Part shown: positions 1 to 64,000 of the stretch, piece by piece
Position numbering within the stretch: the first letter of the stretch is position 1
Layout: the number at the start of each line of letters is the position of its first letter
Source of the DNA: Dehalococcoidia bacterium
Lineage (GTDB): Bacteria > Chloroflexota > Dehalococcoidia > Bin125
Length of the DNA: 64,000 nucleotides
Direction of reading: 5' to 3'
NCBI GenBank assembly: GCA_963662615.2
Contig: CAXXSR010000001.1
Location: 128,001-192,000, forward strand
Notes under the pieces: model-generated
What the model was told of the DNA's origin: nothing
Seen by the model: only the letters and a program-made list of their open reading frames with translations
Database searches by the model: none
Made by a program: the position numbers and the translations under genes

Positions 1-237
1 CAGGCCCGCATGCTGGATCTGCAGCAAGGGCCGCCTCCCGCCAACGATCAGGCCGGCGCCAATGGCCACCGCCTCGTTCTCGTTGGTGGCACGGATGAGG
101 CGGATATCGGGAGCGTCTTCCAGCAGGGCGATCAGCGTCCGCTGGTGGGTGTCGGGGACGATAATCACGTCCTGGACGCCGGCCTCCCGCAAGGACTCCA
201 GCATCGTGTCGGCTGGGATCGCTTCGGCGACGGCCAT
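1..237 (-). CDS. TPP-enzyme N-terminal domain protein, sulfopyruvate decarboxylase alpha (ComD)-like; runs off the window edge
   Basis: Manual translation MAVAEAIPADTMLESLREAGVQDVIIVPDT...ATNENEAVAIGAGLIVGGRRPLLQIQHAGL; GGAGG RBS upstream; not in the ORF track because it is truncated. Confidence 0.75.
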   Translation of the reverse strand, partial: MAVAEAIPADTMLESLREAGVQDVIIVPDTHQRTLIALLEDAPDIRLIRATNENEAVAIGAGLIVGGRRPLLQIQHAGL

Positions 238-404
238 GACCGCAGCCCCTCCCCGGAGTAGCGGGAATCGACGAACCGGAGGTAGGGTAGTGTGCTTTTC
301 GGCGAGACGCCAGAGCGCGGAGCGGCCGGCCGCCCGTGACGACGGACGCCTGCGACGACGTTGGTGCTTTGCCCGGCCGCCGCGAACGACGAACACGTCC
401 GGCC

Positions 405-673
405 GTTGGCCAGACGGTGGTGCACCGCGACCGCGGGACCCCGTACACGGCGTGGGCGTTCGGCCAGCGCCTGCGGGCGGCGGGCCTGCTCGGTTCGATG
501 GGCCGAGTTCGCCTCGGCGATCTTTGAGTGGAACGAGGCCTGGTATCACCCGCGTCGTCGGCACACCGCCATCGACGATCACAGCCGCGTCGAATACGAA
601 CGCCTTCACGAAGCCGCGGAGGATGCGGCATGTTCACCACACCCGAGCAGTGCGGAAAACCGGGGCAGGCTCA
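405..673 (+). mobile_element. IS3-family transposase remnant (integrase-core 3' part, internally deleted) with right terminal repeat
   Basis: VVHRDRGTPYTAWAFGQRLRAAGLLGSMGRV then AIFEWNEAWYHPRRRHTAIDDHSRVEYE, typical of the IS3 OrfB C-terminus; ends ...GGAAAACCGGGGCAGGCTCA. Confidence 0.75.
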
Positions 674-704
674 ATGTGGAACAGTCCTGTCCGACACAGA
701 GATC
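667..704. repeat. 38-bp palindrome family, copy 1
   Basis: AGGCTCAATGTGGAACAG-TC-CTGTCCGACACAGAGATC. Confidence 0.8.
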
Positions 705-744
705 ACTTCAGGGCTGGAGGATCGCTGCGGCTGGGCCCGCGCCG

Positions 745-1308
745 TGGGGAGGCGCGGGTGGGACGGGCTGGCAGGAAGCGGAGTTCGAGTCGTTGGGGAC
801 GCCGTTCCGGCAGCGGCCGTCGCGGATGGAGGAGGCGGTGGCGGTGTTGCGGGCGTGTTGGTCGGAGGAGCCGGTGCGCTTCGAGGGTCGGTACACGACG
901 GTGCGGGAGATGAGCATGTTGCCGAAGCCGGTCACGCCGGGGGGGCCGCCGATCCTCTTTGGCGGGGCCGTGCCGGCGGCGGAGGAGCGGGCGGCGCGGC
1001 TGGGGGACGGCTGGATTGGGCTGAGGCGCGTCAGCCCCGAGGGGGCGAGGGAGTCGATGGGGCGGCTTCGCTCACACCTCGCCAAGAACGGCCGCGACGG
1101 TGACGCGTTTCCGATCCAGTGGACGACGCCGTTGCGGGAGGACGTGGGAGAGCTGATCGCGACGTTCGTGGGCTATCGGGAGGCGGGGGCGAGCCGGCTG
1201 GGGGTGTCGATGCCGAGCAACGACCCCGGGGCTAAGCTGGCGGTGGACGAATATTTGCGGCAGTTGGAGGTCGTGTTTCGGGAGGTGTGGCCGGCGGTGC
1301 GGGGGTGA
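745..1308 (+). pseudogene. 5'-truncated LLM-class (luciferase-like) flavin/F420 oxidoreductase
   Basis: GTGWQEAEFESLG...RMEEAVAVLRACWSEEPVRFEGRY...PKPVTPGGPPILFGG...RAARLGDGW; N-terminal third missing. Confidence 0.75.
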
Positions 1309-1421
1309 GGGGGGAAGCGCCGGCGAGCCGGCGGCGCGGCGTGCACCCTCCTTCTTAATACGGTCACTTCCGTTTGCGGGTGGGTTTCGCCCGCCGTGTG
1401 TGCGGTATGAAGCGGCGTCTC

Positions 1422-1459
1422 GGACTCGATGTCGAACGGTCCTGTGCGAGATGGAGTTC
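1422..1459. repeat. 38-bp palindrome family, copy 2
   Basis: GGACTCGATGTCGAACGG-TC-CTGTGCGAGATGGAGTTC. Confidence 0.75.
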
Positions 1460-1540
1460 GCCGCTGGATCGCGCACTCGCGCACAACCAGAGCACCAGCA
1501 CTGACTTCTACGTCGCCGGGAGGCCGATCCGCCGTTGTGG

Positions 1541-1850
1541 TTACGAAACTGCGATCGCCTTCGAGACTTCCAGGTCCGGGGCGACCTCCGGGTTCACTTT
1601 GAGACCGCCGCAGGCCTTCGCCAGCTGGGGGACGCAGTCAGCGGCGAATATCCGCATCTGCTCCTCGGTCTCCTGACCACTGAATCCGCCCATCTCGTCG
1701 GCCAGGATGCCCTGGCGGATCTGGTCCACCAGCCCCCGCTGGAAGCTCTCGTGCGTCTCGGCCAACGTGCCCGAGTTCACGCGGATCCCTTCCGCGGCGA
1801 CGCTGGGCAGGTCCGTCGGCCCGGTCTGGAAGATCGCGAGTTCAAGCATC
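1541..1850 (-). pseudogene. Chimeric gene fragment ending in an LLM-like C-terminal tail
   Basis: GGFSGQETEEQMRIFAADCVPQL resembles the last helix of luciferase-like monooxygenases; no full gene present. Confidence 0.4.
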
Positions 1851-2094
1851 CGTCCCTTTTTCGCCAGTCTGATGCGGACCGCGCCGAGCGCTGCGCGTGT
1901 GGCCTGCCCGCACTGCCCGGTCCCCTGCAGATACCCGACCGAAGCTCGCTCGGCTTCGCGGCTAGTTCCGCACCCGTGCCCCGGTCTGATCGCAGCGCCG
2001 AAAAACCGACCTCTTGTGTAGCCGATCAGGGGGCGCTTGTCTATCCGGGCGCGCCGCCGTACGCCCCTGCCCTGCCCCCGGACAGCGTTCAACC

Positions 2095-2132
2095 CGACTC
2101 GATGTCGAACAGAGCTGTCCGACATAGGATCG
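2095..2132. repeat. 38-bp palindrome family, copy 3
   Basis: CGACTCGATGTCGAACAG-AG-CTGTCCGACATAGGATCG. Confidence 0.85.
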
Positions 2133-2248
2133 GACACGGTGTTGGGCGGCGGGCTCCTGGAAGCGAAGCCCTTGTCTCCACATTAGAGGAGGGCGTCAGG
2201 TGCAACGTGCCACGGTGCCGGCCCGGACGCGGTACACTGCGCTGCGGC

Positions 2249-4585
2249 ATGACAGCGGGCCGGGTGCAGGCGACGGCGGCGCACTTCCCTCGAACTGAGG
2301 TGAAACTCGACGGCGAGATCGCCGTCGGCGGGCTGCGCGACGCCGCCGTCATCCGGCGCGATGAGCTCGGCGTGCCTCACATCGAGGCGTCGAGCGAACA
2401 CGACGCCTGGTTCGGGCAGGGCTTCGCGGCGGCGCAGGATCGGCTCTGGCAGATGGAGTACGACCGCCGCCGTGCTGTCGGGCGCTGGGCGGCCGTCGTG
2501 GGGGAAGAGGCATTGGCGGCAGACGTCCTGGCGCGCCGTCTGCAGCTGCGGGCGGCAGCCGAGGCCGACGTCGCCGCGATGTCGCCACCGACCCGTGGCA
2601 TGTTCCAGGCCTATGCCGCCGGGGTGAACGCGTTCCTCGCCACCCAACCGCTGCCGCCCGAGTACGCGCTCGCGGGCGTGACCCCGGAGCGTTGGGAGCC
2701 CTGGCACTCCGTCGTGACGTTCAAGATCCGTCACGTCCTCATGGGGCCGTGGCAGCTCAAGCTGGCGCACGCCGCGTTGTTGGCCCGCATTGGGCCCGAG
2801 CGATACGCCCGCGTCGAATCGCAGCAGCCGCTTGGGTCCAACGCGGTGCTGCCGCCGGGCGGGGCCATCGCGGAACTTTTCCAGCACGCGGCGGCGGACA
2901 TCGAGGCGGCGTCCAAATCCCTCGGCTTCCTGGCGGACGCGCAGGGCGGCTCCAACTCGTGGGCGGTCCACGGCAGCCGGACGGTCAGCGGCCGCCCGGT
3001 CCTGTGCAACGACTCGCACCGCCAACTTGAAGCGCCGAACGTCTATTGGCAGGTGCACGTGCGCTGCCCCGACTTCGATGTAATCGGAGCGACCTTCCCG
3101 GGCCTCCCGGCGTTTCCGCATTTCGGGCACAACGGCCGGGTGGCCTGGTGCATCACGCACGCGATGGCCGACAACCAGGACCTCTACATCGAGCAGTTCG
3201 ATCGCGAGCGGCCCGAACGCTACCGCACACCCAACGGCTGGGCCGTTGCGGAGCGGAGCGCCGAGACGATCGACGTAGCGGACGGCCGGCCGGCGAACGT
3301 GGAGCTGTGGCGCACGCCTCACGGGCCGATCGTGCACGGCGATCCCCGTCGTGGCCATGCCTTGGCCTTGCGGTACACCGCGACGGAGGCGCCTTGCCGC
3401 GGTTTCGAGGTGCTGCGCCCGATGCTGGGCGCCCGCACCGTCCCGGAGCTCTTCGAGACCCAACGCCAATGGGTGGACCCGGTGAATAACCTGCTCGCGG
3501 CCGACACGGCGGGGAACATCGGCTACGTGACCCGGGGGCGGATCCCGCTGCGTTCGTCGCCCGCGGGCCGGCGCTTCCCCGTTCCCGGCTGGACGGGCGA
3601 GCACAGGTGGACCGGTGACTTGGGCGAGGAGCAGCGGCCGCGCGCGATCAATCCGCCCGCGGGATTCATCGTCACGGCCAACCAGCAGATCCTCGAGCGC
3701 GATGAGCCCTACATCTCACATGACTTCGCGACGCCGGCGCGCGCCGAGCGGATCGTCGAGCGGCTCCAGGGATCGGAGCGGATGACGCCGGAGGCGATCG
3801 TCGCGGTGCAGGGGGATACCATGTCGCTGCCGGCGCGCTGGTGGGCCACGGCCTTGCAGCGGTTCGGGCCCTACGCCGGCGAGGCCGAGCGCGCGCGGAC
3901 CATGTTGGCCGCTTGGGACGGCGACCTGCGACCGGAGAGCGGCCCGGCGCTCCTCTATGCCTGCTTCCGCCGTGCTCTGGTGACCGAGGCGTTCGGGCCG
4001 ATCCTGGGAGAGGCAACGCTGGCCTGGGCGCTGTTGGCTGCGCTCCCGTCCACCGCCCGGATCCTGGACTCCTGGCTCTACAACGTCGCGCGGGACGTTG
4101 GGCAGGGCGGCGTGACGGCGCCGGACGGCCGCTCGTGGGAGGACACTCTCCCCGTCGTGCTGGCGCTGGCCTGCCGCACGGCCGTCGACGAGGGCGGCGC
4201 GGACCCAGAAGCGTGGCGTTGGGACCGCGTGCACGCGACGCGCGCGCGGCACACCCTGGCCGATCGGCTGCCGCAGTTCGACGATGTCCTCAACCCGCCG
4301 CGGGCGGCGCTGGGCGGCAACGGCGAGACGGTGCAGCAGGCCGGCCATAGTTCCACAAGCTTCGACGTGGACCTCGTCTCTGTGTACCGGCAGGCGGCGG
4401 ATCTGGCTGACCTCTCGCATGCGCGCTGGATCGTGCCGGGTGGGGCGAGCGGCGTGCCTGGGTCCGCGCACTACAGCGACCAGTTGGAGCGCTGGCGCCT
4501 GCACCAGCTCGCCCCCATGCACTATGAAGCGGCCGAGGTGAGGACGGCGGCGCTTCACTCGTTGCGCTTGGCGCCTTCTCCCTAG
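2249..4585 (+). CDS. Penicillin acylase family (Ntn-hydrolase) protein
   Basis: IRRDELGVPHI, GFAAAQDRLWQME, catalytic GSNSW, NDSH, PGGASGVPGSAHYSDQ; start placed at ATG 2249 because the upstream extension crosses a palindrome. Confidence 0.9.
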   Translation: MTAGRVQATAAHFPRTEVKLDGEIAVGGLRDAAVIRRDELGVPHIEASSEHDAWFGQGFAAAQDRLWQMEYDRRRAVGRWAAVVGEEALAADVLARRLQLRAAAEADVAAMSPPTRGMFQAYAAGVNAFLATQPLPPEYALAGVTPERWEPWHSVVTFKIRHVLMGPWQLKLAHAALLARIGPERYARVESQQPLGSNAVLPPGGAIAELFQHAAADIEAASKSLGFLADAQGGSNSWAVHGSRTVSGRPVLCNDSHRQLEAPNVYWQVHVRCPDFDVIGATFPGLPAFPHFGHNGRVAWCITHAMADNQDLYIEQFDRERPERYRTPNGWAVAERSAETIDVADGRPANVELWRTPHGPIVHGDPRRGHALALRYTATEAPCRGFEVLRPMLGARTVPELFETQRQWVDPVNNLLAADTAGNIGYVTRGRIPLRSSPAGRRFPVPGWTGEHRWTGDLGEEQRPRAINPPAGFIVTANQQILERDEPYISHDFATPARAERIVERLQGSERMTPEAIVAVQGDTMSLPARWWATALQRFGPYAGEAERARTMLAAWDGDLRPESGPALLYACFRRALVTEAFGPILGEATLAWALLAALPSTARILDSWLYNVARDVGQGGVTAPDGRSWEDTLPVVLALACRTAVDEGGADPEAWRWDRVHATRARHTLADRLPQFDDVLNPPRAALGGNGETVQQAGHSSTSFDVDLVSVYRQAADLADLSHARWIVPGGASGVPGSAHYSDQLERWRLHQLAPMHYEAAEVRTAALHSLRLAPSP

Positions 4586-4643
4586 CACGCTCGGCCTAGC
4601 GGCCGCGCACAGCAGGCGCTCATTCCGGCGAGGGGGAACGCGA

Positions 4644-5489
4644 TTACGTCGGGGCTGCGCGGGAAGAGCGGCCCTCCGCTTCGCGATCCGGTTCGCCATC
4701 GCTTTCGCCTTCGCTGGGGCCCTGCGCGTAGGCGCGGGCGACGTCGATGGCGCGCTCAAAGCGGACTTGGGGCTGGGAGCGGATATGGCGGATCAGCTGT
4801 TCCAGCATTTGCAGCCGGCCGGGCCGCCCGATCACGTGCGGATGCATCGTCAGCACGAACGGATCGCCCCGCGCGGCCAGTTCGTCGAAGGCGGCCGCCC
4901 AGACGTCGTAGACATGTTGGGGCGTTGCCATGAGGCGACTGCGGTCGGCGGCGCTAAAGGTGAAGTACGGGTAGTCGTCCAGGCTCCAGTGGACGGGGAT
5001 TTCAACCAGACGGCGCTCGGGCGGTCCCACCCAGTAGGGTCGGTCCGCGCCCATCAGGCTGGAGTCGTAGACGAAGCCGCGCGCGGCCAGCAGGTCGAGT
5101 GAATGGGGACTCAGCTCCCAGCTGGGAGAGCGGTAGCCCATTGGCGGCTCCCCGCTGAGCCGCTCGAGGACGGCGGTCGCCCGATCGAGCACCTCCGCTT
5201 CCTGCTCCGGGGTGAGGGAGGCGGGCGGTTCGTGCAGGTAGCCGTGGTGGCCCACCTCGTGGCCGTCGCGGAGGATGTGCTCCACGAGGGCGGCATGGCG
5301 CTCGGCGATCCAGCCCGGGATGAAAAAGGACGCGCGGATCTCGTACTTGCGCAGCAGCGCGAGAATGCGCGGGGCCGCCACGGCGGGCCCGTACTCACCG
5401 ATGGAGAAGGTCGAGGGCAAGCGCTCCACCTCAGGGTTGCGATTGATCAGGCCGGTCGGGCCATCCACATCGAAGCTCAGCAGGGCCAC
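4644..5489 (-). CDS. Polysaccharide deacetylase (NodB/CE4, PgdA/PuuE-like)
   Basis: SFDVD, SFFIPG, HEVGHHGYLH, GYRSP, YDSS, LTMHP motifs; N-terminus may be slightly short. Confidence 0.85.
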   Translation of the reverse strand: MALLSFDVDGPTGLINRNPEVERLPSTFSIGEYGPAVAAPRILALLRKYEIRASFFIPGWIAERHAALVEHILRDGHEVGHHGYLHEPPASLTPEQEAEVLDRATAVLERLSGEPPMGYRSPSWELSPHSLDLLAARGFVYDSSLMGADRPYWVGPPERRLVEIPVHWSLDDYPYFTFSAADRSRLMATPQHVYDVWAAAFDELAARGDPFVLTMHPHVIGRPGRLQMLEQLIRHIRSQPQVRFERAIDVARAYAQGPSEGESDGEPDREAEGRSSRAAPT

Positions 5490-6080
5490 ACTCGCCCGCG
5501 CAGGCGGAGAGGAGCCCCGCTCCTCGAGGGCCGCGCCGCAGGCGCTGCAATAGTTCGCCTGGGCGACATCCTCGCGTCCACACGACGGGCAAACCGTTAC
5601 GATCGCCTCGTTCCATCGCCGAGCGTTCCCTCGCAGAGCCGGCTGCAGTCTACTCGTCTGCCGCCCCCTCGGGCGCCGCAGTCGGAGGGCGTGATCTCTC
5701 GCAGCGGCCCCGGGCGCTGAAGGGCCCAGGCGCTGAACGGCTAGAAGGGCGAGGGTCCGTTCTCAGCAGCCAAGCGCTGGAAGACCAGCGGGCATCACAC
5801 AGACCTGCCCGCCGTCCACGGCCGTGACAATCTGGAGCGCGTCCGTGGAATGCGCTCTTGGTCCGAGTCACCCGCACGACCGACCGGCCGTTGCCGGCGC
5901 TCTCCGGCGCCGCATCCCGGAGCTTGAAAGCCGCCCGGCGCCCGCCACGAGGACGCGCGCCGGACGGCCTGTTGATGCTGCTGGTGGGCAGCCGAAGGGG
6001 ATCGTCTAGTCCTCAACCTCCTCCTTCGTCACCCCACGGGGGGGTTCACAGCCGCACCCCTCCGCCGCCAATCCGGGGCC

Positions 6081-7574
6081 TCAATCCAGTACGATCGCTC
6101 CCGTCTCGTCGTACCGCACGCCCAGCGCGTCGGGCCCGAACTCCTCGTCGCTGAAGTGCGAGCAGGTGATCTCGCCACCTCCGACCAGGCAGGTGTCGTA
6201 GCCGTGCGCGGAGCGGTGGTACTCGTCGAAGCTGAGCGGTCCCAGCACGCCGAGGTACTCCACCTTTTCCAGCTCGTCGGCGATCGCGGTGGTGTCATCT
6301 ATCGTGCCCGCCGCCTGCATCGACTTGACCAGCATGAAGACGTAATCGTGTGTCCACAGCGTGGCGTCCATGACGACGGGGAACGGGTCACAAATGGGGC
6401 TGCCACACTCCAGCTCGTTCACGGCTTCGTAGTAATCCGCCGCCCGCGCCGGGTCGTAACCGCCCGGCACGGCCCGGCAGACGTTGAGGCAGGCGAGCGC
6501 GACCGGCACGTCGTAGTCAAGGCTGGCGTTCTCGATCCACCAGCCGGGGTCCGCGCCGAAGACCATGTAGCCCTTCTTCGCCACCTGCAGCTCGAGCGCC
6601 TGTGCGGCGATCAGGACCGAGTCTACCGCGCGGTACCAGTTGTGCATGACGTCAGGATTTTGAGCCTTGATCCGCGTCAGGAAGGGCGAGAAGTCGGTAA
6701 CCCCCACCGGGTAGTAGACCACATCCCTGGTCTCCTGCCCCAAGGCCTCGAGGACGTCGTTGTAGAACTCGCCCAGGAACTTCCCGGAGGGGTCGTCGGT
6801 GGCCAGGATCATGGAGAGGTCGCCCGGCTCCGCGCCCAGCAGGTCCAAGACGCCCACGGCCGTGATGGTGCTGCGGACGGCCTCGGCCGGCTCCGTCTGG
6901 AAGAGCCAGTGCTTGTCGCCGCCGGAGCGCGCCGTCTCCGGCGTCAGGACCCCATCCGGCGAGCTGAGGATGCTCAGCGCCATCAGGTGCAGCACCTCCG
7001 CCTGCTGAGTGATCTCCTGCGCCGCCAGCCCCGGGCCGTGCGGCGACGGCCCGAAGATCACCTTCACCCCTTCGTCCCGGACCAGCTCGGCCGTGGCGAT
7101 GACGGCCGCGTTGATGTCGGAACGGGTGTCGCGCTCCACCAGCTCAATGGTGTAGAGGGTGTCGCCGACGACGAATCCGCCGCCGGGCTCACAGATCCCC
7201 GCCGCCACGCAGCGGGCATCGCCCTCGTTGATCATCGCAGTCGCCACTCTGATCCCGTTACTCAAGGTCTCCCCGGCCCAGGCAAAGTCACCGGTCATCG
7301 GGTGCGCCGAGCCGATCCGAAGCGTGCCCGTCTTCAGGACCACCGGCTCCGGCTCGGCGGCCGGCGCGGGCTCCACCTGGGCGGCCGGCGCGGGCTCTGG
7401 TGCAGCAGCCGGGGCCGGCGCGGGCTCCGGCTCCGCGGCCGGCGCCGCCGCCGCCGCGGGCTGGGCTTCGTCGTCGTCATCGCCGCAGGCCGCGGCCAGC
7501 GCCAGGGCCAAGGCGATGAGCGCGAGGAGTGCGAAGGCCGATAGCCCCCTCACTCGCCAAAGACGCCGCTTCAT
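6081..7574 (-). CDS. Branched-chain amino acid ABC substrate-binding lipoprotein (LivJ/K-like)
   Basis: AGAAGGAGG RBS; lipobox LAAAC-GDDDD; Pro/Ala linker; IGSAHPMTGDFA; DFSPFLTRIKAQNPD. Confidence 0.85.
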   Translation of the reverse strand: MKRRLWRVRGLSAFALLALIALALALAAACGDDDDEAQPAAAAAPAAEPEPAPAPAAAPEPAPAAQVEPAPAAEPEPVVLKTGTLRIGSAHPMTGDFAWAGETLSNGIRVATAMINEGDARCVAAGICEPGGGFVVGDTLYTIELVERDTRSDINAAVIATAELVRDEGVKVIFGPSPHGPGLAAQEITQQAEVLHLMALSILSSPDGVLTPETARSGGDKHWLFQTEPAEAVRSTITAVGVLDLLGAEPGDLSMILATDDPSGKFLGEFYNDVLEALGQETRDVVYYPVGVTDFSPFLTRIKAQNPDVMHNWYRAVDSVLIAAQALELQVAKKGYMVFGADPGWWIENASLDYDVPVALACLNVCRAVPGGYDPARAADYYEAVNELECGSPICDPFPVVMDATLWTHDYVFMLVKSMQAAGTIDDTTAIADELEKVEYLGVLGPLSFDEYHRSAHGYDTCLVGGGEITCSHFSDEEFGPDALGVRYDETGAIVLD

Positions 7575-7844
7575 GATCTGCCTCCTTCTCTGTTCCTCGT
7601 TGTCTGTCACCATTTGGCTACGCGTCATCCGTCCCGCGCAGCCTTCGTCTCTTCGCCCTCCTCGTTGATGCAGTTCTTGGCTGCCCTCCCTCCGCCCCAG
7701 CAGGGGCCGGACCTCGCTGAATCCTTGGCCTCGTTCTTTCGCGCGGTCGTGATCTCTAAGCAGACTACGCCGCTAGGCGCAATCCCAGCGAACGTGTTCT
7801 GGTTAACACAAAGCGGTCCACTTGGCAACCCGGCCGCCTTGAAT

Positions 7845-7884
7845 CGAACTCTATGTCGGACAGACCTGTCCGACATAGAATCCG
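7845..7884. repeat. 38-40 bp palindrome family, copy 4 (closest to consensus)
   Basis: CGAACTCTATGTCGGACAG-AC-CTGTCCGACATAGAATCCG. Confidence 0.9.
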
Positions 7885-7945
7885 AGACGCCGTCGCCGAA
7901 CCTGGCCTGCGCGCAAGCATCCGCACGCGATCGAATATTCGTGTT

Positions 7946-7967
7946 GCACGGGTTTTGGCACCCTACA
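7946..7967. mobile_element. Orphan IS-type terminal repeat
   Basis: Reverse complement TGTAGGGTGCCAAAACCCGTG; similar to 14369-14385. Confidence 0.5.
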
Positions 7968-8134
7968 GGAGCTGCCGGCGGCGATGGAGGGGCACGTCGT
8001 CGCGGAGGCCGAACGGAGCGGGCTCTCGGCGCGGCGTTGACCTCTGCGCCGAACGCTCTTGCGTCCGGTTGCGGCTTCCCGCACGTCATGAGCTTGATGC
8101 GGAACTGCGCTTCGCAATCCGTCCCTCTCCCGCC

Positions 8135-8959
8135 TCAAGCCGGCGCGGATCCGCCGGGTGGGCGGGCATCAATGCCCAACGCCTCATATGAATCAGCTCC
8201 GGCGTCGTACTTGGCCTGGGCATCGCGCATGAGCTGCAGCGCCTCCTGGCGCTTGGCGATGGGGATGAAGATCGTTCCCTCATTGCGGACGGCTTGCTCC
8301 AGGGGGAGATCGGCGCCTTCCTGGACGCTCTTTTTGCATCCTTCCAGAGCCCAGAGCGGCCGCCGGGCGAGCCGCGCCGCCCAGGCGATGGCTTCCTCGC
8401 GGAGGCGGTCGTCCGGCACGACGCGGTTGATGGCGCCAATGCGCAGCGCCTCCTGGGCCGAGATCGGGTTGCCCTCCAGGATCAGCTCCAAGCACTTGGT
8501 CTCGCCCACGATCCGCGCGAGGCGGGTGGTGCCGCCAGCGCCCGGGATGATCCCCACGAGCGACTCCGGCTGCCCGTAAGTCGCCGACTCCGCGGCGATG
8601 CGGAGATTGCAGGCCCATGAGATCTCCGAGCCTCCCCCCCAGGCCTGCCCGTTGTTGGCGGCGATGGAAATCATGGGCCCGCTGCGCAGCTCTTGGAGGA
8701 CACGGAACCAGTTGCGCGGATCGCCGGAGGGCGTGCCGCCGCTGAAGGCCGTGATGATGTCCGGGATCCAGGCGTGCGCCATGAAGTATCCGGGCACGTC
8801 GGAGGCGAGGACGACGACGCGGGAGCCGGCCGCCTTCACGGCATGGATCGCCTCACCGATGTCCCCCAAAGATGCCCAGCTGCAGAAGTTCATGGGCGGA
8901 ATGTCGATGAGGACAAGGCCCACGCCGTCAGCGGGGTAGGAAACGTGCGCGTCGGGCAT
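8135..8959 (-). CDS. Enoyl-CoA hydratase/isomerase family protein
   Basis: NGQAWGGGSEISWACNLRIA, GQPESLVGIIPGAGGTTRL, ISAQEALRIG. Confidence 0.9.
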   Translation of the reverse strand: MPDAHVSYPADGVGLVLIDIPPMNFCSWASLGDIGEAIHAVKAAGSRVVVLASDVPGYFMAHAWIPDIITAFSGGTPSGDPRNWFRVLQELRSGPMISIAANNGQAWGGGSEISWACNLRIAAESATYGQPESLVGIIPGAGGTTRLARIVGETKCLELILEGNPISAQEALRIGAINRVVPDDRLREEAIAWAARLARRPLWALEGCKKSVQEGADLPLEQAVRNEGTIFIPIAKRQEALQLMRDAQAKYDAGADSYEALGIDARPPGGSAPA

Positions 8960-9271
8960 CGGAACGGCCCCCTTTCATGGACTCGCGCTTCTCCCGAAAC
9001 AGCGTCAACGGTCGCACGGAGTGCGCCCGGCGCTGAGGTGGCAGGCGGGACGCGAGCGCCCGCCGCTGGAGCGGCCCGCAAGCCGCACGCTGCATATCGT
9101 AGGCTGACGGTCGTTGTCAAGGACGTGGCGGCGCTCGCCTGCGGGGCTGCTGCAGCCCGAAGGGTTCACTGTTCTGCGTCTAGCCGGATTCTCACTTAGG
9201 ATCGGAGCCGGCAAGGCCGCAGGAGGGCGGCGCTTGCCCGCGGGTGCGCGGGCGGCAGGGAGGACGGCTCC

Positions 9272-10534
9272 ATGAAGTTCCATTGGTTCGGCTTCATGCC
9301 CTGGCCGCATCTGCCGGAGGATTTTCGCGAGAAGCACCACAGCGTCTGGGTTGACGTGGACTCCACTCTCTACGACCCCGTGAAGGGGCACAAGCTCTAC
9401 AACGACTACCTGGATCTGCTGGAGTTCGCGGCTGACGAGGGCTTCGACGGGCTTGGCGTCAACGAACACCATCAGAACGCGTACGGCTTGATGCCCTCGC
9501 CCCAGATCATGGCGGCCGCGCTGGCGCGTCGCACCCGTGACGTCTCGCTGCTGCTTCTGGGCCAATCCATCGCCCTCTACAACCCGCCCACCCGCGTGGC
9601 GGAGGAGATGGCCATGCTGGACGTCATCTCCGGCGGCCGCCTCATTGCCGGGTTCCCGGTGGGGTCGTCCATGGACGCGAACTACGCGATGGGCGCCAAT
9701 CCCGCGACCTTGCGGGAGAAGTACGCGGAAGCGCACGATCTGGTGGTGAAGTCATGGGCGGAGCCGAAGGTCTTCGCGTGGAACGGCAAGTATTTCAAGT
9801 TGCGCTACGTCAACGTGTGGCCGCGCCCCGTGCAGCGACCGCGCCCACCGATCTGGATCCCTGGCGGCGGCTCCGTTGAGACCTGGGACTTCTGCGCGAA
9901 GCGGGACTACAACTACAGCTTCCTCAGCTACAGCGGCTACTTGCGTGCCCAACAGGTGATGGACGCGTTCTGGCATCGTCTGGAGGAGATGAAGGTTGCT
10001 TTCAACCCCTATCAGGGAGCCTTCGCCCAGCTGATCGCCGTTGCCAACAGCGACGCCGAGGCCGAGGAGCTCTACGCCCCCCACGTCCGCTACTTCTTCG
10101 AGCGCTGCCTCCACATCTGGCCAGGTTTCGTGGACGCGCCCGGCTACCGCTCCGAGGCGACGATCCGCGCGGGCTTGGCAACGGCCTTCGGCGGGCGCCA
10201 ATCTTCGTCGAGCTACGCGCAGAAGTTGAGCTGGCGCGAATTGATCGAAGAGGGGTTCATCATCGGGGGCGGCGTGGACAGCGTGGTGGAGCAGATGGAG
10301 CGCCTCGCCCAGGGGCTCAAAGTGGGCCACGTGGTTTGCCTCATCCAGTTTGGTGACATGCCCGCGGACAAGGCTCGCTACAGCACGGAGCTGTTCGCGC
10401 GCAAGGTGATGCCCCAGATCCAACATCATTGGAGCGACTACGAGGATCACTGGTCACCGCGGCCCCTGCCGGCGGAACAGATGGCCGCGCCGCGCTCCAT
10501 CCGCACGGAAGCGCCGCTCGCTGGAGGCGACTAG
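9272..10534 (+). CDS. LLM-class flavin-dependent monooxygenase
   Basis: GFDGLGVNEHH, PSPQIMAAALA, RVAEEMAMLDVISGGR, WPRPVQRPRPPIW; GGAGG RBS. Confidence 0.92.
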   Translation: MKFHWFGFMPWPHLPEDFREKHHSVWVDVDSTLYDPVKGHKLYNDYLDLLEFAADEGFDGLGVNEHHQNAYGLMPSPQIMAAALARRTRDVSLLLLGQSIALYNPPTRVAEEMAMLDVISGGRLIAGFPVGSSMDANYAMGANPATLREKYAEAHDLVVKSWAEPKVFAWNGKYFKLRYVNVWPRPVQRPRPPIWIPGGGSVETWDFCAKRDYNYSFLSYSGYLRAQQVMDAFWHRLEEMKVAFNPYQGAFAQLIAVANSDAEAEELYAPHVRYFFERCLHIWPGFVDAPGYRSEATIRAGLATAFGGRQSSSSYAQKLSWRELIEEGFIIGGGVDSVVEQMERLAQGLKVGHVVCLIQFGDMPADKARYSTELFARKVMPQIQHHWSDYEDHWSPRPLPAEQMAAPRSIRTEAPLAGGD

Positions 10535-10536
10535 GG

Positions 10537-11325
10537 ATGGAGCTTCAGACCGTGCGCACCGAGCCGGGCGGTCTCAATGCCCACTACTATCGCGCGGGCA
10601 GCGGCGAGCCGGTGCTCTACCTGCATCACTTGGCGGGGTTGCAGAGCGGGGAGCCGGCCCTGGTGCGCCTGGCGGCGTCGTTCGACGTGATCGCGCCCTA
10701 CCATCCCGGTTGGGGGCCGGCCAAGGACGACCTGACGGCAGTGGAGAGTCCCCTGGACTTCGCCCTGTTCTATGCGGACTTTCTGGACGTGCTGGGACTG
10801 GAACGCGTGCACGTGGTCGGCATCAGTATCGGCGCCTGGCTGGGCGCGGAGCTGGCGGCGATCTTTCCGCAGCGCGTGCGCAAGCTGGTGCTGGTGAATC
10901 CCCTGGGGCAATGGCTGGCGGAGGCGCCGGGCGAGGATCCCTTCGCCCAGCATCCTGCCCGACCAACGGCCATGCTCTTCGCCGATCCGGACTCGCGTCA
11001 ATCCCTCCTGATGGAAGGCCAGGATCCCACCGAAGCCTACGTGCAGGAGGTGCTGAACCTTCGCGCCGGGGCGAAGTTCCTCTTTCCGATCCCGGATACG
11101 GGCATTGCGCGGCGCCTCGGCCGGATCCAAGCGGCCACGTTGGTCGTCACCAGCGAAGAGGACAAGGTGGTCTTGCCGCCCTACGGCCCGCTGTGGCAGT
11201 CGCAGATCGCGGGGGCGCATCTCGCCACACTGCCGCATGCAGGCCATCTCGCCGAATTGGATGCGCCGGAGGCCTTCGCCGCCTTGGTGTCCAACTTCAT
11301 CCTCCACGATCAGGCGGGGCAATAA
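10537..11325 (+). CDS. Alpha/beta-fold hydrolase
   Basis: GSGEPVLYLH, HPGWG, GISIG nucleophile elbow, D in EEDKVV, AGH; directly follows the LLM gene. Confidence 0.88.
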   Translation: MELQTVRTEPGGLNAHYYRAGSGEPVLYLHHLAGLQSGEPALVRLAASFDVIAPYHPGWGPAKDDLTAVESPLDFALFYADFLDVLGLERVHVVGISIGAWLGAELAAIFPQRVRKLVLVNPLGQWLAEAPGEDPFAQHPARPTAMLFADPDSRQSLLMEGQDPTEAYVQEVLNLRAGAKFLFPIPDTGIARRLGRIQAATLVVTSEEDKVVLPPYGPLWQSQIAGAHLATLPHAGHLAELDAPEAFAALVSNFILHDQAGQ

Positions 11326-11448
11326 TTCACGCTCCGCTCGCCACCGCGGCAGAACCACGGCCGCGTCGTTGCGATCCCGATCCTCGGGGGCCTCCATCAT
11401 CGCTCCGAGCGTGCCGCGGCCTGACGATCCGCATTTTGTGGTCTCACA
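11326..11448 (+). mobile_element. Integrase-core (IS481/IS3-like) transposase 3' remnant with terminal repeat
   Basis: GRVVAIPILGGLHHRSERAAA-stop then ...GCATTTTGTGGTCTCACA. Confidence 0.65.
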
Positions 11449-11452
11449 CGCG

Positions 11453-13060
11453 TCAGTCGTCAAACGGGCCGAGGACATCTACCGGCTGTCCGGGGATAGC
11501 ACCTCCCAGGTGCTCCTCGGAAAGCGCCCCAGGCACGATGTCGTGCGCCGGCATAAATCTCGCTACGAGCCCGGCGCCCAACAGCGCCACGGCTCCCGTC
11601 ACGATGTAGACGACGAACTGGGCGTCCACGAACGCCGACCCAGCGGCGGCGACCAGGTTCGTCCCGATGTCGCCGCCCAGGTCGTCCGCTATCTGGAGCG
11701 CCCCACCGATCGAGTTCCTCGCCGTGTTCGACGCCTCCGCCGACAGATCACTGACGGCGTCCGTCAGGCGCGACGAGTACATGGAATTCAGGATCGACCC
11801 GTAAATCGCGATCCCAAGAGCACCCCCTATCTGCCGAGTGGTATCGTTCAGTGCGGACGCCACACCCGCCTGCGCCTCCGGCACGGCGGCCATCACCGCA
11901 TCGGTGGCCGGCGCCATGGCATTCGCCATGCCGATGCCGACGACCAGCAGCAGCACCGCGATGACCCAGTAGGAAGTCGTCAGGTCGAGCACGGCCAGGC
12001 TCGCAATCGCGCCCGCCACCACCAGCATCCCGCCCGAAATGACCTTCCTCGAACCAAGCCTGCCCACCAGCGCGGCCGAGACGGGCGCGCCGATCATGAA
12101 ACCGAGTGCGAGGGGGACGAGCCGCAGCCCCGTGTCCAGCGGCGAGTAGTCACGCACGAACTGCAGGTACTGCGTGATGAGGAACAGCGTCCCCAGCATC
12201 GCCATGAAGACGATCCCGACCGCACCGGCGCCGGCCGACAGCCGTGCGTTCCGGAAGAGCCGGATGTCCAGCATTGGCTGCGGCGTGCGTAGCTCGTAAT
12301 AGACGAACAGCACGCCCGCGGCCGCCGCGGCCGCGAAGCCCCCGAGCGTGACTGGGTCGAGCCAGCCGCGCTCGGGCGCTTCGATGAGCGAATAGATAAG
12401 CGCGCTGAGTGCCGCCATCGAGATCACTGCGCCCGGAACGTCGATCTTCCCGGGCGATGGGTCCTTGCTCTCAGGGATCAGTAGGCGACTGCTGAGGAGG
12501 ATGACGGCGACGACCGGCAGGTTGATCAGGAAGATCGCGCCCCACGAAAACTCTTCCAACAGCCATCCGCCGAGGACCATCCCGATCGGAATCCCGAGGG
12601 CTGCGACGGCCGCCCAGATCCCGATAGCCCTGGCGCGCTCCGCGCGCGGAAAGACGTCCACCAGGATGGACAACGTCGACGGCATGATCAGCGCGCCGCC
12701 GATCCCCTGGCCAGCGCGCGCCGCGATCAGCTGTGAGCTCGTTTCGGAGAATGCCGCCGCCAGGCTCGCCGCCGCGAAGATCACCATCCCTGCTTCCAGG
12801 GCACGCCGCCTGCCGAACCGGTCGCCCAGGGTGCCCATCGTAAGCAAGAGGCCGGCGAACACGAGGATGTACGCGTTGATGATCCACTGTAGTGACGCCG
12901 CGGAGGCGTCAAGGTCACGCTGCAGCGTCGGAATCGCGACATTCAGGACCGTGACGTCGAGCGCAATGACGAGGAGGCTGAGCGAGAGCACTCCGAGTGT
13001 CCAGTAGCGACGCCGATACTTGCGTGAGTCGAGATCTGGCTGGGTCGCCGCATGTCCCAC
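11453..13060 (-). CDS. DHA2 (EmrB/QacA) family MFS efflux transporter
   Basis: LDVTVLNVAIP, WIINAY, GTLGDRFGRRR, WGAIFLINLP; GTG start after GGAAGGGG. Confidence 0.92.
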   Translation of the reverse strand: MGHAATQPDLDSRKYRRRYWTLGVLSLSLLVIALDVTVLNVAIPTLQRDLDASAASLQWIINAYILVFAGLLLTMGTLGDRFGRRRALEAGMVIFAAASLAAAFSETSSQLIAARAGQGIGGALIMPSTLSILVDVFPRAERARAIGIWAAVAALGIPIGMVLGGWLLEEFSWGAIFLINLPVVAVILLSSRLLIPESKDPSPGKIDVPGAVISMAALSALIYSLIEAPERGWLDPVTLGGFAAAAAAGVLFVYYELRTPQPMLDIRLFRNARLSAGAGAVGIVFMAMLGTLFLITQYLQFVRDYSPLDTGLRLVPLALGFMIGAPVSAALVGRLGSRKVISGGMLVVAGAIASLAVLDLTTSYWVIAVLLLVVGIGMANAMAPATDAVMAAVPEAQAGVASALNDTTRQIGGALGIAIYGSILNSMYSSRLTDAVSDLSAEASNTARNSIGGALQIADDLGGDIGTNLVAAAGSAFVDAQFVVYIVTGAVALLGAGLVARFMPAHDIVPGALSEEHLGGAIPGQPVDVLGPFDD

Positions 13061-13082
13061 TGTGGTAGCCCCTTCCTGAATC

Positions 13083-13240
13083 TGTGGGCCACGAACACTC
13101 GATCGTGCCTCAGGCCGCTCACTGATAGACGTGATCCAATCCTCCGGGCACGGGCGTGGCGATGATTCGGCCCGCGCCCGCCCGCACTGGTCGAGAACTG
13201 TTGGGCGGCTCCAAGTCCAACGTCTAGTGCGTGGTCCGAA
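13083..13240 (-). mobile_element. Second integrase-core transposase 3' remnant with terminal repeat, inverted relative to the one at 11326
   Basis: Manual translation TH*TLDLEPP...GRIIATPVPGGLDHVYQ*AA* then ...GTGTTCGTGGCCCACA. Confidence 0.6.
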
Positions 13241-13379
13241 GCCCAAATTGCGGGCGCATGCAGGGGGAGGAAGGTGCGCCGATCGCGATCGGTGAGCGGG
13301 AGCCGCCGCCGGGATCACCGGCAGACCTCCAATTGAGCGCTGGCTCCGTGCGGGCTGTTGGCATGCTTCTGTCCTCGAA

Positions 13380-13480
13380 GTAACTGCTTGATATTTAGAA
13401 GTTACAAGCCAAACTAAAGGTCTAACTTTATAAAGTCAAGTTATGAATTCTCATTGAGCAGTGTGAGCTATACTTCTTAT
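13380..13480. promoter_or_regulatory. AT-rich divergent promoter/operator region
   Basis: Inverted repeat GTAACT-N14-AGTTAC (13380-13405); perfect palindrome ACTTTATAAAGT (13425-13436); -10 TATACT (13469-13474) 6 nt before the ATG at 13481. Confidence 0.65.
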
Positions 13481-14176
13481 ATGCCAAAGGACTATCACCA
13501 GTTCTGCCCGATGGCACGGAGCCTCGAACATGTTGGCGAGCGCTGGACGCTCCTGGTCGTGCGCGATCTGCTGTGGGGCCCGATGCGCTACTCCGACCTC
13601 GAGAGGAGCCTCGTCGGCATCGGCTCGAACCTGCTGTCAAGCCGGCTGAAGGATTTGCAGGCCGCCGGCATCGTCGAGAAGTACGACCTGCCCCCGCCGG
13701 CCGCCTCCACGGTCTACGCGCTCACCGACCTCGGTCGCGAGCTGCGGCCAGTGCTGCAGGCGCTGGCGACGTGGGGCCTGAATTTCCTGCACGAGCAGCC
13801 GCTCGACCAGATCGACTTCGTAGAGGCGCTCGCCACCCGGGCACCGCTCGCGTTGAGGCGCACGCCTCCGACCGAGGAGTGGTACGAGTTCGTGATCGAC
13901 GGCTGCACGGCCGCTGTCCACGCCGGCCCGGGCATTTTTGAGGTGAGCGAGGCTGCCCCTCGCACGCCCGACGCGCGCATCACTGCAACACCTGCGCACT
14001 TCATGAGGATCGTGGAGTCCTCCCGCACCATCGCTGACGCCGTCGAGGCCGGAGACATTGCCGTCCAGGGCGACCTCGCCGCCGCGGAGCGCGCGGTCAG
14101 GCTCTTCCGCATGCCCGGCATCCAGCCGGAGGTCGCGACGGAGATGCTGGCGGAGGCCAAACTACAGCCGCCGTAA
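13481..14176 (+). CDS. HxlR-family winged-helix regulator with C-terminal SCP2-like domain
   Basis: YHQFCPMARSLEHVGERWTLLVVRDL...VYALTDLG; C-terminal PDARITAT...AVEAGDIAVQGD. Confidence 0.88.
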   Translation: MPKDYHQFCPMARSLEHVGERWTLLVVRDLLWGPMRYSDLERSLVGIGSNLLSSRLKDLQAAGIVEKYDLPPPAASTVYALTDLGRELRPVLQALATWGLNFLHEQPLDQIDFVEALATRAPLALRRTPPTEEWYEFVIDGCTAAVHAGPGIFEVSEAAPRTPDARITATPAHFMRIVESSRTIADAVEAGDIAVQGDLAAAERAVRLFRMPGIQPEVATEMLAEAKLQPP

Positions 14177-14404
14177 GAACCTCTGGCAGCTGATGGGCGA
14201 GACCGGCGAGTGGACGATACGGCATGCCGAGCTCGCCAGGTGGGGTCGGATACCATCGCTGCCCTCCCAGCGGCAAGGATAGCGGCGGGGCCGTCGCTCG
14301 GCGGCGAACCAGCAGTAGCGCCAGTCGCGCCCGTATTTTTTGAGGTGCCCGCCACCAGATGGGAATGAGGTTGGGGCACCCTACAGATCTGCGCTCCATC
14401 TCAA

Positions 14405-14700
14405 TACCAGCAATGGTGAGCGATGCCGCTGCGCCCAGTGCCGCGGCCGTACGCAGATGGTTCGATGCCGCCCACTCTCCGACGCAGCGTCGCCAGATCC
14501 CGGCGCTGTCGGCGTGCTCAGGATTGACGGCCGCCAGCGCGTCGTTGCGCGGCATACATTGAACGCCCCCGTCACCAAAACGGCTCCGATGACGGAGAGG
14601 GCCCTGCCGACACGCTGATAGAACAGCTCCGGTTCTTCCCATCCAAACGCGGATAAGACGGCCTTGGCGACACAGACCAGCGCCGTACCGAAAAGCGCGC
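14405..14700 (-). pseudogene. DUF1772/anthrone oxygenase-like membrane protein, 5'-truncated and frameshifted
   Basis: ALFGTALVCV...IGAVLVTGAFNV, frameshift, PRNDALAAVNP...W...EWAASNHLRTAAALGAAASL. Confidence 0.65.
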
Positions 14701-15042
14701 TTACTCGTAGACGTGGTTGGGCAGGAACTCGACCTGCTTGACCTCCATCTTCCCCTGGTTGTAGTTGATCCCGGTTTCGTCGTGCCCGGGGAAGACGAAG
14801 GCGTCCGTCTCCTTGGCGATGCCCTCGATCTTCGTCATCGAGGCGGCGGCGTTCTCATTGCTGAAGTTCACGAAATTGGGAAGGTATGGCGGGCCGTAGG
14901 CGTCGTGGGTTGCGATCGCGTCGCCGGTCAAGATCGCCCAGCCCGTGTGGTCCAGCTTCGTCACGATCCCCATCGAACCGGGCGTGTGCCCCGGCAGGCT
15001 GATTGTCCAGAGGTCCTTCAGGATCTCCTGGTCGCCGTACAT
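14701..15042 (-). pseudogene. C-terminal fragment of an MBL-fold (AHL lactonase AiiA/AttM-like) hydrolase
   Basis: LPGHTPG, ILTGDA, FPGHD present; the N-terminal HxHxDH motif is absent. Confidence 0.7.
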
Positions 15043-15292
15043 CAGCGTGGGACGCTTTCGTGACAGGCGATGCGGAGGCCGACCTCGCCGCGCCGGAGCA
15101 GACGGTGCGGGATCTGGCGGTCAAGCTCGTGCCCCGGCTGCGAGTTGCCTGCGTCACCGATCCGCTTGACACATGCCGCTAGCCGAGCATCCATGTCATC
15201 GATGGGCCTTCCAACTGTCGCAGCTGCGCACCCGAGCTCCGCGGCGAACCCGCCTCACCTGCGTTTCCGCCGGCGCCGATGGAACGAGAGTG

Positions 15293-15330
15293 AATCTCTA
15301 TTTCGGACAGACCTGTCCGACATAGGATGG
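15293..15330. repeat. 38-bp palindrome family, copy 5
   Basis: AATCTCTATTTCGGACAG-AC-CTGTCCGACATAGGATGG. Confidence 0.85.
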
Positions 15331-15934
15331 GGCTGCGCACAGAGGAACAGGCCACGGCAACCGGAGGTACTGCGGGCGCTGCCGCGGATGCACCTCCTCC
15401 GGCCTCCGCAGCTGCTAGCCTCAACCAGGCGGGCCGTCGCCATCACGGGAACTGAAATCAGCCCTTCGTTGCCCGATCATCAGTGCGTCCACGAGAAGAC
15501 GAACTCTCCCGAGGTGCTTCGCTCGGTCGCGGATGGAGTTGCGCTACCCGATGACGTCAAACTTCGCCACGTCTGGCGGTGTCCGCACTGCGGGCATGTG
15601 GACCGGATCGGTCTGGTGAACGCGCGGCACGTGCACCCCGCGATCGTGCGGCGCATCGAGACATGGCTGGCGGGCCAGGAACGACAGGCGAAGTGAATAC
15701 AAGCGGTGGCTCCCCGGTCAGCGCGATCGCTATCGGTAATCGTCGCGGGATGACTCATTACACCTGACAAGGCGAGGGAGGGCAAGACCCTCTTTCCATC
15801 TGGAAGACAACGTCTGAATCCGAAGCAGATGGAGTTTTGAGCCCAGCACCTCGGCCCCGGAGCCGGAGCTGGCGGAGCAGAAAGTCGATCATTCTCGCGC
15901 CCGCTGGCGCCGCGGGGACTGAGAATCGGACCAG

Positions 15935-15973
15935 CCATCCAGAGTCGGACAGATCTGTCCGACATAGAGTTCG
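15935..15973. repeat. 38-bp palindrome family, copy 6
   Basis: ...AGAGTCGGACAG-AT-CTGTCCGACATAGAGTTCG. Confidence 0.85.
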
Positions 15974-16135
15974 GCATCGTTCCCGGAGCTCTAGACGTCG
16001 ACAAGAGAATTCCCGAGTCGCTGCCTTTCCAGCTGTGCTTCCTCCCGCGTTCCCATCTCCGAGGCGCCGCTCGACTCCGGTGGGCGCAGTGCAAAGTCCG
16101 GATCTGGGCTCACGATGGGGTCTGGAGACAGCACA

Positions 16136-16158
16136 GGATGGAGTTTTGGGCCGGCACA
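16136..16158. mobile_element. Orphan IS-type terminal repeat (related copy at 15827-15849)
   Basis: Reverse complement TGTGCCGGCCCAAAACTCCATCC. Confidence 0.5.
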
Positions 16159-16242
16159 GGTGGCCAGGACTCGCGTTGCGGGTCCGACGGTGATGGTTGC
16201 CCTGGTGATGATCGTATCTGCCGATGCCGCGGGGGATGTCCA

Positions 16243-19200
16243 TCAGGGCGCCGGTTGTTCCCAGTCAGCTTGCCGCGAAGCGAGCACCCAGACGCCCTCA
16301 CCGTGTCTGAAGGTCGTCGCTGTGTTCAAGAATGCCGGCGCGCCGGGCGTGAACGAGCGGAATTGCTGCGTTGCCGCGTCCCACGTGAACACGGCCTGGG
16401 CGACGTCACCCAGCCCCTCCAGCGCGTCAGCGACGCTCGCGCCATCGGGACCGGTCCATGCGACGAGATTGAACCCCGGCAGCAATGGAACCATCCGCGC
16501 TTCGGTCACGGGGGCCAGGCTCCACCTCCCGCCTCCGGGCACGTTGATCCAGACGCCGTCTCCGGCCCGCAGTTCGCTTAGGGAGTTGAGGAACGCGGGT
16601 GCGCTGGGATCGAACGAGCGAAAGCTCTGCGCCACTGCGTTCCATGTGAAGATTGCCGACGGCGTCCCGTCGATCGCAGCGAGCGCGTCGATGATCGACG
16701 TCGTCGCCGGCGTTCCGACCAAGTTCCATCCCGCTGCGAGGCTCTGCACTCGAGTGCTCGCGGAAATCGTGAACGCGAGTTCCGATTCGTTTCCGGCGAG
16801 GTCGCTCACCGTGAGGACGCCGCTCTGTCCGGCGACAAGGGTGTCCGTCGTGGCGACAAAGGCCAACGCGGCGTGGTAGGAGGTGGCCACGTTCGCGCCA
16901 TCAACCACGACAGTGATGGTCGCAGTATCCACTCCGGACTCATCGTCCGACACGCCGGCAACAAACCCCTCCGCCGTCTGCAGGATCGCCAGCGAGGGGC
17001 CGCTGCTATCAACGCCGACCACAAAGAGACCAAGCCGGTCAATCTCCGCTTGGACGCCGCGAACATCCGTGTTCACCATGGTTTGCAGCGGCTGCCAGCC
17101 TCCATGGGCCCAGCGATAGATCGCGAGGTCGTCCGCGACGGAATCGAACGCCTCGTCGTAGGCGATGGTGAGTGTGAGAGCAGGATCCGCCGTGGCGTCG
17201 AACGGGCTGACCTCAACGATGTCTGAGACGAAGAAGCCGGTCCCAAACTGTGCCGATCGGAGACGGTCGGCGGCCACCGCCGCATTGGGCTCGGCGCGCA
17301 CGCCCTGCGTTGCCAGGGATGCACTGCCAATGCTATTCGTCCTGGCTTCCACACTGAAGAAATCCATCACGTCACCGAGGAACGTCACGATGGTCCCGCC
17401 GGGGACGCCGGTGAGCACGACGCGCGTCCCGCCTTCATTCAGGGAATCGAAGGCGTCGCCCCCCAGCGTGGTCAGCGCCTCCCGCGCGTTCACGCGGTCG
17501 AAGGCCTCGCTCAGCGCACTGACGATCATGTCCGTCAGATCACCGTCACGATTGATGGTCGGACCCGCCGGGAAGTCGATCGCCGGCACGAACTGGCCGT
17601 CTTGGATGAGCCAGACTTGTGTGGTCTGGCGGTCGGTCGCTATCCACTCCCCGGTGAGTGACCCGGACAAGGAGATGCCGGCAAGGAGGTCCACTCTGGC
17701 GCCGAGGGCCAGAGGAATCTTGAGTCCCCGCCCTTCCGTGTTAATGATCGTCATCGTGCCCGGCACCGCTTCGACGGAGGCCTCCAAGAACCCCAAGAGC
17801 TGGAGCCAGTCGAATTGCGTGTCGAGCGTAGGGTCAAGGAGGACCCGCATCGTCGTCCAGAGAGGGGAGTTTTGAATCGCGTCCCCGTCGAATGCGTAGA
17901 TGATTCGATCCTTGAGGATGTCCTGAGTCTGCGTCTGATCGACGGACAACTCGAAGATCAGCTGGTCGAGGACGCCGGGTTGGCTGAATTCGAACTTCAC
18001 CACGGCGCTGGTGGCTCCCGTATCACGGATGGTGGGAGGGAGGAACTCGCTGTCGCCCGGGTCGATGAGGTTGGGGAAAATCAGGCTGGGCTGCGGAGTG
18101 AACGTCCCTTCGAACCCGAGATCGGCGCGAAAGATGATGGTGCCGCGATTCGTCACGAGGTCGGTTTGGAAACCGAGCGAGGCACTGGCGGTTCCTTTCG
18201 CCGAAACGCCAAGGCTGTATGGGTTGAGCTTGGGACTGCTCAGGATCGAAAACAGCCCTTTCACCTCCGCTTTCGCGCCGAGCGCCATGCCGGCTTCGTT
18301 CTTCACGAGGAAGGCATCGTAGCTTTGCGACAGGTCAAATCCGCCAATCAGGTCAATCAGCGCATCCGCTCTTGCGTCGTTCATCGCGATCGTGTCGATG
18401 GCCCCGGCCGCGAGGTATGCCGCCAGGGCTTGGCGCTGGTCGGGCTGCGTGAGGTCCGTCAGCCGCAGAACGCCCGTGTGGTATTCCCGGCTCTCGACCC
18501 CCACCTTCAGGCCCGCCGTGATGCTCGGCTGCAGCACGATCAGCTTGGCGCTCACGCCCAGCCCGCCTTGCAGACCGATGCCGTAGGTGACGGAACGTGT
18601 GCTCTCGACGAGCACGCTTCCATCTTTGGGCAACTCGAGAGCGAATCCGACATCCGATTTTTGCGAAAGATACAGACCTGCGCCCGCTTCAATTTTGGCG
18701 CTTCCGGTCGTTTCGAGACGGCTCTTCGTTTCCCGCTCGACGAGCTCGACCGTCATTGAGGGCCAGCCCTCGACGCTTTCGGCGACGTCGTCGTGCCAGG
18801 CGCGCGCGAAAGACACCGTCGAAGTACCGAGCGGCAAATCGCCACTCGGGATCTCGCAGAATAGCCGGCCGTCGGACCGGGTCGTGCACTCGCCGACGGG
18901 CTTCAACGTCGCGCGCACGTTTGTCGCCGGCAGGAGATCGTCTTCGTTGACGATGCGGAATTCGCGGAACAAGCGTGCGCCATGTTCCGCTTCGGGCGGG
19001 TAGTTGTATGGCTCGGACATGCGGACGGTGTCCGCCGCGTCCGGAATCGCGGTCTCGACGCGGATGTTGAACGCACCCAGGGACCAGATGGACTGATCCG
19101 CGCGGAGTCGGAAGGGGATCATCGTCCCGGGGGCGAAGTCACCGAGGAACAATTCGAGGGTCGACGGAGGGAGCACTTGCGCCAACGCTTCCTCGCCGCG

Positions 19201-19671
19201 ACCCGGGCTCCTCAGGTCGCCGGGTCTGGTCAGAACGCTGTCGTAGTTCTCGTCCACCCAAGTCCAGTAGAACCGGACGCGGGTGTCGATAGGCGTCACA
19301 TAGATCCGGTATTCAACACCGGGCTCCACCGGCAGCCAGTAGAACTCCATCATGTACTGTCGGAATTCATCCCATGCGCTGTCTGGCCCGCAGCCGGAAG
19401 TGTAGAACTGCGACGTGCACCCGTCGTTGGGAGCGTCATAGAACTCTGCCGGCGGCGATACGAGTTCCCCGCGCTGCGCAGCGCCATCCGGCTCCAGCGT
19501 CAGCGCGGTGGCGAAATCGGTCTGGAATTGCTCTGGCCCGTACCCTTCGATGTCGTTGGCAGCCGTTTGGGGGATGCTGCCAGGTCCGGAGCCGATCATT
19601 ACGGCTGTCACGGCGATAAGCAGCGTGGCGATAGCGGCGATTGTCAGGCGGCGAATTCCAGTCAGACTCAT
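16243..19671 (-). CDS. Large secreted/cell-surface protein (about 1140 aa) with two C-terminal GWNLV-type repeats
   Basis: Signal peptide MSLTGIRRLTIAAIATLLIAV; beta-rich body; tandem LxxG(W/F)NLV...FTW(N/D)AxxQxFRSFxPxAPAFLN...GxGVW. Confidence 0.8.
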   Translation of the reverse strand: MSLTGIRRLTIAAIATLLIAVTAVMIGSGPGSIPQTAANDIEGYGPEQFQTDFATALTLEPDGAAQRGELVSPPAEFYDAPNDGCTSQFYTSGCGPDSAWDEFRQYMMEFYWLPVEPGVEYRIYVTPIDTRVRFYWTWVDENYDSVLTRPGDLRSPGRGEEALAQVLPPSTLELFLGDFAPGTMIPFRLRADQSIWSLGAFNIRVETAIPDAADTVRMSEPYNYPPEAEHGARLFREFRIVNEDDLLPATNVRATLKPVGECTTRSDGRLFCEIPSGDLPLGTSTVSFARAWHDDVAESVEGWPSMTVELVERETKSRLETTGSAKIEAGAGLYLSQKSDVGFALELPKDGSVLVESTRSVTYGIGLQGGLGVSAKLIVLQPSITAGLKVGVESREYHTGVLRLTDLTQPDQRQALAAYLAAGAIDTIAMNDARADALIDLIGGFDLSQSYDAFLVKNEAGMALGAKAEVKGLFSILSSPKLNPYSLGVSAKGTASASLGFQTDLVTNRGTIIFRADLGFEGTFTPQPSLIFPNLIDPGDSEFLPPTIRDTGATSAVVKFEFSQPGVLDQLIFELSVDQTQTQDILKDRIIYAFDGDAIQNSPLWTTMRVLLDPTLDTQFDWLQLLGFLEASVEAVPGTMTIINTEGRGLKIPLALGARVDLLAGISLSGSLTGEWIATDRQTTQVWLIQDGQFVPAIDFPAGPTINRDGDLTDMIVSALSEAFDRVNAREALTTLGGDAFDSLNEGGTRVVLTGVPGGTIVTFLGDVMDFFSVEARTNSIGSASLATQGVRAEPNAAVAADRLRSAQFGTGFFVSDIVEVSPFDATADPALTLTIAYDEAFDSVADDLAIYRWAHGGWQPLQTMVNTDVRGVQAEIDRLGLFVVGVDSSGPSLAILQTAEGFVAGVSDDESGVDTATITVVVDGANVATSYHAALAFVATTDTLVAGQSGVLTVSDLAGNESELAFTISASTRVQSLAAGWNLVGTPATTSIIDALAAIDGTPSAIFTWNAVAQSFRSFDPSAPAFLNSLSELRAGDGVWINVPGGGRWSLAPVTEARMVPLLPGFNLVAWTGPDGASVADALEGLGDVAQAVFTWDAATQQFRSFTPGAPAFLNTATTFRHGEGVWVLASRQADWEQPAP

Positions 19672-19878
19672 TGGGCAGCTCGATCTCCATGGTGGTGAGG
19701 GGTGCAGATGCCCCGAGGGTCGCATAGGCCTCGCGATCGGGCACCATACGATCCTATTGGAGCGTTGAACCGGCTGGTATGAGGAGTGTTCCTAGTGCGG
19801 TGTGCGCTATCCCTCCAGTAAGCAGTGAAGGAGGTCTCAATCAGACGGGAAGCGTTGCGCACCGGTCGGCCGCTCTGG

Positions 19879-19897
19879 TGTGGTGTCTCAAAACTCC
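19879..19897. mobile_element. Orphan IS-type terminal repeat
   Basis: TGTGGTGTCTCAAAACTCC, related to the reverse complement of 16136-16158. Confidence 0.5.
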
Positions 19898-20029
19898 ACT
19901 CCCACCTGCGAGCGTAGGTGATTGACCCGATGAGGAACTTGACGCTTCGCAAACGCCGGACCGCATGAATGAAAATCCGCTGGTCATGCCATCGCGGGTC
20001 CAGACGAGTCCGCCGCGAGAAGGCTAGCG

Positions 20030-20210
20030 ACGCCGGGGGTCGTCATTTTCTCCGCCTCCGCCACACCTTCGCGATCTGGGCCATCGAGAACCACACCCGC
20101 GAGTTGGACGTGCAGTTCCTTCTCGGCCCCTCCCTTCGGCGATGGTGCGGCGCTACTCGGCGACGTACGACGCCGCCAAGGCGGCCGCAGCGCACGCGGC
20201 CTTTAGCACC
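20030..20210 (+). pseudogene. Tyrosine recombinase/integrase C-terminal remnant
   Basis: RLRHTFAIWAIENHTRELDVQFLLG(P for H)S, frameshift, MVRRYSATYDAAKAAAAHAAFS (box II and catalytic Tyr region). Confidence 0.8.
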
Positions 20211-20487
20211 CTCCTCCATATCGCCACCGACGGGCCGATCCAACGAGCATGGACGCCGCCATCGCGGTGGACCTCGCGGCTACGGTGCAGTCCCTGATGC
20301 TCGGCACGATCTACATCTTCGTGGGGTCGGTTCTGAGGGGTGCTGCTGGGCGTCGCCCGTATCGTGGTCCTCATCGCCGATCTCGGTCTCGTCCGGGTCG
20401 CGATCTGCGTCGGCCTGGCGGTGCTGCGGCAGTCGGTGCGTGCGCTCCCCACGGGGCAGACCCCGTCACATGATCTCCGCCGGCACC

Positions 20488-21684
20488 CTAGAGGACGCTG
20501 CCAATGGTCATCGGTGGGAACACACGATTCTCCGTGTAGGGGTGCGCCTCGACGACCGCCTCATCGAGCTCGTAGCCGATGCCCGGATCGGTGGACGGGA
20601 TGATGTATCCGTTCTCCCACTGGATCGGCTTCTTCAGCACGTCGGCGTAGAAGCCGAGGAAGTTCTCGATGCTCTCCTGGATCAGGAAGTTGGGGCTGCA
20701 CGTCGCGAACTGGATGTTCGCCGCGGCCTCGATCGGCCCGGCGTACAGGTGCGGGGCCATCTGGGCGTAATGCGCCTCAGCCATCCCCGCGATCTTCTTC
20801 GCCTCGAGGATCCCACCGACCCGTCCGAGGGCCGGCTGGAGGATCGCTGCGCCCTGCTTGCTCAGCAGATCCTGGAATTCGTACTTGGTGACCAGGCGCT
20901 CCCCGGTGGCGACGGGGATCGTGGTCATCCGTGCGACCCGGGCCATCTCGTCGCGATTCTCCGGCGGTACGGGCTCCTCGAACCACAGCGGGTCGTACTT
21001 TTCGAGCCGCTTGGCAAGCCGGATCGCGCTTGATGTCGTCATCTGGCCGTGGGTTTTGATCAGCAGGTCGCAGCGGTCGCCAACGGCCTCGCGGACGTTC
21101 TTCGTGACGAGTTCCGCGTTGCTGAGTTGCTCCAGGGAGAGCTGGCGGGGGTCGCCCATTGGCATGACCGGGTCGTACCCGACCGCTGTGAAGCCCATGT
21201 TCGCGTAGTACGCCGCCCGCATGGGCGCGATCTCCGGGTCACCGTGGATGTCGCCGTAGGCAACCTGGTCCGGGTCGGAGGGAGCAGCGTTCAGGTAGGT
21301 GTACGAGCGCAGCTTCTCGTTCACCATGCCGCCCAGCAGGTTGTAGACCGGTTGATCGAGCGCCTTGCCGACAATGTCCCAGCAAGCGATCTCGAGGCCG
21401 CTCAGGACGCCGCCGATGGTGAATTCCGGGTGCTGGTTGAATCCGCTCCCGTAGATCGTGCGCCACATCGTTTCAATCTGGAACGGGCTCTGCCCGATCA
21501 CGTGCCGCTCGGCGATGTCTTCGATCAGCCGGCAGGTCTGCGTGGGCGAGAAGGGCACGCCGTATGTCTCGCCGTAGCCCGAGATGCCGTCGTCGGTGGT
21601 GAGCTTCAAGAAGACCCAGAAGGGACCCCCGAAGTGCGGCGGGGGGTTCGCCACGGCCCACGTCTTCACGTCCTTGATCTGCAT
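20488..21684 (-). CDS. Mandelate racemase/muconate lactonizing enzyme family (enolase superfamily, DgoD-like)
   Basis: EIACWDIVGKALDQPVYNLLGG, WFEEP, PVATGE, APH; GAGGAGG RBS. Confidence 0.9.
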   Translation of the reverse strand: MQIKDVKTWAVANPPPHFGGPFWVFLKLTTDDGISGYGETYGVPFSPTQTCRLIEDIAERHVIGQSPFQIETMWRTIYGSGFNQHPEFTIGGVLSGLEIACWDIVGKALDQPVYNLLGGMVNEKLRSYTYLNAAPSDPDQVAYGDIHGDPEIAPMRAAYYANMGFTAVGYDPVMPMGDPRQLSLEQLSNAELVTKNVREAVGDRCDLLIKTHGQMTTSSAIRLAKRLEKYDPLWFEEPVPPENRDEMARVARMTTIPVATGERLVTKYEFQDLLSKQGAAILQPALGRVGGILEAKKIAGMAEAHYAQMAPHLYAGPIEAAANIQFATCSPNFLIQESIENFLGFYADVLKKPIQWENGYIIPSTDPGIGYELDEAVVEAHPYTENRVFPPMTIGSVL

Positions 21685-21843
21685 GGACACCTCCTCGGCC
21701 TAGGCTGCTCGGAATTCCCACTCATCGACGCCGCACAGGATGGAGCCCTTGCAGGCTGGACGCAAGCACGAATGTCCGCCCCACTCCGTCACGAAATCGG
21801 AGAATCGGGATCCCGTCGGGCATGGTTGGATCGCTTTCTCTCC

Positions 21844-21917
21844 AAAGGCGAACTCTATCTCGCTCCGCACTGTTCTGCCCCGCGTCGAGAACAGTCCTGT
21901 CCGAAATAGGGTTCGCC
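21844..21917. repeat. Palindrome family, expanded (split) variant A
   Basis: GGCGAACTCTATCTCG-[about 28 nt insert]-ACAGTCCTGTCCGAAATAGGGTTCGCC. Confidence 0.75.
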
Positions 21918-21985
21918 GCTGGCAAGGGATTCACGTCCCTGCCATGGCCGCCGCCTCGGCGACTTCGAGCCACTCCCGTCGCCGC

Positions 21986-22054
21986 GCCCGCCCGCACGAG
22001 GTTGGTGCATAGCGGGCGACCCACTTGGCCATCGCCTACGAAGCCGATCTTCAT
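21986..22054 (-). pseudogene. N-terminal fragment of a 3-hydroxyisobutyrate/6-PGDH-type NAD(P) dehydrogenase
   Basis: GGAGG RBS, MKIGFVGDGQVGRPLCTNLVRAG, after which similarity stops. Confidence 0.6.
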
Positions 22055-22106
22055 GGCGACCACCTCCCCGCGACCTGCGCCGCGAGAGCTAGACTGCGGC
22101 GTGGTG

Positions 22107-22209
22107 CGCCAAGGCGGCCGCAGCGCACGCCGCGTTTAGCCCCGCCGCCCGCTTACTCGCAACCGAGGCCAGCGCGGCCGGCTAAGCGCCGGCTTCCCAA
22201 GCAGAGGGT
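22107..22209 (+). mobile_element. Second integrase 3' tail followed by a tRNA-Gly(CCC)-like fragment (att-like junction)
   Basis: AKAAAAHAAFSPAARLLATEASAAG-stop(22183-22185); 32/34 nt identical to 20174-20207; GGCTTCCCAAGCAGAGGG at 22191-22208. Confidence 0.7.
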
Positions 22210-22317
22210 TTGCCGCCGCTGTCCGCGGCGCCCGAAACCCGACCCTTGCGGAAGCCGAGGCGGTGGACATGGCGTTGCCCGTCTGCTTGGCTACGCGAGA
22301 CAAGGGGCGCGCGAACG

Positions 22318-23901
22318 ATGCCCATCGAGACGCAGCGGACCTTCTGGAGGACGATGCCCGGCATCCTGGCTGGCGTCGCAGCGCTGATCACTGCGGTTGC
22401 AGCGCTGCTTGGGGCGTTAGCTGGATTTGGCGCGTTCTCGGGGGATGGCGGACCAGCACCCACCGCCGCTCAGAGCGAGGCCACGCCAACGCTGGATCCT
22501 AGCGCGGAGGACGCTACAGACGAGGTCCCAGGGGGACAGGCGGTCGCCGAATCGCCAGCCGGAGCGCAACAGGAATCGGCGGAGCCGCCCGCTCCCGCTC
22601 CCGCTCCGGCAACCGAGCCGACCCAGAGCGTCGAAGAGGCGGTCCGTCTAGACAAAGAGGCTGATGCAGCGGCGCTCGAAGCAGAGTCCGGGACCGCCGC
22701 CGCCGAGCCAACCCAGAGTGCCGAAGAGGCGGTCCGTCTAGGCAAAGAGGCTGATGCAGCGGCGGTCGAAGCAGAGTCCGAGAGCGCCGCCGCCAGGGCT
22801 GCAGCACGGGATGCCACGGAGTACGCGACGAGAGCCGAAACCGCCGCGCTTGACGCCCCACAAGCCGCCGCCCCTGAGACGGCGGCCTACGCAGTCGCCC
22901 GGTGGGCCGTACAGACGAGAGAGCACGCCGAAGAAGCGCGCACCCACGCGACGAGTGCGCGGGAATTGGCGCTGAAATCGGAAGGACTGGCGAGCGACGC
23001 ACAATCAAAGCTCAACACCATCGATTCCGACACGGCGAACGCTGCAACCCGTGAATCGGCTGACCGAGCTTCCCGGCTTTCATCCGCAGCTCTGGAGCGC
23101 GCCGCAGAGGCGAAAGGCGCGGCATCCGCTGCATCCAAAGACGCAGCAGACGCCGAACGGCGGGCCGAACGGGCCGTCAGGGTAGCAAACCGCGCAACGA
23201 CCGAATGTCGGGACGCGGAATGTCTGTTTGATCGCGGCCAACTGCGGGAGGCGCGGGGGGATCACCTCGGGGCACTTGAACACTACCTCGCTGTGGAAGC
23301 CTGCGAAGGTGTCGTGGATGAGGCACGCACGCAATGTCTTGGTCCGGACAGCGCCGACGAGAATCGAGAGACCGTGACCGACGCGGAAATGCGGCTTGTC
23401 GCCCTGATACGGACCGCGAAGTTCAGGTCGGCGGTCATCCTCTCGCGGATCCCGGAGGTGTCGTATCTCCTCGGCCCGATTGAGGCGATGCGGCGGCTAC
23501 TCGAACGCGTCCCCAAGCTTCCCTGGAAAGACCAACCACCCGACATGGCGGAAGCCGAAGAAGCCCTCCTAGCTCTCTTCGACTACGTCTGGAACAAAGA
23601 GGGAAACGGCCTCTCCGCAGTAAACACACAGCTCGTGAACGAAGAGATCGTATTGGCGCCGGAGGACCGGAACGCAATCATGCGGCTCGATCCGGGTGAG
23701 CTCCTGATTCTTCTGAGGCGATCGGAGTCCCACGATCAATGGGTAGAGGCTATGGTACGCGACGAGATCTCCGGCGTATCGTTTGTTCGAGCTGGGTGGG
23801 TAAACCTGCGCTTACAAGACCCCAGCGCCCTGCCGCTCTTCGGATCGCAGGAAATCAACGAAACCATCCTCGCGACAGTACCGTATACACCGACGCCCTG
23901 A
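22318..23901 (+). CDS. Hypothetical single-TM, Ala/Glu-rich coiled-coil protein
   Basis: N-terminal FWRTMPGILAGVAALITAV helix; 30-aa tandem duplication; globular C-terminus. Confidence 0.7.
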   Translation: MPIETQRTFWRTMPGILAGVAALITAVAALLGALAGFGAFSGDGGPAPTAAQSEATPTLDPSAEDATDEVPGGQAVAESPAGAQQESAEPPAPAPAPATEPTQSVEEAVRLDKEADAAALEAESGTAAAEPTQSAEEAVRLGKEADAAAVEAESESAAARAAARDATEYATRAETAALDAPQAAAPETAAYAVARWAVQTREHAEEARTHATSARELALKSEGLASDAQSKLNTIDSDTANAATRESADRASRLSSAALERAAEAKGAASAASKDAADAERRAERAVRVANRATTECRDAECLFDRGQLREARGDHLGALEHYLAVEACEGVVDEARTQCLGPDSADENRETVTDAEMRLVALIRTAKFRSAVILSRIPEVSYLLGPIEAMRRLLERVPKLPWKDQPPDMAEAEEALLALFDYVWNKEGNGLSAVNTQLVNEEIVLAPEDRNAIMRLDPGELLILLRRSESHDQWVEAMVRDEISGVSFVRAGWVNLRLQDPSALPLFGSQEINETILATVPYTPTP

Positions 23902-24189
23902 TCGGTGAGGCGCCACGACGAAAACGGAGGCGAGCGTTTTCTGTTTGCGCTGCGGGACGGCTGGCAACGAAGTGAGCGAGCGGTCGGGTCGGCCTTTGAA
24001 GAAACGTGCTGATGCCCGTCCGACGGCTCCTCCGTGCCGCCAGCGCGACCACGCCCGTGGAAGTCTTGGCCAGTGTTCGCAGAAATATTGAGGCCCCACA
24101 GCCGAAAGGCGTGTTCGGCTGCGCCAGACTCCGATGCGACTCCAAAGTGTGCCAAATAGTGGCGCCTCCGAACTCCATCCCAGTACAGC

Positions 24190-24229
24190 CGAATTGGATC
24201 TCGGAGAGGTCTGTACGAAATTCAATCCG
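24190..24229. repeat. Palindrome family, diverged copy inside a nested structure
   Basis: CGAATTGGATCTCGGAGAG-GT-CTGTACGAAATTCAATCCG. Confidence 0.65.
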
Positions 24230-24265
24230 ACATAGCGACGACTTGTGTTCGCGGCGAGGACTCGG

Positions 24266-24928
24266 TCAGGCGCTCTCGCGCGCGGCCAGGCCGCTGGCGC
24301 AGGCGATGTCCGTGCCGCCCAGTCCGCAGTAGCCGTCCGGATTCTTGGCCAGGTACTGCTGGTGATATGGCTCCGCGTAATAGAACGTCGATGCCGGTAG
24401 GATCTCCGTCGTGATGACTCCGTGCCCGGCGTCGCGCAGCGCCGCTTGGTAGGCATCGCGGGACGCCTCGGCAGCCCGGCGCTGCGCGTCCGACCCGTAG
24501 TAGATCCCCGAGCGGTACGGTGTCCCCACGTCGTTGCCCTGTCGCATCCCCTGGGTTGGGTCGTGGCTCTCCCAGAAGGTCTTCAGTAGCAGCTCGTACG
24601 TGATCAGCGTCGGGTTGAACACGACGAGGACGGTCTCGTTGTGGCCGGTGCGACCTGAGCAGACTTCCTCATAGGTGGGGTTCGGCGTGAGCCCTGCGGC
24701 GTACCCGACTGCAGTCGAGAAGACGCCGACCGCCTCCCAGAAGCACTGCTCTGCACCCCAAAAACAGCCGAGGCCGAAGATGGCCGTCTCCATGCCTGCC
24801 GGGAACGGCGGCTCCAAGGGGGCGCCGTTGACGAAATGTTCTGGGGGGACGGGCATCCGCTGTTCACGGCCGGGCAACGCATCCGCCGTGGTGGGTATCT
24901 CGGTTCTCGCGCGGCCGAACAAGGCCAT
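24266..24928 (-). CDS. msrA: Peptide-methionine (S)-S-oxide reductase
   Basis: [47 protein letters not shown]. Confidence 0.95.
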
Positions 24929-25015
24929 GGGCATCCCCGCTTCCCTGGGATTCATCCGCCCGCGCCGACAGTGTACCGCGCCCGCCGCAGGGCATGGCCA
25001 CTGCCGGACCGAGCC

Positions 25016-25066
25016 GCGGCTTCCCACGCAGAAGGTCACGGGTTCCAGCCCGACACGAGCGCCCGC
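25016..25066 (+). pseudogene. Degenerate tRNA-Gly(CCC)-like 3' fragment
   Basis: GCGGCTTCCCACGCAGAAGGTCACGGGTTCCAGCCCG: anticodon loop, AGGTC variable loop, GGTTC T-arm. Confidence 0.55.
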
Positions 25067-25294
25067 AGAATCTCCGACAGGCGCCGCAGAGCGACCGAGA
25101 TGTGCCCTTCCTCCGAGATGAATTGGGCTTCGCAGTGGGGAATGGCCGCGGCCACAGCGCGCCCAATCCGAATCGGGACGTGTACGTTGCGGCCGCCGTG
25201 CCAGAGCAGCACGGGGTCGGCCGCTGCCGTCCGACATCGAGCCCGGTACGCGCCGCCGGCTGCCGGCGGCGATCAGCAGATGCACGTCGCTCTG

Positions 25295-25363
25295 CAAAGG
25301 CGAACTCTCTCGCGGTCAGCAATGTTCTGCACCGCATCAAGAAAACGACTGTCCGAGATATTC
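25295..25363. repeat. Palindrome family, expanded (split) variant B
   Basis: CAAAGGCGAACTCTCTCGCGGTCAGCAATGTTCTGCACCGCATCAAGAAAACGACTGTCCGAGATA, colinear with 21844-21908. Confidence 0.75.
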
Positions 25364-25460
25364 TACGGCATGGTTTTCAGGCGACCCGCTGAGCTACATC
25401 AGTGGGGTACACACCGCTCGCGTTGAAGACGACCGACGAGGGGCAAACCCTGCCGGGCAT

Positions 25461-25500
25461 CGGACCCTATGTCGGACGGTATTGTCCGACGTAGAGTTCG
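25461..25500. repeat. 38-40 bp palindrome family copy
   Basis: CGGACCCTATGTCGGACGG-TA-TTGTCCGACGTAGAGTTCG. Confidence 0.85.
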
Positions 25501-25582
25501 AGCCCTCACAAGGCGTCCCCATGGCCTCGCCCTGCGGTCTCGTCTTACCGGGAGCGGGCGTCTGGGCGGTTAGACTCCGCAC

Positions 25583-26836
25583 ATGCTCACGCGCCTGCCT
25601 GCCTTGCAGTCGCCCGACTACCGGCTGTTGTTCTACAACATCGTGCTGGCGGAGGCGGCGCGCTGGGCGCTGATGCTGGCGCGCGGCTGGCTCGTCTTCC
25701 AGCTCACGGATTCCACCGGCGCCGTGGGGATCGTGACGTTCGCCGGAATGGCGCCGTTCCTGTTCTTGGGACCGCTGGCGGGCGCGCTGGCAGACCGCTT
25801 CGACCGACGCCGTATGGCGATCGCCTCCGCGACGCTGGGCGTCACGTTCTCGGCCGCGCTGGGCGCGCTGGTCGTGATGGACGCCGTCGCCACGTGGCAG
25901 GTGGTGATCTTGGCCGTCCTGCAGGGCACGACGATGGCGACGGTGGGTCCCGCCCAAGAGGCGCTGCTGCCGAGCCTGGTGGCACGCACGCATCTCCTGA
26001 ACGCGGTGGCGCTCAACGGCGTCGGGCGTTACGGCTCACGCGCCGTGGGGCCCCTCGCCGGCGGTGCGGTGCTGGCGACGTTGGGCGTGGGCGCCGTCTT
26101 CTTCCTCTCGGCCGGCCTGCTCTTCCTGGCCGTCGTTCAGTTCTGGCGGATTGGCTGGCGTCCGGCCGCGGCGCCCGCATCGACGGGGACGCCGTTGCAC
26201 CGGCTCGGCGCCGAGGTAGCCGAGGGGATGCGCTACGCGTGGCAGGACCGCCGGGTGCGGCTGGTGCTCTCGCTCCTGGGCGCGCACTGTGGGCTGACGA
26301 TGGCGTTCGACTCCCTGTTGCCGCGGCTGGCGACCGACGTCGGCGGGGGCAGCACGACGTTCACGGCGATTCTTGTGGGGATTGGCGTGGGGGCGCTGGT
26401 GGGCACGCTGGCGCTGTCGCAGCTGCGGCAGGAGGCGGTGCGGGGATCCGTGCTCGCCGCGACCGGGCTGGGCAGCGGGCTGGCGATGATCGTCCTGGGG
26501 CTCGCACAGACGCCGGCCATGGCCGTGACCGGCGCGGCGCTCGCCGGCGGGACGCAAGCGACCTACATGGCGCTCTCAGCGACGTTAGTGCAGACGATCA
26601 TTCCGGACCATCTTCGGGGCCGGGTGATGTCGCTTTATTTGATGCTGGCCGCCGGTCACATGGCGTTCATGAACCTGGGCTTTGGCTTGTTCGCGGACGA
26701 GGTGGGCGTCCGCGTGCTCTTGGTGGGCCCGGGCGTGATCTGGGTGGGCGTCTTCCTGCTGGCCACCCTGACGCTGACGGACCTGCGCCACCTGCTGCGG
26801 CGCGGCGATTTCGTCTCGACCGAGGGCGTTGCTTAG
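25583..26836 (+). CDS. MFS transporter (MFS_3/EntS-like), probably leaderless
   Basis: GWLVFQLTDS, GALADRFDRRR, PDHLRGRVMSLY; TAGACT -10 is 6 nt before the ATG. Confidence 0.88.
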   Translation: MLTRLPALQSPDYRLLFYNIVLAEAARWALMLARGWLVFQLTDSTGAVGIVTFAGMAPFLFLGPLAGALADRFDRRRMAIASATLGVTFSAALGALVVMDAVATWQVVILAVLQGTTMATVGPAQEALLPSLVARTHLLNAVALNGVGRYGSRAVGPLAGGAVLATLGVGAVFFLSAGLLFLAVVQFWRIGWRPAAAPASTGTPLHRLGAEVAEGMRYAWQDRRVRLVLSLLGAHCGLTMAFDSLLPRLATDVGGGSTTFTAILVGIGVGALVGTLALSQLRQEAVRGSVLAATGLGSGLAMIVLGLAQTPAMAVTGAALAGGTQATYMALSATLVQTIIPDHLRGRVMSLYLMLAAGHMAFMNLGFGLFADEVGVRVLLVGPGVIWVGVFLLATLTLTDLRHLLRRGDFVSTEGVA

Positions 26837-26874
26837 GGCCTCCCCAGGCCCGCGTGAAGAGACGGGAGGACAGG

Positions 26875-28101
26875 ATGTCAGACACCGAACCGTCCCAGGC
26901 AGGTGCGCGGGCCCCAAGTGAGGCGCACTGGTCTGCCTTCCGCTCGCGCATCCCCGCCACCTCCCACTGCATCTACTTCAACTCCGGCTGGTCCGGCCCG
27001 CTCCCCAGTCCCGTTGTGGAAGCGATCGAGGGCCGGCTGCGTCGGGAGTGGCGCGAGGGACCGACCACGCAGGCCGTGCAAGACGAACTGCTGGCGCTGC
27101 GCGAGCGGGTGCGGGCGCAGTTCGCCGCACTCATCCAGGCCGAAGCCGAGTCCGTGGTATTGACGCAGAACACCACGGAAGGGATGAACATCGTCATCAG
27201 CGGGCTCGAGTGGCGGGCAGGCGACGTGGTCGTGACGACGACGATGGAACACAGCTCCGGCCTGGTTCCCGTCTACTACCTGGGAGCCCGGCACGGCGTT
27301 GAGGCGCGCTACGTCTCCCCAGATGTCGCCGAAGCGTCCGCCGACACACTGCAACGCTTTTACGAAGCGATCACGCCGGGTGTAAAGCTCGTCGTGATCA
27401 GCCACATCTCCTACTCCACGGGGCTGGTGTTGCCGCTGGCGGAGATCGTGCAGCGGGCGCACGAGGTGGGGGCACGGGTGCTGGTCGACGGGGCCCAGTC
27501 CATGGGGCAACTGCCGCTCGACCTCTCAAGCTGGGAAGTCGATTACTACGCGGTCCCCGCGCACAAGTGGCTGCTGGGGCCGGATGGGGTTGGTGCGCTC
27601 TATGTGCGGCGGGACTTGATCTCAAGCCTGGAGCCGCGCGCGGTGGCCGGGAAGGCGGCGCGCTCATTCGCGTTCGATGGGAGCGGATTCGAGCCGCAGC
27701 AGGACGACATCGCGAAGTTCCAACTGACCACGTCGAGCGGTCCGCTGTTGGCCGGCGTGGAAGCCGCTCTGGCGTTCTATGCGGAGGCCGGCCCCGCCGC
27801 CGCGGGGGACCGAATCCGGTCGCTTGGTGCGGCGGCGGCGGACGCCCTTGAGGCCGTTGCCGGGGTGACGGTGGTCAGCCCACGGCGATCGGAGACGCGC
27901 AGCGGCCTGGTCTGTTTTCGTGTCGCTGACCGGGAATGCCGGAGTGTGGCGGAAGCCCTGCAGCGTGACCACGGCGTCGTCTGCCGCGCGGTCGCGGAGC
28001 AGAACACCGTGCGCTGGTCGATGCACTACTTCAGCACGGAGGAGGAAGTGCGGAGCGCCGTCGCAGCGCTTACGGCGTTGGTCGCGGCGAGTGAGTCGTA
28101 A
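26875..28101 (+). CDS. Class V PLP-dependent aminotransferase-fold enzyme (C-S lyase/cysteine desulfurase-like)
   Basis: YFNSG, TQNTTEG, EHSS, SHISYSTG, LVDGAQ, PAHKWLLGP; GGAGG RBS. Confidence 0.88.
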   Translation: MSDTEPSQAGARAPSEAHWSAFRSRIPATSHCIYFNSGWSGPLPSPVVEAIEGRLRREWREGPTTQAVQDELLALRERVRAQFAALIQAEAESVVLTQNTTEGMNIVISGLEWRAGDVVVTTTMEHSSGLVPVYYLGARHGVEARYVSPDVAEASADTLQRFYEAITPGVKLVVISHISYSTGLVLPLAEIVQRAHEVGARVLVDGAQSMGQLPLDLSSWEVDYYAVPAHKWLLGPDGVGALYVRRDLISSLEPRAVAGKAARSFAFDGSGFEPQQDDIAKFQLTTSSGPLLAGVEAALAFYAEAGPAAAGDRIRSLGAAAADALEAVAGVTVVSPRRSETRSGLVCFRVADRECRSVAEALQRDHGVVCRAVAEQNTVRWSMHYFSTEEEVRSAVAALTALVAASES

Positions 28102-28291
28102 CGGTCGCTGGAGCCGCGTCGAGCGCTTGGGCGCCGGTCGCCCCCTGCCCGCGCAGCAGGAACGTCTTACTGCCAGATCGTCCCGCCTTCCTCCGAGCGA
28201 ATCGTGACAGGAGCCGTCGGGCTGATTGTGGCCCGCAGCCAGGCGCCAATTGCGCCGTTTGGTCCGCGTCTCGGATATGATCAGCGCTCCC

Positions 28292-29491
28292 CTACGACAC
28301 CGCGTGCATGATCTCCGCGAAGCGCTCCAACTGCTGGTCCGACTTCTCCTTCGACATCAGCCCGATTTGCCACAGCAGCACCCAGTACTCGAAGTGGAAC
28401 CGATCCTGGACCTCCTGCACCTTCGCCTTCACCTCGTCCATCGTCCCGATCAGCAGGTACTGGGACTTGACCATCCGCTCCGCCAGCGTCTCCCCCGGCG
28501 ACGGCACGGGCCCCTCCTCCCCCGGCAGCCGGAAGGTCTCGTAGAAGCCGAAGTGCTTGAAGTACGTCCACACCGGCGCCACGTACTTTTCCACATACTC
28601 ATCGATATCCTCCCTCTCATCGACGATATACACCTCCCGCACGATCGCGATGTGCTCCCCCAGCGCGTAGTCCCGCCCGTGCTCCTTGCACACCCGCTGG
28701 AACGTCTCCGCCAACTCCTGCACCCGCTCCAGCGGCCCCTGCAGCACTGTCGGAATGATGTCCTGCTCCCCACACCACTCCATCGTCGCCGGACTCACCG
28801 AAAACGCCTGGAACAGCGGCGGATGCGGCTTCTGGTACGGGCTCGGCACCACCGACACCTTCTGCACGATCCCCTCGTCGTCCACCTCCCCCGGCACCCC
28901 CGCCTCCCGCGTCAGATCCGCCGCCGGCCAGTCCGTGTTGGGGTACGGCACCATGTACCCTTCCTGCTTCCACTCGATGGCGTCTTCCGTCCAGGCCTTG
29001 CGCATCAGGTTGAGGTGCTCTTCGAACACCCGCCGGTTCTTCAGGTCGATCTCCGACTGATCCGAATACGTCCCCTGCGCCCCGTACCTCTGCCCCAGCA
29101 CGTTCGTCCAGCGCCGCTGGTACCCCCGCGCCAGCCCCACGAAGAACCGCCCCTGCAGCATGTGGTCGATCATGGCCGTCTGCTCCGCCAGCCGGATCGG
29201 GTCCCGCGTTGGCAGCACGTAGCCCAGCTGCCCGAGCCGCAACTCTTTCGTGTGCAACCCCAGGTAGAGGTTCAGGATCCCCGGGTCCGGTGACACCTCC
29301 AGCCCTTCCGAGTGGAAGTGGTGCTCCGTGTGGCACATCCCCCAGTACCCCAGCCGGTCCGCCGTCTTCGCTGTGTGCACCAGGTACTCCAGCATCACCT
29401 GGTACTGCTCCGCGTCCCGCCCCACCGGCCGCTTCGCCGCCCGCGTCTCTGGGTCCGCCATGATCGGGTAGACCTGCAGAATCGTCTTCAT
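28292..29491 (-). CDS. LLM-class flavin-dependent oxidoreductase
   Basis: TEHHFHSEG, DPIRLAEQTAMIDHMLQGR, PSPYQKPHPPLFQ. Confidence 0.9.
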   Translation of the reverse strand: MKTILQVYPIMADPETRAAKRPVGRDAEQYQVMLEYLVHTAKTADRLGYWGMCHTEHHFHSEGLEVSPDPGILNLYLGLHTKELRLGQLGYVLPTRDPIRLAEQTAMIDHMLQGRFFVGLARGYQRRWTNVLGQRYGAQGTYSDQSEIDLKNRRVFEEHLNLMRKAWTEDAIEWKQEGYMVPYPNTDWPAADLTREAGVPGEVDDEGIVQKVSVVPSPYQKPHPPLFQAFSVSPATMEWCGEQDIIPTVLQGPLERVQELAETFQRVCKEHGRDYALGEHIAIVREVYIVDEREDIDEYVEKYVAPVWTYFKHFGFYETFRLPGEEGPVPSPGETLAERMVKSQYLLIGTMDEVKAKVQEVQDRFHFEYWVLLWQIGLMSKEKSDQQLERFAEIMHAVS

Positions 29492-29763
29492 CCTCGCACC
29501 CTCTTCCTACCTGCCCGTGCCGATCGGGCTCGCGCACAGGATCGCCCCCGCCCGCCGTCCCACGCAACCCCCACCCCGCGACCCCCGCTGCCGCCAACGC
29601 CGAGAGCCCGTCTGCTTCGTCGTCGTCCGAGAAACCGCCGCTCCCTGAGGGAGGGAGAGTTGCGGGAGCCTCGGGAATAGCTGGTTCGCCCGTCGGCGCC
29701 TCCAGCGTCGTATCAGCGCTGCGATCGCGTGCGCTTGCCGGATCGATTTCATGATGCCAAGTT

Positions 29764-29801
29764 CGACCCTTTGTCGGACAGATCCGTCCGACCTAGAATC
29801 C
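29764..29801. repeat. 38-bp palindrome family copy (first of a pair)
   Basis: CGACCCTTTGTCGGACAG-AT-CCGTCCGACCTAGAATCC. Confidence 0.8.
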
Positions 29802-29870
29802 TGCACAGCGCACCGTCGGGTAGGCGTGTGGGCTCTAGAGCCGGACGTTGCGCTTGCCGACTCCTGAATC

Positions 29871-29908
29871 GGACTCAATGTCGGACGGACGTGTTCGACA
29901 TCGAGTGC
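29871..29908. repeat. 38-bp palindrome family copy (second of a pair)
   Basis: GGACTCAATGTCGGACGG-AC-GTGTTCGACATCGAGTGC. Confidence 0.8.
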
Positions 29909-29968
29909 AAGTCGACGCGAGCCGGGGGGTCGGATCCGCGTTCGCGGAGCTTCCAGAAAGGTGCACGA

Positions 29969-30769
29969 ATGATCGCAGACCTGACAGGGAAGAAGGCGCT
30001 GGTCACCGGCGCCGGATCGGGGATTGGCAAAGGCATCGCGGAGGTCTTGGCCGCTCAGGGCGCCTCGGTGGTGGTCGCGGACCTGAACGAGGCTTCCGCC
30101 GAAGCCGTGGCCAGAGGCCTTCCCGATGGCCGCGCGCTGGCGCTCCATCTCGACGTCGGCGATCCCGCATCGGTCGAGGAAGCAGTGGAGCGAATGCGCT
30201 CCGAATGGGGCGCGCTGGATATCCTGGTCAACAACGCGGGCGTCCGCTCCGCGAGCGGCGAGCCGCGGGCGCTGGACCAAGAGGAGGACTGGGACGCCAC
30301 GCTGAACGTGAACCTGCGCGGTACGGTGCGATGCTGCAACGCCGTCGTGCCGCACATGCGCGCTCGTCGCTCCGGCAAGATCATTAATATCGCCTCCATG
30401 GCGGGACATGCCAGCCGCCGCACCGGCGCAGCGTACGGCGTGAGCAAGGCGGCGGTCCTTCGCTACACGAAGGGGCTGGCCGCGGAGCTGGCTACCGACG
30501 ACATCAATGTGAACGCGATCTGTCCAGGAGCGGTCTGGACGCCTTTGCAGGAGACGGGTGAGCGGGCGAGGGCCGGACTCGACGCCGGCGTGCCCAGCGC
30601 CGAAGTCGAGAAAGGCTTCATTGAGCGGTACAAGGCCGTTATCCCGCTGGGACGCGCGCAGACCGTCGAGGACATCGGCAAGGTGGCAGCGTTCCTGGCG
30701 TCGGACGATGCGCGCAACATCACCGGTCAGTGCATCCACGTCGACGGCGGGGCAATTCTGCGCGACTGA
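29969..30769 (+). CDS. SDR family oxidoreductase
   Basis: TGAGSGIG, NNAG, YGVSK, NAICPG. Confidence 0.93.
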   Translation: MIADLTGKKALVTGAGSGIGKGIAEVLAAQGASVVVADLNEASAEAVARGLPDGRALALHLDVGDPASVEEAVERMRSEWGALDILVNNAGVRSASGEPRALDQEEDWDATLNVNLRGTVRCCNAVVPHMRARRSGKIINIASMAGHASRRTGAAYGVSKAAVLRYTKGLAAELATDDINVNAICPGAVWTPLQETGERARAGLDAGVPSAEVEKGFIERYKAVIPLGRAQTVEDIGKVAAFLASDDARNITGQCIHVDGGAILRD

Positions 30770-31097
30770 GCCGCGGCGGCTGGATCAGATCGTGAGCGGA
30801 TGGGTTGGGGCCGGCCGCCTGAAGTCGAACTCCATTGCAGCAATGACCGAGGGAACCGCCGGCGGCGTCGAACAGGCGGACTTAGGGAACGCGCCACTCG
30901 AACGCGCGCGTGGTGTCGAAGAGGGCTCTCGGACAGCAAGCTCAGTTCAAAGCCGGCCTCGTGAGCGGTGCGCAAAAGGCGAATTCGTTGACCGTGTCGC
31001 GTAGACGCGCGTTGGCGACTCTGCAGGTGCTGCACCTGGGCATTGGCGGCGCAACCGACAAGGTCGGGACGCACTGAAGGCCTCTGGACCTCTCTGG

Positions 31098-31736
31098 CTA
31101 TTCGGCCTTCCCCGCGCGCGGGGCCAGGGCGTTCCATACATCCCCCAGGGCGTAGACTTGCTTGAACGTCTGAGAGACTCCCTGCCACATCTCCTCCCGC
31201 GCCCGGTCAGCTCCTCCCTCGTCGCCAGCGGCCAGGGCCAGTTTGAGCTGGGTGGAAATCACCTCCTGCCTTTGTGCGGCTTCGCGCGCAGCTTTGGCCG
31301 CGGACTGGGCCGCGGCGACGAAACGGTCGATCAGGGTGTCCACGGGCGTCTGCGTATCGGTTTCAACATCGTAGGCAGGGGAGGGCCTGAAGCGGGTGGG
31401 GTGGCGGCTGCCATCCTCATTGCGACCGGTGTGGGTTGGCTGGATGTGGGGGGTGACCGACAGGTACATGATCATGGGTTCACTGCCTGGGTTCCGCACC
31501 TGGTGGGGCTCGTCGACCAGGGCGACACACAGTTGCCCCGGACCCAGCTCGGCTTCTTCGCCCGCGATTTTGAAGTGGGCTCTGCCCTGCAGGATCAGGA
31601 AGATCTCGTGACCCAGGTCGTGACTATGCAGGTCGCCCACCTGTCCAGGCTCATAGCGAAAAAACCGGGAGCGAATCTGCGGGGTGACCAAGATATTGCG
31701 GCTGTCGCGCTTTGAGTCGAAGACTTGAATAGGCAT
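31098..31736 (-). CDS. Cupin domain protein
   Basis: HSHDLGHEIFLILQG...PH; helical C-terminal extension. Confidence 0.85.
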   Translation of the reverse strand: MPIQVFDSKRDSRNILVTPQIRSRFFRYEPGQVGDLHSHDLGHEIFLILQGRAHFKIAGEEAELGPGQLCVALVDEPHQVRNPGSEPMIMYLSVTPHIQPTHTGRNEDGSRHPTRFRPSPAYDVETDTQTPVDTLIDRFVAAAQSAAKAAREAAQRQEVISTQLKLALAAGDEGGADRAREEMWQGVSQTFKQVYALGDVWNALAPRAGKAE

Positions 31737-31830
31737 GCTTCTTCTCCCTCTGAGTCGTCCGGCTCGTCCATCTTAGGCCGACGCCAGCGCGGTTCTGAGC
31801 CTGCCCCGGTCCCCCGGAACGTTCGCGTCT

Positions 31831-31926
31831 CGAGATCATGCCGCAAGTCCTGTCCGAGATACAGTTCACCTTGGGAACACGCGGTCGCCAGGCAGGGTGG
31901 GATCCAGCCTGTCCCACATAGAGTCC
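31831..31926. repeat. Two degenerate palindrome-family copies
   Basis: Right arms CTGTCCGAGATACAGTTC (31850-31867) and CTGTCCCACATAGAGTCC (31909-31926). Confidence 0.65.
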
Positions 31927-32137
31927 TTGCGCCTCAGATGCGAAGACCGCGGGGAGCACCAGGCTCCTTTTGCTCCCTAGCCGCACGACACCGCTCTGTG
32001 GCCACGACAGACTACCGCGGGCCCGAGGCTTCCCCTGCCACCTTTCAGTCTGATCACGTTGTTCGATCGCCTGGGTAGACGGGCGGGCCTGAAGCACACG
32101 CTTGCGCATCGCTTCCGGCCTCGACGATTGACACCGG

Positions 32138-33124
32138 CTACGCTGGCTCGCTGTCAGCAGGTGGCACGACGTCGATGACGACGATCCCGGTTTTCTGCTG
32201 CGTCTCCACGTAGCGGTAGGCATCGACGATCGCCTCAAGGGGATACGTTCGATCGATGACCGCGCGAAGGTCGCCCGCCTCCATGCGGTCCTTGAGGAAC
32301 TGGACGAACTCCGTTCCGGCCTGTACTGGGAGCGGGATGATCACCCGCTTGCTCCGGGTGATCGAGAACCAGAGCATCAGGAGGGGGTTCTGCCAGAACG
32401 GCCCTAGGTCGGTCGTGGCGAAGAGCCCCTGAGGCTTCAGCAATCGCCGACAGCGGAAGAACGTGGTCTTGCCCACGGCGTCCAGGGCACAGTCGAAGTG
32501 GTCACCGATCTGGGTGAAGTCCTCCGCAGTGAAGTCGACGACGCGATCGGCGCCGAGGGAGGTAACGAGGTCGAGCTGTCGTGTCCCGACGACCGCCGTC
32601 ACGTCGGCACCGAGGGACTTCGCGAGTTGGACCGCCGCCGTGCCGATGGCGCCGGACGCGCCGTAGATGAGGATCCTGTGGCCGGGCTGGAGGCCGAGCC
32701 TTTGGAGGCAGCTATGTGCGTACCACGCGCCCTCGCATAGCACGGCCTCATCGAAGTGGGCGCCCGCCGGCATGGCCGCGATCGCTCCGTCATCGGGCAC
32801 GCAGAGGTACTCCGCATGCGCTCCGAACTCATCGGGTGACATGCCGAACACGCGCTGGCCTGGGTGGAAGGCTGTGACACCCGCGCCGACCACCTCGACG
32901 ACGCCAGCGAACTCCATGCCGAGGATCGTGCGCTTCGGCCGGAGCAGGCCGATCATGGCGCGGACAAAGAAGGGGTGGGCGCGGCGCATACCGCAATCGG
33001 TGCGGTTGACCGTCGTCGCATAGACTTTGACCAAGACCTCGCGCGCCTGCGGCACAGGCTTCGGCACGTCGCGGATCTCAACGACGTCTGGCGGTCCGTA
33101 GCGTGTATTGACAGCCGCTCTCAT
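32138..33124 (-). CDS. NAD(P)-dependent MDR-family (quinone oxidoreductase-like) dehydrogenase
   Basis: YGPPDV, TVNRTD, GMEFAG, IYGASGAIG, VIDRTYPL. Confidence 0.9.
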   Translation of the reverse strand: MRAAVNTRYGPPDVVEIRDVPKPVPQAREVLVKVYATTVNRTDCGMRRAHPFFVRAMIGLLRPKRTILGMEFAGVVEVVGAGVTAFHPGQRVFGMSPDEFGAHAEYLCVPDDGAIAAMPAGAHFDEAVLCEGAWYAHSCLQRLGLQPGHRILIYGASGAIGTAAVQLAKSLGADVTAVVGTRQLDLVTSLGADRVVDFTAEDFTQIGDHFDCALDAVGKTTFFRCRRLLKPQGLFATTDLGPFWQNPLLMLWFSITRSKRVIIPLPVQAGTEFVQFLKDRMEAGDLRAVIDRTYPLEAIVDAYRYVETQQKTGIVVIDVVPPADSEPA

Positions 33125-33322
33125 GGACTCTTCCCTCCGCGACCGCGGTTTCGCGTGGCTCGGCGGTTAGGCCGCGATTCTAAGAGCACAGGTCTAATCC
33201 CCTCAAGACGACCACTGGACAGAGGGCCCACGCGGGTGTTCCTCGCCTCCCGCGGGCCGCGGCGGCCGATGAGAGGCAGGGGAGCTATGAGCCATGAGGA
33301 GTTGTGAGGTCGACCCGTAAGT

Positions 33323-33448
33323 CGGACTCATGTCGGAAAGACCTGTCGGAGATAAGAATCGATTCTCGTCTCGTGTTCAATCTCGGGAAACGGACTGTGG
33401 AGCGCAGCGCGAACTCTACGTCGGGTACATCTGTCCAACACAGAGCCC
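33323..33448. repeat. Two palindrome-family copies at the 3' boundary of the methyltransferase operon
   Basis: CGGACTCATGTCGGAAAG-AC-CTGTCGGAGATAAGAATCG (33323-33361); GAACTCTACGTCGGGTAC-AT-CTGTCCAACACAGAGCCC (33411-33448). Confidence 0.75.
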
Positions 33449-33474
33449 CGTACGAGGGCGGGAGCCGGTTGCCG

Positions 33475-35091
33475 TCAGGCGGTGACCATGCGCTTAAACT
33501 GGCAGCCTTCAACGAACAGTTCGAAGAAGTCGGGGGTGGTCTCCAGCTCCACGTGCTCCACCCCCTTGGCCAGGTCCTCGATCCGGCTGCGCATGTCGCC
33601 GGATACGAGTATGATGGTGGCTCCCTCCAGGGCGGCGTTGGCGACCTTGACGATACGGTCCGAGGGGACGTTCGCGATGAAGCCGATGTCTACCGCATTG
33701 CTCGCGTTGATGTAGTTGGCGAACCCCCCGGCCAGGTACAGCCTTCCGATCTCATCGAGGGCGACTCCGTAGCGGCGGAGGACGATGGCCTGGCCGCAGT
33801 AATTCGCCGACTTGGCCTGGGCCAGAGCGGAGACGTCCGCCCTGGACAGGGTCATGCCTTGTTCGGGGGCGAACGTGAACTCCCTCTTCCCGCCCGGGAA
33901 GACGCCCAGTTCGGTCATCTCTCCGGTGCGGCGTAGCTCTGCCAGCAGGTCAACGAGGCCGGAGCCGCAGATGCCCTCCGGTACGCCGCCGCCTATCGTC
34001 TCCAACCGGACCGTCCCGTCCTCAATTCTGACCGCCTCCACGGCACCGTCGTAGCCGGGCATGGCGTAGGTGACCTGGCCGCCCTCGAACGCGGGGCCGG
34101 CGGGGCAGGAGGCGGCCATGAGCCGGTGCCGGTTGCCAACGACCACCTCGGTGTTTGTCCCGACGTCGATCAGCATGACGACGTCTTCCTGCTCGTCCAT
34201 GCCGATAGCGAGCAGGTCCGCTGCGACGTCCGAACCGACGTGACTTCCGATGAGAGGCCCGGTGAAGACCGCAGCAGCGGGGAAAATCCGGAGCCCCAGC
34301 TCGAGGGCGGTGGTGGTGATGGATGTGGTTTCCCGCGCGCCTCGCTCATACTCCAGCTCCACCGTCGACTTATATGGCTTTTCGCCTATTGGCTGCACGT
34401 CCAGGCCGAACAACAGGTCACGCATGGTGGCGTTGCCCACGAACACTGCCTCGTAGATGCGGCGGCGGGCGGTGCCCACCCGCCTGCACATGTCGCCGAT
34501 CTCGAAGTTGACGGCGGACAGCATCACACTCTGCAGCTCGCCCCGGTGGGGCCCTCCGTCGTAGGAGATGCGGTGCATGACGTCGCTGCCCCCGAAGCGC
34601 TGGGGGTTCTCGAAGGAGGACGTGTATGCCACCTCTCCGGACTGCAGGTCCACCAGGTTCATCACGACCGAGGTGGTCCCTACGTCGACGGCTAGGCCGT
34701 AGATCTCGCCGCGGTAGTCGTCCAGCCTGTTGCCGCGGTGGACGACGGCGTCCCCGTCGCGCCGTGTCAGGGGATCGAGTTGGACCTCCCGCCTGACCGT
34801 GCGTGTGAGGATGCGCGGCTGGCGGCGTAAAACCGCGAATTCCACCTCCGCCGAAGAGTCAACAACCGCCGCTTGGCAGGCCAACCGATAGTTGCCTCGA
34901 AGGAAGGCTTCAGCTTCGCTAGGAGGGGACAGGGCCTCGGCTCCCCGGCGCACCTCAACGATGCACTCGTGGCACTCGCCCGTGCGCCCGCAGGAAGTGG
35001 GCACGCGCACGCTGAGGTCGTCGGCATAGTCGAACAGGGCCTTGCCGGGGGTGAGCTCGAGCCGCCGCGCGCCGTGTATCAGCGGGCTCAC
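33475..35091 (-). CDS. ATP-dependent corrinoid reductive activase (RACo/RamA-like, 2Fe-2S + ASKHA/DUF4445)
   Basis: CGRTGECHEC...RLACQ ferredoxin; DVGTT, NPQRFGGSDVMHRI, DVGTNTE, GPAFEG, GICGSG, LAGGF. Confidence 0.92.
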   Translation of the reverse strand: MSPLIHGARRLELTPGKALFDYADDLSVRVPTSCGRTGECHECIVEVRRGAEALSPPSEAEAFLRGNYRLACQAAVVDSSAEVEFAVLRRQPRILTRTVRREVQLDPLTRRDGDAVVHRGNRLDDYRGEIYGLAVDVGTTSVVMNLVDLQSGEVAYTSSFENPQRFGGSDVMHRISYDGGPHRGELQSVMLSAVNFEIGDMCRRVGTARRRIYEAVFVGNATMRDLLFGLDVQPIGEKPYKSTVELEYERGARETTSITTTALELGLRIFPAAAVFTGPLIGSHVGSDVAADLLAIGMDEQEDVVMLIDVGTNTEVVVGNRHRLMAASCPAGPAFEGGQVTYAMPGYDGAVEAVRIEDGTVRLETIGGGVPEGICGSGLVDLLAELRRTGEMTELGVFPGGKREFTFAPEQGMTLSRADVSALAQAKSANYCGQAIVLRRYGVALDEIGRLYLAGGFANYINASNAVDIGFIANVPSDRIVKVANAALEGATIILVSGDMRSRIEDLAKGVEHVELETTPDFFELFVEGCQFKRMVTA

Positions 35092-35100
35092 GTGGTGAAG

Positions 35101-35367
35101 CTACGCCTCCCAGGCGTCTTGGTAGGTGAGGTCGTCGCTGCCGGTGCAGAGGGCGGGCTTGTCGGGACCGTCAACGAAGCTCTGGTTGCGGCAGCTGAAG
35201 CGTGCGGTGCAGCGGTCGTGCACGTCCTTGTACGGGCAGCGCCATTTCGACACCGCGACGGCGGAGGCGGACATGTCCCGGTAGATCCCTTCCAGGCGGG
35301 CGATGCTGGCGCGGTAGCGCGCCCTGTCGAAGCCGTGGTTTGTGCCCACATTTCCACCTGGGTCCAT
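35101..35367 (-). CDS. Small 4-Cys hypothetical protein
   Basis: RCPYK-x5-C-x5-C-x14-C; co-oriented, ends 9 nt before the activase start; alternative GTG start at 35349. Confidence 0.7.
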   Translation of the reverse strand: MDPGGNVGTNHGFDRARYRASIARLEGIYRDMSASAVAVSKWRCPYKDVHDRCTARFSCRNQSFVDGPDKPALCTGSDDLTYQDAWEA

Positions 35368-35507
35368 TATTCTTGGGCCGGGCGATGGGTGTCAACGCGG
35401 CGGGCGAGCAGCCCGGACTCCTCAATGATCACGGCCGCTCACTCTTCCTGCCGGTACGCCATCACGCGCACCCCGTGCACGCCCTCGATCTCCAGAAGCA
35501 GCTGGGT
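35367..35507 (-). pseudogene. C-terminal relic of methylenetetrahydrofolate reductase (MetF-like)
   Basis: Manual translation QLLLEIEGVHGVRVMAYRQEE*AAVIIEESGLLARR...*; its TAA overlaps the next ATG (TAATG). Confidence 0.7.
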
Positions 35508-35512
35508 GGGCG

Positions 35513-36250
35513 TTACTCCTCTGTCGCTTCGACCAGGGACTTGGCCAAGTCGACGCAGGAGATGGCGTCCTCCCCGTAGCCGTCGGCGCCCATGTCCTCC
35601 GCGAACTCCTGCGTCACCGGGGCCCCGCCCACGATCATCTTGAACTCTTCGCGGACTCCGTTGTCTTCGAAGAACTCAATGGTGCGGCCCATGTTGGGCA
35701 TGGTGGTTGTGAGGAGAGCGGACATGCCGACCACTTGCGCCTCGTGCTCAACGGCGGCGTCCATGAACTCCTGCGGTTTGGCGTCGACGCCCAGGTCTTG
35801 CACGACGAAGCCCGCACCCCGGAGCATCATGATGCAAAGGTTCTTGCCAATGTCGTGCAGGTCGCCCTTGACGGTGCCCATGATTATGGTGCCCGTCGGC
35901 TTCACTCCAGAGGCGGAAAGGATAGGCTCGAGGTGGACCATGCCTGCCTTCATGGCCCGGGCTGCGACCAGCACCTCGGGGACGAAGATGATGTTGTCGC
36001 GGAACTTGATGCCCACGATGGCCATACCCGCAATGAGGCCGTCGTCCAGCACGTCGTTGGCGGCGTACTCGTCTGCCAGCGCCTGGGCGACCAGCCGGTC
36101 CACGTCGTGCTGGTTGCCGTAGATCAGGTTGAAGGCGATCTCCTGCATGAGCATGTCGCCCGACGCGAACAGCCCCTCGATGTGCTTTTGCTCGGAGGGC
36201 TTGGCGATGTACTGCAGCTCGCCCGTCAAGCCCTCATGCACTATGGCCAT
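35513..36250 (-). CDS. Corrinoid (B12-binding) methyl-carrier protein, MtaC/MetH cap+Cob-like
   Basis: IFVPEVLVAARAM cap; GTVKGDLHDIGKNL; MSALLTTT; VGGAP. Confidence 0.95.
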   Translation of the reverse strand: MAIVHEGLTGELQYIAKPSEQKHIEGLFASGDMLMQEIAFNLIYGNQHDVDRLVAQALADEYAANDVLDDGLIAGMAIVGIKFRDNIIFVPEVLVAARAMKAGMVHLEPILSASGVKPTGTIIMGTVKGDLHDIGKNLCIMMLRGAGFVVQDLGVDAKPQEFMDAAVEHEAQVVGMSALLTTTMPNMGRTIEFFEDNGVREEFKMIVGGAPVTQEFAEDMGADGYGEDAISCVDLAKSLVEATEE

Positions 36251-36359
36251 GTGTCGGTTCCCCGTGTTTGCCGCATCGCCACGCCCGAACGGGCGCTAAG
36301 TAACGGCCGCGCCCGAACGGGCGCCATGTACCAATTCTGGGAAGGGCGGCTCGCCCGTG

Positions 36360-37433
36360 TCAACGGGCAGCGTCAGCCCCGTCCTTCCGGGGCGCCTGTA
36401 GCCGTCCCTCCTTGTAGGCGGCGATGAACTTCATACAGAAATCGTCTCGCCCCTCAAGCATGTCCCGGGCCAGCCCGTGGCGATCGTCCTCGAGGTCCAG
36501 GTCCAGCACCCTGTCGATCTTGCTCTGCACGGGATCGAGGATGCCGCTGTCCGCGCCGGCCTCGATCGACAGGCGGATAAAAGTGTCGTTGATCAGCTTC
36601 CGCATGGGGAGGCCGAAGGAAACGTTGCTGAGGCCACCGGCCACGTGCAGCTCGGCGCCGTACCGTCGCCTCAGCTCCGCCACGGCGTCGAAGTAGTGAC
36701 GGCCGAAGGCCCCGTCCACGGAGATGGGGAAGACCAGCGCATCGACGTAGAGGTCGCCCAGCGGAATCCCCCGCTCGACGGCTCGGTCGATGAGGGCGCT
36801 CGCGTTCGTCACCCGCTCCTCGTCGTCCGAGGGCATGCCCGACTCGCCGGCGGCGGTCACGATGGCCACGCCGTTGCACGCCCCCACCAAGTCGAACACC
36901 TCTGGCCTTTCCAGCGCGACCGAGTTGACCATGGGCCGGCCCAGCGTCGAATCGTACTCCTCGATGCCCGCCTCGATGATCTCCGAGTTGGATGAGTCGA
37001 TGCTGAGCGGGACGGTTGAGATCTCCTGGACCGTCCGCACCAGCCAGCGCATGCAGCTCTTTTGCACATCGAGCTTGTAGGACACTTCGTCCACGTTCAG
37101 GTCCAGGAAGGCCGCCCCGGCGCTGATCTGCCTGACGGCCTCGGCCTGCACGTAGGCCCGGCCCTCCGCCTGGGCCGTCTCGTCGTCGCCGATTCCGCCG
37201 CGGACCGCGATCATGAAGTGCTTGACCTGGCCCTGCTCGTAGGGCTGGGTCTTCTTGTACCAGTCCGGCACCCGCATGGTGGCAGTCTTGCCGCCGGCGT
37301 CCGTGTAGGTCACCACCTCGGTGCCGTCGTCCAGGGTGCGGTGCCGCCTGCCGTCCCGCAGCACGCTGCGGGTTGTGTGGATGTTCTCCCCCACGATCAC
37401 GAAATCCTTGGGGTTGGTGACCACGGCAGTCAT
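36360..37433 (-). CDS. Methyltetrahydrofolate:corrinoid methyltransferase (pterin-binding, AcsE/MetH folate-domain-like)
   Basis: IVGENIH, GAAFLDLN, PLSIDSS, MVNS, GLSNVSFGLP, ILDP. Confidence 0.9.
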   Translation of the reverse strand: MTAVVTNPKDFVIVGENIHTTRSVLRDGRRHRTLDDGTEVVTYTDAGGKTATMRVPDWYKKTQPYEQGQVKHFMIAVRGGIGDDETAQAEGRAYVQAEAVRQISAGAAFLDLNVDEVSYKLDVQKSCMRWLVRTVQEISTVPLSIDSSNSEIIEAGIEEYDSTLGRPMVNSVALERPEVFDLVGACNGVAIVTAAGESGMPSDDEERVTNASALIDRAVERGIPLGDLYVDALVFPISVDGAFGRHYFDAVAELRRRYGAELHVAGGLSNVSFGLPMRKLINDTFIRLSIEAGADSGILDPVQSKIDRVLDLDLEDDRHGLARDMLEGRDDFCMKFIAAYKEGRLQAPRKDGADAAR

Positions 37434-37542
37434 GCGGCGCGCTCCGGGCAAGCATTCAGGTTCGGCTCGCGGGACGTGATGGTCTTGGTCATCAGCCCGG
37501 GCCCGGGCGGTCCACGTCTCCCATGACGGCCCGCAGCCGGGC

Positions 37543-38589
37543 TCAAGAGCCCCGCTCTCCCTGCCCGGAGTGCTCGGCGGTCCAGTCGCGCACGGCCCGC
37601 GGGATCTCGAGCAGGTTCTCGAGGGGGGTGGCGAGCGGGATCGCGCACTCCGGGGCGATCATCTGCACCCCGGCGTCCAGGCACCGGTACACCTCTTTTC
37701 GCACCTCCTCAGGGCCCTTAGCGTACAGGGTGACCGGGTTGTTGATGTTGCCGACCAGGCCGATTCTTCCTCCCGCCACCTCCACTGCCTCGACCGGGTC
37801 GTTCTTGGAGTCGAAGTGGAATGCGGCCATGCCCGAGTGGGCGATGTGGTCCAGCCGGTCCACGGTGTAGCCGCAGATGTGCAAGATGAGCGGGACCGGC
37901 AGGCGCTCCACCATCTCCTGGTGGATGTCCAGCAGGAAGCGGCGGTAGTACTCGCCGGAGACGAGGTCGCCCGTGGCATGGTCCGGGAACGTGAGCGCGT
38001 CGGCGCCGGCGGCGATCTGGGCCTCACCGAACAGGACCGATATCTCCTTCAGCCGATGCAGCGCGTCCAGCGTCATTTCCGGGTCGTCAATGGTCATGAG
38101 GAGGAACCGTTCCACGCCAAAGACGTGGTAGGCCAGCGTCCACGGACCCATGGTCTTGCCCAGGATCGCCACCGTGTCCCCGAACTCCGACCGCAGCATC
38201 TCGATGGACCGGATGATCGTCGTCGTGTCCTGGTGCTCCAGGAAGCCTGGCGGAATGCGGACGTCCTCCGGGCCCTGCCAAATGGGCTTGCTCATCCGAA
38301 CGGTGGGCCAGTTGTCCTTCTGCTCCCACTGGATCTCGCAGCCCAACGCTGACGACTCCTGGATGATGGTGAAGTAGGGCATGATGGCGTCGAAGCCCAG
38401 CTCGGTGTGGCCGGTCGCGGCTAAGCGCGCGTTCATCTCCGGGTCCCGATTGGCGTCTGGGAAGGGCGCGTTGACCAAATCCATCAGCTCCACGGTGGCC
38501 ACGTTGGTGGGGTTGCACACCGGCGTCCTGTCCACCGGCTCTCCGGCCAGGGCGGCGAGCACCCGCTCGCGGGATGTCATGGTCTCCAT
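37543..38589 (-). CDS. MtaA/CmuA-family methyltransferase (URO-D fold, Zn); start uncertain between 38580 and 38640
   Basis: MTSRERVLAAL, GPWTLA, LHICG and APEC Zn ligands, VGNIN. Confidence 0.9.
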   Translation of the reverse strand: METMTSRERVLAALAGEPVDRTPVCNPTNVATVELMDLVNAPFPDANRDPEMNARLAATGHTELGFDAIMPYFTIIQESSALGCEIQWEQKDNWPTVRMSKPIWQGPEDVRIPPGFLEHQDTTTIIRSIEMLRSEFGDTVAILGKTMGPWTLAYHVFGVERFLLMTIDDPEMTLDALHRLKEISVLFGEAQIAAGADALTFPDHATGDLVSGEYYRRFLLDIHQEMVERLPVPLILHICGYTVDRLDHIAHSGMAAFHFDSKNDPVEAVEVAGGRIGLVGNINNPVTLYAKGPEEVRKEVYRCLDAGVQMIAPECAIPLATPLENLLEIPRAVRDWTAEHSGQGERGS

Positions 38590-38711
38590 GGCCCCCATGC
38601 CTCGACTCTCACGCGCTTTCATGGTCTTTGTATCGGCCATCGTCTCGGGTTCTTTCAGAGCTCGGTCATCAACCAATGTCGTCTGCTTCAGGACTGTAGG
38701 TCCCGGGCACT

Positions 38712-39380
38712 CTACTGCTGGGAGAAGCCAAGAGTGCCGGTGGTCATCTGCCCCCGTGTATCAAACTCTTCGAGCATATCCTCAGTGCCGCTCACGTTCC
38801 GGGCGAGAGGCATCAGCACGCGTACGAGCCCGTCGTACCTGGTGCCGCAGGGGAAAGAGACCGTCGTCTCGCCCACCCGCTCCATCTCGCCGTACCGCTC
38901 CAGTCCCGCCACCGTGGCGCGGATGCGCAGGGCCGGCCGCTTCGCCTCGCCTTCACCGTCGACCGTGTACACCCAGCGCCCGTCGACTTCGCTCGGCGTG
39001 GCGAAGAGGATCATGTCGCTCTTGAGGTCCTTGACCTCAATGCGCCCTGTCGGCAGCGGTAGCTGGGGGGACTTCTCCACAGCCTGCCGGGCCATAAACC
39101 TCAGTGGGCGCCGATAGATGCGGCCGCCCGGGAAGCGGAACTGGTTGGGCTGGCCCTTTACGGCAGCCAGGTCGCCGAGGGCGACCGCCCGGTCCCGGAT
39201 CTGACCCAGCCGCTCTTGGGCGTCCGGCCTGTGGCTGAAGCTCCAAACCGTGATGACCCCATCCTTGTCGTAGAACCCGACGGATATCTCGTCCCCGTGG
39301 GGGTCGATGGAGATCAGGCTCAAGCAATCGCCCAGCTTGGCCAGGGTCTCGATCACCGGCTCTCTGTCGGTCTTCACCAT
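38712..39380 (-). CDS. Hypothetical protein within the methyltransferase operon
   Basis: 222-aa ORF with normal composition, GAGG RBS, co-oriented; no family recognised. Confidence 0.75.
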   Translation of the reverse strand: MVKTDREPVIETLAKLGDCLSLISIDPHGDEISVGFYDKDGVITVWSFSHRPDAQERLGQIRDRAVALGDLAAVKGQPNQFRFPGGRIYRRPLRFMARQAVEKSPQLPLPTGRIEVKDLKSDMILFATPSEVDGRWVYTVDGEGEAKRPALRIRATVAGLERYGEMERVGETTVSFPCGTRYDGLVRVLMPLARNVSGTEDMLEEFDTRGQMTTGTLGFSQQ

Positions 39381-39463
39381 TTCACGACCTCGACTCGTAC
39401 GGGCCGCCCCTCCGTGGGCTCGGGGGCCGGGTGGGCTCCCTGCCGCCACCCTGCCCAGGGACG

Positions 39464-40381
39464 TTACCCTCGAACCGCCCCCACCAGGGCCCGTATGTGG
39501 TTCGGAGTGGTTCCGCAGCACCCGCCCACGATGTTGACCCCCATATCAGCGAGCTTCTTGAACCCCGGTGCCATCCGCTCCGGGGTCTCCGGGTAGACGA
39601 GCTGGCCCTGACGGATTATGGGGATGCCGGCGTTGGAGTTCAGCCACACGTAGCCGTCCGTGACGGAGCGGAAGCGCTCTCCCAGCTCCACCATCACATC
39701 AATGCCGTTACCGCAGTTGGCGCCGACGATGTCCGCCCCGGCCTCCGTGAGCTGATGAACGGCCGACTCGGGCGTGTCGCCCATCATGGTGAAGTACCCC
39801 CGGGGGCCCTTGTCGAAGGTGGTGAGCGCCGCCATCGGGAGGCCGGTATGCGCTTTCACCGCCTTCACCGCGAGCCGGGCTTCTTCCACGGAGATCATGG
39901 TCTCAACTACGATGACGTCCGCTCCACCCTCCTCCAATGCTGTGGCCTGCTCAACGAAGGCATGGTACACGTCCTCGGACGGTGTGGTCCCGACCGGCCT
40001 GATCAGCTCCCCGGTGGGCCCTATGGAGCCGGCCACGTAGCGGCCGCCGGAACCAGGCGCTGCGTCGGCCTGGCTGCGGGCATGCTGCGCGGCGAGCCGA
40101 TTCATCTCCCGCACCTGGTCGCCGTGGCCGTACTTGGCTTGCATGAACCGGCTCCCGCCAAAGGAGTTCGTTTGAACCAGGTCAGAGCCAGCCTGGAAAT
40201 ACTCGGCCGCCATACCCAGGACAACCTCAGGGTGGGTCAGGTTCATTGCCTCCGGGTCGCCCCCCGGCTCCAACCCTTTGAACTGCAGGTACGTGCCGGT
40301 GGCGCCGTCGGCTACCAGGGCGCCGCCCGCGGCCAGCCGCTCCAGAAATGTCAGCTTCCTGGTCTCGGCTCTGGCCGTCAC
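39464..40381 (-). CDS. Homocysteine S-methyltransferase domain protein (stand-alone MetH N-terminal module)
   Basis: DGATGT, QTNSFG, AGSIGPTG, GANCG, NAGIP, GGCCGTTP. Confidence 0.93.
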   Translation of the reverse strand: MTARAETRKLTFLERLAAGGALVADGATGTYLQFKGLEPGGDPEAMNLTHPEVVLGMAAEYFQAGSDLVQTNSFGGSRFMQAKYGHGDQVREMNRLAAQHARSQADAAPGSGGRYVAGSIGPTGELIRPVGTTPSEDVYHAFVEQATALEEGGADVIVVETMISVEEARLAVKAVKAHTGLPMAALTTFDKGPRGYFTMMGDTPESAVHQLTEAGADIVGANCGNGIDVMVELGERFRSVTDGYVWLNSNAGIPIIRQGQLVYPETPERMAPGFKKLADMGVNIVGGCCGTTPNHIRALVGAVRG

Positions 40382-40731
40382 TCAATCCACTCATCTATGG
40401 CCCCAGGCGTCGGGTCCCGCGACCCCTGGTTGTGCAGGTCCCGGATGCGGGCGACGAAGTCCTCGGGCATCCCACTGTTGTATCGCTGGGCCAACTCTGC
40501 GGCGGCGTCCCGCGCGTTGGCATCGACCTCGACAGGCTCACTCCACGTCCAGCCGTCCAGGTACGCGTCGCTGCCGTAGCTGCCGTCGAACATGGCGATC
40601 TCGTCGGCGGCCTCCTGGAAGCGATGGTCGAGCATCACCGACACCCTGCCATCTCCGTCCTCGGCCTGCACCTGGACAGGGACCTCTTTCCAATAGAGGA
40701 CGCGGAGCTTGGCGGTGACTTCGGCATTCAT
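40378..40731 (-). CDS. Small 'virulence factor' domain (PF13769-like) protein, known from folate/B12 clusters
   Basis: LYWKEVPVQV...RFQEAADEIAM...SDAYLDGW; 4-nt overlap with the next gene. Confidence 0.75.
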   Translation of the reverse strand: MNAEVTAKLRVLYWKEVPVQVQAEDGDGRVSVMLDHRFQEAADEIAMFDGSYGSDAYLDGWTWSEPVEVDANARDAAAELAQRYNSGMPEDFVARIRDLHNQGSRDPTPGAIDEWIE

Positions 40732-40808
40732 GGTGGACTCGGCCGAACGATATCACGAGCCTTGTACTTTCCGCATTGCACTACGCGTAGGTGAGGCCCC
40801 TCGCTGCG

Positions 40809-41588
40809 TCAGCCTGCGAACGTCGCTGAAACGCTCCCCACGGTTGTAAAACGAGCGATGATGCGGTCATTCGGTTCGACTGAAACGAGTTCGACGGGCG
40901 ATCCGGGAATGACCAATTGGCCGGCTTTCAGATGCTCGCCGCGCTGATCGAGATGGTTGACGAGCCATCGCAGCGATTTGAGTGGCCCGCCCAGGATCTC
41001 CGCACCGATTCCGGACGCCGCCAACGCCTCATCACGGAAGAGGCCCACGCCTTCCATGTCGAAGTCGAGCGCCGCAGGCGAGATTCGCCGTTCACCGACG
41101 ACCAGCGCCGCATGAAGGCCATTCGAAGCGATCAACTCCTGTGAAGTCGGATCGCCGCACCAGAAGTTGAAGTTGTGGATCTCGATGCCCGCAGCGACCC
41201 ATTCGATCGCGTCGCGCAACTGTCTGTCGTCCGAAACTTCACCAGGCACGTCTTCCCCGATGCGGAGCACAAATTCCGGCTCCACCGCACAGAGCGAATA
41301 GTCAGCCCAGTGGAGCACCGATTCATCGGCGTGGACGTGTGGAGCCAGAAGCCGCCCGGAGATTGGTTCTGAGAGACCGAGCTGCCGGCGGATGGCTTTG
41401 CTGGTACAGCCAACTTTGTAGCCAACGACACGTTCGCCCCGCGCCACGCGATAGTTGAGGAGCTGCTGCTGGACGAGATAGGCATCGTCGAGCGACAGCG
41501 ATTTGACGTCGATGACGGGATCCGATGGCGGCGTCTTGTTGCTCCAGATTTCCCAAAAGGCGCGGGCGGTCTGCTCCAGCTGCTGCAT
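40809..41588 (-). CDS. 2-keto-4-pentenoate hydratase-like (FAH family)
   Basis: DAYLVQ, GYKVGCTS, VEPE, ASNG, LKAGQLVIPGS. Confidence 0.88.
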   Translation of the reverse strand: MQQLEQTARAFWEIWSNKTPPSDPVIDVKSLSLDDAYLVQQQLLNYRVARGERVVGYKVGCTSKAIRRQLGLSEPISGRLLAPHVHADESVLHWADYSLCAVEPEFVLRIGEDVPGEVSDDRQLRDAIEWVAAGIEIHNFNFWCGDPTSQELIASNGLHAALVVGERRISPAALDFDMEGVGLFRDEALAASGIGAEILGGPLKSLRWLVNHLDQRGEHLKAGQLVIPGSPVELVSVEPNDRIIARFTTVGSVSATFAG

Positions 41589-41918
41589 TTCTCCTCAATC
41601 AGCAGGCACTCTGCCCAAGTGGGAAGGCGAGTTTTGCGTCAGACGTGAGCACGTCATTCTCATCCGTCCTGTGCCGACTGCCTTGCAGCATGGCGCGGCA
41701 GGAGAGTCGCCAATGGAAGCATCGTAATGGCTGGCCCCAGCGCTCGCGCAGTCGATGCTCCGCGGCGGCGGGCCCGCGTCGAGTCGTGGCCAGCATGCAC
41801 GATGGGTTCACGATGACGGGCGAGGAGCGGCGCACAGAACTCAGACCACGAGCCATCGAGACGATCCGTGGTCTAAGCTCTGGCGGAACCGAGCGCCGCC
41901 GTCCCGGGGAGGATTCGG

Positions 41919-43007
41919 ATGCCGCATGCCGATCTCGGTGCGCCCATTGAGCGGCTCGACACCCCGGCCCTGCTGGTTGATCTGGACGCACTGGACCACA
42001 ACATCGCCACCATGGCCACCGCCGCCTCGGCGGTCGGCGCCGCCTGGCGTCCGCACATCAAGGCCGGCAAGGCTCCGGCCTTGGCCGCGCGCCTGATCGC
42101 GGGCGGCGCCGTGGGCGTGACCAGCGCCAAGGTGTCGGAAGCCGAAGCGATGGTCGATGGCGGCATCGACGACATCCTGATCGCCAACGAGATCGTGGGG
42201 CCGGTCAAGATCGCGCGGCTGGCCAAGCTGGCGCGACGCGCGCGGCTGTGCGTGGCCGTGGACGACGCCGGGAACCTGCGCCAAGTGGCCGCCGCTATGC
42301 GCGCCGCCGGGGCCCAGATCGACGTGCTGATCGATGTCAACGTGAACATGAACCGCTGTGGCGTCCGGCCCGATGCGGCCCCAGCCCTCGCGGCCCTGGC
42401 CACTGAGCTCGATGGCGTGGCGCTGCGGGGACTGATGGGCTACGAGGGCCACGTCATGCACATGGACCCGGAGGAGAAGGAGCGCGAGAGCGCCGCCGCC
42501 GCGGACGTCCTGCGTGAAGCCCGCGCCCTGGTTGAGGCCGCCGGCCGGCCCGTGGGCATCACCAGCGGCGGCGGCAGCGGCAACTACGCCATCGCCCTGG
42601 CCCAAGGCCATCTCAACGAGCTTCAAGCCGGCGGCGGCGTGCTGATGGACCGCACGTACGTCGAGATGGGCGTGAAGGGGCATCGACACGCGCTCTTCGT
42701 GCTGTCGCAAATCATCAGCGCGCCCGACGGCGCCCGCGTCATCGGCGACGCGGGCTGGAAGAGCAGCGGGCGTCACACGGGGCTTCCCGTCGTCCAGGGC
42801 CGCGACGACCTGGAGCTCGTGGGCCTGAGCGCGGAGCACACGCACTACCGGCTGCACCCCGGCGCCCAGGTGCGCCCGGGCGATCAGATCACGTTGATCC
42901 CCAGCTACTCCGACTCCACTGTCCTCTTGCACCGCTGCATCCACGCCGTGCGGGACGGCGTCGTGGAAGAGGTCTGGCCGATCACGGCGGCGGGCATGCT
43001 TCAGTAG
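41919..43007 (+). CDS. D-threonine aldolase/D-serine dehydratase (DSD1)-type PLP enzyme
   Basis: LDTPALLVD, RPHIK, NRCGV, GYEGH, DAGWK, LSAEH. Confidence 0.9.
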   Translation: MPHADLGAPIERLDTPALLVDLDALDHNIATMATAASAVGAAWRPHIKAGKAPALAARLIAGGAVGVTSAKVSEAEAMVDGGIDDILIANEIVGPVKIARLAKLARRARLCVAVDDAGNLRQVAAAMRAAGAQIDVLIDVNVNMNRCGVRPDAAPALAALATELDGVALRGLMGYEGHVMHMDPEEKERESAAAADVLREARALVEAAGRPVGITSGGGSGNYAIALAQGHLNELQAGGGVLMDRTYVEMGVKGHRHALFVLSQIISAPDGARVIGDAGWKSSGRHTGLPVVQGRDDLELVGLSAEHTHYRLHPGAQVRPGDQITLIPSYSDSTVLLHRCIHAVRDGVVEEVWPITAAGMLQ

Positions 43008-43198
43008 TCAGCCGCCGCGCGCGAGGTGCTCGCGAACGGCGCCGCCGTGCTCACGCACGAGCGCAACGACTACACCGCCAAGCCGTTGAGTGACGGGCGC
43101 GCGCTGTTACGCCTCGGCCGGCGTGGGGGTGGCAGCGGACCGCGCCCTCCATGCTGAACCCAAACGGCTGGGCGTCCCCGGGCAATGCGGTGACCCGC

Positions 43199-44254
43199 TC
43201 AATAGCCGCGGTCCCAGTCGATCACGTTTCGCAGCGGCTGCCCGTCGAGGTAGGCCCGGAGGTTGTCGCAGAAGATCTCGACGGCGCGATGCTGTTGGCG
43301 ATCGGTGGCCCCCGAGACGTGGGGAGTGATGAGGACCCGCTCATCCTGCCACAGGCCCGGATCGGGGTCGCGCTCGAATTCGCCGACATACACATCGAGC
43401 GCCACGCCACGCAGCCGGTCCCGAGCGAGTGCCGCCCGCAGGGCACTCTCATCGATGATCTCGCCGCGCGCGACGTTGACCAGCACCGTCCCCGTGCGCA
43501 TCGCCGCAAAGGCCTGGGCGTCCAGCAAGTTCGTGGTCTCCGGTGTCCATTGGCAGCAGACGGCCACGAACTCGCTCTGCGCGAGCAGCGCCAGAAGGCC
43601 GCTCGCTGGCTCGATTCGCGAGAACCCGGGGAGCAGCTCGCCGGCCGCACCCGCGCGTCGCGTGCCGACAACGTCCATGCCGAGCGCGGCGCAGCGCCGG
43701 CCCACCGCAGATCCGATCCCCCCCGTGCCGATCACGCACGCGGTCTTGCCCTCGAGCGAGACGGGGGCGTAGGCACGATGGTCGAACCGCCCGCCGGCGC
43801 GATCGTGCGGGGCCCTATGCAGCCCGCGGGCGAAGTGCAGGAACGCGGCGATGACGTACTCCGCGATGGGGCCGGTTTCCCCGTAGCCGCGCGTCGTGGT
43901 GACGATCACGTCGCTGCCCCAGAGATCGCCCCGACGCAGATTGCTCGCCCCCGCCGGCCGCTGGTGGAACCAGCGCAGTCGCGGCGCCCGCGCTCGGAGG
44001 TCGAGGGGGAAGGGAAAGCCGCCCAGGATCACCTCGGCCTGGGCCAGCACGGCATCTCGCGCTTCGCGAGAGCCTGCGCCGTGCGCATCGGGCTGGAGGT
44101 AGCGATCGACGGTAAATCGTGGCCAAGTGGTGCGGATCTCGCCGTCGAACCAGCCCCCTGCGTCGGTCAGGTGGACGCGGGGATCGATCCGTTCGATCCG
44201 CGCACGGTCGGCATCATTCAGGCGGACGATCGAGAGAATCTCCACTCGCTCCAT
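43199..44254 (-). CDS. D-2-hydroxyacid dehydrogenase family protein
   Basis: GTGGIG, VNVARG, ALDV, ITPHVSG. Confidence 0.9.
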   Translation of the reverse strand: MERVEILSIVRLNDADRARIERIDPRVHLTDAGGWFDGEIRTTWPRFTVDRYLQPDAHGAGSREARDAVLAQAEVILGGFPFPLDLRARAPRLRWFHQRPAGASNLRRGDLWGSDVIVTTTRGYGETGPIAEYVIAAFLHFARGLHRAPHDRAGGRFDHRAYAPVSLEGKTACVIGTGGIGSAVGRRCAALGMDVVGTRRAGAAGELLPGFSRIEPASGLLALLAQSEFVAVCCQWTPETTNLLDAQAFAAMRTGTVLVNVARGEIIDESALRAALARDRLRGVALDVYVGEFERDPDPGLWQDERVLITPHVSGATDRQQHRAVEIFCDNLRAYLDGQPLRNVIDWDRGY

Positions 44255-44513
44255 TGTCACCAGTCTCAGGGGAAGATTAGCGGCCAACGCACGGCGCGTC
44301 GGATTCTACGGCGGTGTGCCGCAAATCATACTCGTCGGATCTACGTCAATCCCTTTCCTGCCCCCTCCTGTTGCCAGCATCGTTGACAGCGACGCCAACG
44401 AATTGACAGCGACGCCTGTGGAATCCAGCCGACAGACGAAGCGTTGCCCCACTAAAGGACGGACCGAGCCGGACGACCCGGAATCATGTGCTGCGGATTT
44501 CAAGAGCGCCGCA

Positions 44514-44641
44514 AGGCGCGATTTTCACACTCTAACTGGACAACTTTTCCTGCTACCCTCCGGAGAGAAGCTCAGCGCATGTCGTTTGCGGCTTCCCAAG
44601 CAGAGGGGCGAGGGGTCGAGTCCCTTCTCCCGCTCCAGATC
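44514..44641 (+). repeat. About 128-bp tRNA-Gly(CCC)-derived repeat, copy A (pseudo-tRNA 44560-44637)
   Basis: GGCTTCCCAAGC anticodon loop, GAGGG-GTCGAGT-CCCTT T-arm, CTCCCGC-TCCA end; D-arm broken; about 80% identical by hand count to 61076-61201 (minus). Confidence 0.8.
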
Positions 44642-44658
44642 GTCCGGCAGGAGGCACC

Positions 44659-44988
44659 GTGCTCGCACTGTGGGTCAAGGTTCGAGTCCGCCCGGATCAA
44701 CGGGAGCGGTTTCTCAACGCGATTGAGACGGACGCCTTGGGCTCGGAGCGAGACGAGCCGGGCTGCCTGCGGTTCAACGTGCTCCAGGACGCCGAGGACG
44801 AGAACACGTACTACTACTACGAGGTGTATGAGGACGAAGCAGCGGTCGAGGCGCATCGGACGATGTCTCACTACGCGACCTGGAAGGCCGCCGGGGACAC
44901 GCTGGCCGGCCCGGTCGAGGTCACACGCCTGGATACGGTGTTCCCGGCCAACTCCGCGTACTGGGCGAAGAGGGAAAAGGGCAAGTGA
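44659..44988 (+). CDS. Antibiotic biosynthesis monooxygenase (ABM/LsrG-like) protein
   Basis: AGGAGG RBS; EPGCLRFNV, YEVYEDEAAVEAH. Confidence 0.88.
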   Translation: MLALWVKVRVRPDQRERFLNAIETDALGSERDEPGCLRFNVLQDAEDENTYYYYEVYEDEAAVEAHRTMSHYATWKAAGDTLAGPVEVTRLDTVFPANSAYWAKREKGK

Positions 44989-45113
44989 GGACGGCTGCCG
45001 GAAGCGGAGCACAGCCGTCCAGGTGGACAAGGCGGTCGCTGGGGGACCGTGGTCCACTGCCGATCGAACGCACGCCACGCTGTTCTTGAGCCGCACGTGA
45101 CAAGGAGCCTTTG

Positions 45114-46829
45114 ATGCGAACGTACCACGACATTCGCCTGAGCGATCGCACCATCACGACGCAGGAGTTGCACGGCGAGGCGATCGTGAACGCCGGCCGC
45201 TACCTGATCGCCAAGACACTCCTGGCGATGGACGTAGCGACCGCCGACCCGCTGTCGCCGCGGAATCCCCTCATCTTCTCCGCCGGCCCCTTCGCCGGCT
45301 CCACGTTCTCCAACGCCAACCGCACGAGCGTGGGTTGCAAGAGCCCGCTCACGGGCGGCATCAAAGAGGCGAACGGAGGCGGCACCTTCGCCTACGCCCT
45401 GGGGCAGCTCCGCATCGCCGGGTTCACGCTTCTGGATGCCTCGCCGGACTGGGTCGTGCTCCACCTGAAGAAGGGCGGAGGCATGGAGTTTGACGACGCG
45501 GCTCCGTATCTGGGCAAGGGCAATGTCGAAGCGACCGAGATGCTGCTTGCGCAGTACGGCAAGAAGGTCGCGCTCGCGCTCTGTGGGCCTGTGGGCGAGT
45601 ACCAGGACCTCCTGGCGGGCATCACCTTCACCGATAAGGACCGCCGGCCGTCGCGGCTGGCAGCACGGGGCGGCGTGGGCGCTGTCATGGGGTCGAAGCG
45701 GGTCAAGGCCATCGTCGTCGATCTGGACCGCATGCCGCCTTTCGAGGAGCCAAAGAAGGTTAACGCCAGCATCAAGCAATACGCCCAGATGGTTCTCAAA
45801 GACGACGCCATTCAGAAGACCTACGCCCCACTCGGGACGATGGCCATGGCCGACCTCCAGAACTCCCTGGGAGGCTTGCCCGTGCGGAACTTCAGCGCCG
45901 GCCAGCTCGTTGACGTCGACGCCGGCGAGACGTTCAAGCTGGGCGCCGACTACATTGGACCGCTCAACACCTCGCGCGGCGGAGAGCAGACGCACGCCTG
46001 CATGCCGGGCTGCATCATCCAGTGCAGCAACGTCTACCACGACGCCGACGGCAAGGAGGTCGTTTCACCGGTTGAGTACGAGACGCTGGGCTTGTTGGGC
46101 TCCAACTGCGGCCTCACGGACCCGGACGACCTGGCGCAGCTCAACGCCATCGCCAACGACCTCGGCATCGACACCATCGAGACCGGCGCCACGCTCTCGG
46201 TGCTCATGGAGGGCGGGCTGGGCGCCTTTGGCGACGTGAAGTTCATGACCGACTGCCTGGCGGAGATCCGCGAAGGCACGGAGCAGGGGCGCCTCTGGGC
46301 GCAGGGGACGGCGCGCGTCGGCGCGCATTACGGGGTGCGTCGGGTGCCGGTGATCAAACGTCAGGCGATCAGTGCTTACGATCCCCGCGTCGTTGAGGCC
46401 ACGGGCATCGCGATGATGACGACGGCGCAGGGCGCGGACCACACGGTGGGCAACTTGCCCCGCCTGAAGACGCGCGAGATGGATACGGAGTCGCTTGTCA
46501 GCCAGAGCCTGGCCCAACAAACGAAAGTGGCCGCCACGGACTCGCTCGGCCTGTGCGTGTTTGGGCAGAGCGTGACCAACACGCAGTTGGAGTTCCTGAC
46601 CACCGCCCTCAACGCCGCGCACGGCACGAGCCTCAGCGAGGAGTTCTTCGAGGCTCTGGGGCGCGAGACGCTGCGCCTTGAGTGGGAGTTCAACCGCCAG
46701 GCCGGGTTCACAGAAAAGGACGACGAGCTGCCCGCTTTCTTCTACGAAGAGCCTCTGCCCCCGACCGACCGCGTGGCGCGCTTCCACGCCGAGGACGTTC
46801 ACGGGATGTACGAGCGCCTGACCGTCTGA
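45114..46829 (+). CDS. Aldehyde:ferredoxin oxidoreductase family (W-pterin, 4Fe-4S)
   Basis: KSPLTGGIKEANGGG, AARGGVGAVMGSKRVKA, CMPGCIIQC, EYET, LGIDTIE, GADH. Confidence 0.92.
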   Translation: MRTYHDIRLSDRTITTQELHGEAIVNAGRYLIAKTLLAMDVATADPLSPRNPLIFSAGPFAGSTFSNANRTSVGCKSPLTGGIKEANGGGTFAYALGQLRIAGFTLLDASPDWVVLHLKKGGGMEFDDAAPYLGKGNVEATEMLLAQYGKKVALALCGPVGEYQDLLAGITFTDKDRRPSRLAARGGVGAVMGSKRVKAIVVDLDRMPPFEEPKKVNASIKQYAQMVLKDDAIQKTYAPLGTMAMADLQNSLGGLPVRNFSAGQLVDVDAGETFKLGADYIGPLNTSRGGEQTHACMPGCIIQCSNVYHDADGKEVVSPVEYETLGLLGSNCGLTDPDDLAQLNAIANDLGIDTIETGATLSVLMEGGLGAFGDVKFMTDCLAEIREGTEQGRLWAQGTARVGAHYGVRRVPVIKRQAISAYDPRVVEATGIAMMTTAQGADHTVGNLPRLKTREMDTESLVSQSLAQQTKVAATDSLGLCVFGQSVTNTQLEFLTTALNAAHGTSLSEEFFEALGRETLRLEWEFNRQAGFTEKDDELPAFFYEEPLPPTDRVARFHAEDVHGMYERLTV

Positions 46830-47048
46830 CGGCGCTGGCAAGGGTCGCTCAGAAGCGATGCTGCGACCTCCAATGCCTCCCAGGCTGCCGACGCCCTCCG
46901 CTGCGCGCGCGAAGTTCAGCACAGTACCCCGGCTGACCAAGGCAAGCACTCGATGTCGATACCACCCCAGGCGCGGGGGATCGTGCCGATTCAGGAGAAG
47001 CGTATCTCCCAAGCCGCATGCGCCGGCTGACGGAGCGGGGAGAGGGTC

Positions 47049-47456
47049 ATGAATGTGACAGTAGGGCAGATCAGCGAGAGGTCGCTTGAGGTCACGCCTC
47101 AACGCGTAGAGCTGTACGCGCAGGTGACCGGCGATCGCAACCCGCTGCACTTCGACCGTGAGTGGACGGCGCGGACGCGCTTTGGCCGGCTCATAGCGCA
47201 GGGTGGTCTTACGACGGGTTTGCTCCACGCCCTCGTGGTCATGGAGATGCCAGGGCCGGGCTCGGTCTTCATGGAGCAACATTGGCAGTTCCCCGCACCC
47301 GTCTATATTGGCGACACGATCACGGCCCGGGCGGCAGTGACCTGGGTGCATGAGCGCGAGCCAATTGCGCGCCTGGCGATGAACGTGACCAATCAGGACG
47401 GTGCGCAAGTATTGGCCGGAGAGGCGACGATCTACCAGGCCGAGGCGAGAGCGTAG
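47049..47456 (+). CDS. MaoC-family (hot-dog fold) dehydratase
   Basis: TGDRNPLHFD, FGRLIAQG, PGPG, FPAPVYIGD. Confidence 0.9.
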   Translation: MNVTVGQISERSLEVTPQRVELYAQVTGDRNPLHFDREWTARTRFGRLIAQGGLTTGLLHALVVMEMPGPGSVFMEQHWQFPAPVYIGDTITARAAVTWVHEREPIARLAMNVTNQDGAQVLAGEATIYQAEARA

Positions 47457-47596
47457 GTCCGCGCCGGCTGGCATTTCCCGCGCCCCCGGACCCCCGCCAT
47501 TCACACGCCGCGTGCGCCGGCTCCCAAAGCGCGCGGTTCGCTCGAACCGACACCGGCGGTGCAAGTCGTTGGCCAACGAGCCCAGCGTCCTGGACC

Positions 47597-48706
47597 TCAG
47601 GGGTCGCCGCGGTCGTCGTCCTCGCGATCGTCGGGCGCCGGCCCTTCGAGGGCGAGGCGGGGGCGGAGCAGGCGGAGCGTCCACTCCTTGGCTTGCAGGT
47701 AGAAGGAGCGGATCCCGCCCACGACGCCCTGGGGCAGCAGCAGAATCACGGCGATCAGGATCATGCCGTAGACGATCTGGCGCAGGATCGGATCGAGGTC
47801 GAGCACCTCGGGGAGAAACCAGACCACGACGGCGCCGGCGAGCGGCCCCAGGAGCCAGCGCGCGCCCCCGAGCAGCAACATCAAGACGATCAGGAGGCTG
47901 TCGAAGGCGTCAAACAGGCGCGGCTCAATATGGCGCAGGAAGTAGCCGTAGTAGACGCCCCCCACCCCCGCGAACAGGCCGCTGATCATGAAGGTGGAGA
48001 CTTTGGTCCAGTTGACGTTGATGCCCAGGGATCCCGCCAGGGGCTCGTTCTCCCGCACCGCCCGCATGGTGCGCCCGAGCGGCGAGTGGGCGATCCCGTA
48101 GACGCCGAGCATCGCCACGCCCAGGAAGGCCAGGATCAGGAAGTAGGCCGGCCGCAGGTCCACGAAATGTTGCCCCAGGACGGACGGAATCCGTTCCGGG
48201 ATAAAGAGCCCTTGGGCGCCGCCGGTGAGATCGCCCCCATTGGTGAGCACGATGGCTAAGAGCTCGCCGGAGGCAAAGGTCAGGATCAAGAAGTGGTGCC
48301 CGCTGACGCGAATGGAGGGGAAGCCCAGCACGCCCGCGGCGAGGGCGGCGGTGATCCCGGCCAGGGGGAGGGCGGCCCAGAAGGAGATGCCGAACTCGCG
48401 CAGGAGGATGGCGCCCAGATAGGCCCCCACGCCCATGAGCGCCGCGTGGGCGATGGAGATCATGCCGATCTGGCCGAAGAGGAGGGCGAGGCCGTAGAGC
48501 ACCACGGCGTTGACGGCGGTGAGGATGGCGATGCTGAGCAGCCGCTGCGTGGGCAGGATCCAGGGCAAGAGGATCAGCAGCGTGGGTATGGCGATCAGCA
48601 GGACGATCCGCTCGGGGGAGGGGGTTAGCAGATCCTCGGGGACGAAGGCGCGCCAGCCGCGGCCGGCATCCGCGGGGGTGTCCCCGCGCCGCTCACTCTT
48701 CAGCAA
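47597..48706 (-). CDS. Branched-chain amino acid ABC permease (LivM-like), orphan
   Basis: GMISIAHAALMGVGAY, LTGGAQG, SPLGRTMRAVRENE, PQGVVG. Confidence 0.9.
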   Translation of the reverse strand: MLKSERRGDTPADAGRGWRAFVPEDLLTPSPERIVLLIAIPTLLILLPWILPTQRLLSIAILTAVNAVVLYGLALLFGQIGMISIAHAALMGVGAYLGAILLREFGISFWAALPLAGITAALAAGVLGFPSIRVSGHHFLILTFASGELLAIVLTNGGDLTGGAQGLFIPERIPSVLGQHFVDLRPAYFLILAFLGVAMLGVYGIAHSPLGRTMRAVRENEPLAGSLGINVNWTKVSTFMISGLFAGVGGVYYGYFLRHIEPRLFDAFDSLLIVLMLLLGGARWLLGPLAGAVVVWFLPEVLDLDPILRQIVYGMILIAVILLLPQGVVGGIRSFYLQAKEWTLRLLRPRLALEGPAPDDREDDDRGDP

Positions 48707-48804
48707 TCGTTGCCCCCTCCGCTCTCACTGCCACCCTTCCGACCGGTCTTGGATGCGAGTCACGATGATAGGTCCCAGCAGCGCTGGGGGCGAGGATGGC
48801 GGCG

Positions 48805-49312
48805 CCCGGCGGCTTCATGGTGGGCGACGCGCTCTACAGCTTCGAGATCGTCGAACGCGACAGCCGCTCCGAACAGGATCTGGCGGTGCCCGCGGTGATC
48901 GAGCTGGTTGGGGACATCGGCGTGCGGTACGTCATCGGTTCCATGCGGGACGACTACTCCGTCATCACGCAGGAGTACGCGAACCAGGAGGGCGTCATCC
49001 TGTTCCCCGGCTCGATGATTCACCAGACGTACCTCACCCCGGAGACCGTGGCCCCCGGTGGCGAGAAGCGTTTCCGCTTCAAGGTTCACCCGACTCACTT
49101 CGTCAGGGACGTGTTCTTGGCGGTGGGGGTGTCCGACTTCGTCCCGGAAGCGAAGAGCTCGGTGCTCTTCATCCGGGATGACCCCGTGGGCGATGCTGTC
49201 CCGCCATTCTGGACGTGGCGGAGCCGAAGGTGGGCCGCGAGCCGCCGGCTTTCCTCAAATCCCCGCCGGGCACGACCGACTTTGCCCCCATCGTGACGCG
49301 GTTGAAGGCCTT
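48805..49312 (+). pseudogene. Internal fragment of an ABC substrate-binding protein, frameshifted
   Basis: PGGFMVGDALYSFEIVERDSRS...KVHP...AKSSVL, then PPGTTDFAPIVTRLKA in another frame; paralog of 6081-7574 and 63035-64000. Confidence 0.8.
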
Positions 49313-49447
49313 GGCGCTCAGAAACTCTCCTCAGAGCGCCGTCATTGCCGGCCGCTGGCGGCGGAGGTTCACACGTCTGGCTGCGCGACCCCGCCCGGTC
49401 CGACGACAGCGTCCTCACGCTCTCGCGGGAAGATCCCCCCTCTGGTC

Positions 49448-50995
49448 TCAAATTGACGCGCGCATCCAATCGGCAATGCGCTCACCGATCATGATGCAGG
49501 GGAGGTTGGTGTTCGCAGTGGGAATCGCTGGCATAATGGAGGCGTCGACTACGCGCAGGTTTTGCAGCCCGCGGACACGTCCCTGCTGATCGACGACGGC
49601 ACTGGGGTCGTCCGGCGGACCCATCTTGCAGGTGCAGCTCAGATGGTTGCCCGTGGTGGCCTCGGCGCGGAGGTACTCGTCCAGCGCCGCATCATCGCGC
49701 AGGGTGGCCTCGTCCAGCCCCACCACCCGCTCCGTCATCTCACGCATGGCCGGCGAGTGGACCATGTCCCAGGAGAGCCGCGTGCCCTCCCGCAAGCGGC
49801 GCATGTCGTTGGGGTCGTCGCCATAATTGAGGGTGACCAGCGGCGCCTCATGGCAGTCAGCGCTGCGAAGACGGACGCGGCCGCGCGTCTTGGGCACATG
49901 CTCAAGGACGACTCCCATGACGAAGAGCCTCAGCCAGCCATACGCGTCCTTTAACTCCGGCCCCTCTGACCAGGTGGCATACGTGAGCGGCAGCAGCTGC
50001 ATGTCGTTGGCGCGTGCGCTCCCTTCCGATGTGTAGCGGAGGGTGACCTGAACGACCGGATCCTCTGCCTTGGCATCCATCCCTTCCTTGTACAGGCACC
50101 GGATCACCGCCACCGGGTGATCGGTCAGGTTGGCGCCAACGCCCGGCAGATCCACCATGATTGGGATGCCCAGCGCCTCCAACTCCGCCCGGGGCCCCAC
50201 ACCAGAGCGCCAAAGGATGGGCGGCGTCTGAATCGCGCCCGCGGAGAGCACGATGTGCCGACCAGAGACGGTCTGCATTTCGCCGCCGCACTCCACCTCC
50301 AGGCCGACGGCGCGGTCCCCTTCGAAGATCACACGATTGACCAGGCAGTCGGCGCGGATGCTCAAGTTGAGGCGGTGGCGCGCCGGCGCCAGGTAGCCCA
50401 CCGCGGTGTCGATACGGGCACGGCCACTCCGATTCATGGCGATAGGGCTGACGCCGGTTGAGTCGGGGTGGTTGTGGTCCGGCGCGTACTCGTAGCCATG
50501 GTCGATGCACGCGGTCATGAAGGCCTTGTGCAAGGGGAGGAGTTCATGCTCTTTCCAGCGCACGATAGGGATGGGGCCTCCCTGCCCGTGGTAATCGCCG
50601 CCCTCATCTTGGTCGTCCTCCAGGCGGCGGAAGTAGGGGAGGACGTCTTTCCAGGACCAGTCTGGGTTGCCCAGCGCCGCCCATTCGTCGTAGTCGGTGG
50701 GACCAGTGCGCACGGCCATACAACCGTTGACGGACGAAGAGCCGCCGACGACTTTCCCGCGCGGCAACTGGATCATGCGGCCGGGAAACGCCTCGCCTTC
50801 GAAGTTCCAGTCGTGCGCGTCCAGCGAATGACAGTAGCTGCTGGCCAGATCGTCGGGCCTCTGGTCTAGGTTGGCGTAGTCGGGGCCCGCCTCCAGGAGC
50901 AGGACGCTGCGATGGCTGTCCTCGCTCAACCGTGCCGCCAGCACCGCGCCTGATGATCCCGCACCCACAATGATGACGTCGTATTCCGCTGACAT
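49448..50995 (-). CDS. GMC-family oxidoreductase (choline dehydrogenase/MftG-like)
   Basis: VGAGSSG, RGKVVGGSSSVNG, GAIQTP...SGVG, HLSCTCKMG, ANTN. Confidence 0.92.
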   Translation of the reverse strand: MSAEYDVIIVGAGSSGAVLAARLSEDSHRSVLLLEAGPDYANLDQRPDDLASSYCHSLDAHDWNFEGEAFPGRMIQLPRGKVVGGSSSVNGCMAVRTGPTDYDEWAALGNPDWSWKDVLPYFRRLEDDQDEGGDYHGQGGPIPIVRWKEHELLPLHKAFMTACIDHGYEYAPDHNHPDSTGVSPIAMNRSGRARIDTAVGYLAPARHRLNLSIRADCLVNRVIFEGDRAVGLEVECGGEMQTVSGRHIVLSAGAIQTPPILWRSGVGPRAELEALGIPIMVDLPGVGANLTDHPVAVIRCLYKEGMDAKAEDPVVQVTLRYTSEGSARANDMQLLPLTYATWSEGPELKDAYGWLRLFVMGVVLEHVPKTRGRVRLRSADCHEAPLVTLNYGDDPNDMRRLREGTRLSWDMVHSPAMREMTERVVGLDEATLRDDAALDEYLRAEATTGNHLSCTCKMGPPDDPSAVVDQQGRVRGLQNLRVVDASIMPAIPTANTNLPCIMIGERIADWMRASI

Positions 50996-51221
50996 CGCCC
51001 CTGCCCCCCCCGAGCATGCGACCGCGCCGGCGTGAGCTGGGCGCCGCCGTCCGGCGCATCGTAGCATCGCGCAGGTGGAGGACGAAAAGAAACCGGCGGT
51101 TCCGCTGCGAGCAAAGCGGCGCGGCCACACCGGCGGCGGTGGACGGCAGGAGGCGGTGCACTGACGCGACGCCGCGCACGCACGCCCCGGCGGACTCCGG
51201 GAAGCGGTTGGGAGAATCAGT

Positions 51222-51932
51222 ATGTCCGAGCGCCGCACCGCGCCAGCCAGCTTCCTCTCGCGAGCCGGCTTTCCCGGCTACGTCGTCGTGGCAGCGCTCA
51301 TCGCCCTGCTCTTTTTCAGCGCCTGCGGTGGCGACGATTCCGGCGATGCGGCCGCCGCTCCCGCGATCGACTCCACTTCGGCCGGGGCGGAAGTCCCGAC
51401 TGCCGCCGCCGACAGCGCGGCAGTCCCGGCTGACGATGACGGGGCCGCCGCCGCCGCCGCCACGCCTGACGCCGACGCCCCGGTGCCCGCCGAGGCGGGC
51501 CGGCGGCCGCAGACTGGCGAGACTGTATCCGTCCACTATCACGGGACGCTCGATGACGGCGAGGTGTTCGACTCCTCACGTGAGCGAGCGACACCGTTCA
51601 CTTTTGTGGTCGGAGTCGGTAATGTCATCCCAGGGTTCGATGAAGCCGTGCTGGGCCTGGCGATCGGCGAGACGGTCACCGTCCGCATCCCGCCGGCCGA
51701 GGCCTACGGCGAACGCAACCCCGACCTGGTGGCGGAGGTGGCGTGGGACGAGGCCCCGGCGAGCCTCAGCAGCCTGCGCGGGAGCCTCACTGTTGGCGAC
51801 CGCCTCCCGCTAGGCAGCGGCGGAGCGGTCATCGTCGTTGCCCTCACGGACGAGAGCGTCACCCTCGATCAGAATCATCGCTTGGCCGGCCAGGCGCTCA
51901 CGTTTGAGCTCGAGCTTCTCTCGATCGAGTGA
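51222..51932 (+). CDS. FKBP-type peptidyl-prolyl isomerase (SlyD-like) with lipoprotein signal
   Basis: FSAC-GGDD lipobox; VHYHGTLDDGEVFDSS, IPGFD, AYG, NHRLAGQALTF. Confidence 0.88.
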   Translation: MSERRTAPASFLSRAGFPGYVVVAALIALLFFSACGGDDSGDAAAAPAIDSTSAGAEVPTAAADSAAVPADDDGAAAAAATPDADAPVPAEAGRRPQTGETVSVHYHGTLDDGEVFDSSRERATPFTFVVGVGNVIPGFDEAVLGLAIGETVTVRIPPAEAYGERNPDLVAEVAWDEAPASLSSLRGSLTVGDRLPLGSGGAVIVVALTDESVTLDQNHRLAGQALTFELELLSIE

Positions 51933-52214
51933 GGCGTTGCCCGTGAGCGCGCGCATGCCCACCCCGCCGCTACTACAGCGCTTGAGAGGGCGACGTCGCG
52001 GCCCTCCTCGGCGTGAGGGGCGGGTGTGGTCACCTCGCTCCCAGCGATTGCGGTGGCTCGCCAGGCAAGGTCGCCCTCCACGCCAATCACTGGGTTCCGA
52101 CGTGGCGGTGTTCAGTGCGACGAGGGACTTTTCAGGGATGACGAACTCAGGGACGATGGATGCTCGGCGGGGAGCCGAGCCGGCAGCACCGCGCTGTCGG
52201 AGGGAGGAGATGCC

Positions 52215-52952
52215 GTGGACGGCGTTCTATCGGATATCAAAGCGCTCACCTTCGACGTTGGCGGCACGGTTTTCGACTGGCACAGCACAATCCGCGACGA
52301 AGTCGCTCGACTCGCTGGGGAGCGTGGGGTCGAGGTCGATGCTCCCAAGCTGACGAATGACTGGCGCTCACGGATGTTCGAGCTGCTCGCCTCCGTGCGC
52401 AGCGGTGATCTCCCCTGGATGAACGCCGATCAAATGCACCGCCGGGCGCTGGACGACATCCTGCCGAACCACCCCACGCTGGCGCTCAGCGCCGCCGCGC
52501 GTGACGATCTCAACCTCGTGTGGCATCGCCTCAGGGTCTGGCCGGACTTCCCGCCCGCTCTCGAGCGATTGCGCAGCCGCTACACGGTCGTGGTGCTGAC
52601 AATACTGAGTTGGTCCATCGCCGTTGACAGCTCCAAGCGTGGCGGGCTCTGGTGGGATGGAATCATCTCCTGTGAGTTCTTGGGGCATTACAAGCCCGAC
52701 CGGGAGGTCTACGAGAATGGCGTCCGCCTCCTGGGCGTCGCTCCCGAGCAGGCCATGATGGTGGCCGCCCACCCAGGCGATCTCCGCGGCGCCAAGGCTG
52801 CCGGGCTGCACACCGCCTACGTCCCGCGACCCGACGAACGCGGACCCGGCACCCTTGCCGGCTTCGATGACCCGGACCTCTCGCCGCAAGCCGACTTCGA
52901 CATCAATGCGCGGGACTTCGCCGACCTGGCGCGGCGTCTGGTGGGCGGATAG
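52215..52952 (+). CDS. Haloacid dehalogenase type II family
   Basis: FDVGGTVFDW, WHRL, YKPD, MVAAHPGDL; GGAGG RBS before GTG. Confidence 0.88.
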   Translation: MDGVLSDIKALTFDVGGTVFDWHSTIRDEVARLAGERGVEVDAPKLTNDWRSRMFELLASVRSGDLPWMNADQMHRRALDDILPNHPTLALSAAARDDLNLVWHRLRVWPDFPPALERLRSRYTVVVLTILSWSIAVDSSKRGGLWWDGIISCEFLGHYKPDREVYENGVRLLGVAPEQAMMVAAHPGDLRGAKAAGLHTAYVPRPDERGPGTLAGFDDPDLSPQADFDINARDFADLARRLVGG

Positions 52953-52978
52953 ATGGGGACCCCGCGGAGGAGAGCCGG

Positions 52979-53971
52979 ATGAACGCGCTGCCCCTCGACG
53001 TCGTTGGCGTGGGAAACGCCATCGTCGATGTGATCGCTGCGGCGGCGGACTCCGAGCTGCGGCGGCTCGGGCTCGAAAAGGGCGCGATGCAGTTGATCGA
53101 TTCGGCTCGCGTACACGAGCTGTACGAGCGGATGGCTGCCGGGGTCGAAGTCTCCGGCGGCTCCGCCGCCAATACGCTTGCCGGCATCGCCTCACTGGGC
53201 GGCAGGGCAGCCTTTATTGGCAAGGTCCGAGATGATCAGTTCGGCGAGGTGTTCAGCCACGACCTCCAGGCCGCCGGCGTCGAATGCCGCACACGCCCCG
53301 CGACGGCTGGAGCGCCGACCGGGCGTAGCCTCATCTTCGTGACGCCCGACGCGCAGCGCACCATGCAGACCTACCTCGGCGTGAGCGGGGAACTCGGCCC
53401 GGACGACATCGATCCGGAGGTCATTGGCCGGGCCCGCATCACCTATCTGGAGGGCTACTTGTTCGATAAGGACGAGGCCAAGGATGCGTTCATCAAGGCG
53501 GCGGAGATCGCCCATGCCGCCGGACGCAAGGTGGCGCTGTCCCTGTCCGATCGGCTCTGCGTCGATCGCCACCGCGCCTCGTTCCAGGATCTGGTCTCGC
53601 GGCACGTTGACATCCTGTTCGCCAACGAGGCCGAGATCACGGCTCTGTTCGAGGTCCGGGACTTCGACGCCGCGACGCACGAGATCCAGGGCCACTGCGC
53701 GATGGCGGCGCTCACCCGCGGGGCGGAGGGCGCGACCATCGTCACCGCCGAGTCCAGCATCGCCATCGCCGCCACGCCTGTGGCGCGGGTGATCGACACC
53801 ACCGGCGCGGGCGACCTCTTCGCCGCGGGAGTGCTCTACGGGCTCAGCCAACGCCTGGAACTCGCCGCCTGCGGGCGCATTGGCAGCATGGCCGCCGCCG
53901 AGATCATCAGCCATTACGGCGCCCGGCCTGAAACTTCACTCGCCACACTGCTGGCTCAGGAGAGCGGCTGA
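52979..53971 (+). CDS. Adenosine kinase-like PfkB carbohydrate kinase
   Basis: GNAIVD, GGSAANT, EGYL, FANE, DTTGAGD. Confidence 0.92.
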   Translation: MNALPLDVVGVGNAIVDVIAAAADSELRRLGLEKGAMQLIDSARVHELYERMAAGVEVSGGSAANTLAGIASLGGRAAFIGKVRDDQFGEVFSHDLQAAGVECRTRPATAGAPTGRSLIFVTPDAQRTMQTYLGVSGELGPDDIDPEVIGRARITYLEGYLFDKDEAKDAFIKAAEIAHAAGRKVALSLSDRLCVDRHRASFQDLVSRHVDILFANEAEITALFEVRDFDAATHEIQGHCAMAALTRGAEGATIVTAESSIAIAATPVARVIDTTGAGDLFAAGVLYGLSQRLELAACGRIGSMAAAEIISHYGARPETSLATLLAQESG

Positions 53972-54185
53972 GTTCGTAATGGCGAGCCGCCGCGACCGTC
54001 GCCGTGTTCGAGGATCCGGTGGCGCGTGTCGCGGCCCTCGCAATCTGCCCCGGTGCAGGCGAACTAGACGTCAGGACGCTCTAGGGCCGCTTTCTGATCG
54101 ACGACACGAATCGGCAGATCGGGCACGCCGTGGTGATGGTGCGCTGGGAGAGCTGGCCTCGCGGCCGGCTGAACGGATCGATGGA

Positions 54186-55622
54186 CTAGACAGCCGGCCG
54201 GGAGAGCATGTGGGGCTCCACTCGGCGGGGGAGCCAGCTGCCGTCAAGAGGGCTGCCAACCAAGGCTCCGTCCTCCACAATGACCTTGCCCCGCAGCACG
54301 GTGACGACCGGATAGCCCCGGCAGGCGAAGCCCTCCCAGATGCTGTAGTCCGAGTCCGCGTGCAGATTGTCCAGTGTGATCGTTCTTTCGAGGCTGGGAT
54401 CGATCATGACGAAGTCGGCGTCGCTGCCGGGCAAGATCGCACCCTTGCGCGGGTAGAGCCCCAGGATCTTCGCCGCGTTCGTGGCGATGACGTCGGCAAA
54501 CCGCTGGAGGGGCATCCCACGTTCTTGGACGAGCTTGGTGAAGGCGACAGGAACGCGCGTCTCGATCCCGTTGTGACCACCGCAGACCGAATCAAGCGTC
54601 TGCCCCCAGAGCTTCACGTCTTTCGAGGTGGTGTACTCGTCCGTCGCGGTGGTGGCAAGCCGCCCGTCCATGAGCCCGGCGATCAGCGCCTCGCGGTCGG
54701 CCGCTGACTTGAGGGCGGGATAGGTATGGATCGCCGTTCCGCCCGGCCGTTTGTAATCGTCCCCCGTGAAGTGGAGGTAGTGGTGCAGCGCTTCGCCGTA
54801 CACGGGGAGGCCTTGATCGCGCGCCTCGGCGATGGCCTCGACTCCCTCCTTCGCCGTCGTATGGACGAAATAGATGCCGACGCCTGCCCGCTTCGCCATG
54901 CGGATCACGGTCCGGAAGGCGACGTCCTCGGAGAGGTTGCTGTGGACCAGCGGCAAATTGTAGCCCTGATCGCGGCCCTCCCGCTTGAGCTTCTCGCGCG
55001 TGTAGCGAACGATCTCGTCCTCCTCAGCGTGGACGGCCATGATGCCGCCCGACCTCGCGACCTCTTCGAAGACAGCGCTGAGGTGGCCGTAGGGCACCCG
55101 AGTCGGGCCAAACGTCGTGAAGACCTTGAAGCTCGCGACGCCCTCCTGCACCGCCTCCCCGATCTCCCCCAGGGTCGTTGGCGGCACCTCGCCGGTCAGG
55201 ATGGCGTGAAAGGTGAAGTCCGTGTGGCAGTGACCGGCGAAGTGCGCCTTCCGATCATCGATGCGCTCCATGATCGACGGCGCCGACGCTTCTCCATCGC
55301 GGCGCTCCCGCGGCCAGGCGAAATCGACGATGGTGGTGACGCCGCCGAACGCCGCCGCGCGACTGGCGCCCTCCGTGCCCTGCGTGAAAACGTCGGGCCG
55401 GCCGGCCCACTCGATTCGGACGCGATGCGCGATATGCGCATGGGGCTCGATCCCACCCGGGAAGACGATCTTGCCCGTGGCGTCAATGACGCGCGCCGCG
55501 TCGTCGTCCAAGGAGCCGCGCGCGGCAAGCGCGACGATCGTTTCGCCGACAACGCCGATATCGAGGGGCGCGACGGTCTCCGGAGTGACGACCTCCCCAC
55601 CGCGGATGATCAGGTCCAGCAG
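54186..55622 (-). CDS. Dihydropyrimidinase/hydantoinase-like cyclic amidohydrolase; apparent CTG start
   Basis: LDLIIRGG N-terminus upstream of the ORF-track start; PGGIEPHAH, GGVTT, SFKVF, VHAE, GSDAD. Confidence 0.85.
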   Translation of the reverse strand: MLDLIIRGGEVVTPETVAPLDIGVVGETIVALAARGSLDDDAARVIDATGKIVFPGGIEPHAHIAHRVRIEWAGRPDVFTQGTEGASRAAAFGGVTTIVDFAWPRERRDGEASAPSIMERIDDRKAHFAGHCHTDFTFHAILTGEVPPTTLGEIGEAVQEGVASFKVFTTFGPTRVPYGHLSAVFEEVARSGGIMAVHAEEDEIVRYTREKLKREGRDQGYNLPLVHSNLSEDVAFRTVIRMAKRAGVGIYFVHTTAKEGVEAIAEARDQGLPVYGEALHHYLHFTGDDYKRPGGTAIHTYPALKSAADREALIAGLMDGRLATTATDEYTTSKDVKLWGQTLDSVCGGHNGIETRVPVAFTKLVQERGMPLQRFADVIATNAAKILGLYPRKGAILPGSDADFVMIDPSLERTITLDNLHADSDYSIWEGFACRGYPVVTVLRGKVIVEDGALVGSPLDGSWLPRRVEPHMLSRPAV

Positions 55623-55704
55623 CTGCGCACCTCACATCCGCGTCGTCGCGGTCCGGCACCGCGTCGCTGGGCCGAAGGATAGACCCCTCGACAAGAGCGA
55701 GGGG

Positions 55705-57291
55705 TCACGTGGCGGGACGTCCGCGCCGCAACGCCCGCCCCGGCAGCGCGCCGGTGTTTTTGCCCTGGTCGATCACGAGCTGCCCGTTCACGATCACGTA
55801 CTCGATGCCCTGCGGGAACTGGCGCGGGTCCGAGCGAGACGCGGGGGCGTGGACGGTCTCGGCATCGAAGACGACGACGTCGGCGCGAAACCCGTCGCGC
55901 AGCAGGCCGCGGTCGGGCAGGCCCAGGCGCTGGGCCGGGAACGACGTCATCTTGCGGATCGCCTCTTCCAGGGAGAGCGTGCGCTCCCGCCGGACGAAAT
56001 GCCCCAAGACGTGGGGGAAGCAGCCGTAGGTTCGAGGACTGGGATGCGCGCCGAGGAGGATCGCGTCGCTGGCGATCATGCCGTACGGGTGCGCCACGAA
56101 GGCCGGGATCGCCGTTTCCGCGGGGGCGGCGCCGATCCAGGTGAGGCCGAGGTTCTCGGCGAGGATCAGGTCCGCCAGCGCGTCGACCGGATCTTGGTTC
56201 CGCGTGGCGGCAATCTCGGCGATGGTGCGGCCGTCGTATTGGACGTTGTCCGGCTGCGTGAAGTTCGTCAGCCAGCCCAGCTCCCAGCCTTGGCGCGCTG
56301 GCCGGCGGCTGAGTTCCTCCTTAATCCGCGCCCGGTCCGCCGGGCGATCGAGCGCCTGGATGATCCCTTCGGGTCCGCCCTCTTTCGTCCAATCAGGCAG
56401 GAGGATCGTGGCGGTGGTGCTGGCATACGGATAGGGGTAGGCGTCAAAGGTGACGTCCAGGCCGTCGCGGCGGGCGTCCTCCACGAGTTCCAGATAGGCG
56501 TGGCGACCCGCGGGGCTGTCGGTGGGCTGGTAGTAGTGCGTCAGGTGCACCGGGGCGTCGCTGCGACGCCCGATCTCCAGCGCCTCCTCCCAAGGCAGGA
56601 GTGGGCTTTGCGCCCGCAGGCTGGAGCGCGTGTGCGTATGGTAGAAGCCTCCCGCTCTGCCGCAGACTTCCATCAGCGCCACCAGCTCGTCCGTGCTCGC
56701 GTACGATCCTGGAGGGTAATCGAGGCCCGTGGAGAGCCCCCAGGCGCCCGCCTCCATCGCCTCGCGCACGACGGACTGCATCTCCGCGACTTCCTCCTCG
56801 CTGGCTGGACGGTCGTGCCAGCCCACGGACCAGATGCGGACGGGCGAGCCGCCCAGGATGTGGGCCACGTTGATGGCCACGGTGCGATCGTAGCGGTCGA
56901 GCAGATCGCCCACGGTGAGCCAGTGGGCCGCTTGCGGCGGGTACCCGTTCAGCCCGGCGTTGAGCCAGATGTACCGATCCCGCTCCTCCCGCGAGCGGAA
57001 CGGCGCGTAGGAGATCCCGTCGACGCCGATGAGCTCGGTCGTGACCCCCTGCCGGACCTTCGGATCGTGGTGCGGCTCCCCGAAAATCGTGAACCCGGCA
57101 TGCGAGTGCAGGTCGATGAAGCCGGGGCAGACGACGCGAGCGGAGGCGTCGATGGTGCGGCGGGCCACGATTCCGTCCGCCGTCCCGCGTTGAATCGCTA
57201 CCCGATCGCCGTCCACGAGCACGTGCGCGCGGAAGCCGGGACTCCCGCTCCCGTCGATGATGAGGCCGCCGCGGATCAGCAGATCGACCAT
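55705..57291 (-). CDS. N-acyl-D-amino-acid deacylase (D-aminoacylase)
   Basis: PGFIDLHSH, QGVTTE, GLSTGLDY, SPRTYG, EAIRKMT. Confidence 0.92.
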   Translation of the reverse strand: MVDLLIRGGLIIDGSGSPGFRAHVLVDGDRVAIQRGTADGIVARRTIDASARVVCPGFIDLHSHAGFTIFGEPHHDPKVRQGVTTELIGVDGISYAPFRSREERDRYIWLNAGLNGYPPQAAHWLTVGDLLDRYDRTVAINVAHILGGSPVRIWSVGWHDRPASEEEVAEMQSVVREAMEAGAWGLSTGLDYPPGSYASTDELVALMEVCGRAGGFYHTHTRSSLRAQSPLLPWEEALEIGRRSDAPVHLTHYYQPTDSPAGRHAYLELVEDARRDGLDVTFDAYPYPYASTTATILLPDWTKEGGPEGIIQALDRPADRARIKEELSRRPARQGWELGWLTNFTQPDNVQYDGRTIAEIAATRNQDPVDALADLILAENLGLTWIGAAPAETAIPAFVAHPYGMIASDAILLGAHPSPRTYGCFPHVLGHFVRRERTLSLEEAIRKMTSFPAQRLGLPDRGLLRDGFRADVVVFDAETVHAPASRSDPRQFPQGIEYVIVNGQLVIDQGKNTGALPGRALRRGRPAT

Positions 57292-57450
57292 GGCACTCTG
57301 GCCCCCTTCGCATGCCCGCCGGGCGAGCCGACACCCGCCGGAGTGTACACGCGCTGCCAGGGACCACGAGCGAATCTGTCGGGGTGTGGCGCGTTGGCCA
57401 TGCTGATCAGCGCCATGCTGACCGGCGGTGCGCCCTCCGCGGTGGAGCTG

Positions 57451-58422
57451 CTAGGCGTTCACCACGTTGACCGGCGCGCCGTCCAGAAACGCCTTCAAGT
57501 TGCCCACAGCGATGTCCAGCAGGCGTTGGCGCGACTCCTTGGCGTACCAGGAGATGTGGGGAGTGATGATGCAGCGAGGTGCGCCAATCAACGGGCTGTC
57601 GGGCGGAGGCGGCTCCGTGTCCAGCACGTCCAAGGCGGCCCCGGCGATCTGCCCGGCCCGCAGGGCGTCGGCCAGCGCCTGCGAGTCCACCAAGGGCCCG
57701 CGACTGGTGTTCAGGAGGATGGCCGTGGGTTTCATCAAGCGCAGGCGTTCCGCGTTCACGAGGCGATCGGTTTCCGGAGTCAAGGGGCAGTGCAGGCTAA
57801 TCACGTCGGCCTCGCGGAAGAGCCGTTCCATCGATGTGTACTGCACGGGCAGGCCGCCGAGCTGCGCCGGAGTCAGCTCGACCGCATCATGGGCGATGAT
57901 ACGCATTCCCATGGCCGCGGCGATGCGAGCAAAGGCCAGGCCTATCCGACCGAGTCCGACCACGCCCAGTGTCTTGTCCGTCAGTTCAATCATGGGGGCA
58001 AGCGCAAAGCACCAATCCTCGCTTGTGCTCCACTCGCCGCGATGCACGGCGTCGCTGTGTATGCCCACGTGCCGGACGAGCTCGAGCATCAAGGCGGTCG
58101 CGTGCTGCGACACGGAGTTCGTGCCATAGGTCGGGATGTTCGTGACGGGGATCCCTCTGCTCTTCGCCGCGCCAACGTCGACGACGTCAAAGCCCGTCGC
58201 CATCACCCCCACGTATCGCAGCTGCGGCAATTCGTCGATCGTGTCGGCGGACAGAGGGGTCTTGTTGGTGAAGACGTAGGGCGCGTCTCTAGCACGCGCG
58301 ACAATCTGGTCGTCCGGAGTACGGTCATACACCGTGAGGTCACCAAAGATCTCCAGCGACTCCCATGACAGGTCCCCTGGGTTGAGCGTGTAACCATCCA
58401 AGACCACGATCGGTTCGGGCAC
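57451..58422 (-). CDS. Glycerate dehydrogenase/hydroxypyruvate reductase-type D-2-hydroxyacid dehydrogenase
   Basis: VLDGYTLNPGDLSW, GLGRIG, LNTSRG, ITPHISW. Confidence 0.92.
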   Translation of the reverse strand: MPEPIVVLDGYTLNPGDLSWESLEIFGDLTVYDRTPDDQIVARARDAPYVFTNKTPLSADTIDELPQLRYVGVMATGFDVVDVGAAKSRGIPVTNIPTYGTNSVSQHATALMLELVRHVGIHSDAVHRGEWSTSEDWCFALAPMIELTDKTLGVVGLGRIGLAFARIAAAMGMRIIAHDAVELTPAQLGGLPVQYTSMERLFREADVISLHCPLTPETDRLVNAERLRLMKPTAILLNTSRGPLVDSQALADALRAGQIAGAALDVLDTEPPPPDSPLIGAPRCIITPHISWYAKESRQRLLDIAVGNLKAFLDGAPVNVVNA

Positions 58423-58470
58423 GGTGCGGTCCTTCCATTGCGGCCGACTTCAGCGGGATCGGAGCCACGG

Positions 58471-58746
58471 TCAGCGGCGACCCGAGGGCGTCAGTTGCTC
58501 ATCCCCGCGCGCCAGGGCGGTAGAAATCGTCACAAGCAAGCGCCGCGCCGATTGCGCCGAAAGTTCAACCGCCACCCGCGCTCCCGGCCCGGCGGCCGGG
58601 TTGACGAAATCAAGGCAGAGGGCGTGCTCCATGGTTGCGTGGAAGGGATGGTCGAACGAGACGTTGACTTGTTCGAGCGGGAACCAGCCTTGCGCGCCTT
58701 TCCCGCTTCCAACGATTTCCGCCTTCTCGACGATCATGGTGCACAT
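58471..58746 (-). CDS. DUF6295-like small protein
   Basis: MCTMI...GSGKG..GW...DHP.HA..EHA...DF; AGGAGA RBS. Confidence 0.75.
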   Translation of the reverse strand: MCTMIVEKAEIVGSGKGAQGWFPLEQVNVSFDHPFHATMEHALCLDFVNPAAGPGARVAVELSAQSARRLLVTISTALARGDEQLTPSGRR

Positions 58747-58780
58747 GGACTCTCTCCTCGCCAGGACCCACCGGGCCGCG

Positions 58781-59545
58781 TCAGTCTGACCCGACAAGAT
58801 GTGTCTGGAAGAACGCGAACAGCTTCTGCCAGCCATCCACCGCCTGCTCCTGCCGATACATCGGCCGGTCATAGTAGAAGAAGCCGTGTCCCGCTCCGTC
58901 GTAGATGTGGAACTCGTACGCCTTGCCATGTTTCTTTAACTCCTGCTCGTGCTGCGCGACCTGTTCCGGCGTCGGAGATTGGTCGTCCGCGCCGAAGAGG
59001 CCCAGCAGGGGACAGGAGAGGTCGGCCGTGTAGTCGATGGGAGCGACCGGCTGTTTGGGGCTGAGATCCTCCTGCGCCATCACCACGCGACCGCCCCAGC
59101 AGTCGACCGCCGCGTTGAAGCCCTGCGATCGGGAGGCGGCAAGAACCGTTTGGCGGCCGCCCGAGCAGGTGCCCATCACGCCGACCTTCCCGTTGAGGTA
59201 GGGGAGGGAGCGCAGGAAGCGCATGCTGCCCTCAGCATCGCCGACGACCTGGTCGTCCGGAACACCGCCCTGCGCGCGGACCGCGGCGGCGACGTCCTCG
59301 GGGGTCCCGTGCCCCTCGCGGTGATACAGATTCGGGGAGATGGCCACATAGCCATGGTGGGCGAAGCGGCGCGTCGTCTCCCTGTACCACTCGTCCCAGC
59401 CGGGGATGTGATGGAGGAGAACCACGCCGGGAAACGGCCCGGCGCCCATGGGCCGCGCGAGGTAGGCATAGATCGCATCGCCCCCGTGGCCCGACACGGT
59501 CGTGGTCTCCGCGATCATGCCTTCGTACGAATCGGTTCGGTACAA
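58781..59545 (-). CDS. Dienelactone hydrolase family protein
   Basis: GTCSGG nucleophile, GADD, AGHGF; TTG start after AAGGGAGG. Confidence 0.9.
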   Translation of the reverse strand: MYRTDSYEGMIAETTTVSGHGGDAIYAYLARPMGAGPFPGVVLLHHIPGWDEWYRETTRRFAHHGYVAISPNLYHREGHGTPEDVAAAVRAQGGVPDDQVVGDAEGSMRFLRSLPYLNGKVGVMGTCSGGRQTVLAASRSQGFNAAVDCWGGRVVMAQEDLSPKQPVAPIDYTADLSCPLLGLFGADDQSPTPEQVAQHEQELKKHGKAYEFHIYDGAGHGFFYYDRPMYRQEQAVDGWQKLFAFFQTHLVGSD

Positions 59546-59937
59546 ATGGAGCCTCCCTTGCTTGTCCCTTCGATCCGTCCCAACAGGCGGGCAACCGGCG
59601 AGACGCGCCCCAGCCTTCCAAGCGGCGGCCCAGCGCATCCCCCTGCGCCCACGGAGTTCACGGCTCCGTGCGGCTTGCGGTCGCAGGCCGTACCGACTGG
59701 CATTCTAGGCGATGCGATCGTCGATGGAGCGCGTTGTTCCGAGGAGAACTCGCCGCGGGTCCTTTCCACGTCGGACTGGGCGAGTGGCTGCCTGGACCCA
59801 CGGGGTGATCCGCACTGCCCACAGGGAGCGCGGCCAGGAGGGGTAGCGACCCCCAAATGTCAGCGAGAACTCGGGGAGGCGCTCGCCTGTTGGGCGGCGA
59901 CGTAGGTCGAACTGCCCGGGCGACCCGGAGGGCCGCG

Positions 59938-60960
59938 TCAGTTCGGCAGGAAGATGCCCTTGCCGGTCGTCTGGCTGTCGAACAGCTTGTAGGCCTGCTC
60001 GGCCTCCTCCAGCTTGAAGCGGTGGGTCAGCAGCTTGGGCAGCGGCAACTCGTGGTCAATGACGAAGCGGGCGCACTCCGCCTGCCCAACATTGCTGAAG
60101 GTCCATGACCCGTAGATCGTCAGCTGCTTGTGGATGATGTCGGGGCTGATGTCGAACGTGGTCGTGTTCCCCTCGCCCACGAAGCAGACACGGCCCCAGT
60201 GCGCCGCGCTCTTGACGGCGTTGACTCTCGCCTCCGGGTTGCCGGTGCAGTCCAGGGTCGTCTGGGCGCCCTCACCATGAGTCAGATCCTGGATCGCTTT
60301 GACCACGTCTCCTTCGCGCGCGTCCAGGACCACGTCCGCCCCGAAGTCGGCGGCAAGGCTGACACGCTCGGGGACCGGGTCGATGGCGATCACGCGGGCG
60401 CCCATCGCCTTTGCCAACATCGTGGCGCTGAGGCCCACGGGACCTTGACCGAAGATTGCGAGCGTGTCGCGACCGGAGACAGCCAATCGGGACAGGGCGA
60501 CGTACGCCGTGGCCGTGCCGCACGAGATCGACGCCCCCTCCTCGAAGCTCAGCTCGTCCTGAAGCGGGACCAACATGTAGGGGTGCACCAGCATCATTGG
60601 CGCGTGCCCCCCGTTCGCGGTGGACCCGTAGACCTGGTGGCCGTAGAGGCACATCTGCGTGTAGCCGACCTGGCAGTGCTTGCATTCCCCGCAGCCGCTG
60701 TAGTGGTGCACCATGACGCGCCGGCCGATCGGCGCTTCTTCTTCCAGGACGGCCGACCCGCGCGCCAGGACTACGCCGCAGGGCTCGTGGCCGCGCACGA
60801 TGGGACGGAACGCCTCCGTGGGCGCTCGATAGCCCGTCAGGTCGCTGCCGCACATGCCGGACGCCCTGATCTCCACCACCACTTCCCGAGGCCCGGGCGC
60901 CGGATCCGGGAAGTCGCGCAGCTCAAGGTTGCGCTCACCGAGAAAGACAACGCCACGCAT
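59938..60960 (-). CDS. Zinc-binding alcohol/polyol dehydrogenase (MDR)
   Basis: CGSD, GHE, CGECKHC...C, GQGPVG. Confidence 0.93.
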   Translation of the reverse strand: MRGVVFLGERNLELRDFPDPAPGPREVVVEIRASGMCGSDLTGYRAPTEAFRPIVRGHEPCGVVLARGSAVLEEEAPIGRRVMVHHYSGCGECKHCQVGYTQMCLYGHQVYGSTANGGHAPMMLVHPYMLVPLQDELSFEEGASISCGTATAYVALSRLAVSGRDTLAIFGQGPVGLSATMLAKAMGARVIAIDPVPERVSLAADFGADVVLDAREGDVVKAIQDLTHGEGAQTTLDCTGNPEARVNAVKSAAHWGRVCFVGEGNTTTFDISPDIIHKQLTIYGSWTFSNVGQAECARFVIDHELPLPKLLTHRFKLEEAEQAYKLFDSQTTGKGIFLPN

Positions 60961-61075
60961 TTCCTTACTCCCTTTCAGCGCTCCTGGACCGACGACTCGG
61001 CGCGACGGCTACTGGTCGCCAGGCGGACGTCTGCGCACGCTCGCGCTTCGCCCTAGCACACTCGCGGTTCCCGGA

Positions 61076-61201
61076 GATCGAAGCAGGAGAAGGGGCCCGA
61101 ACCCTCTACCCTCTGCCTGGGAAGTCGGAAGCGAGACGCGCTGTGCTTCTCCCTGGAGGGTAGCAGGAAAGGTTGTCGAGTTCGGGTGTGAGATCGCGCC
61201 T
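61076..61201 (-). repeat. About 128-bp tRNA-Gly(CCC)-derived repeat, copy B
   Basis: Reverse complement aligns with 44514-44641 (...TTTCCTGCTACCCTCC...CTTCCCAGGCAGAGGG...GGTTCGGGCCCCTTCTCC). Confidence 0.8.
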
Positions 61202-61311
61202 CGCGACAGTCTAAACATTTGATTTGTCCCGTCCTCCATAGTCCGCAGTCGTCCGCGTTGGCGGCGACCTCTCGGGCTGCTCGCCGGCGGCCGTTCGGGG
61301 AGTTCTGGGCG

Positions 61312-62727
61312 TCAGCCGCCGCTGGTCCCCAGCGCGTCCCCGTCCGCCGCCGGCACATCCGCGACGGTGACATGGGGAAAGGCGCTGCGATAGGAGAACC
61401 AGTACGCCGTGCGCGTGGGCAGGGGCGCCAGCTGCCGGCCCTCCAACGGTCCCGCCACTGCCTGCCCGCTGAGGGTCCAGAGGGATCCCGTCTCGCGGTC
61501 GCGGTAGGCGTCCCCCTCGGCGTCGAAGGTAAGGCGCTGCCCATCCGCGGTGGAGTCGAAGGCGGCGGCGGTGGGCCCGCGGGCGGAGGAGAAGACAACG
61601 ATGGCCCGGCCGTCGATGTCGTCGTTGACCGCTGCGGTGCCTAGCCGATCGAGCGGATAGGCGCGCGCCGTCTGGCCAATCTGCACGCCCAGCACCAGCT
61701 CCGCCAAATCAAGCCTGGTATCGGCGAGGACATCTGCATCAACGGGGGAGGGGAGACGCCCGGCGTTGACGAGCGCCTTGTACGAGGAGGATTCGTCGTC
61801 GCTGTAGTCGCTGCCGAAGCCCGTGTCGGTACTGAGCGCCAGCGTATCCGGATGCAGCTGCCGCCATGTCGCCCAGGGGGCCAGCTGCGACGGCAGCGCC
61901 TGCAAGCGGCTCCCCGTGAGCGTTCCCAACACCGCCTCCCCGGCCGTCTGGAACCAGTAGGAGTTCGTCTGGCGGTCGAACATCACCAGGTCGTTCTGGT
62001 GGAGCGCATGGGTGTTGCCGAAGGTCAGCGCCCGTCCCTCCACCACGCGGTCGTACACGGCCGCGCTGTGGCAGAGCGGGCAGTAGGTGATGAGGACGGC
62101 GCGGCCGCCCAGCGTGTCGTTGACGATTTCGTGCCGTCGCAAGATGGCGAGGGGGAACGCGTAGGGCCGGCCGTCTTCTGCAACGTAGCCCAGGACGGTC
62201 GCCCCGTCCGTCAGGAATCCGGCCTCCGCCGCCGGGACGTAGCGAACCGCGCCGACGCGCGCTCGGGCGGCCGGGGGGAGAAGATGGCGGGCGGCGTCGA
62301 GCGGGGGGATGGCGTCCACGAGGGAGCGGATGAAGTCCTCGTCGGCCTCGGCAAACGAGACGTGGGGCCCATCCGAGAAGCCGAACTGGATATCCGCGAG
62401 CTCCACGGAGCGAATGCTCGTATCCACCCCGGCAATGATTCCGCGACTGCCGTCATCAGCGGGGGCCGCGGCCGCCGCCGGCGCCGGGTCGGGCGTGGCA
62501 CGCTTGACCTCGGCAACGCGAGGGGCTTGCTCCGCCGGGGCCGGCGATCCAGGGGTGCCCCCCGTCGTGTCGGTTGGCGTGACGCTGCCGGCGGCCGCTG
62601 CGGGGGTGGCGGCGATGTCGGTGGGAAGAGCGTCGTCGCCCTCGCCCTCGCCTGCGCAAGCGGCCGCTGCCAGCCCGGCCGCGATGCAGAGGACGGCGGC
62701 GCCCGTCCAACGCCGGCGTGGTGGCAC
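61312..62727 (-). CDS. DUF3179 family exported/lipoprotein
   Basis: AAAC lipobox; DAIP, HEIVND, TYCPLC, MFDRQTNSYW, DRETGSLW, YWF. Confidence 0.85.
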   Translation of the reverse strand: MPPRRRWTGAAVLCIAAGLAAAACAGEGEGDDALPTDIAATPAAAAGSVTPTDTTGGTPGSPAPAEQAPRVAEVKRATPDPAPAAAAAPADDGSRGIIAGVDTSIRSVELADIQFGFSDGPHVSFAEADEDFIRSLVDAIPPLDAARHLLPPAARARVGAVRYVPAAEAGFLTDGATVLGYVAEDGRPYAFPLAILRRHEIVNDTLGGRAVLITYCPLCHSAAVYDRVVEGRALTFGNTHALHQNDLVMFDRQTNSYWFQTAGEAVLGTLTGSRLQALPSQLAPWATWRQLHPDTLALSTDTGFGSDYSDDESSSYKALVNAGRLPSPVDADVLADTRLDLAELVLGVQIGQTARAYPLDRLGTAAVNDDIDGRAIVVFSSARGPTAAAFDSTADGQRLTFDAEGDAYRDRETGSLWTLSGQAVAGPLEGRQLAPLPTRTAYWFSYRSAFPHVTVADVPAADGDALGTSGG

Positions 62728-63034
62728 GATCCGTCCCTCCGGACGTCTCCGTCGCCGCTGCCGGCGGCTCCTGCGGCGGAACGCGCCGACGGTGCGCAAG
62801 GCGCGATCGGCGACGGTGAAACATGGGCTTTCGCACACGGAACGTAGCAGACGCTGCCAATTGTCTGGCGAGCGGGCGGGGGCGCCAGGTCAGTCGTGGC
62901 GATCCCTGCCACAGCCGCCGGTCAGTAGCTGCGTCGAACGGCGGAGAGTTCCTCAATACCGGGGCGTAGAAAGAACGGAAGGCCGGTCCGCTACGGACCG
63001 GCCTTCCCTATTCTCCGACAATCGGAGGCCGAGA

Positions 63035-64000
63035 TCAGGGCATTTCAATGTCCGGGAGCGCGGCCGGAAGGCCCGGCTCCGGGTCGTACCACTGACAGGT
63101 CATATCGGCCTTCGTTTCCCCGCCGGCTGCGTGGCACAGCTCAAAACCGTGCTCCACGATGTGACGGCTGTCGAAGTAGATCTCGCCGTATGGCCCATCG
63201 AAGCGGACGGTCTCAATGTACGCCGCAATGGCGTCGGTGTCGGTCACCGTCCCGGTGTTGACCCAGGCTTCCGCGAGAACCTTGATGTAGGGGCCGGTCA
63301 TGAGCGCGTGCCCGACAATGGAGCCTCGCTCGCCGCCAGAGGCGCGGAACCGGTCCCAGTACTCGTTGACGTTGGCCAGGCCCGATTCCCAACAGGCCAT
63401 CATGCAGGCGAAGACGATGGACTTCTCGTACCCGTTCGGGAACGAGTCCAGAAGTCAATGGGGTCGAGGGCATGCAGATAATAGGCGTCCGCGGCGTCCA
63501 GCTCGGCGCCAACGCGGATCATCTCATACATGTCCGTCGCGATGTACCAGAGGAAGGCGACGTCCGCGCCCGCTGCCTTGACCTGCGTCATGAAGGGCGC
63601 GAAATCGGTCGTGCCGGGCGGGTAGAGGATAACGTCCAACGGCTCGCGGCCGGCTTCCCGCTCCGCCCACACCCAGAACGGCGGGGCGGTCTGCCCAACG
63701 GCGTCGTTCGGGATCAAGAGCACGGAGGTCTTGGCCTCCGGGATGTAGTCGGACACCGCCTGCGCGAAGATCGTCTCCTTGACGATGTCATTCGGGTGCA
63801 CCTTGAAGAGGTAGTGCTTGCTGCCGCCGAGAGCCGCGCTCTCGGTAGTCAGGTAGGTCTGGTGCGCCGTGGAGCCGGAGAACATGATGACGCCCGCCTC
63901 GTTCGTGATCTCCTGCGTGAGGACGGCGTAGTCATCGAACATGGGACCGACGATGTACTGCACCTCAAGGTCCCGGACCAGGTCGATCACCGCCGGCACG
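63035..64000 (-). pseudogene. Branched-chain ABC substrate-binding protein with a 1-nt frameshift near 63450; 5' end outside the window
   Basis: ...LDPIDF then LDSFPNGYEKSIVFACMMAC in the next frame; PPGTTDFAPFMTQVKA. Confidence 0.75.

Follow-up and report, generated by a model that had tools for sequence, protein, structure and literature searches.

A family of intergenic palindromes clustered in tRNA-Lys integrase islands of a Dehalococcoidia genome

The window, the whole 64-kb stretch of DNA analysed here, contains copies of a palindrome family that we take, at about even confidence, for lineage-specific and decaying double-stranded DNA repeats of REP/NIME-like type, confined to acquired, rearrangement-prone islands. 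An nhmmer profile, started from 46 seed copies and iterated to convergence, shows 78 loci across the 2.66-Mb genome and no hit once that sequence is reversed, which confirms the existence of the family proposed by an earlier reading of the sequence alone.

Palindrome unit and copies in the window

All 16 sites listed by the sequence-only reading are diverged copies of ...TCTATGTCGGACAG-NN-CTGTCCGACATAGA..., although the idealised 38-mer given for them has a single match at ≤3 mismatches (7846-7883, 2 mismatches; 0 of 100 shuffles). The unit is longer than the 38-40 bp previously assigned. As read from the sequence, it has two inverted arms of ~22 nt, a 2-bp centre and two GTCSGAC boxes per arm, so that the whole unit spans 44-56 bp (about 45-55) with four boxes, 12-13 bp or about one helical turn apart, and symmetric ends, CTAT...ATAG. 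As claimed, variation is greatest at the centre: among the 61 in-register copies the central dinucleotide is AC/GT in 22, AT in 19, GA/TC in 10, TA in three and others in seven. Several boxes are lost in many copies, and two half-copies (C1 62179 and C2 303793) are truncated at the centre or close to it.

Window sites were called at nhmmer E<0.01. Thirteen of the 16 listed sites are called (667, 1422, 2095, 7845, 15293, 15935, 21844, 24190, 25461, 29764, 29871, 33323 and 33411), 25295 is recovered by BLAST, and 31831 and 31895 are marginal. The profile found no copy missing from that list and none in the 64-kb window beyond 33452, so the claim that the last 30 kb lacks the palindrome holds. 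The palindromes (unstranded) and one integrase relic are as follows, with z values for single-stranded DNA folding:

666..715, palindrome copy (nhmmer E=4.9e-7; z=+0.48)
1412..1469, palindrome copy (nhmmer E=6.5e-8; z=-0.98)
2085..2142, palindrome copy, duplicated with its left flank (nhmmer E=1.7e-11)
7836..7894, best-preserved palindrome copy (nhmmer E=7.6e-16; 20-nt arms 90% complementary; z=-5.7)
15285..15339, palindrome copy (nhmmer E=1.4e-9; z=-2.54)
15939..15980, palindrome copy, outer left arm degenerate (nhmmer E=3.1e-9; z=-2.70)
20053..20207, + strand, C-terminal end of an Xer-like island integrase relic (tblastn with the intact paralogue, residues 256-307, 81-96% identity)
21838..21922, composite ~70-bp variant, two overlapping, partly deleted palindromes (nhmmer E=1.4e-5)
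24187..24237, palindrome copy (nhmmer E=1.2e-6; z=+0.58)
25290..25360, composite variant, second direct copy (BLAST; uncalled by the profile)
25452..25502, palindrome copy (nhmmer E=1.1e-9; z=-5.8)
29755..29811, palindrome copy, first of a pair (nhmmer E=1e-9; z=-1.9)
29862..29916, palindrome copy, second of the pair, 107 bp from the first (nhmmer E=5e-10; z=-1.12)
31831..31936, two marginal copies, right arms good, left arms poor (direct reading; uncalled at E<0.01)
33314..33370, palindrome copy (nhmmer E=8.9e-7; z=+1.26)
33409..33452, last palindrome copy of the window (nhmmer E=0.0017; z=-1.41)

BLAST copies of the composite 21838..21922 are found at window 25290-25360, C1 112210-112279, C1 1991414-1991483 and C2 28544-28607; the copy at 25290..25360 matches 21838-21908 at 80% identity across 71 bp and two further copies at 84-87% across 115-121 bp. 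The copy 666..715 separates the N-terminal fragment of a TPP enzyme from a fragment of a luciferase-like gene.

Some arms had been described as covarying. In the 61 in-register copies, Watson-Crick pairs within copies number 849 versus 826 ± 11.6 after exchange of arms among copies, so arm covariation is not a family property; left-arm and right-arm variants are also unlinked among copies. Folding of 12 window copies as single-stranded DNA gave z<-5 in two and z>-1.5 in six. Most copies are decaying relics, with arms drifting independently and hairpin potential mostly lost. RNA terminators were rejected as a candidate (no covariation, weak folding, divergent gaps). The wider proposal that the palindromes are RNA hairpins, as U-less terminators or mRNA stabilisers, appears highly improbable: it agrees with their intergenic position and a few strong folds (z=-5.7 and -5.8), but not with the lack of arm covariation, the six of 12 window copies that fold no better than shuffles, the 13 of 39 occupied gaps between divergent genes, or the absence from the window of any Rfam match at or above its gathering score.

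Conservation along the arm is uneven, from 0.51 to 0.98 with a peak at TCG.A.AG; a protein could still be reading the sites, and profile ascertainment may contribute to the unevenness. We consider it decidedly unlikely that the palindromes are protein-binding arrays, whose four palindromic GTCSGAC boxes would be bound by a protein possibly serving to silence, insulate or organise foreign DNA. Conservation is position-specific, with three positions at up to 0.98, and the arms do not covary; this fits recognition of the duplex over that of a hairpin, and the helical spacing of the boxes and the restriction of the sites to acquired DNA point the same way. Nevertheless, no fixed distance to gene starts was found, nine of the 39 occupied gaps are convergent, several boxes are gone in many copies, and no candidate binding protein conserved beside the palindromes was found, the orphan proteins of the islands having no matches in Pfam, NCBIfam, PHROGs or PADLOC.

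Genome distribution, islands and lineage

Genome-wide, 76 of the 78 palindromes are intergenic versus a non-coding fraction of 16.8% (binomial p ~3e-56), and all 13 called window copies lie between gene calls, 'intergenic' depending on our own codon-usage gene calls. Five islands, 176 kb in total or 6.6% of the genome, contain 71 of the 78 (binomial p ~3e-75), which is not the uniform spread of an ordinary REP family. The clusters range over gene-containing islands of 2-106 kb that coincide with tyrosine-integrase islands, and small clusters without integrase are found at C1 751-753 kb and C2 300-307 kb. The close pairing noticed in the window is real, since many copies have a neighbour at 58-160 bp. 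Island palindromes occupy tandem, divergent and convergent gaps alike (13 divergent and nine convergent among 39 occupied gaps), so there is no cassette polarity; 72 of the 111 island gaps are palindrome-free, and modules between palindromes measure 0.05-7 kb in any orientation. Neither orientation bias nor 3'-end bias was found, and the spacing to gene starts lacks the fixed value expected of a transcription factor operator.

The islands differ from the rest of the genome in gene G+C (66.2% versus 68.6%), GC3 (82.8% versus 86.0%, p=6e-10) and median intergenic gap (316 bp versus 126 bp), and are gene-poor. Five paralogous integrase genes each follow a tRNA-Lys 3' fragment or the tRNA-Lys gene itself, and the island integrases use as attachment site the 3' part of tRNA-Lys(UUU), a sequence with no resemblance to the palindrome. 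The islands arose as Xer-like tyrosine-integrase elements integrated one after another at this tRNA gene. The island at C1 55-161 kb has a 24-nt tRNA-Lys fragment 3 bp from its first palindrome, and the copy 33409..33452 lies at its right edge; in three cases, palindromes adjoin the tRNA-derived attachment repeat (3, 149 and 206 bp) at the element end distal to the integrase gene. C-terminal integrase relics lie at C1 60.6, 62.5, 97.5, 112.3 and 148.05 kb. The relic reported near 20030 of the window is real (20053-20207), and the one reported at 22107 was not found by tblastn at E≤1.

The islands contain no recombinases other than Xer-like integrases and integrase relics. The integrases score 65 bits with the integron model TIGR02249, whose cut-off is 265, and no integron integrase was found; nor was any RAYT or Y1 transposase gene found in this genome. 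No serine recombinases lie within the islands, all being outside.

Most non-IS gene duplicates of the genome sit in the islands. Dispersed repeat pairs (≥85% identity, ≥250 bp) number 84, of which 33 touch an island and the remaining 51 are, by our reading of the table, mostly IS copies and within-gene tandem repeats. Island genes are 70-99% identical to core genes, and some island segments, 98.6-99.8% identical to core loci, start and stop mid-gene.

Core sites at ≤2 mismatches number 20 in this genome, none in 18 genomes of the same family and one in 12 of the same class. Among 185,579 species representatives the exact core occurs only in single-site genomes (29 stretches); nine metagenome stretches match the core only, and no full unit was found on metagenome contigs. 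Around integrases of 81-84% identity in four related genomes, 220 kb contain no family member, versus 44 rows in 58 kb here.

It is quite unlikely that the palindromes are passengers, that is, genome-wide REPs of an unsampled donor lineage imported with the tRNA-Lys elements and never multiplied here. Integrase-borne islands of atypical composition, genes as similar to core genes as orthologues from a related donor would be, old and decayed copies, and a genome in which no transposition footprint was seen would all be expected from import. Against it, the species representatives have at most one exact core site per genome, metagenome contigs lack the full unit, the 98.6-99.8% segments with mid-gene ends resemble within-genome duplication rather than import, and two clusters have no integrase.

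Duplication and recombination at the palindromes

Segmental duplications within the islands carry palindromes along passively. Palindrome-plus-flank duplicates link 2085-2142 with C1 1978 kb, 7836-7894 with C1 1987 kb and C1 1710 kb, and C1 84.2-84.4 kb with C1 87.1-87.4 kb. The copy 2085..2142 and its left flank are 85-90% identical to C1 1978161-1978603, with homology that runs out at the far arm's outer box; 7836..7894 and its paralogue C1 1987015-1987070 show a swapped outer left arm and a 48-bp indel at the palindrome edge. An MsrA duplicate (94% identical) begins 18-19 bp off the edge of 24187..24237, and a gene at C1 1925 kb has a 92% copy, 1.27 kb long, that lies between two complete palindromes, with homology stopping 13 and 27 bp from their edges. 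The truncated and duplicated genes noticed beside palindromes are indeed present. Flank homologies reach ≤25 bp of a palindrome edge in 27 cases, the partner locus being palindrome-free in 13.

Metagenome contigs from two runs of two studies, matched at 90% likeness, contain a joint 21904->25364 that links the two direct composite copies (21838..21922 on the left, 25290..25360 on the right) and skips 3.46 kb, with depths of 7.9 and 10, near that of the surrounding genome. No other locus able to yield this joint was found in the assembly, which is 93.6% complete, and the joint could come from a second strain or from a locus missing from the assembly. The joint, the swapped outer arm and the homology tracts stopping at palindrome edges are hints of recombination at the palindromes.

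The breakpoint enrichment anticipated by the sequence-only reading, tested on recent-duplication ends with their intergenic location taken into account, is not significant: 11 of 42 intergenic ends lie within 60 bp of a palindrome versus 16.7% expected (p=0.08). Homology ends at variable distances of 0-100 bp from the palindromes, not at one base. No filled/empty site pair was found in the genome, the two paralogous sites with paired flanks being both filled, and there was no evidence in this genome of palindromes moving on their own. One palindrome lies 12 bp from the end of an IS481-like element; the nearest IS ends differ from palindrome ends, and target-site duplications, empty sites or a parent IS with matching ends were not found.

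We regard as unlikely, but still worth weighing, that these are site-specific recombination sites of module shuffling, similar to attC arrays or pdif sites and served by another recombinase or by host or island Xer-like enzymes. Such a system would insert and excise gene modules, among them copies of chromosomal genes, between the palindromes. Arms of 12 nt around a 6-bp centre are the core-site geometry of tyrosine recombinases, and the palindrome parses in this way around AGNNCT. Xer-like enzymes as sole recombinases of the islands, the proximity to attachment repeats, the bracketed 1.27-kb gene copy, the 3.46-kb module skipped in contigs of two studies, the hybrid outer arm of 7836-7894, the two half-copies and the unlinked arm variants, as expected of reassortment at the centre, also argue for it. 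However, the integrase has its own site at tRNA-Lys, unlike the palindrome, and the islands that carry this integrase family in four related genomes show no palindromes in 220 kb; integron integrases were not found and serine recombinases all lie outside the islands. Furthermore, modules have any size and orientation with 72 of 111 gaps palindrome-free, homology ends are spread over 0-100 bp, duplication ends gave p=0.08, and most copies are too decayed for efficient sites. The reading first proposed is partly supported, by the clustering with tyrosine-integrase islands, the integrase relic near 20030, the truncated and duplicated genes beside palindromes and one population-level 3.46-kb indel ending in palindromes; its integron-like part fails on the lack of IntI and polarity, the tRNA-Lys attachment site, palindrome-free related islands and decayed arms. 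Two candidates were rejected on these grounds: attC sites (no IntI, no polarity, arms without covariation) and the island integrase's own site (tRNA-Lys, unlike the palindrome).

Comparison with known repeats

Like attC sites in CALIN arrays, these imperfect palindromes divide unrelated genes and have an integrase family nearby; in contrast, their arms are symmetric without strand-specific bulges, IntI is lacking (65 bits versus a cut-off of 265), and there is no co-orientation or one-site-per-ORF rule, with modules up to 7 kb and most copies unfolded. In the sections available of PMC6449649, PMC13141974 and PMC7399989, the pdif/dif modules of Acinetobacter plasmids are shuffled gene modules bounded by short inverted-repeat recombinase-type sites, beside which some IS insert. 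The pdif sites are 28-bp XerC-6-XerD, host-dif-like and of alternating orientation. Xer-type recombinases and the IS481-like element 12 bp from a palindrome are the counterparts here, although the unit is longer, the palindromes are at most candidate recombination sites, and the likeness is one of description. MITEs such as Correia elements are also small non-coding intergenic repeats with inverted ends; unlike them, the arms here abut with 2 bp between, and no target-site duplication, empty site or matching parent IS was found.

The dRS3 repeats are ~20 bp and abundant genome-wide in Neisseria, and dRS3/NIME have been associated with recombination and with the insertion of islands or prophages. 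Compared by description only, the unit here is longer and restricted to integrase-built islands. As far as the available part of Di Nocera et al. (2013, PMC3733652) describes them, dRS3/NIME are concentrated in large mosaic intergenic regions interleaved with other repeats, CGTC-type REPs have no dedicated transposase, and GTAG-23 REPs are clustered in Thermomicrobium roseum. The present family resembles dRS3/NIME and CGTC-1 REPs in its inverted-repeat units without dedicated transposase, and REP/BIME in being short, intergenic, palindromic, lineage-specific and arranged in pairs or groups with variable linkers; by description only, its gene-containing islands of 2-106 kb differ from the single intergenic blocks of GTAG-23 REPs. 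A lineage-specific REP family, the plainer alternative of the sequence-only reading, is closer to the evidence, but not in the strict definition: the genome has no RAYT/Y1, the unit measures 44-56 bp with four boxes versus 20-40 nt in REPs, and there is no one-sided CGTC tag, nor a GTAG tag, because the ends are symmetric.

In the REP/NIME-like reading that we favour, the islands, assembled by repeated integration at tRNA-Lys(UUU), have since been scrambled and filled with gene copies and fragments, and one perfect palindromic master may have been amplified by an enzyme that can no longer be recognised in the genome. The mutual similarity and palindromic shape of the copies would then make them preferred points of deletion, insertion and arm exchange between gene modules. 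Restriction to islands is atypical for REPs, and a function tied to the islands could equally explain it. In this reading the palindromes mark breakpoints in these plastic islands and perhaps favour them.

Anatomy and placement of the palindromes

Direct reading of all 16 places listed in the window by the sequence-only reading shows diverged copies of one palindrome, although the idealised 38-mer proposed there has a single match within three mismatches (window 7846-7883; none in 100 shuffles). The core TGTCGGACAG-NN-CTGTCCGACA, which has 20 specified bases, occurs 2, 9, 20, 46, 63, and 90 times at zero to five mismatches, respectively, in the 2.66-Mb genome. A profile built from 46 copies with their flanks found 78 loci in the genome and the same 78 in a second round, and no match when the reversed genome was searched with it, which confirms that the palindromes are real. 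In the window, 13 of the 16 sites were called by the profile and the one at 25295 was recovered by BLAST as a composite copy (of 21844), while those at 31831 and 31895 are marginal half-copies. The absence of copies from the latter part of the window was also borne out, with nothing past 33452.

Each unit has a 2-bp centre between two arms of ~22 nt (arm ~ GTCGGAC-TCTAT-GTCGGAC-AG), and the whole contains four near-palindromic GTCSGAC boxes spaced by 12, 13, and 12 bp. The consensus is symmetric, CTAT-GTCGGACAG-NN-CTGTCCGAC-ATAG plus further outer boxes, with a total length of 44-56 bp, and ATAG is replaced by GTAG only in a minority of arms. Some copies show additional conserved outer motifs (CCTTGAATCGAAC..., ...GTCGGACTTTGC, and ...GAGACGCCGTCG). 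Among the 61 copies alignable in register, the central dinucleotide is AC/GT in 22, AT in 19, and GA/TC in 10. About six copies have a composite form of ~70 bp that resembles two overlapping truncated palindromes.

According to gene calls made with a codon-usage caller purpose-written for this genome, 76 of the 78 copies are intergenic, non-coding DNA being 16.8%. By gap class, 39 copies are tandem, 21 divergent, 16 convergent, and two genic, with no preference for gene ends. Five island intervals, which represent 6.6% of the genome, contain 71 of the 78 copies. For comparison, the many copies of a REP family are intergenic and dispersed over the chromosome.

Palindrome clusters on the two contigs (C1 and C2) of the studied genome, with copies from the first-round locus list
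C1 55-161 kb, including the first half of the window: 43 copies
C1 1978-1993 kb: 13 copies
C2 8-20 kb: 6 copies
C2 300-307 kb: 5 copies
C1 751-753 kb: 4 copies

Within the islands, 39 of the 111 gaps of at least 60 bp are occupied (tandem 17/55, divergent 13/29, convergent 9/27) and 72 are empty. In an integron, the cassettes are short, promoterless and mostly co-oriented, and each carries a single site at its 3' end; this attC layout was rejected on the orientations of the occupied gaps, the empty gaps, and modules that range from 50 bp to 7 kb. A transcription-factor operator lies at a constant distance from the promoters of its regulon, and this candidate was rejected as well, given copies in every gap class, including the nine convergent gaps, at distances to gene ends that vary between 1 and 1371 bp.

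Two weak copies (1199306 and 1199550) are located at C1 1197531-1199876, between a tyrosine integrase gene and tRNA-Arg(CCT), which is the second tRNA with palindromes next to a tRNA attachment site.

Arm pairing and comparison with known sites and repeats

Watson-Crick pairing of the arms was 849 within copies vs 826 +/- 11.6 between copies (2000 shuffles, maximum 870), and the common variant at arm position 10 shows no linkage between the two arms of a copy. Single-strand folding of window copies gave z<-5 in two of 12, and six of 12 had z>-1.5, no better than shuffles. In view of the weak pairing excess, the unlinked variant and the few folding copies, the palindrome structure is not maintained, which makes folded sites of the attC type, substrates of RAYT, and RNA hairpins less likely. 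In attC sites, a conserved asymmetry (extrahelical bases, R and L boxes) is retained by compensatory change; the pairing and folding values led us to reject a folded single strand of this kind. Arm conservation is uneven (0.51-0.98), with peaks at TCG.A.AG, which would fit a protein reading duplex DNA, though the collection of copies may inflate the unevenness. An intrinsic terminator is a stable hairpin followed by a U-tract at gene 3' ends. The copies have no following T-run, half of those folded are no more stable than shuffles, and 13 of the occupied gaps are divergent, so that this function was also discarded. Rfam at gathering scores found no family in the whole window.

Module sites of the Xer/dif type (pdif-like) have two ~11-bp recombinase-binding arms and a 6-8-bp centre, resemble the host dif site, and are recombined by XerC/XerD; the palindrome core could be read as 12-6-12. 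Serine recombinases have five matches in the genome, all outside the islands. In REP genomes, the RAYT gene is typically flanked by REPs. No match to RAYT/TnpA-REP (Y1 HUH, PF01797) was found in this 93.6%-complete genome, the control being positive in six of 14 reference genomes, and none to the IS91-type Y2 transposase (PF04986), a result that carries no information, its control being negative in every reference genome.

According to Di Nocera et al. (2013, PMC3733652), REPs are palindromes of 20-40 bp with a GTAG or CGTC tag at one end, CGTC REPs have no dedicated transposase, and clustered REP families are recorded in T. roseum. Our palindromes behave like these repeats: they lie between genes in pairs or groups, are specific to a lineage, and have no transposase. 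Unlike the REPs described there, they have symmetric ends with no one-sided tag and a longer four-box unit (44-56 bp vs 20-40 nt), and they are restricted to integrase-built gene islands. The comparison with the GTAG-23 REPs published there is by description, not by consensus sequence. No prior description of the family was met in the Chloroflexi extragenic-palindrome literature, a search too narrow for a claim of unpublished status. A scan with the exact core pattern, which diverged families would escape, gave 29 single-site stretches among 185,579 species genomes and, in metagenome contigs, nine stretches with ~22 bp of the core only, mostly of 35-55% G+C. Altogether, the palindromes are best read as aged, degenerating repeats of the REP/NIME type, restricted to the plastic, foreign part of the genome.

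tRNA-Lys integrases and the islands

The genome shows 18 tyrosine-recombinase matches; candidates for the host XerC/XerD are located at C1 1176685 and C1 818097. A set of five paralogues (315-326 aa, no arm-binding domain) is encoded on a single strand, each gene directly following either the tRNA-Lys(UUU) gene (C2 32188-32263) or a 58-73-nt copy of its 3' portion. C1 ends with 6,678 bp (2001306-2007983) that recur with 100% identity at the start of C2 (1-6678). The contigs therefore adjoin, and the five integrase genes make up a single tandem array between the tRNA gene and C1 1978 kb. Since dnaA is also located on C2 (407705-408178) and the cumulative GC skew has its minimum at the C1/C2 junction, the two contigs probably represent a single chromosome split at the tRNA-Lys island, rather than a chromosome and a megaplasmid.

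The same integrase family is found beside tRNA-Lys(UUU) in four related genomes (G004, G008, G009, and G015) that belong to three other genera. On the basis of 81-84% protein identity across genera of the family, these Xer-like integrases make up a horizontally moving island family. G009 also shows a tandem array, with three integrase matches within 31 kb.

Loci of the tRNA-Lys integrase family
C2 6.6-32.3 kb and C1 1987-1998 kb: array of the studied genome
G004, G008, G009, and G015: loci of the related genomes

Features of the 55-161 kb island point to an older array of the tRNA-Lys elements that has been scrambled. At its start, a tRNA-Lys fragment of 24 nt is separated by 3 bp from the first palindrome, and C-terminal relics of the integrase occur at 60.6, 62.5, 97.5, 112.3, and 148.05 kb. 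The last of these is the relic that had been noticed near window 20030 (window 20053-20207); at 22107, where a second had been proposed, nothing was found.

An integron integrase (IntI) carries a specific extra domain. The island integrases score highest on the XerC/XerD models, yet below those cut-offs, and on TIGR02249 they reach 62.6-65.1 bits against a cut-off of 265, over positions 14-180 of 315 only, about half of the profile; identity with IntI was rejected. Their attachment repeat consists of the tRNA-Lys 3' part and ~70 bp of element sequence, with no likeness to the palindrome. In 220 kb around the integrases of the four relatives, the palindrome profile gave no match even at E<=1, whereas it gave 44 rows in 58 kb of the array of the studied genome; the palindromes are thus not part of the tRNA-Lys element machinery. 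A repeat-structure search of six of the 11 loci of relatives found generic G+C-rich palindromes only. With Xer-like enzymes, an attachment site in tRNA-Lys, and palindrome-free islands in relatives, neither the integron-like mechanism proposed for the palindromes nor their link to the integrase is supported.

When 48 ORFs of the window and 133 others from the islands were searched against Pfam, the islands proved to be a patchwork of multi-paralogue metabolic and transport genes, gene fragments, IS481-like transposases, and defence-type genes. The paralogue families include luciferase-like monooxygenases, Peripla_BP_6 binding proteins, MR_MLE enolases, MsrA, Amidohydro_3, and GMC oxidoreductases, and the defence-type genes include SIR2 with nSTAND1, patatin, and a DruE-like fragment. 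G+C, GC3 and codon adaptation are all lower in island genes than in genes elsewhere, and island gaps are 2.5 times longer. PHROGs and PADLOC revealed no hidden recombinase among the orphan island proteins, only the DruE-like/MZB fragment and one PHROG of unknown function. The genes that flank the island, RtcB on the left and RACo on the right, were found in none of the 12 same-family genomes searched, so that synteny with relatives was not usable.

Other features of the islands and their edges
Window 16243-19791 (-): ORF of 1142-1182 aa with good codon usage and no Pfam, NCBIfam, PHROGs, or PADLOC match, flanked by two palindromes and an integrase relic
Window 33475-40752 (-), right after the last palindrome: RACo-type corrinoid activase, B12-binding protein, and neighbouring genes, which look like a corrinoid methyltransferase cluster
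C1 100919-103607 (10919-13607 of the fetched stretch L036, -) and 104627-105370: defence-type pair formed by a SIR2_2 gene and an adjoining nSTAND1 NTPase gene, close to a gene for a patatin-like phospholipase, all within a palindrome island
C1 1998104-1999840 and 2000922-2001329 (fetched stretch L039), in the tRNA-Lys array: 579-aa protein with an MrfA Zn-binding domain that matches the C-terminal part of DruE (Druantia), and a fragment of a Type ISP restriction-enzyme specificity domain
C1 53675-55422 and C1 1976309-1978066: 1.76-kb segment repeated inverted, 97% identical, at the edges of the 55-kb and 1978-kb islands, with the RtcB 3' end and an MR_MLE enolase gene; at the 1978-kb edge RtcB is only a 94-aa fragment

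The inverted 1.76-kb repeat suggests a large inversion or duplication between the 55-kb and 1978-kb islands.

Rearrangements at palindrome edges

Dispersed repeat pairs (>=85% identity, >=250 bp) number 84, and 33 of them have one or both partners in islands; by reading of the table, the other 51 are mostly IS copies or within-gene tandem repeats. The palindrome islands are free of one IS of 1.24 kb, which elsewhere has five or more copies at 99% identity and several at 87-91%.

Copies of the 1.24-kb IS
C1 2185-3431
C1 681101-682345
C1 1192387-1193633
C1 1422242-1423491
C1 1650779-1652024
Others

Segment C1 89222-90488, 92% identical to C1 1925 kb, has complete palindromes on both sides, with ends 13 and 27 bp off the palindrome edges. 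This 1.27-kb segment is probably not an IS, since its ORF appears to encode a low-complexity secreted-type protein and not a transposase. Other island gene copies from elsewhere end 18-85 bp from palindromes. In 27 cases flank homology ends within 25 bp of a palindrome edge, and the other locus is palindrome-free in 13 of these. Among the intergenic ends of recent island duplications, 11 of 42 are within 60 bp of a palindrome, vs 16.7% expected at random intergenic island positions (p=0.08). When paralogous upstream regions were aligned three ways, a 48-bp indel fell precisely at a palindrome edge; the outer arm matches at only 11 of 19 bases between flanks that are 93-97% identical, which is an arm exchange or a conversion.

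Copies have been duplicated passively with their flanks. A MITE has terminal inverted repeats that match an autonomous IS, a target-site duplication, and both filled and empty sites. When the side-by-side flanks of palindromes were sought elsewhere in this one genome, the two paralogous sites recovered were filled and none was empty; the ends of the neighbouring IS481-like element, TGTGCCGGCCCAAAAC, are unrelated to the palindrome, and the MITE was rejected. The IS481-like element (C1 81771-82892; TGTG...CCCAAAAC ends) lies 12 bp from a palindrome and, because its ends are unlike the palindrome, was rejected as the parent of the family. Similar solo IS ends are found beside the palindrome-flanked gene copy (C1 90380) and beside an integrase relic (C1 62.4 kb). 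The IS481-like element may favour the same gaps as the palindromes.

Of the words sampled from window 24000-33999, half or more were present in each of 18 public runs, from eight studies. We placed metagenome contigs of four runs (four studies) on window 14500-34499 at 90% likeness. In two public metagenome runs, X2 (depth 7.9) and X8 (depth 10.0), a contig runs to 21904, has seven other letters, and resumes at 25364. The two ends of this joint correspond in position, each being in the right arm of one of the two direct composite copies, and the skipped 3.46 kb are also covered by contigs in the same runs, at comparable depth. No other locus of the assembly would yield the joint, which looks like strain-level presence or absence of a palindrome-bounded module; a locus missing from the assembly might also account for it. 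Two low-depth joints also touch palindromes, 21917->24213 (depth 3.7) and 21875->29690 (depth 2.6). The remaining joints, including 20694->32740, 26733->32846, and 16160->26982, are in coding regions of paralogous families or have a depth of 2-4, and were treated as other organisms or errors.

These signs, statistically unproven, are suggestive of palindromes that favour module-level rearrangements. We consider it improbable, at roughly one chance in eight, that they are junction sites of a cassette-like module-capture system in Thermomicrobia-type Chloroflexota, with a recombinase other than an integron integrase. Islands would then be seeded by tRNA-Lys integrative elements and would grow by module capture at the four-box palindromes, and the captured modules would include fresh copies of the cell's own chromosomal genes. 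If true, this would be a second, independent solution to the integron task and a visible case of cassettes made from resident genes. If the REP/NIME-type reading holds, the family is one more lineage-specific set of palindromic repeats, of descriptive value, and an example of a REP-like family without RAYT, confined to integrase-built islands.

The palindromes are a clean marker of the foreign, fast-rearranging 6.6% of the genome. Most of the non-IS gene duplicates of the genome have one partner in the islands, and the organism occurs in samples from eight or more studies; therefore, module turnover at palindromes is directly testable by strain comparison. If the repeats direct module gain and loss, they would bear on how cassette-like arrays are assembled from resident genes.
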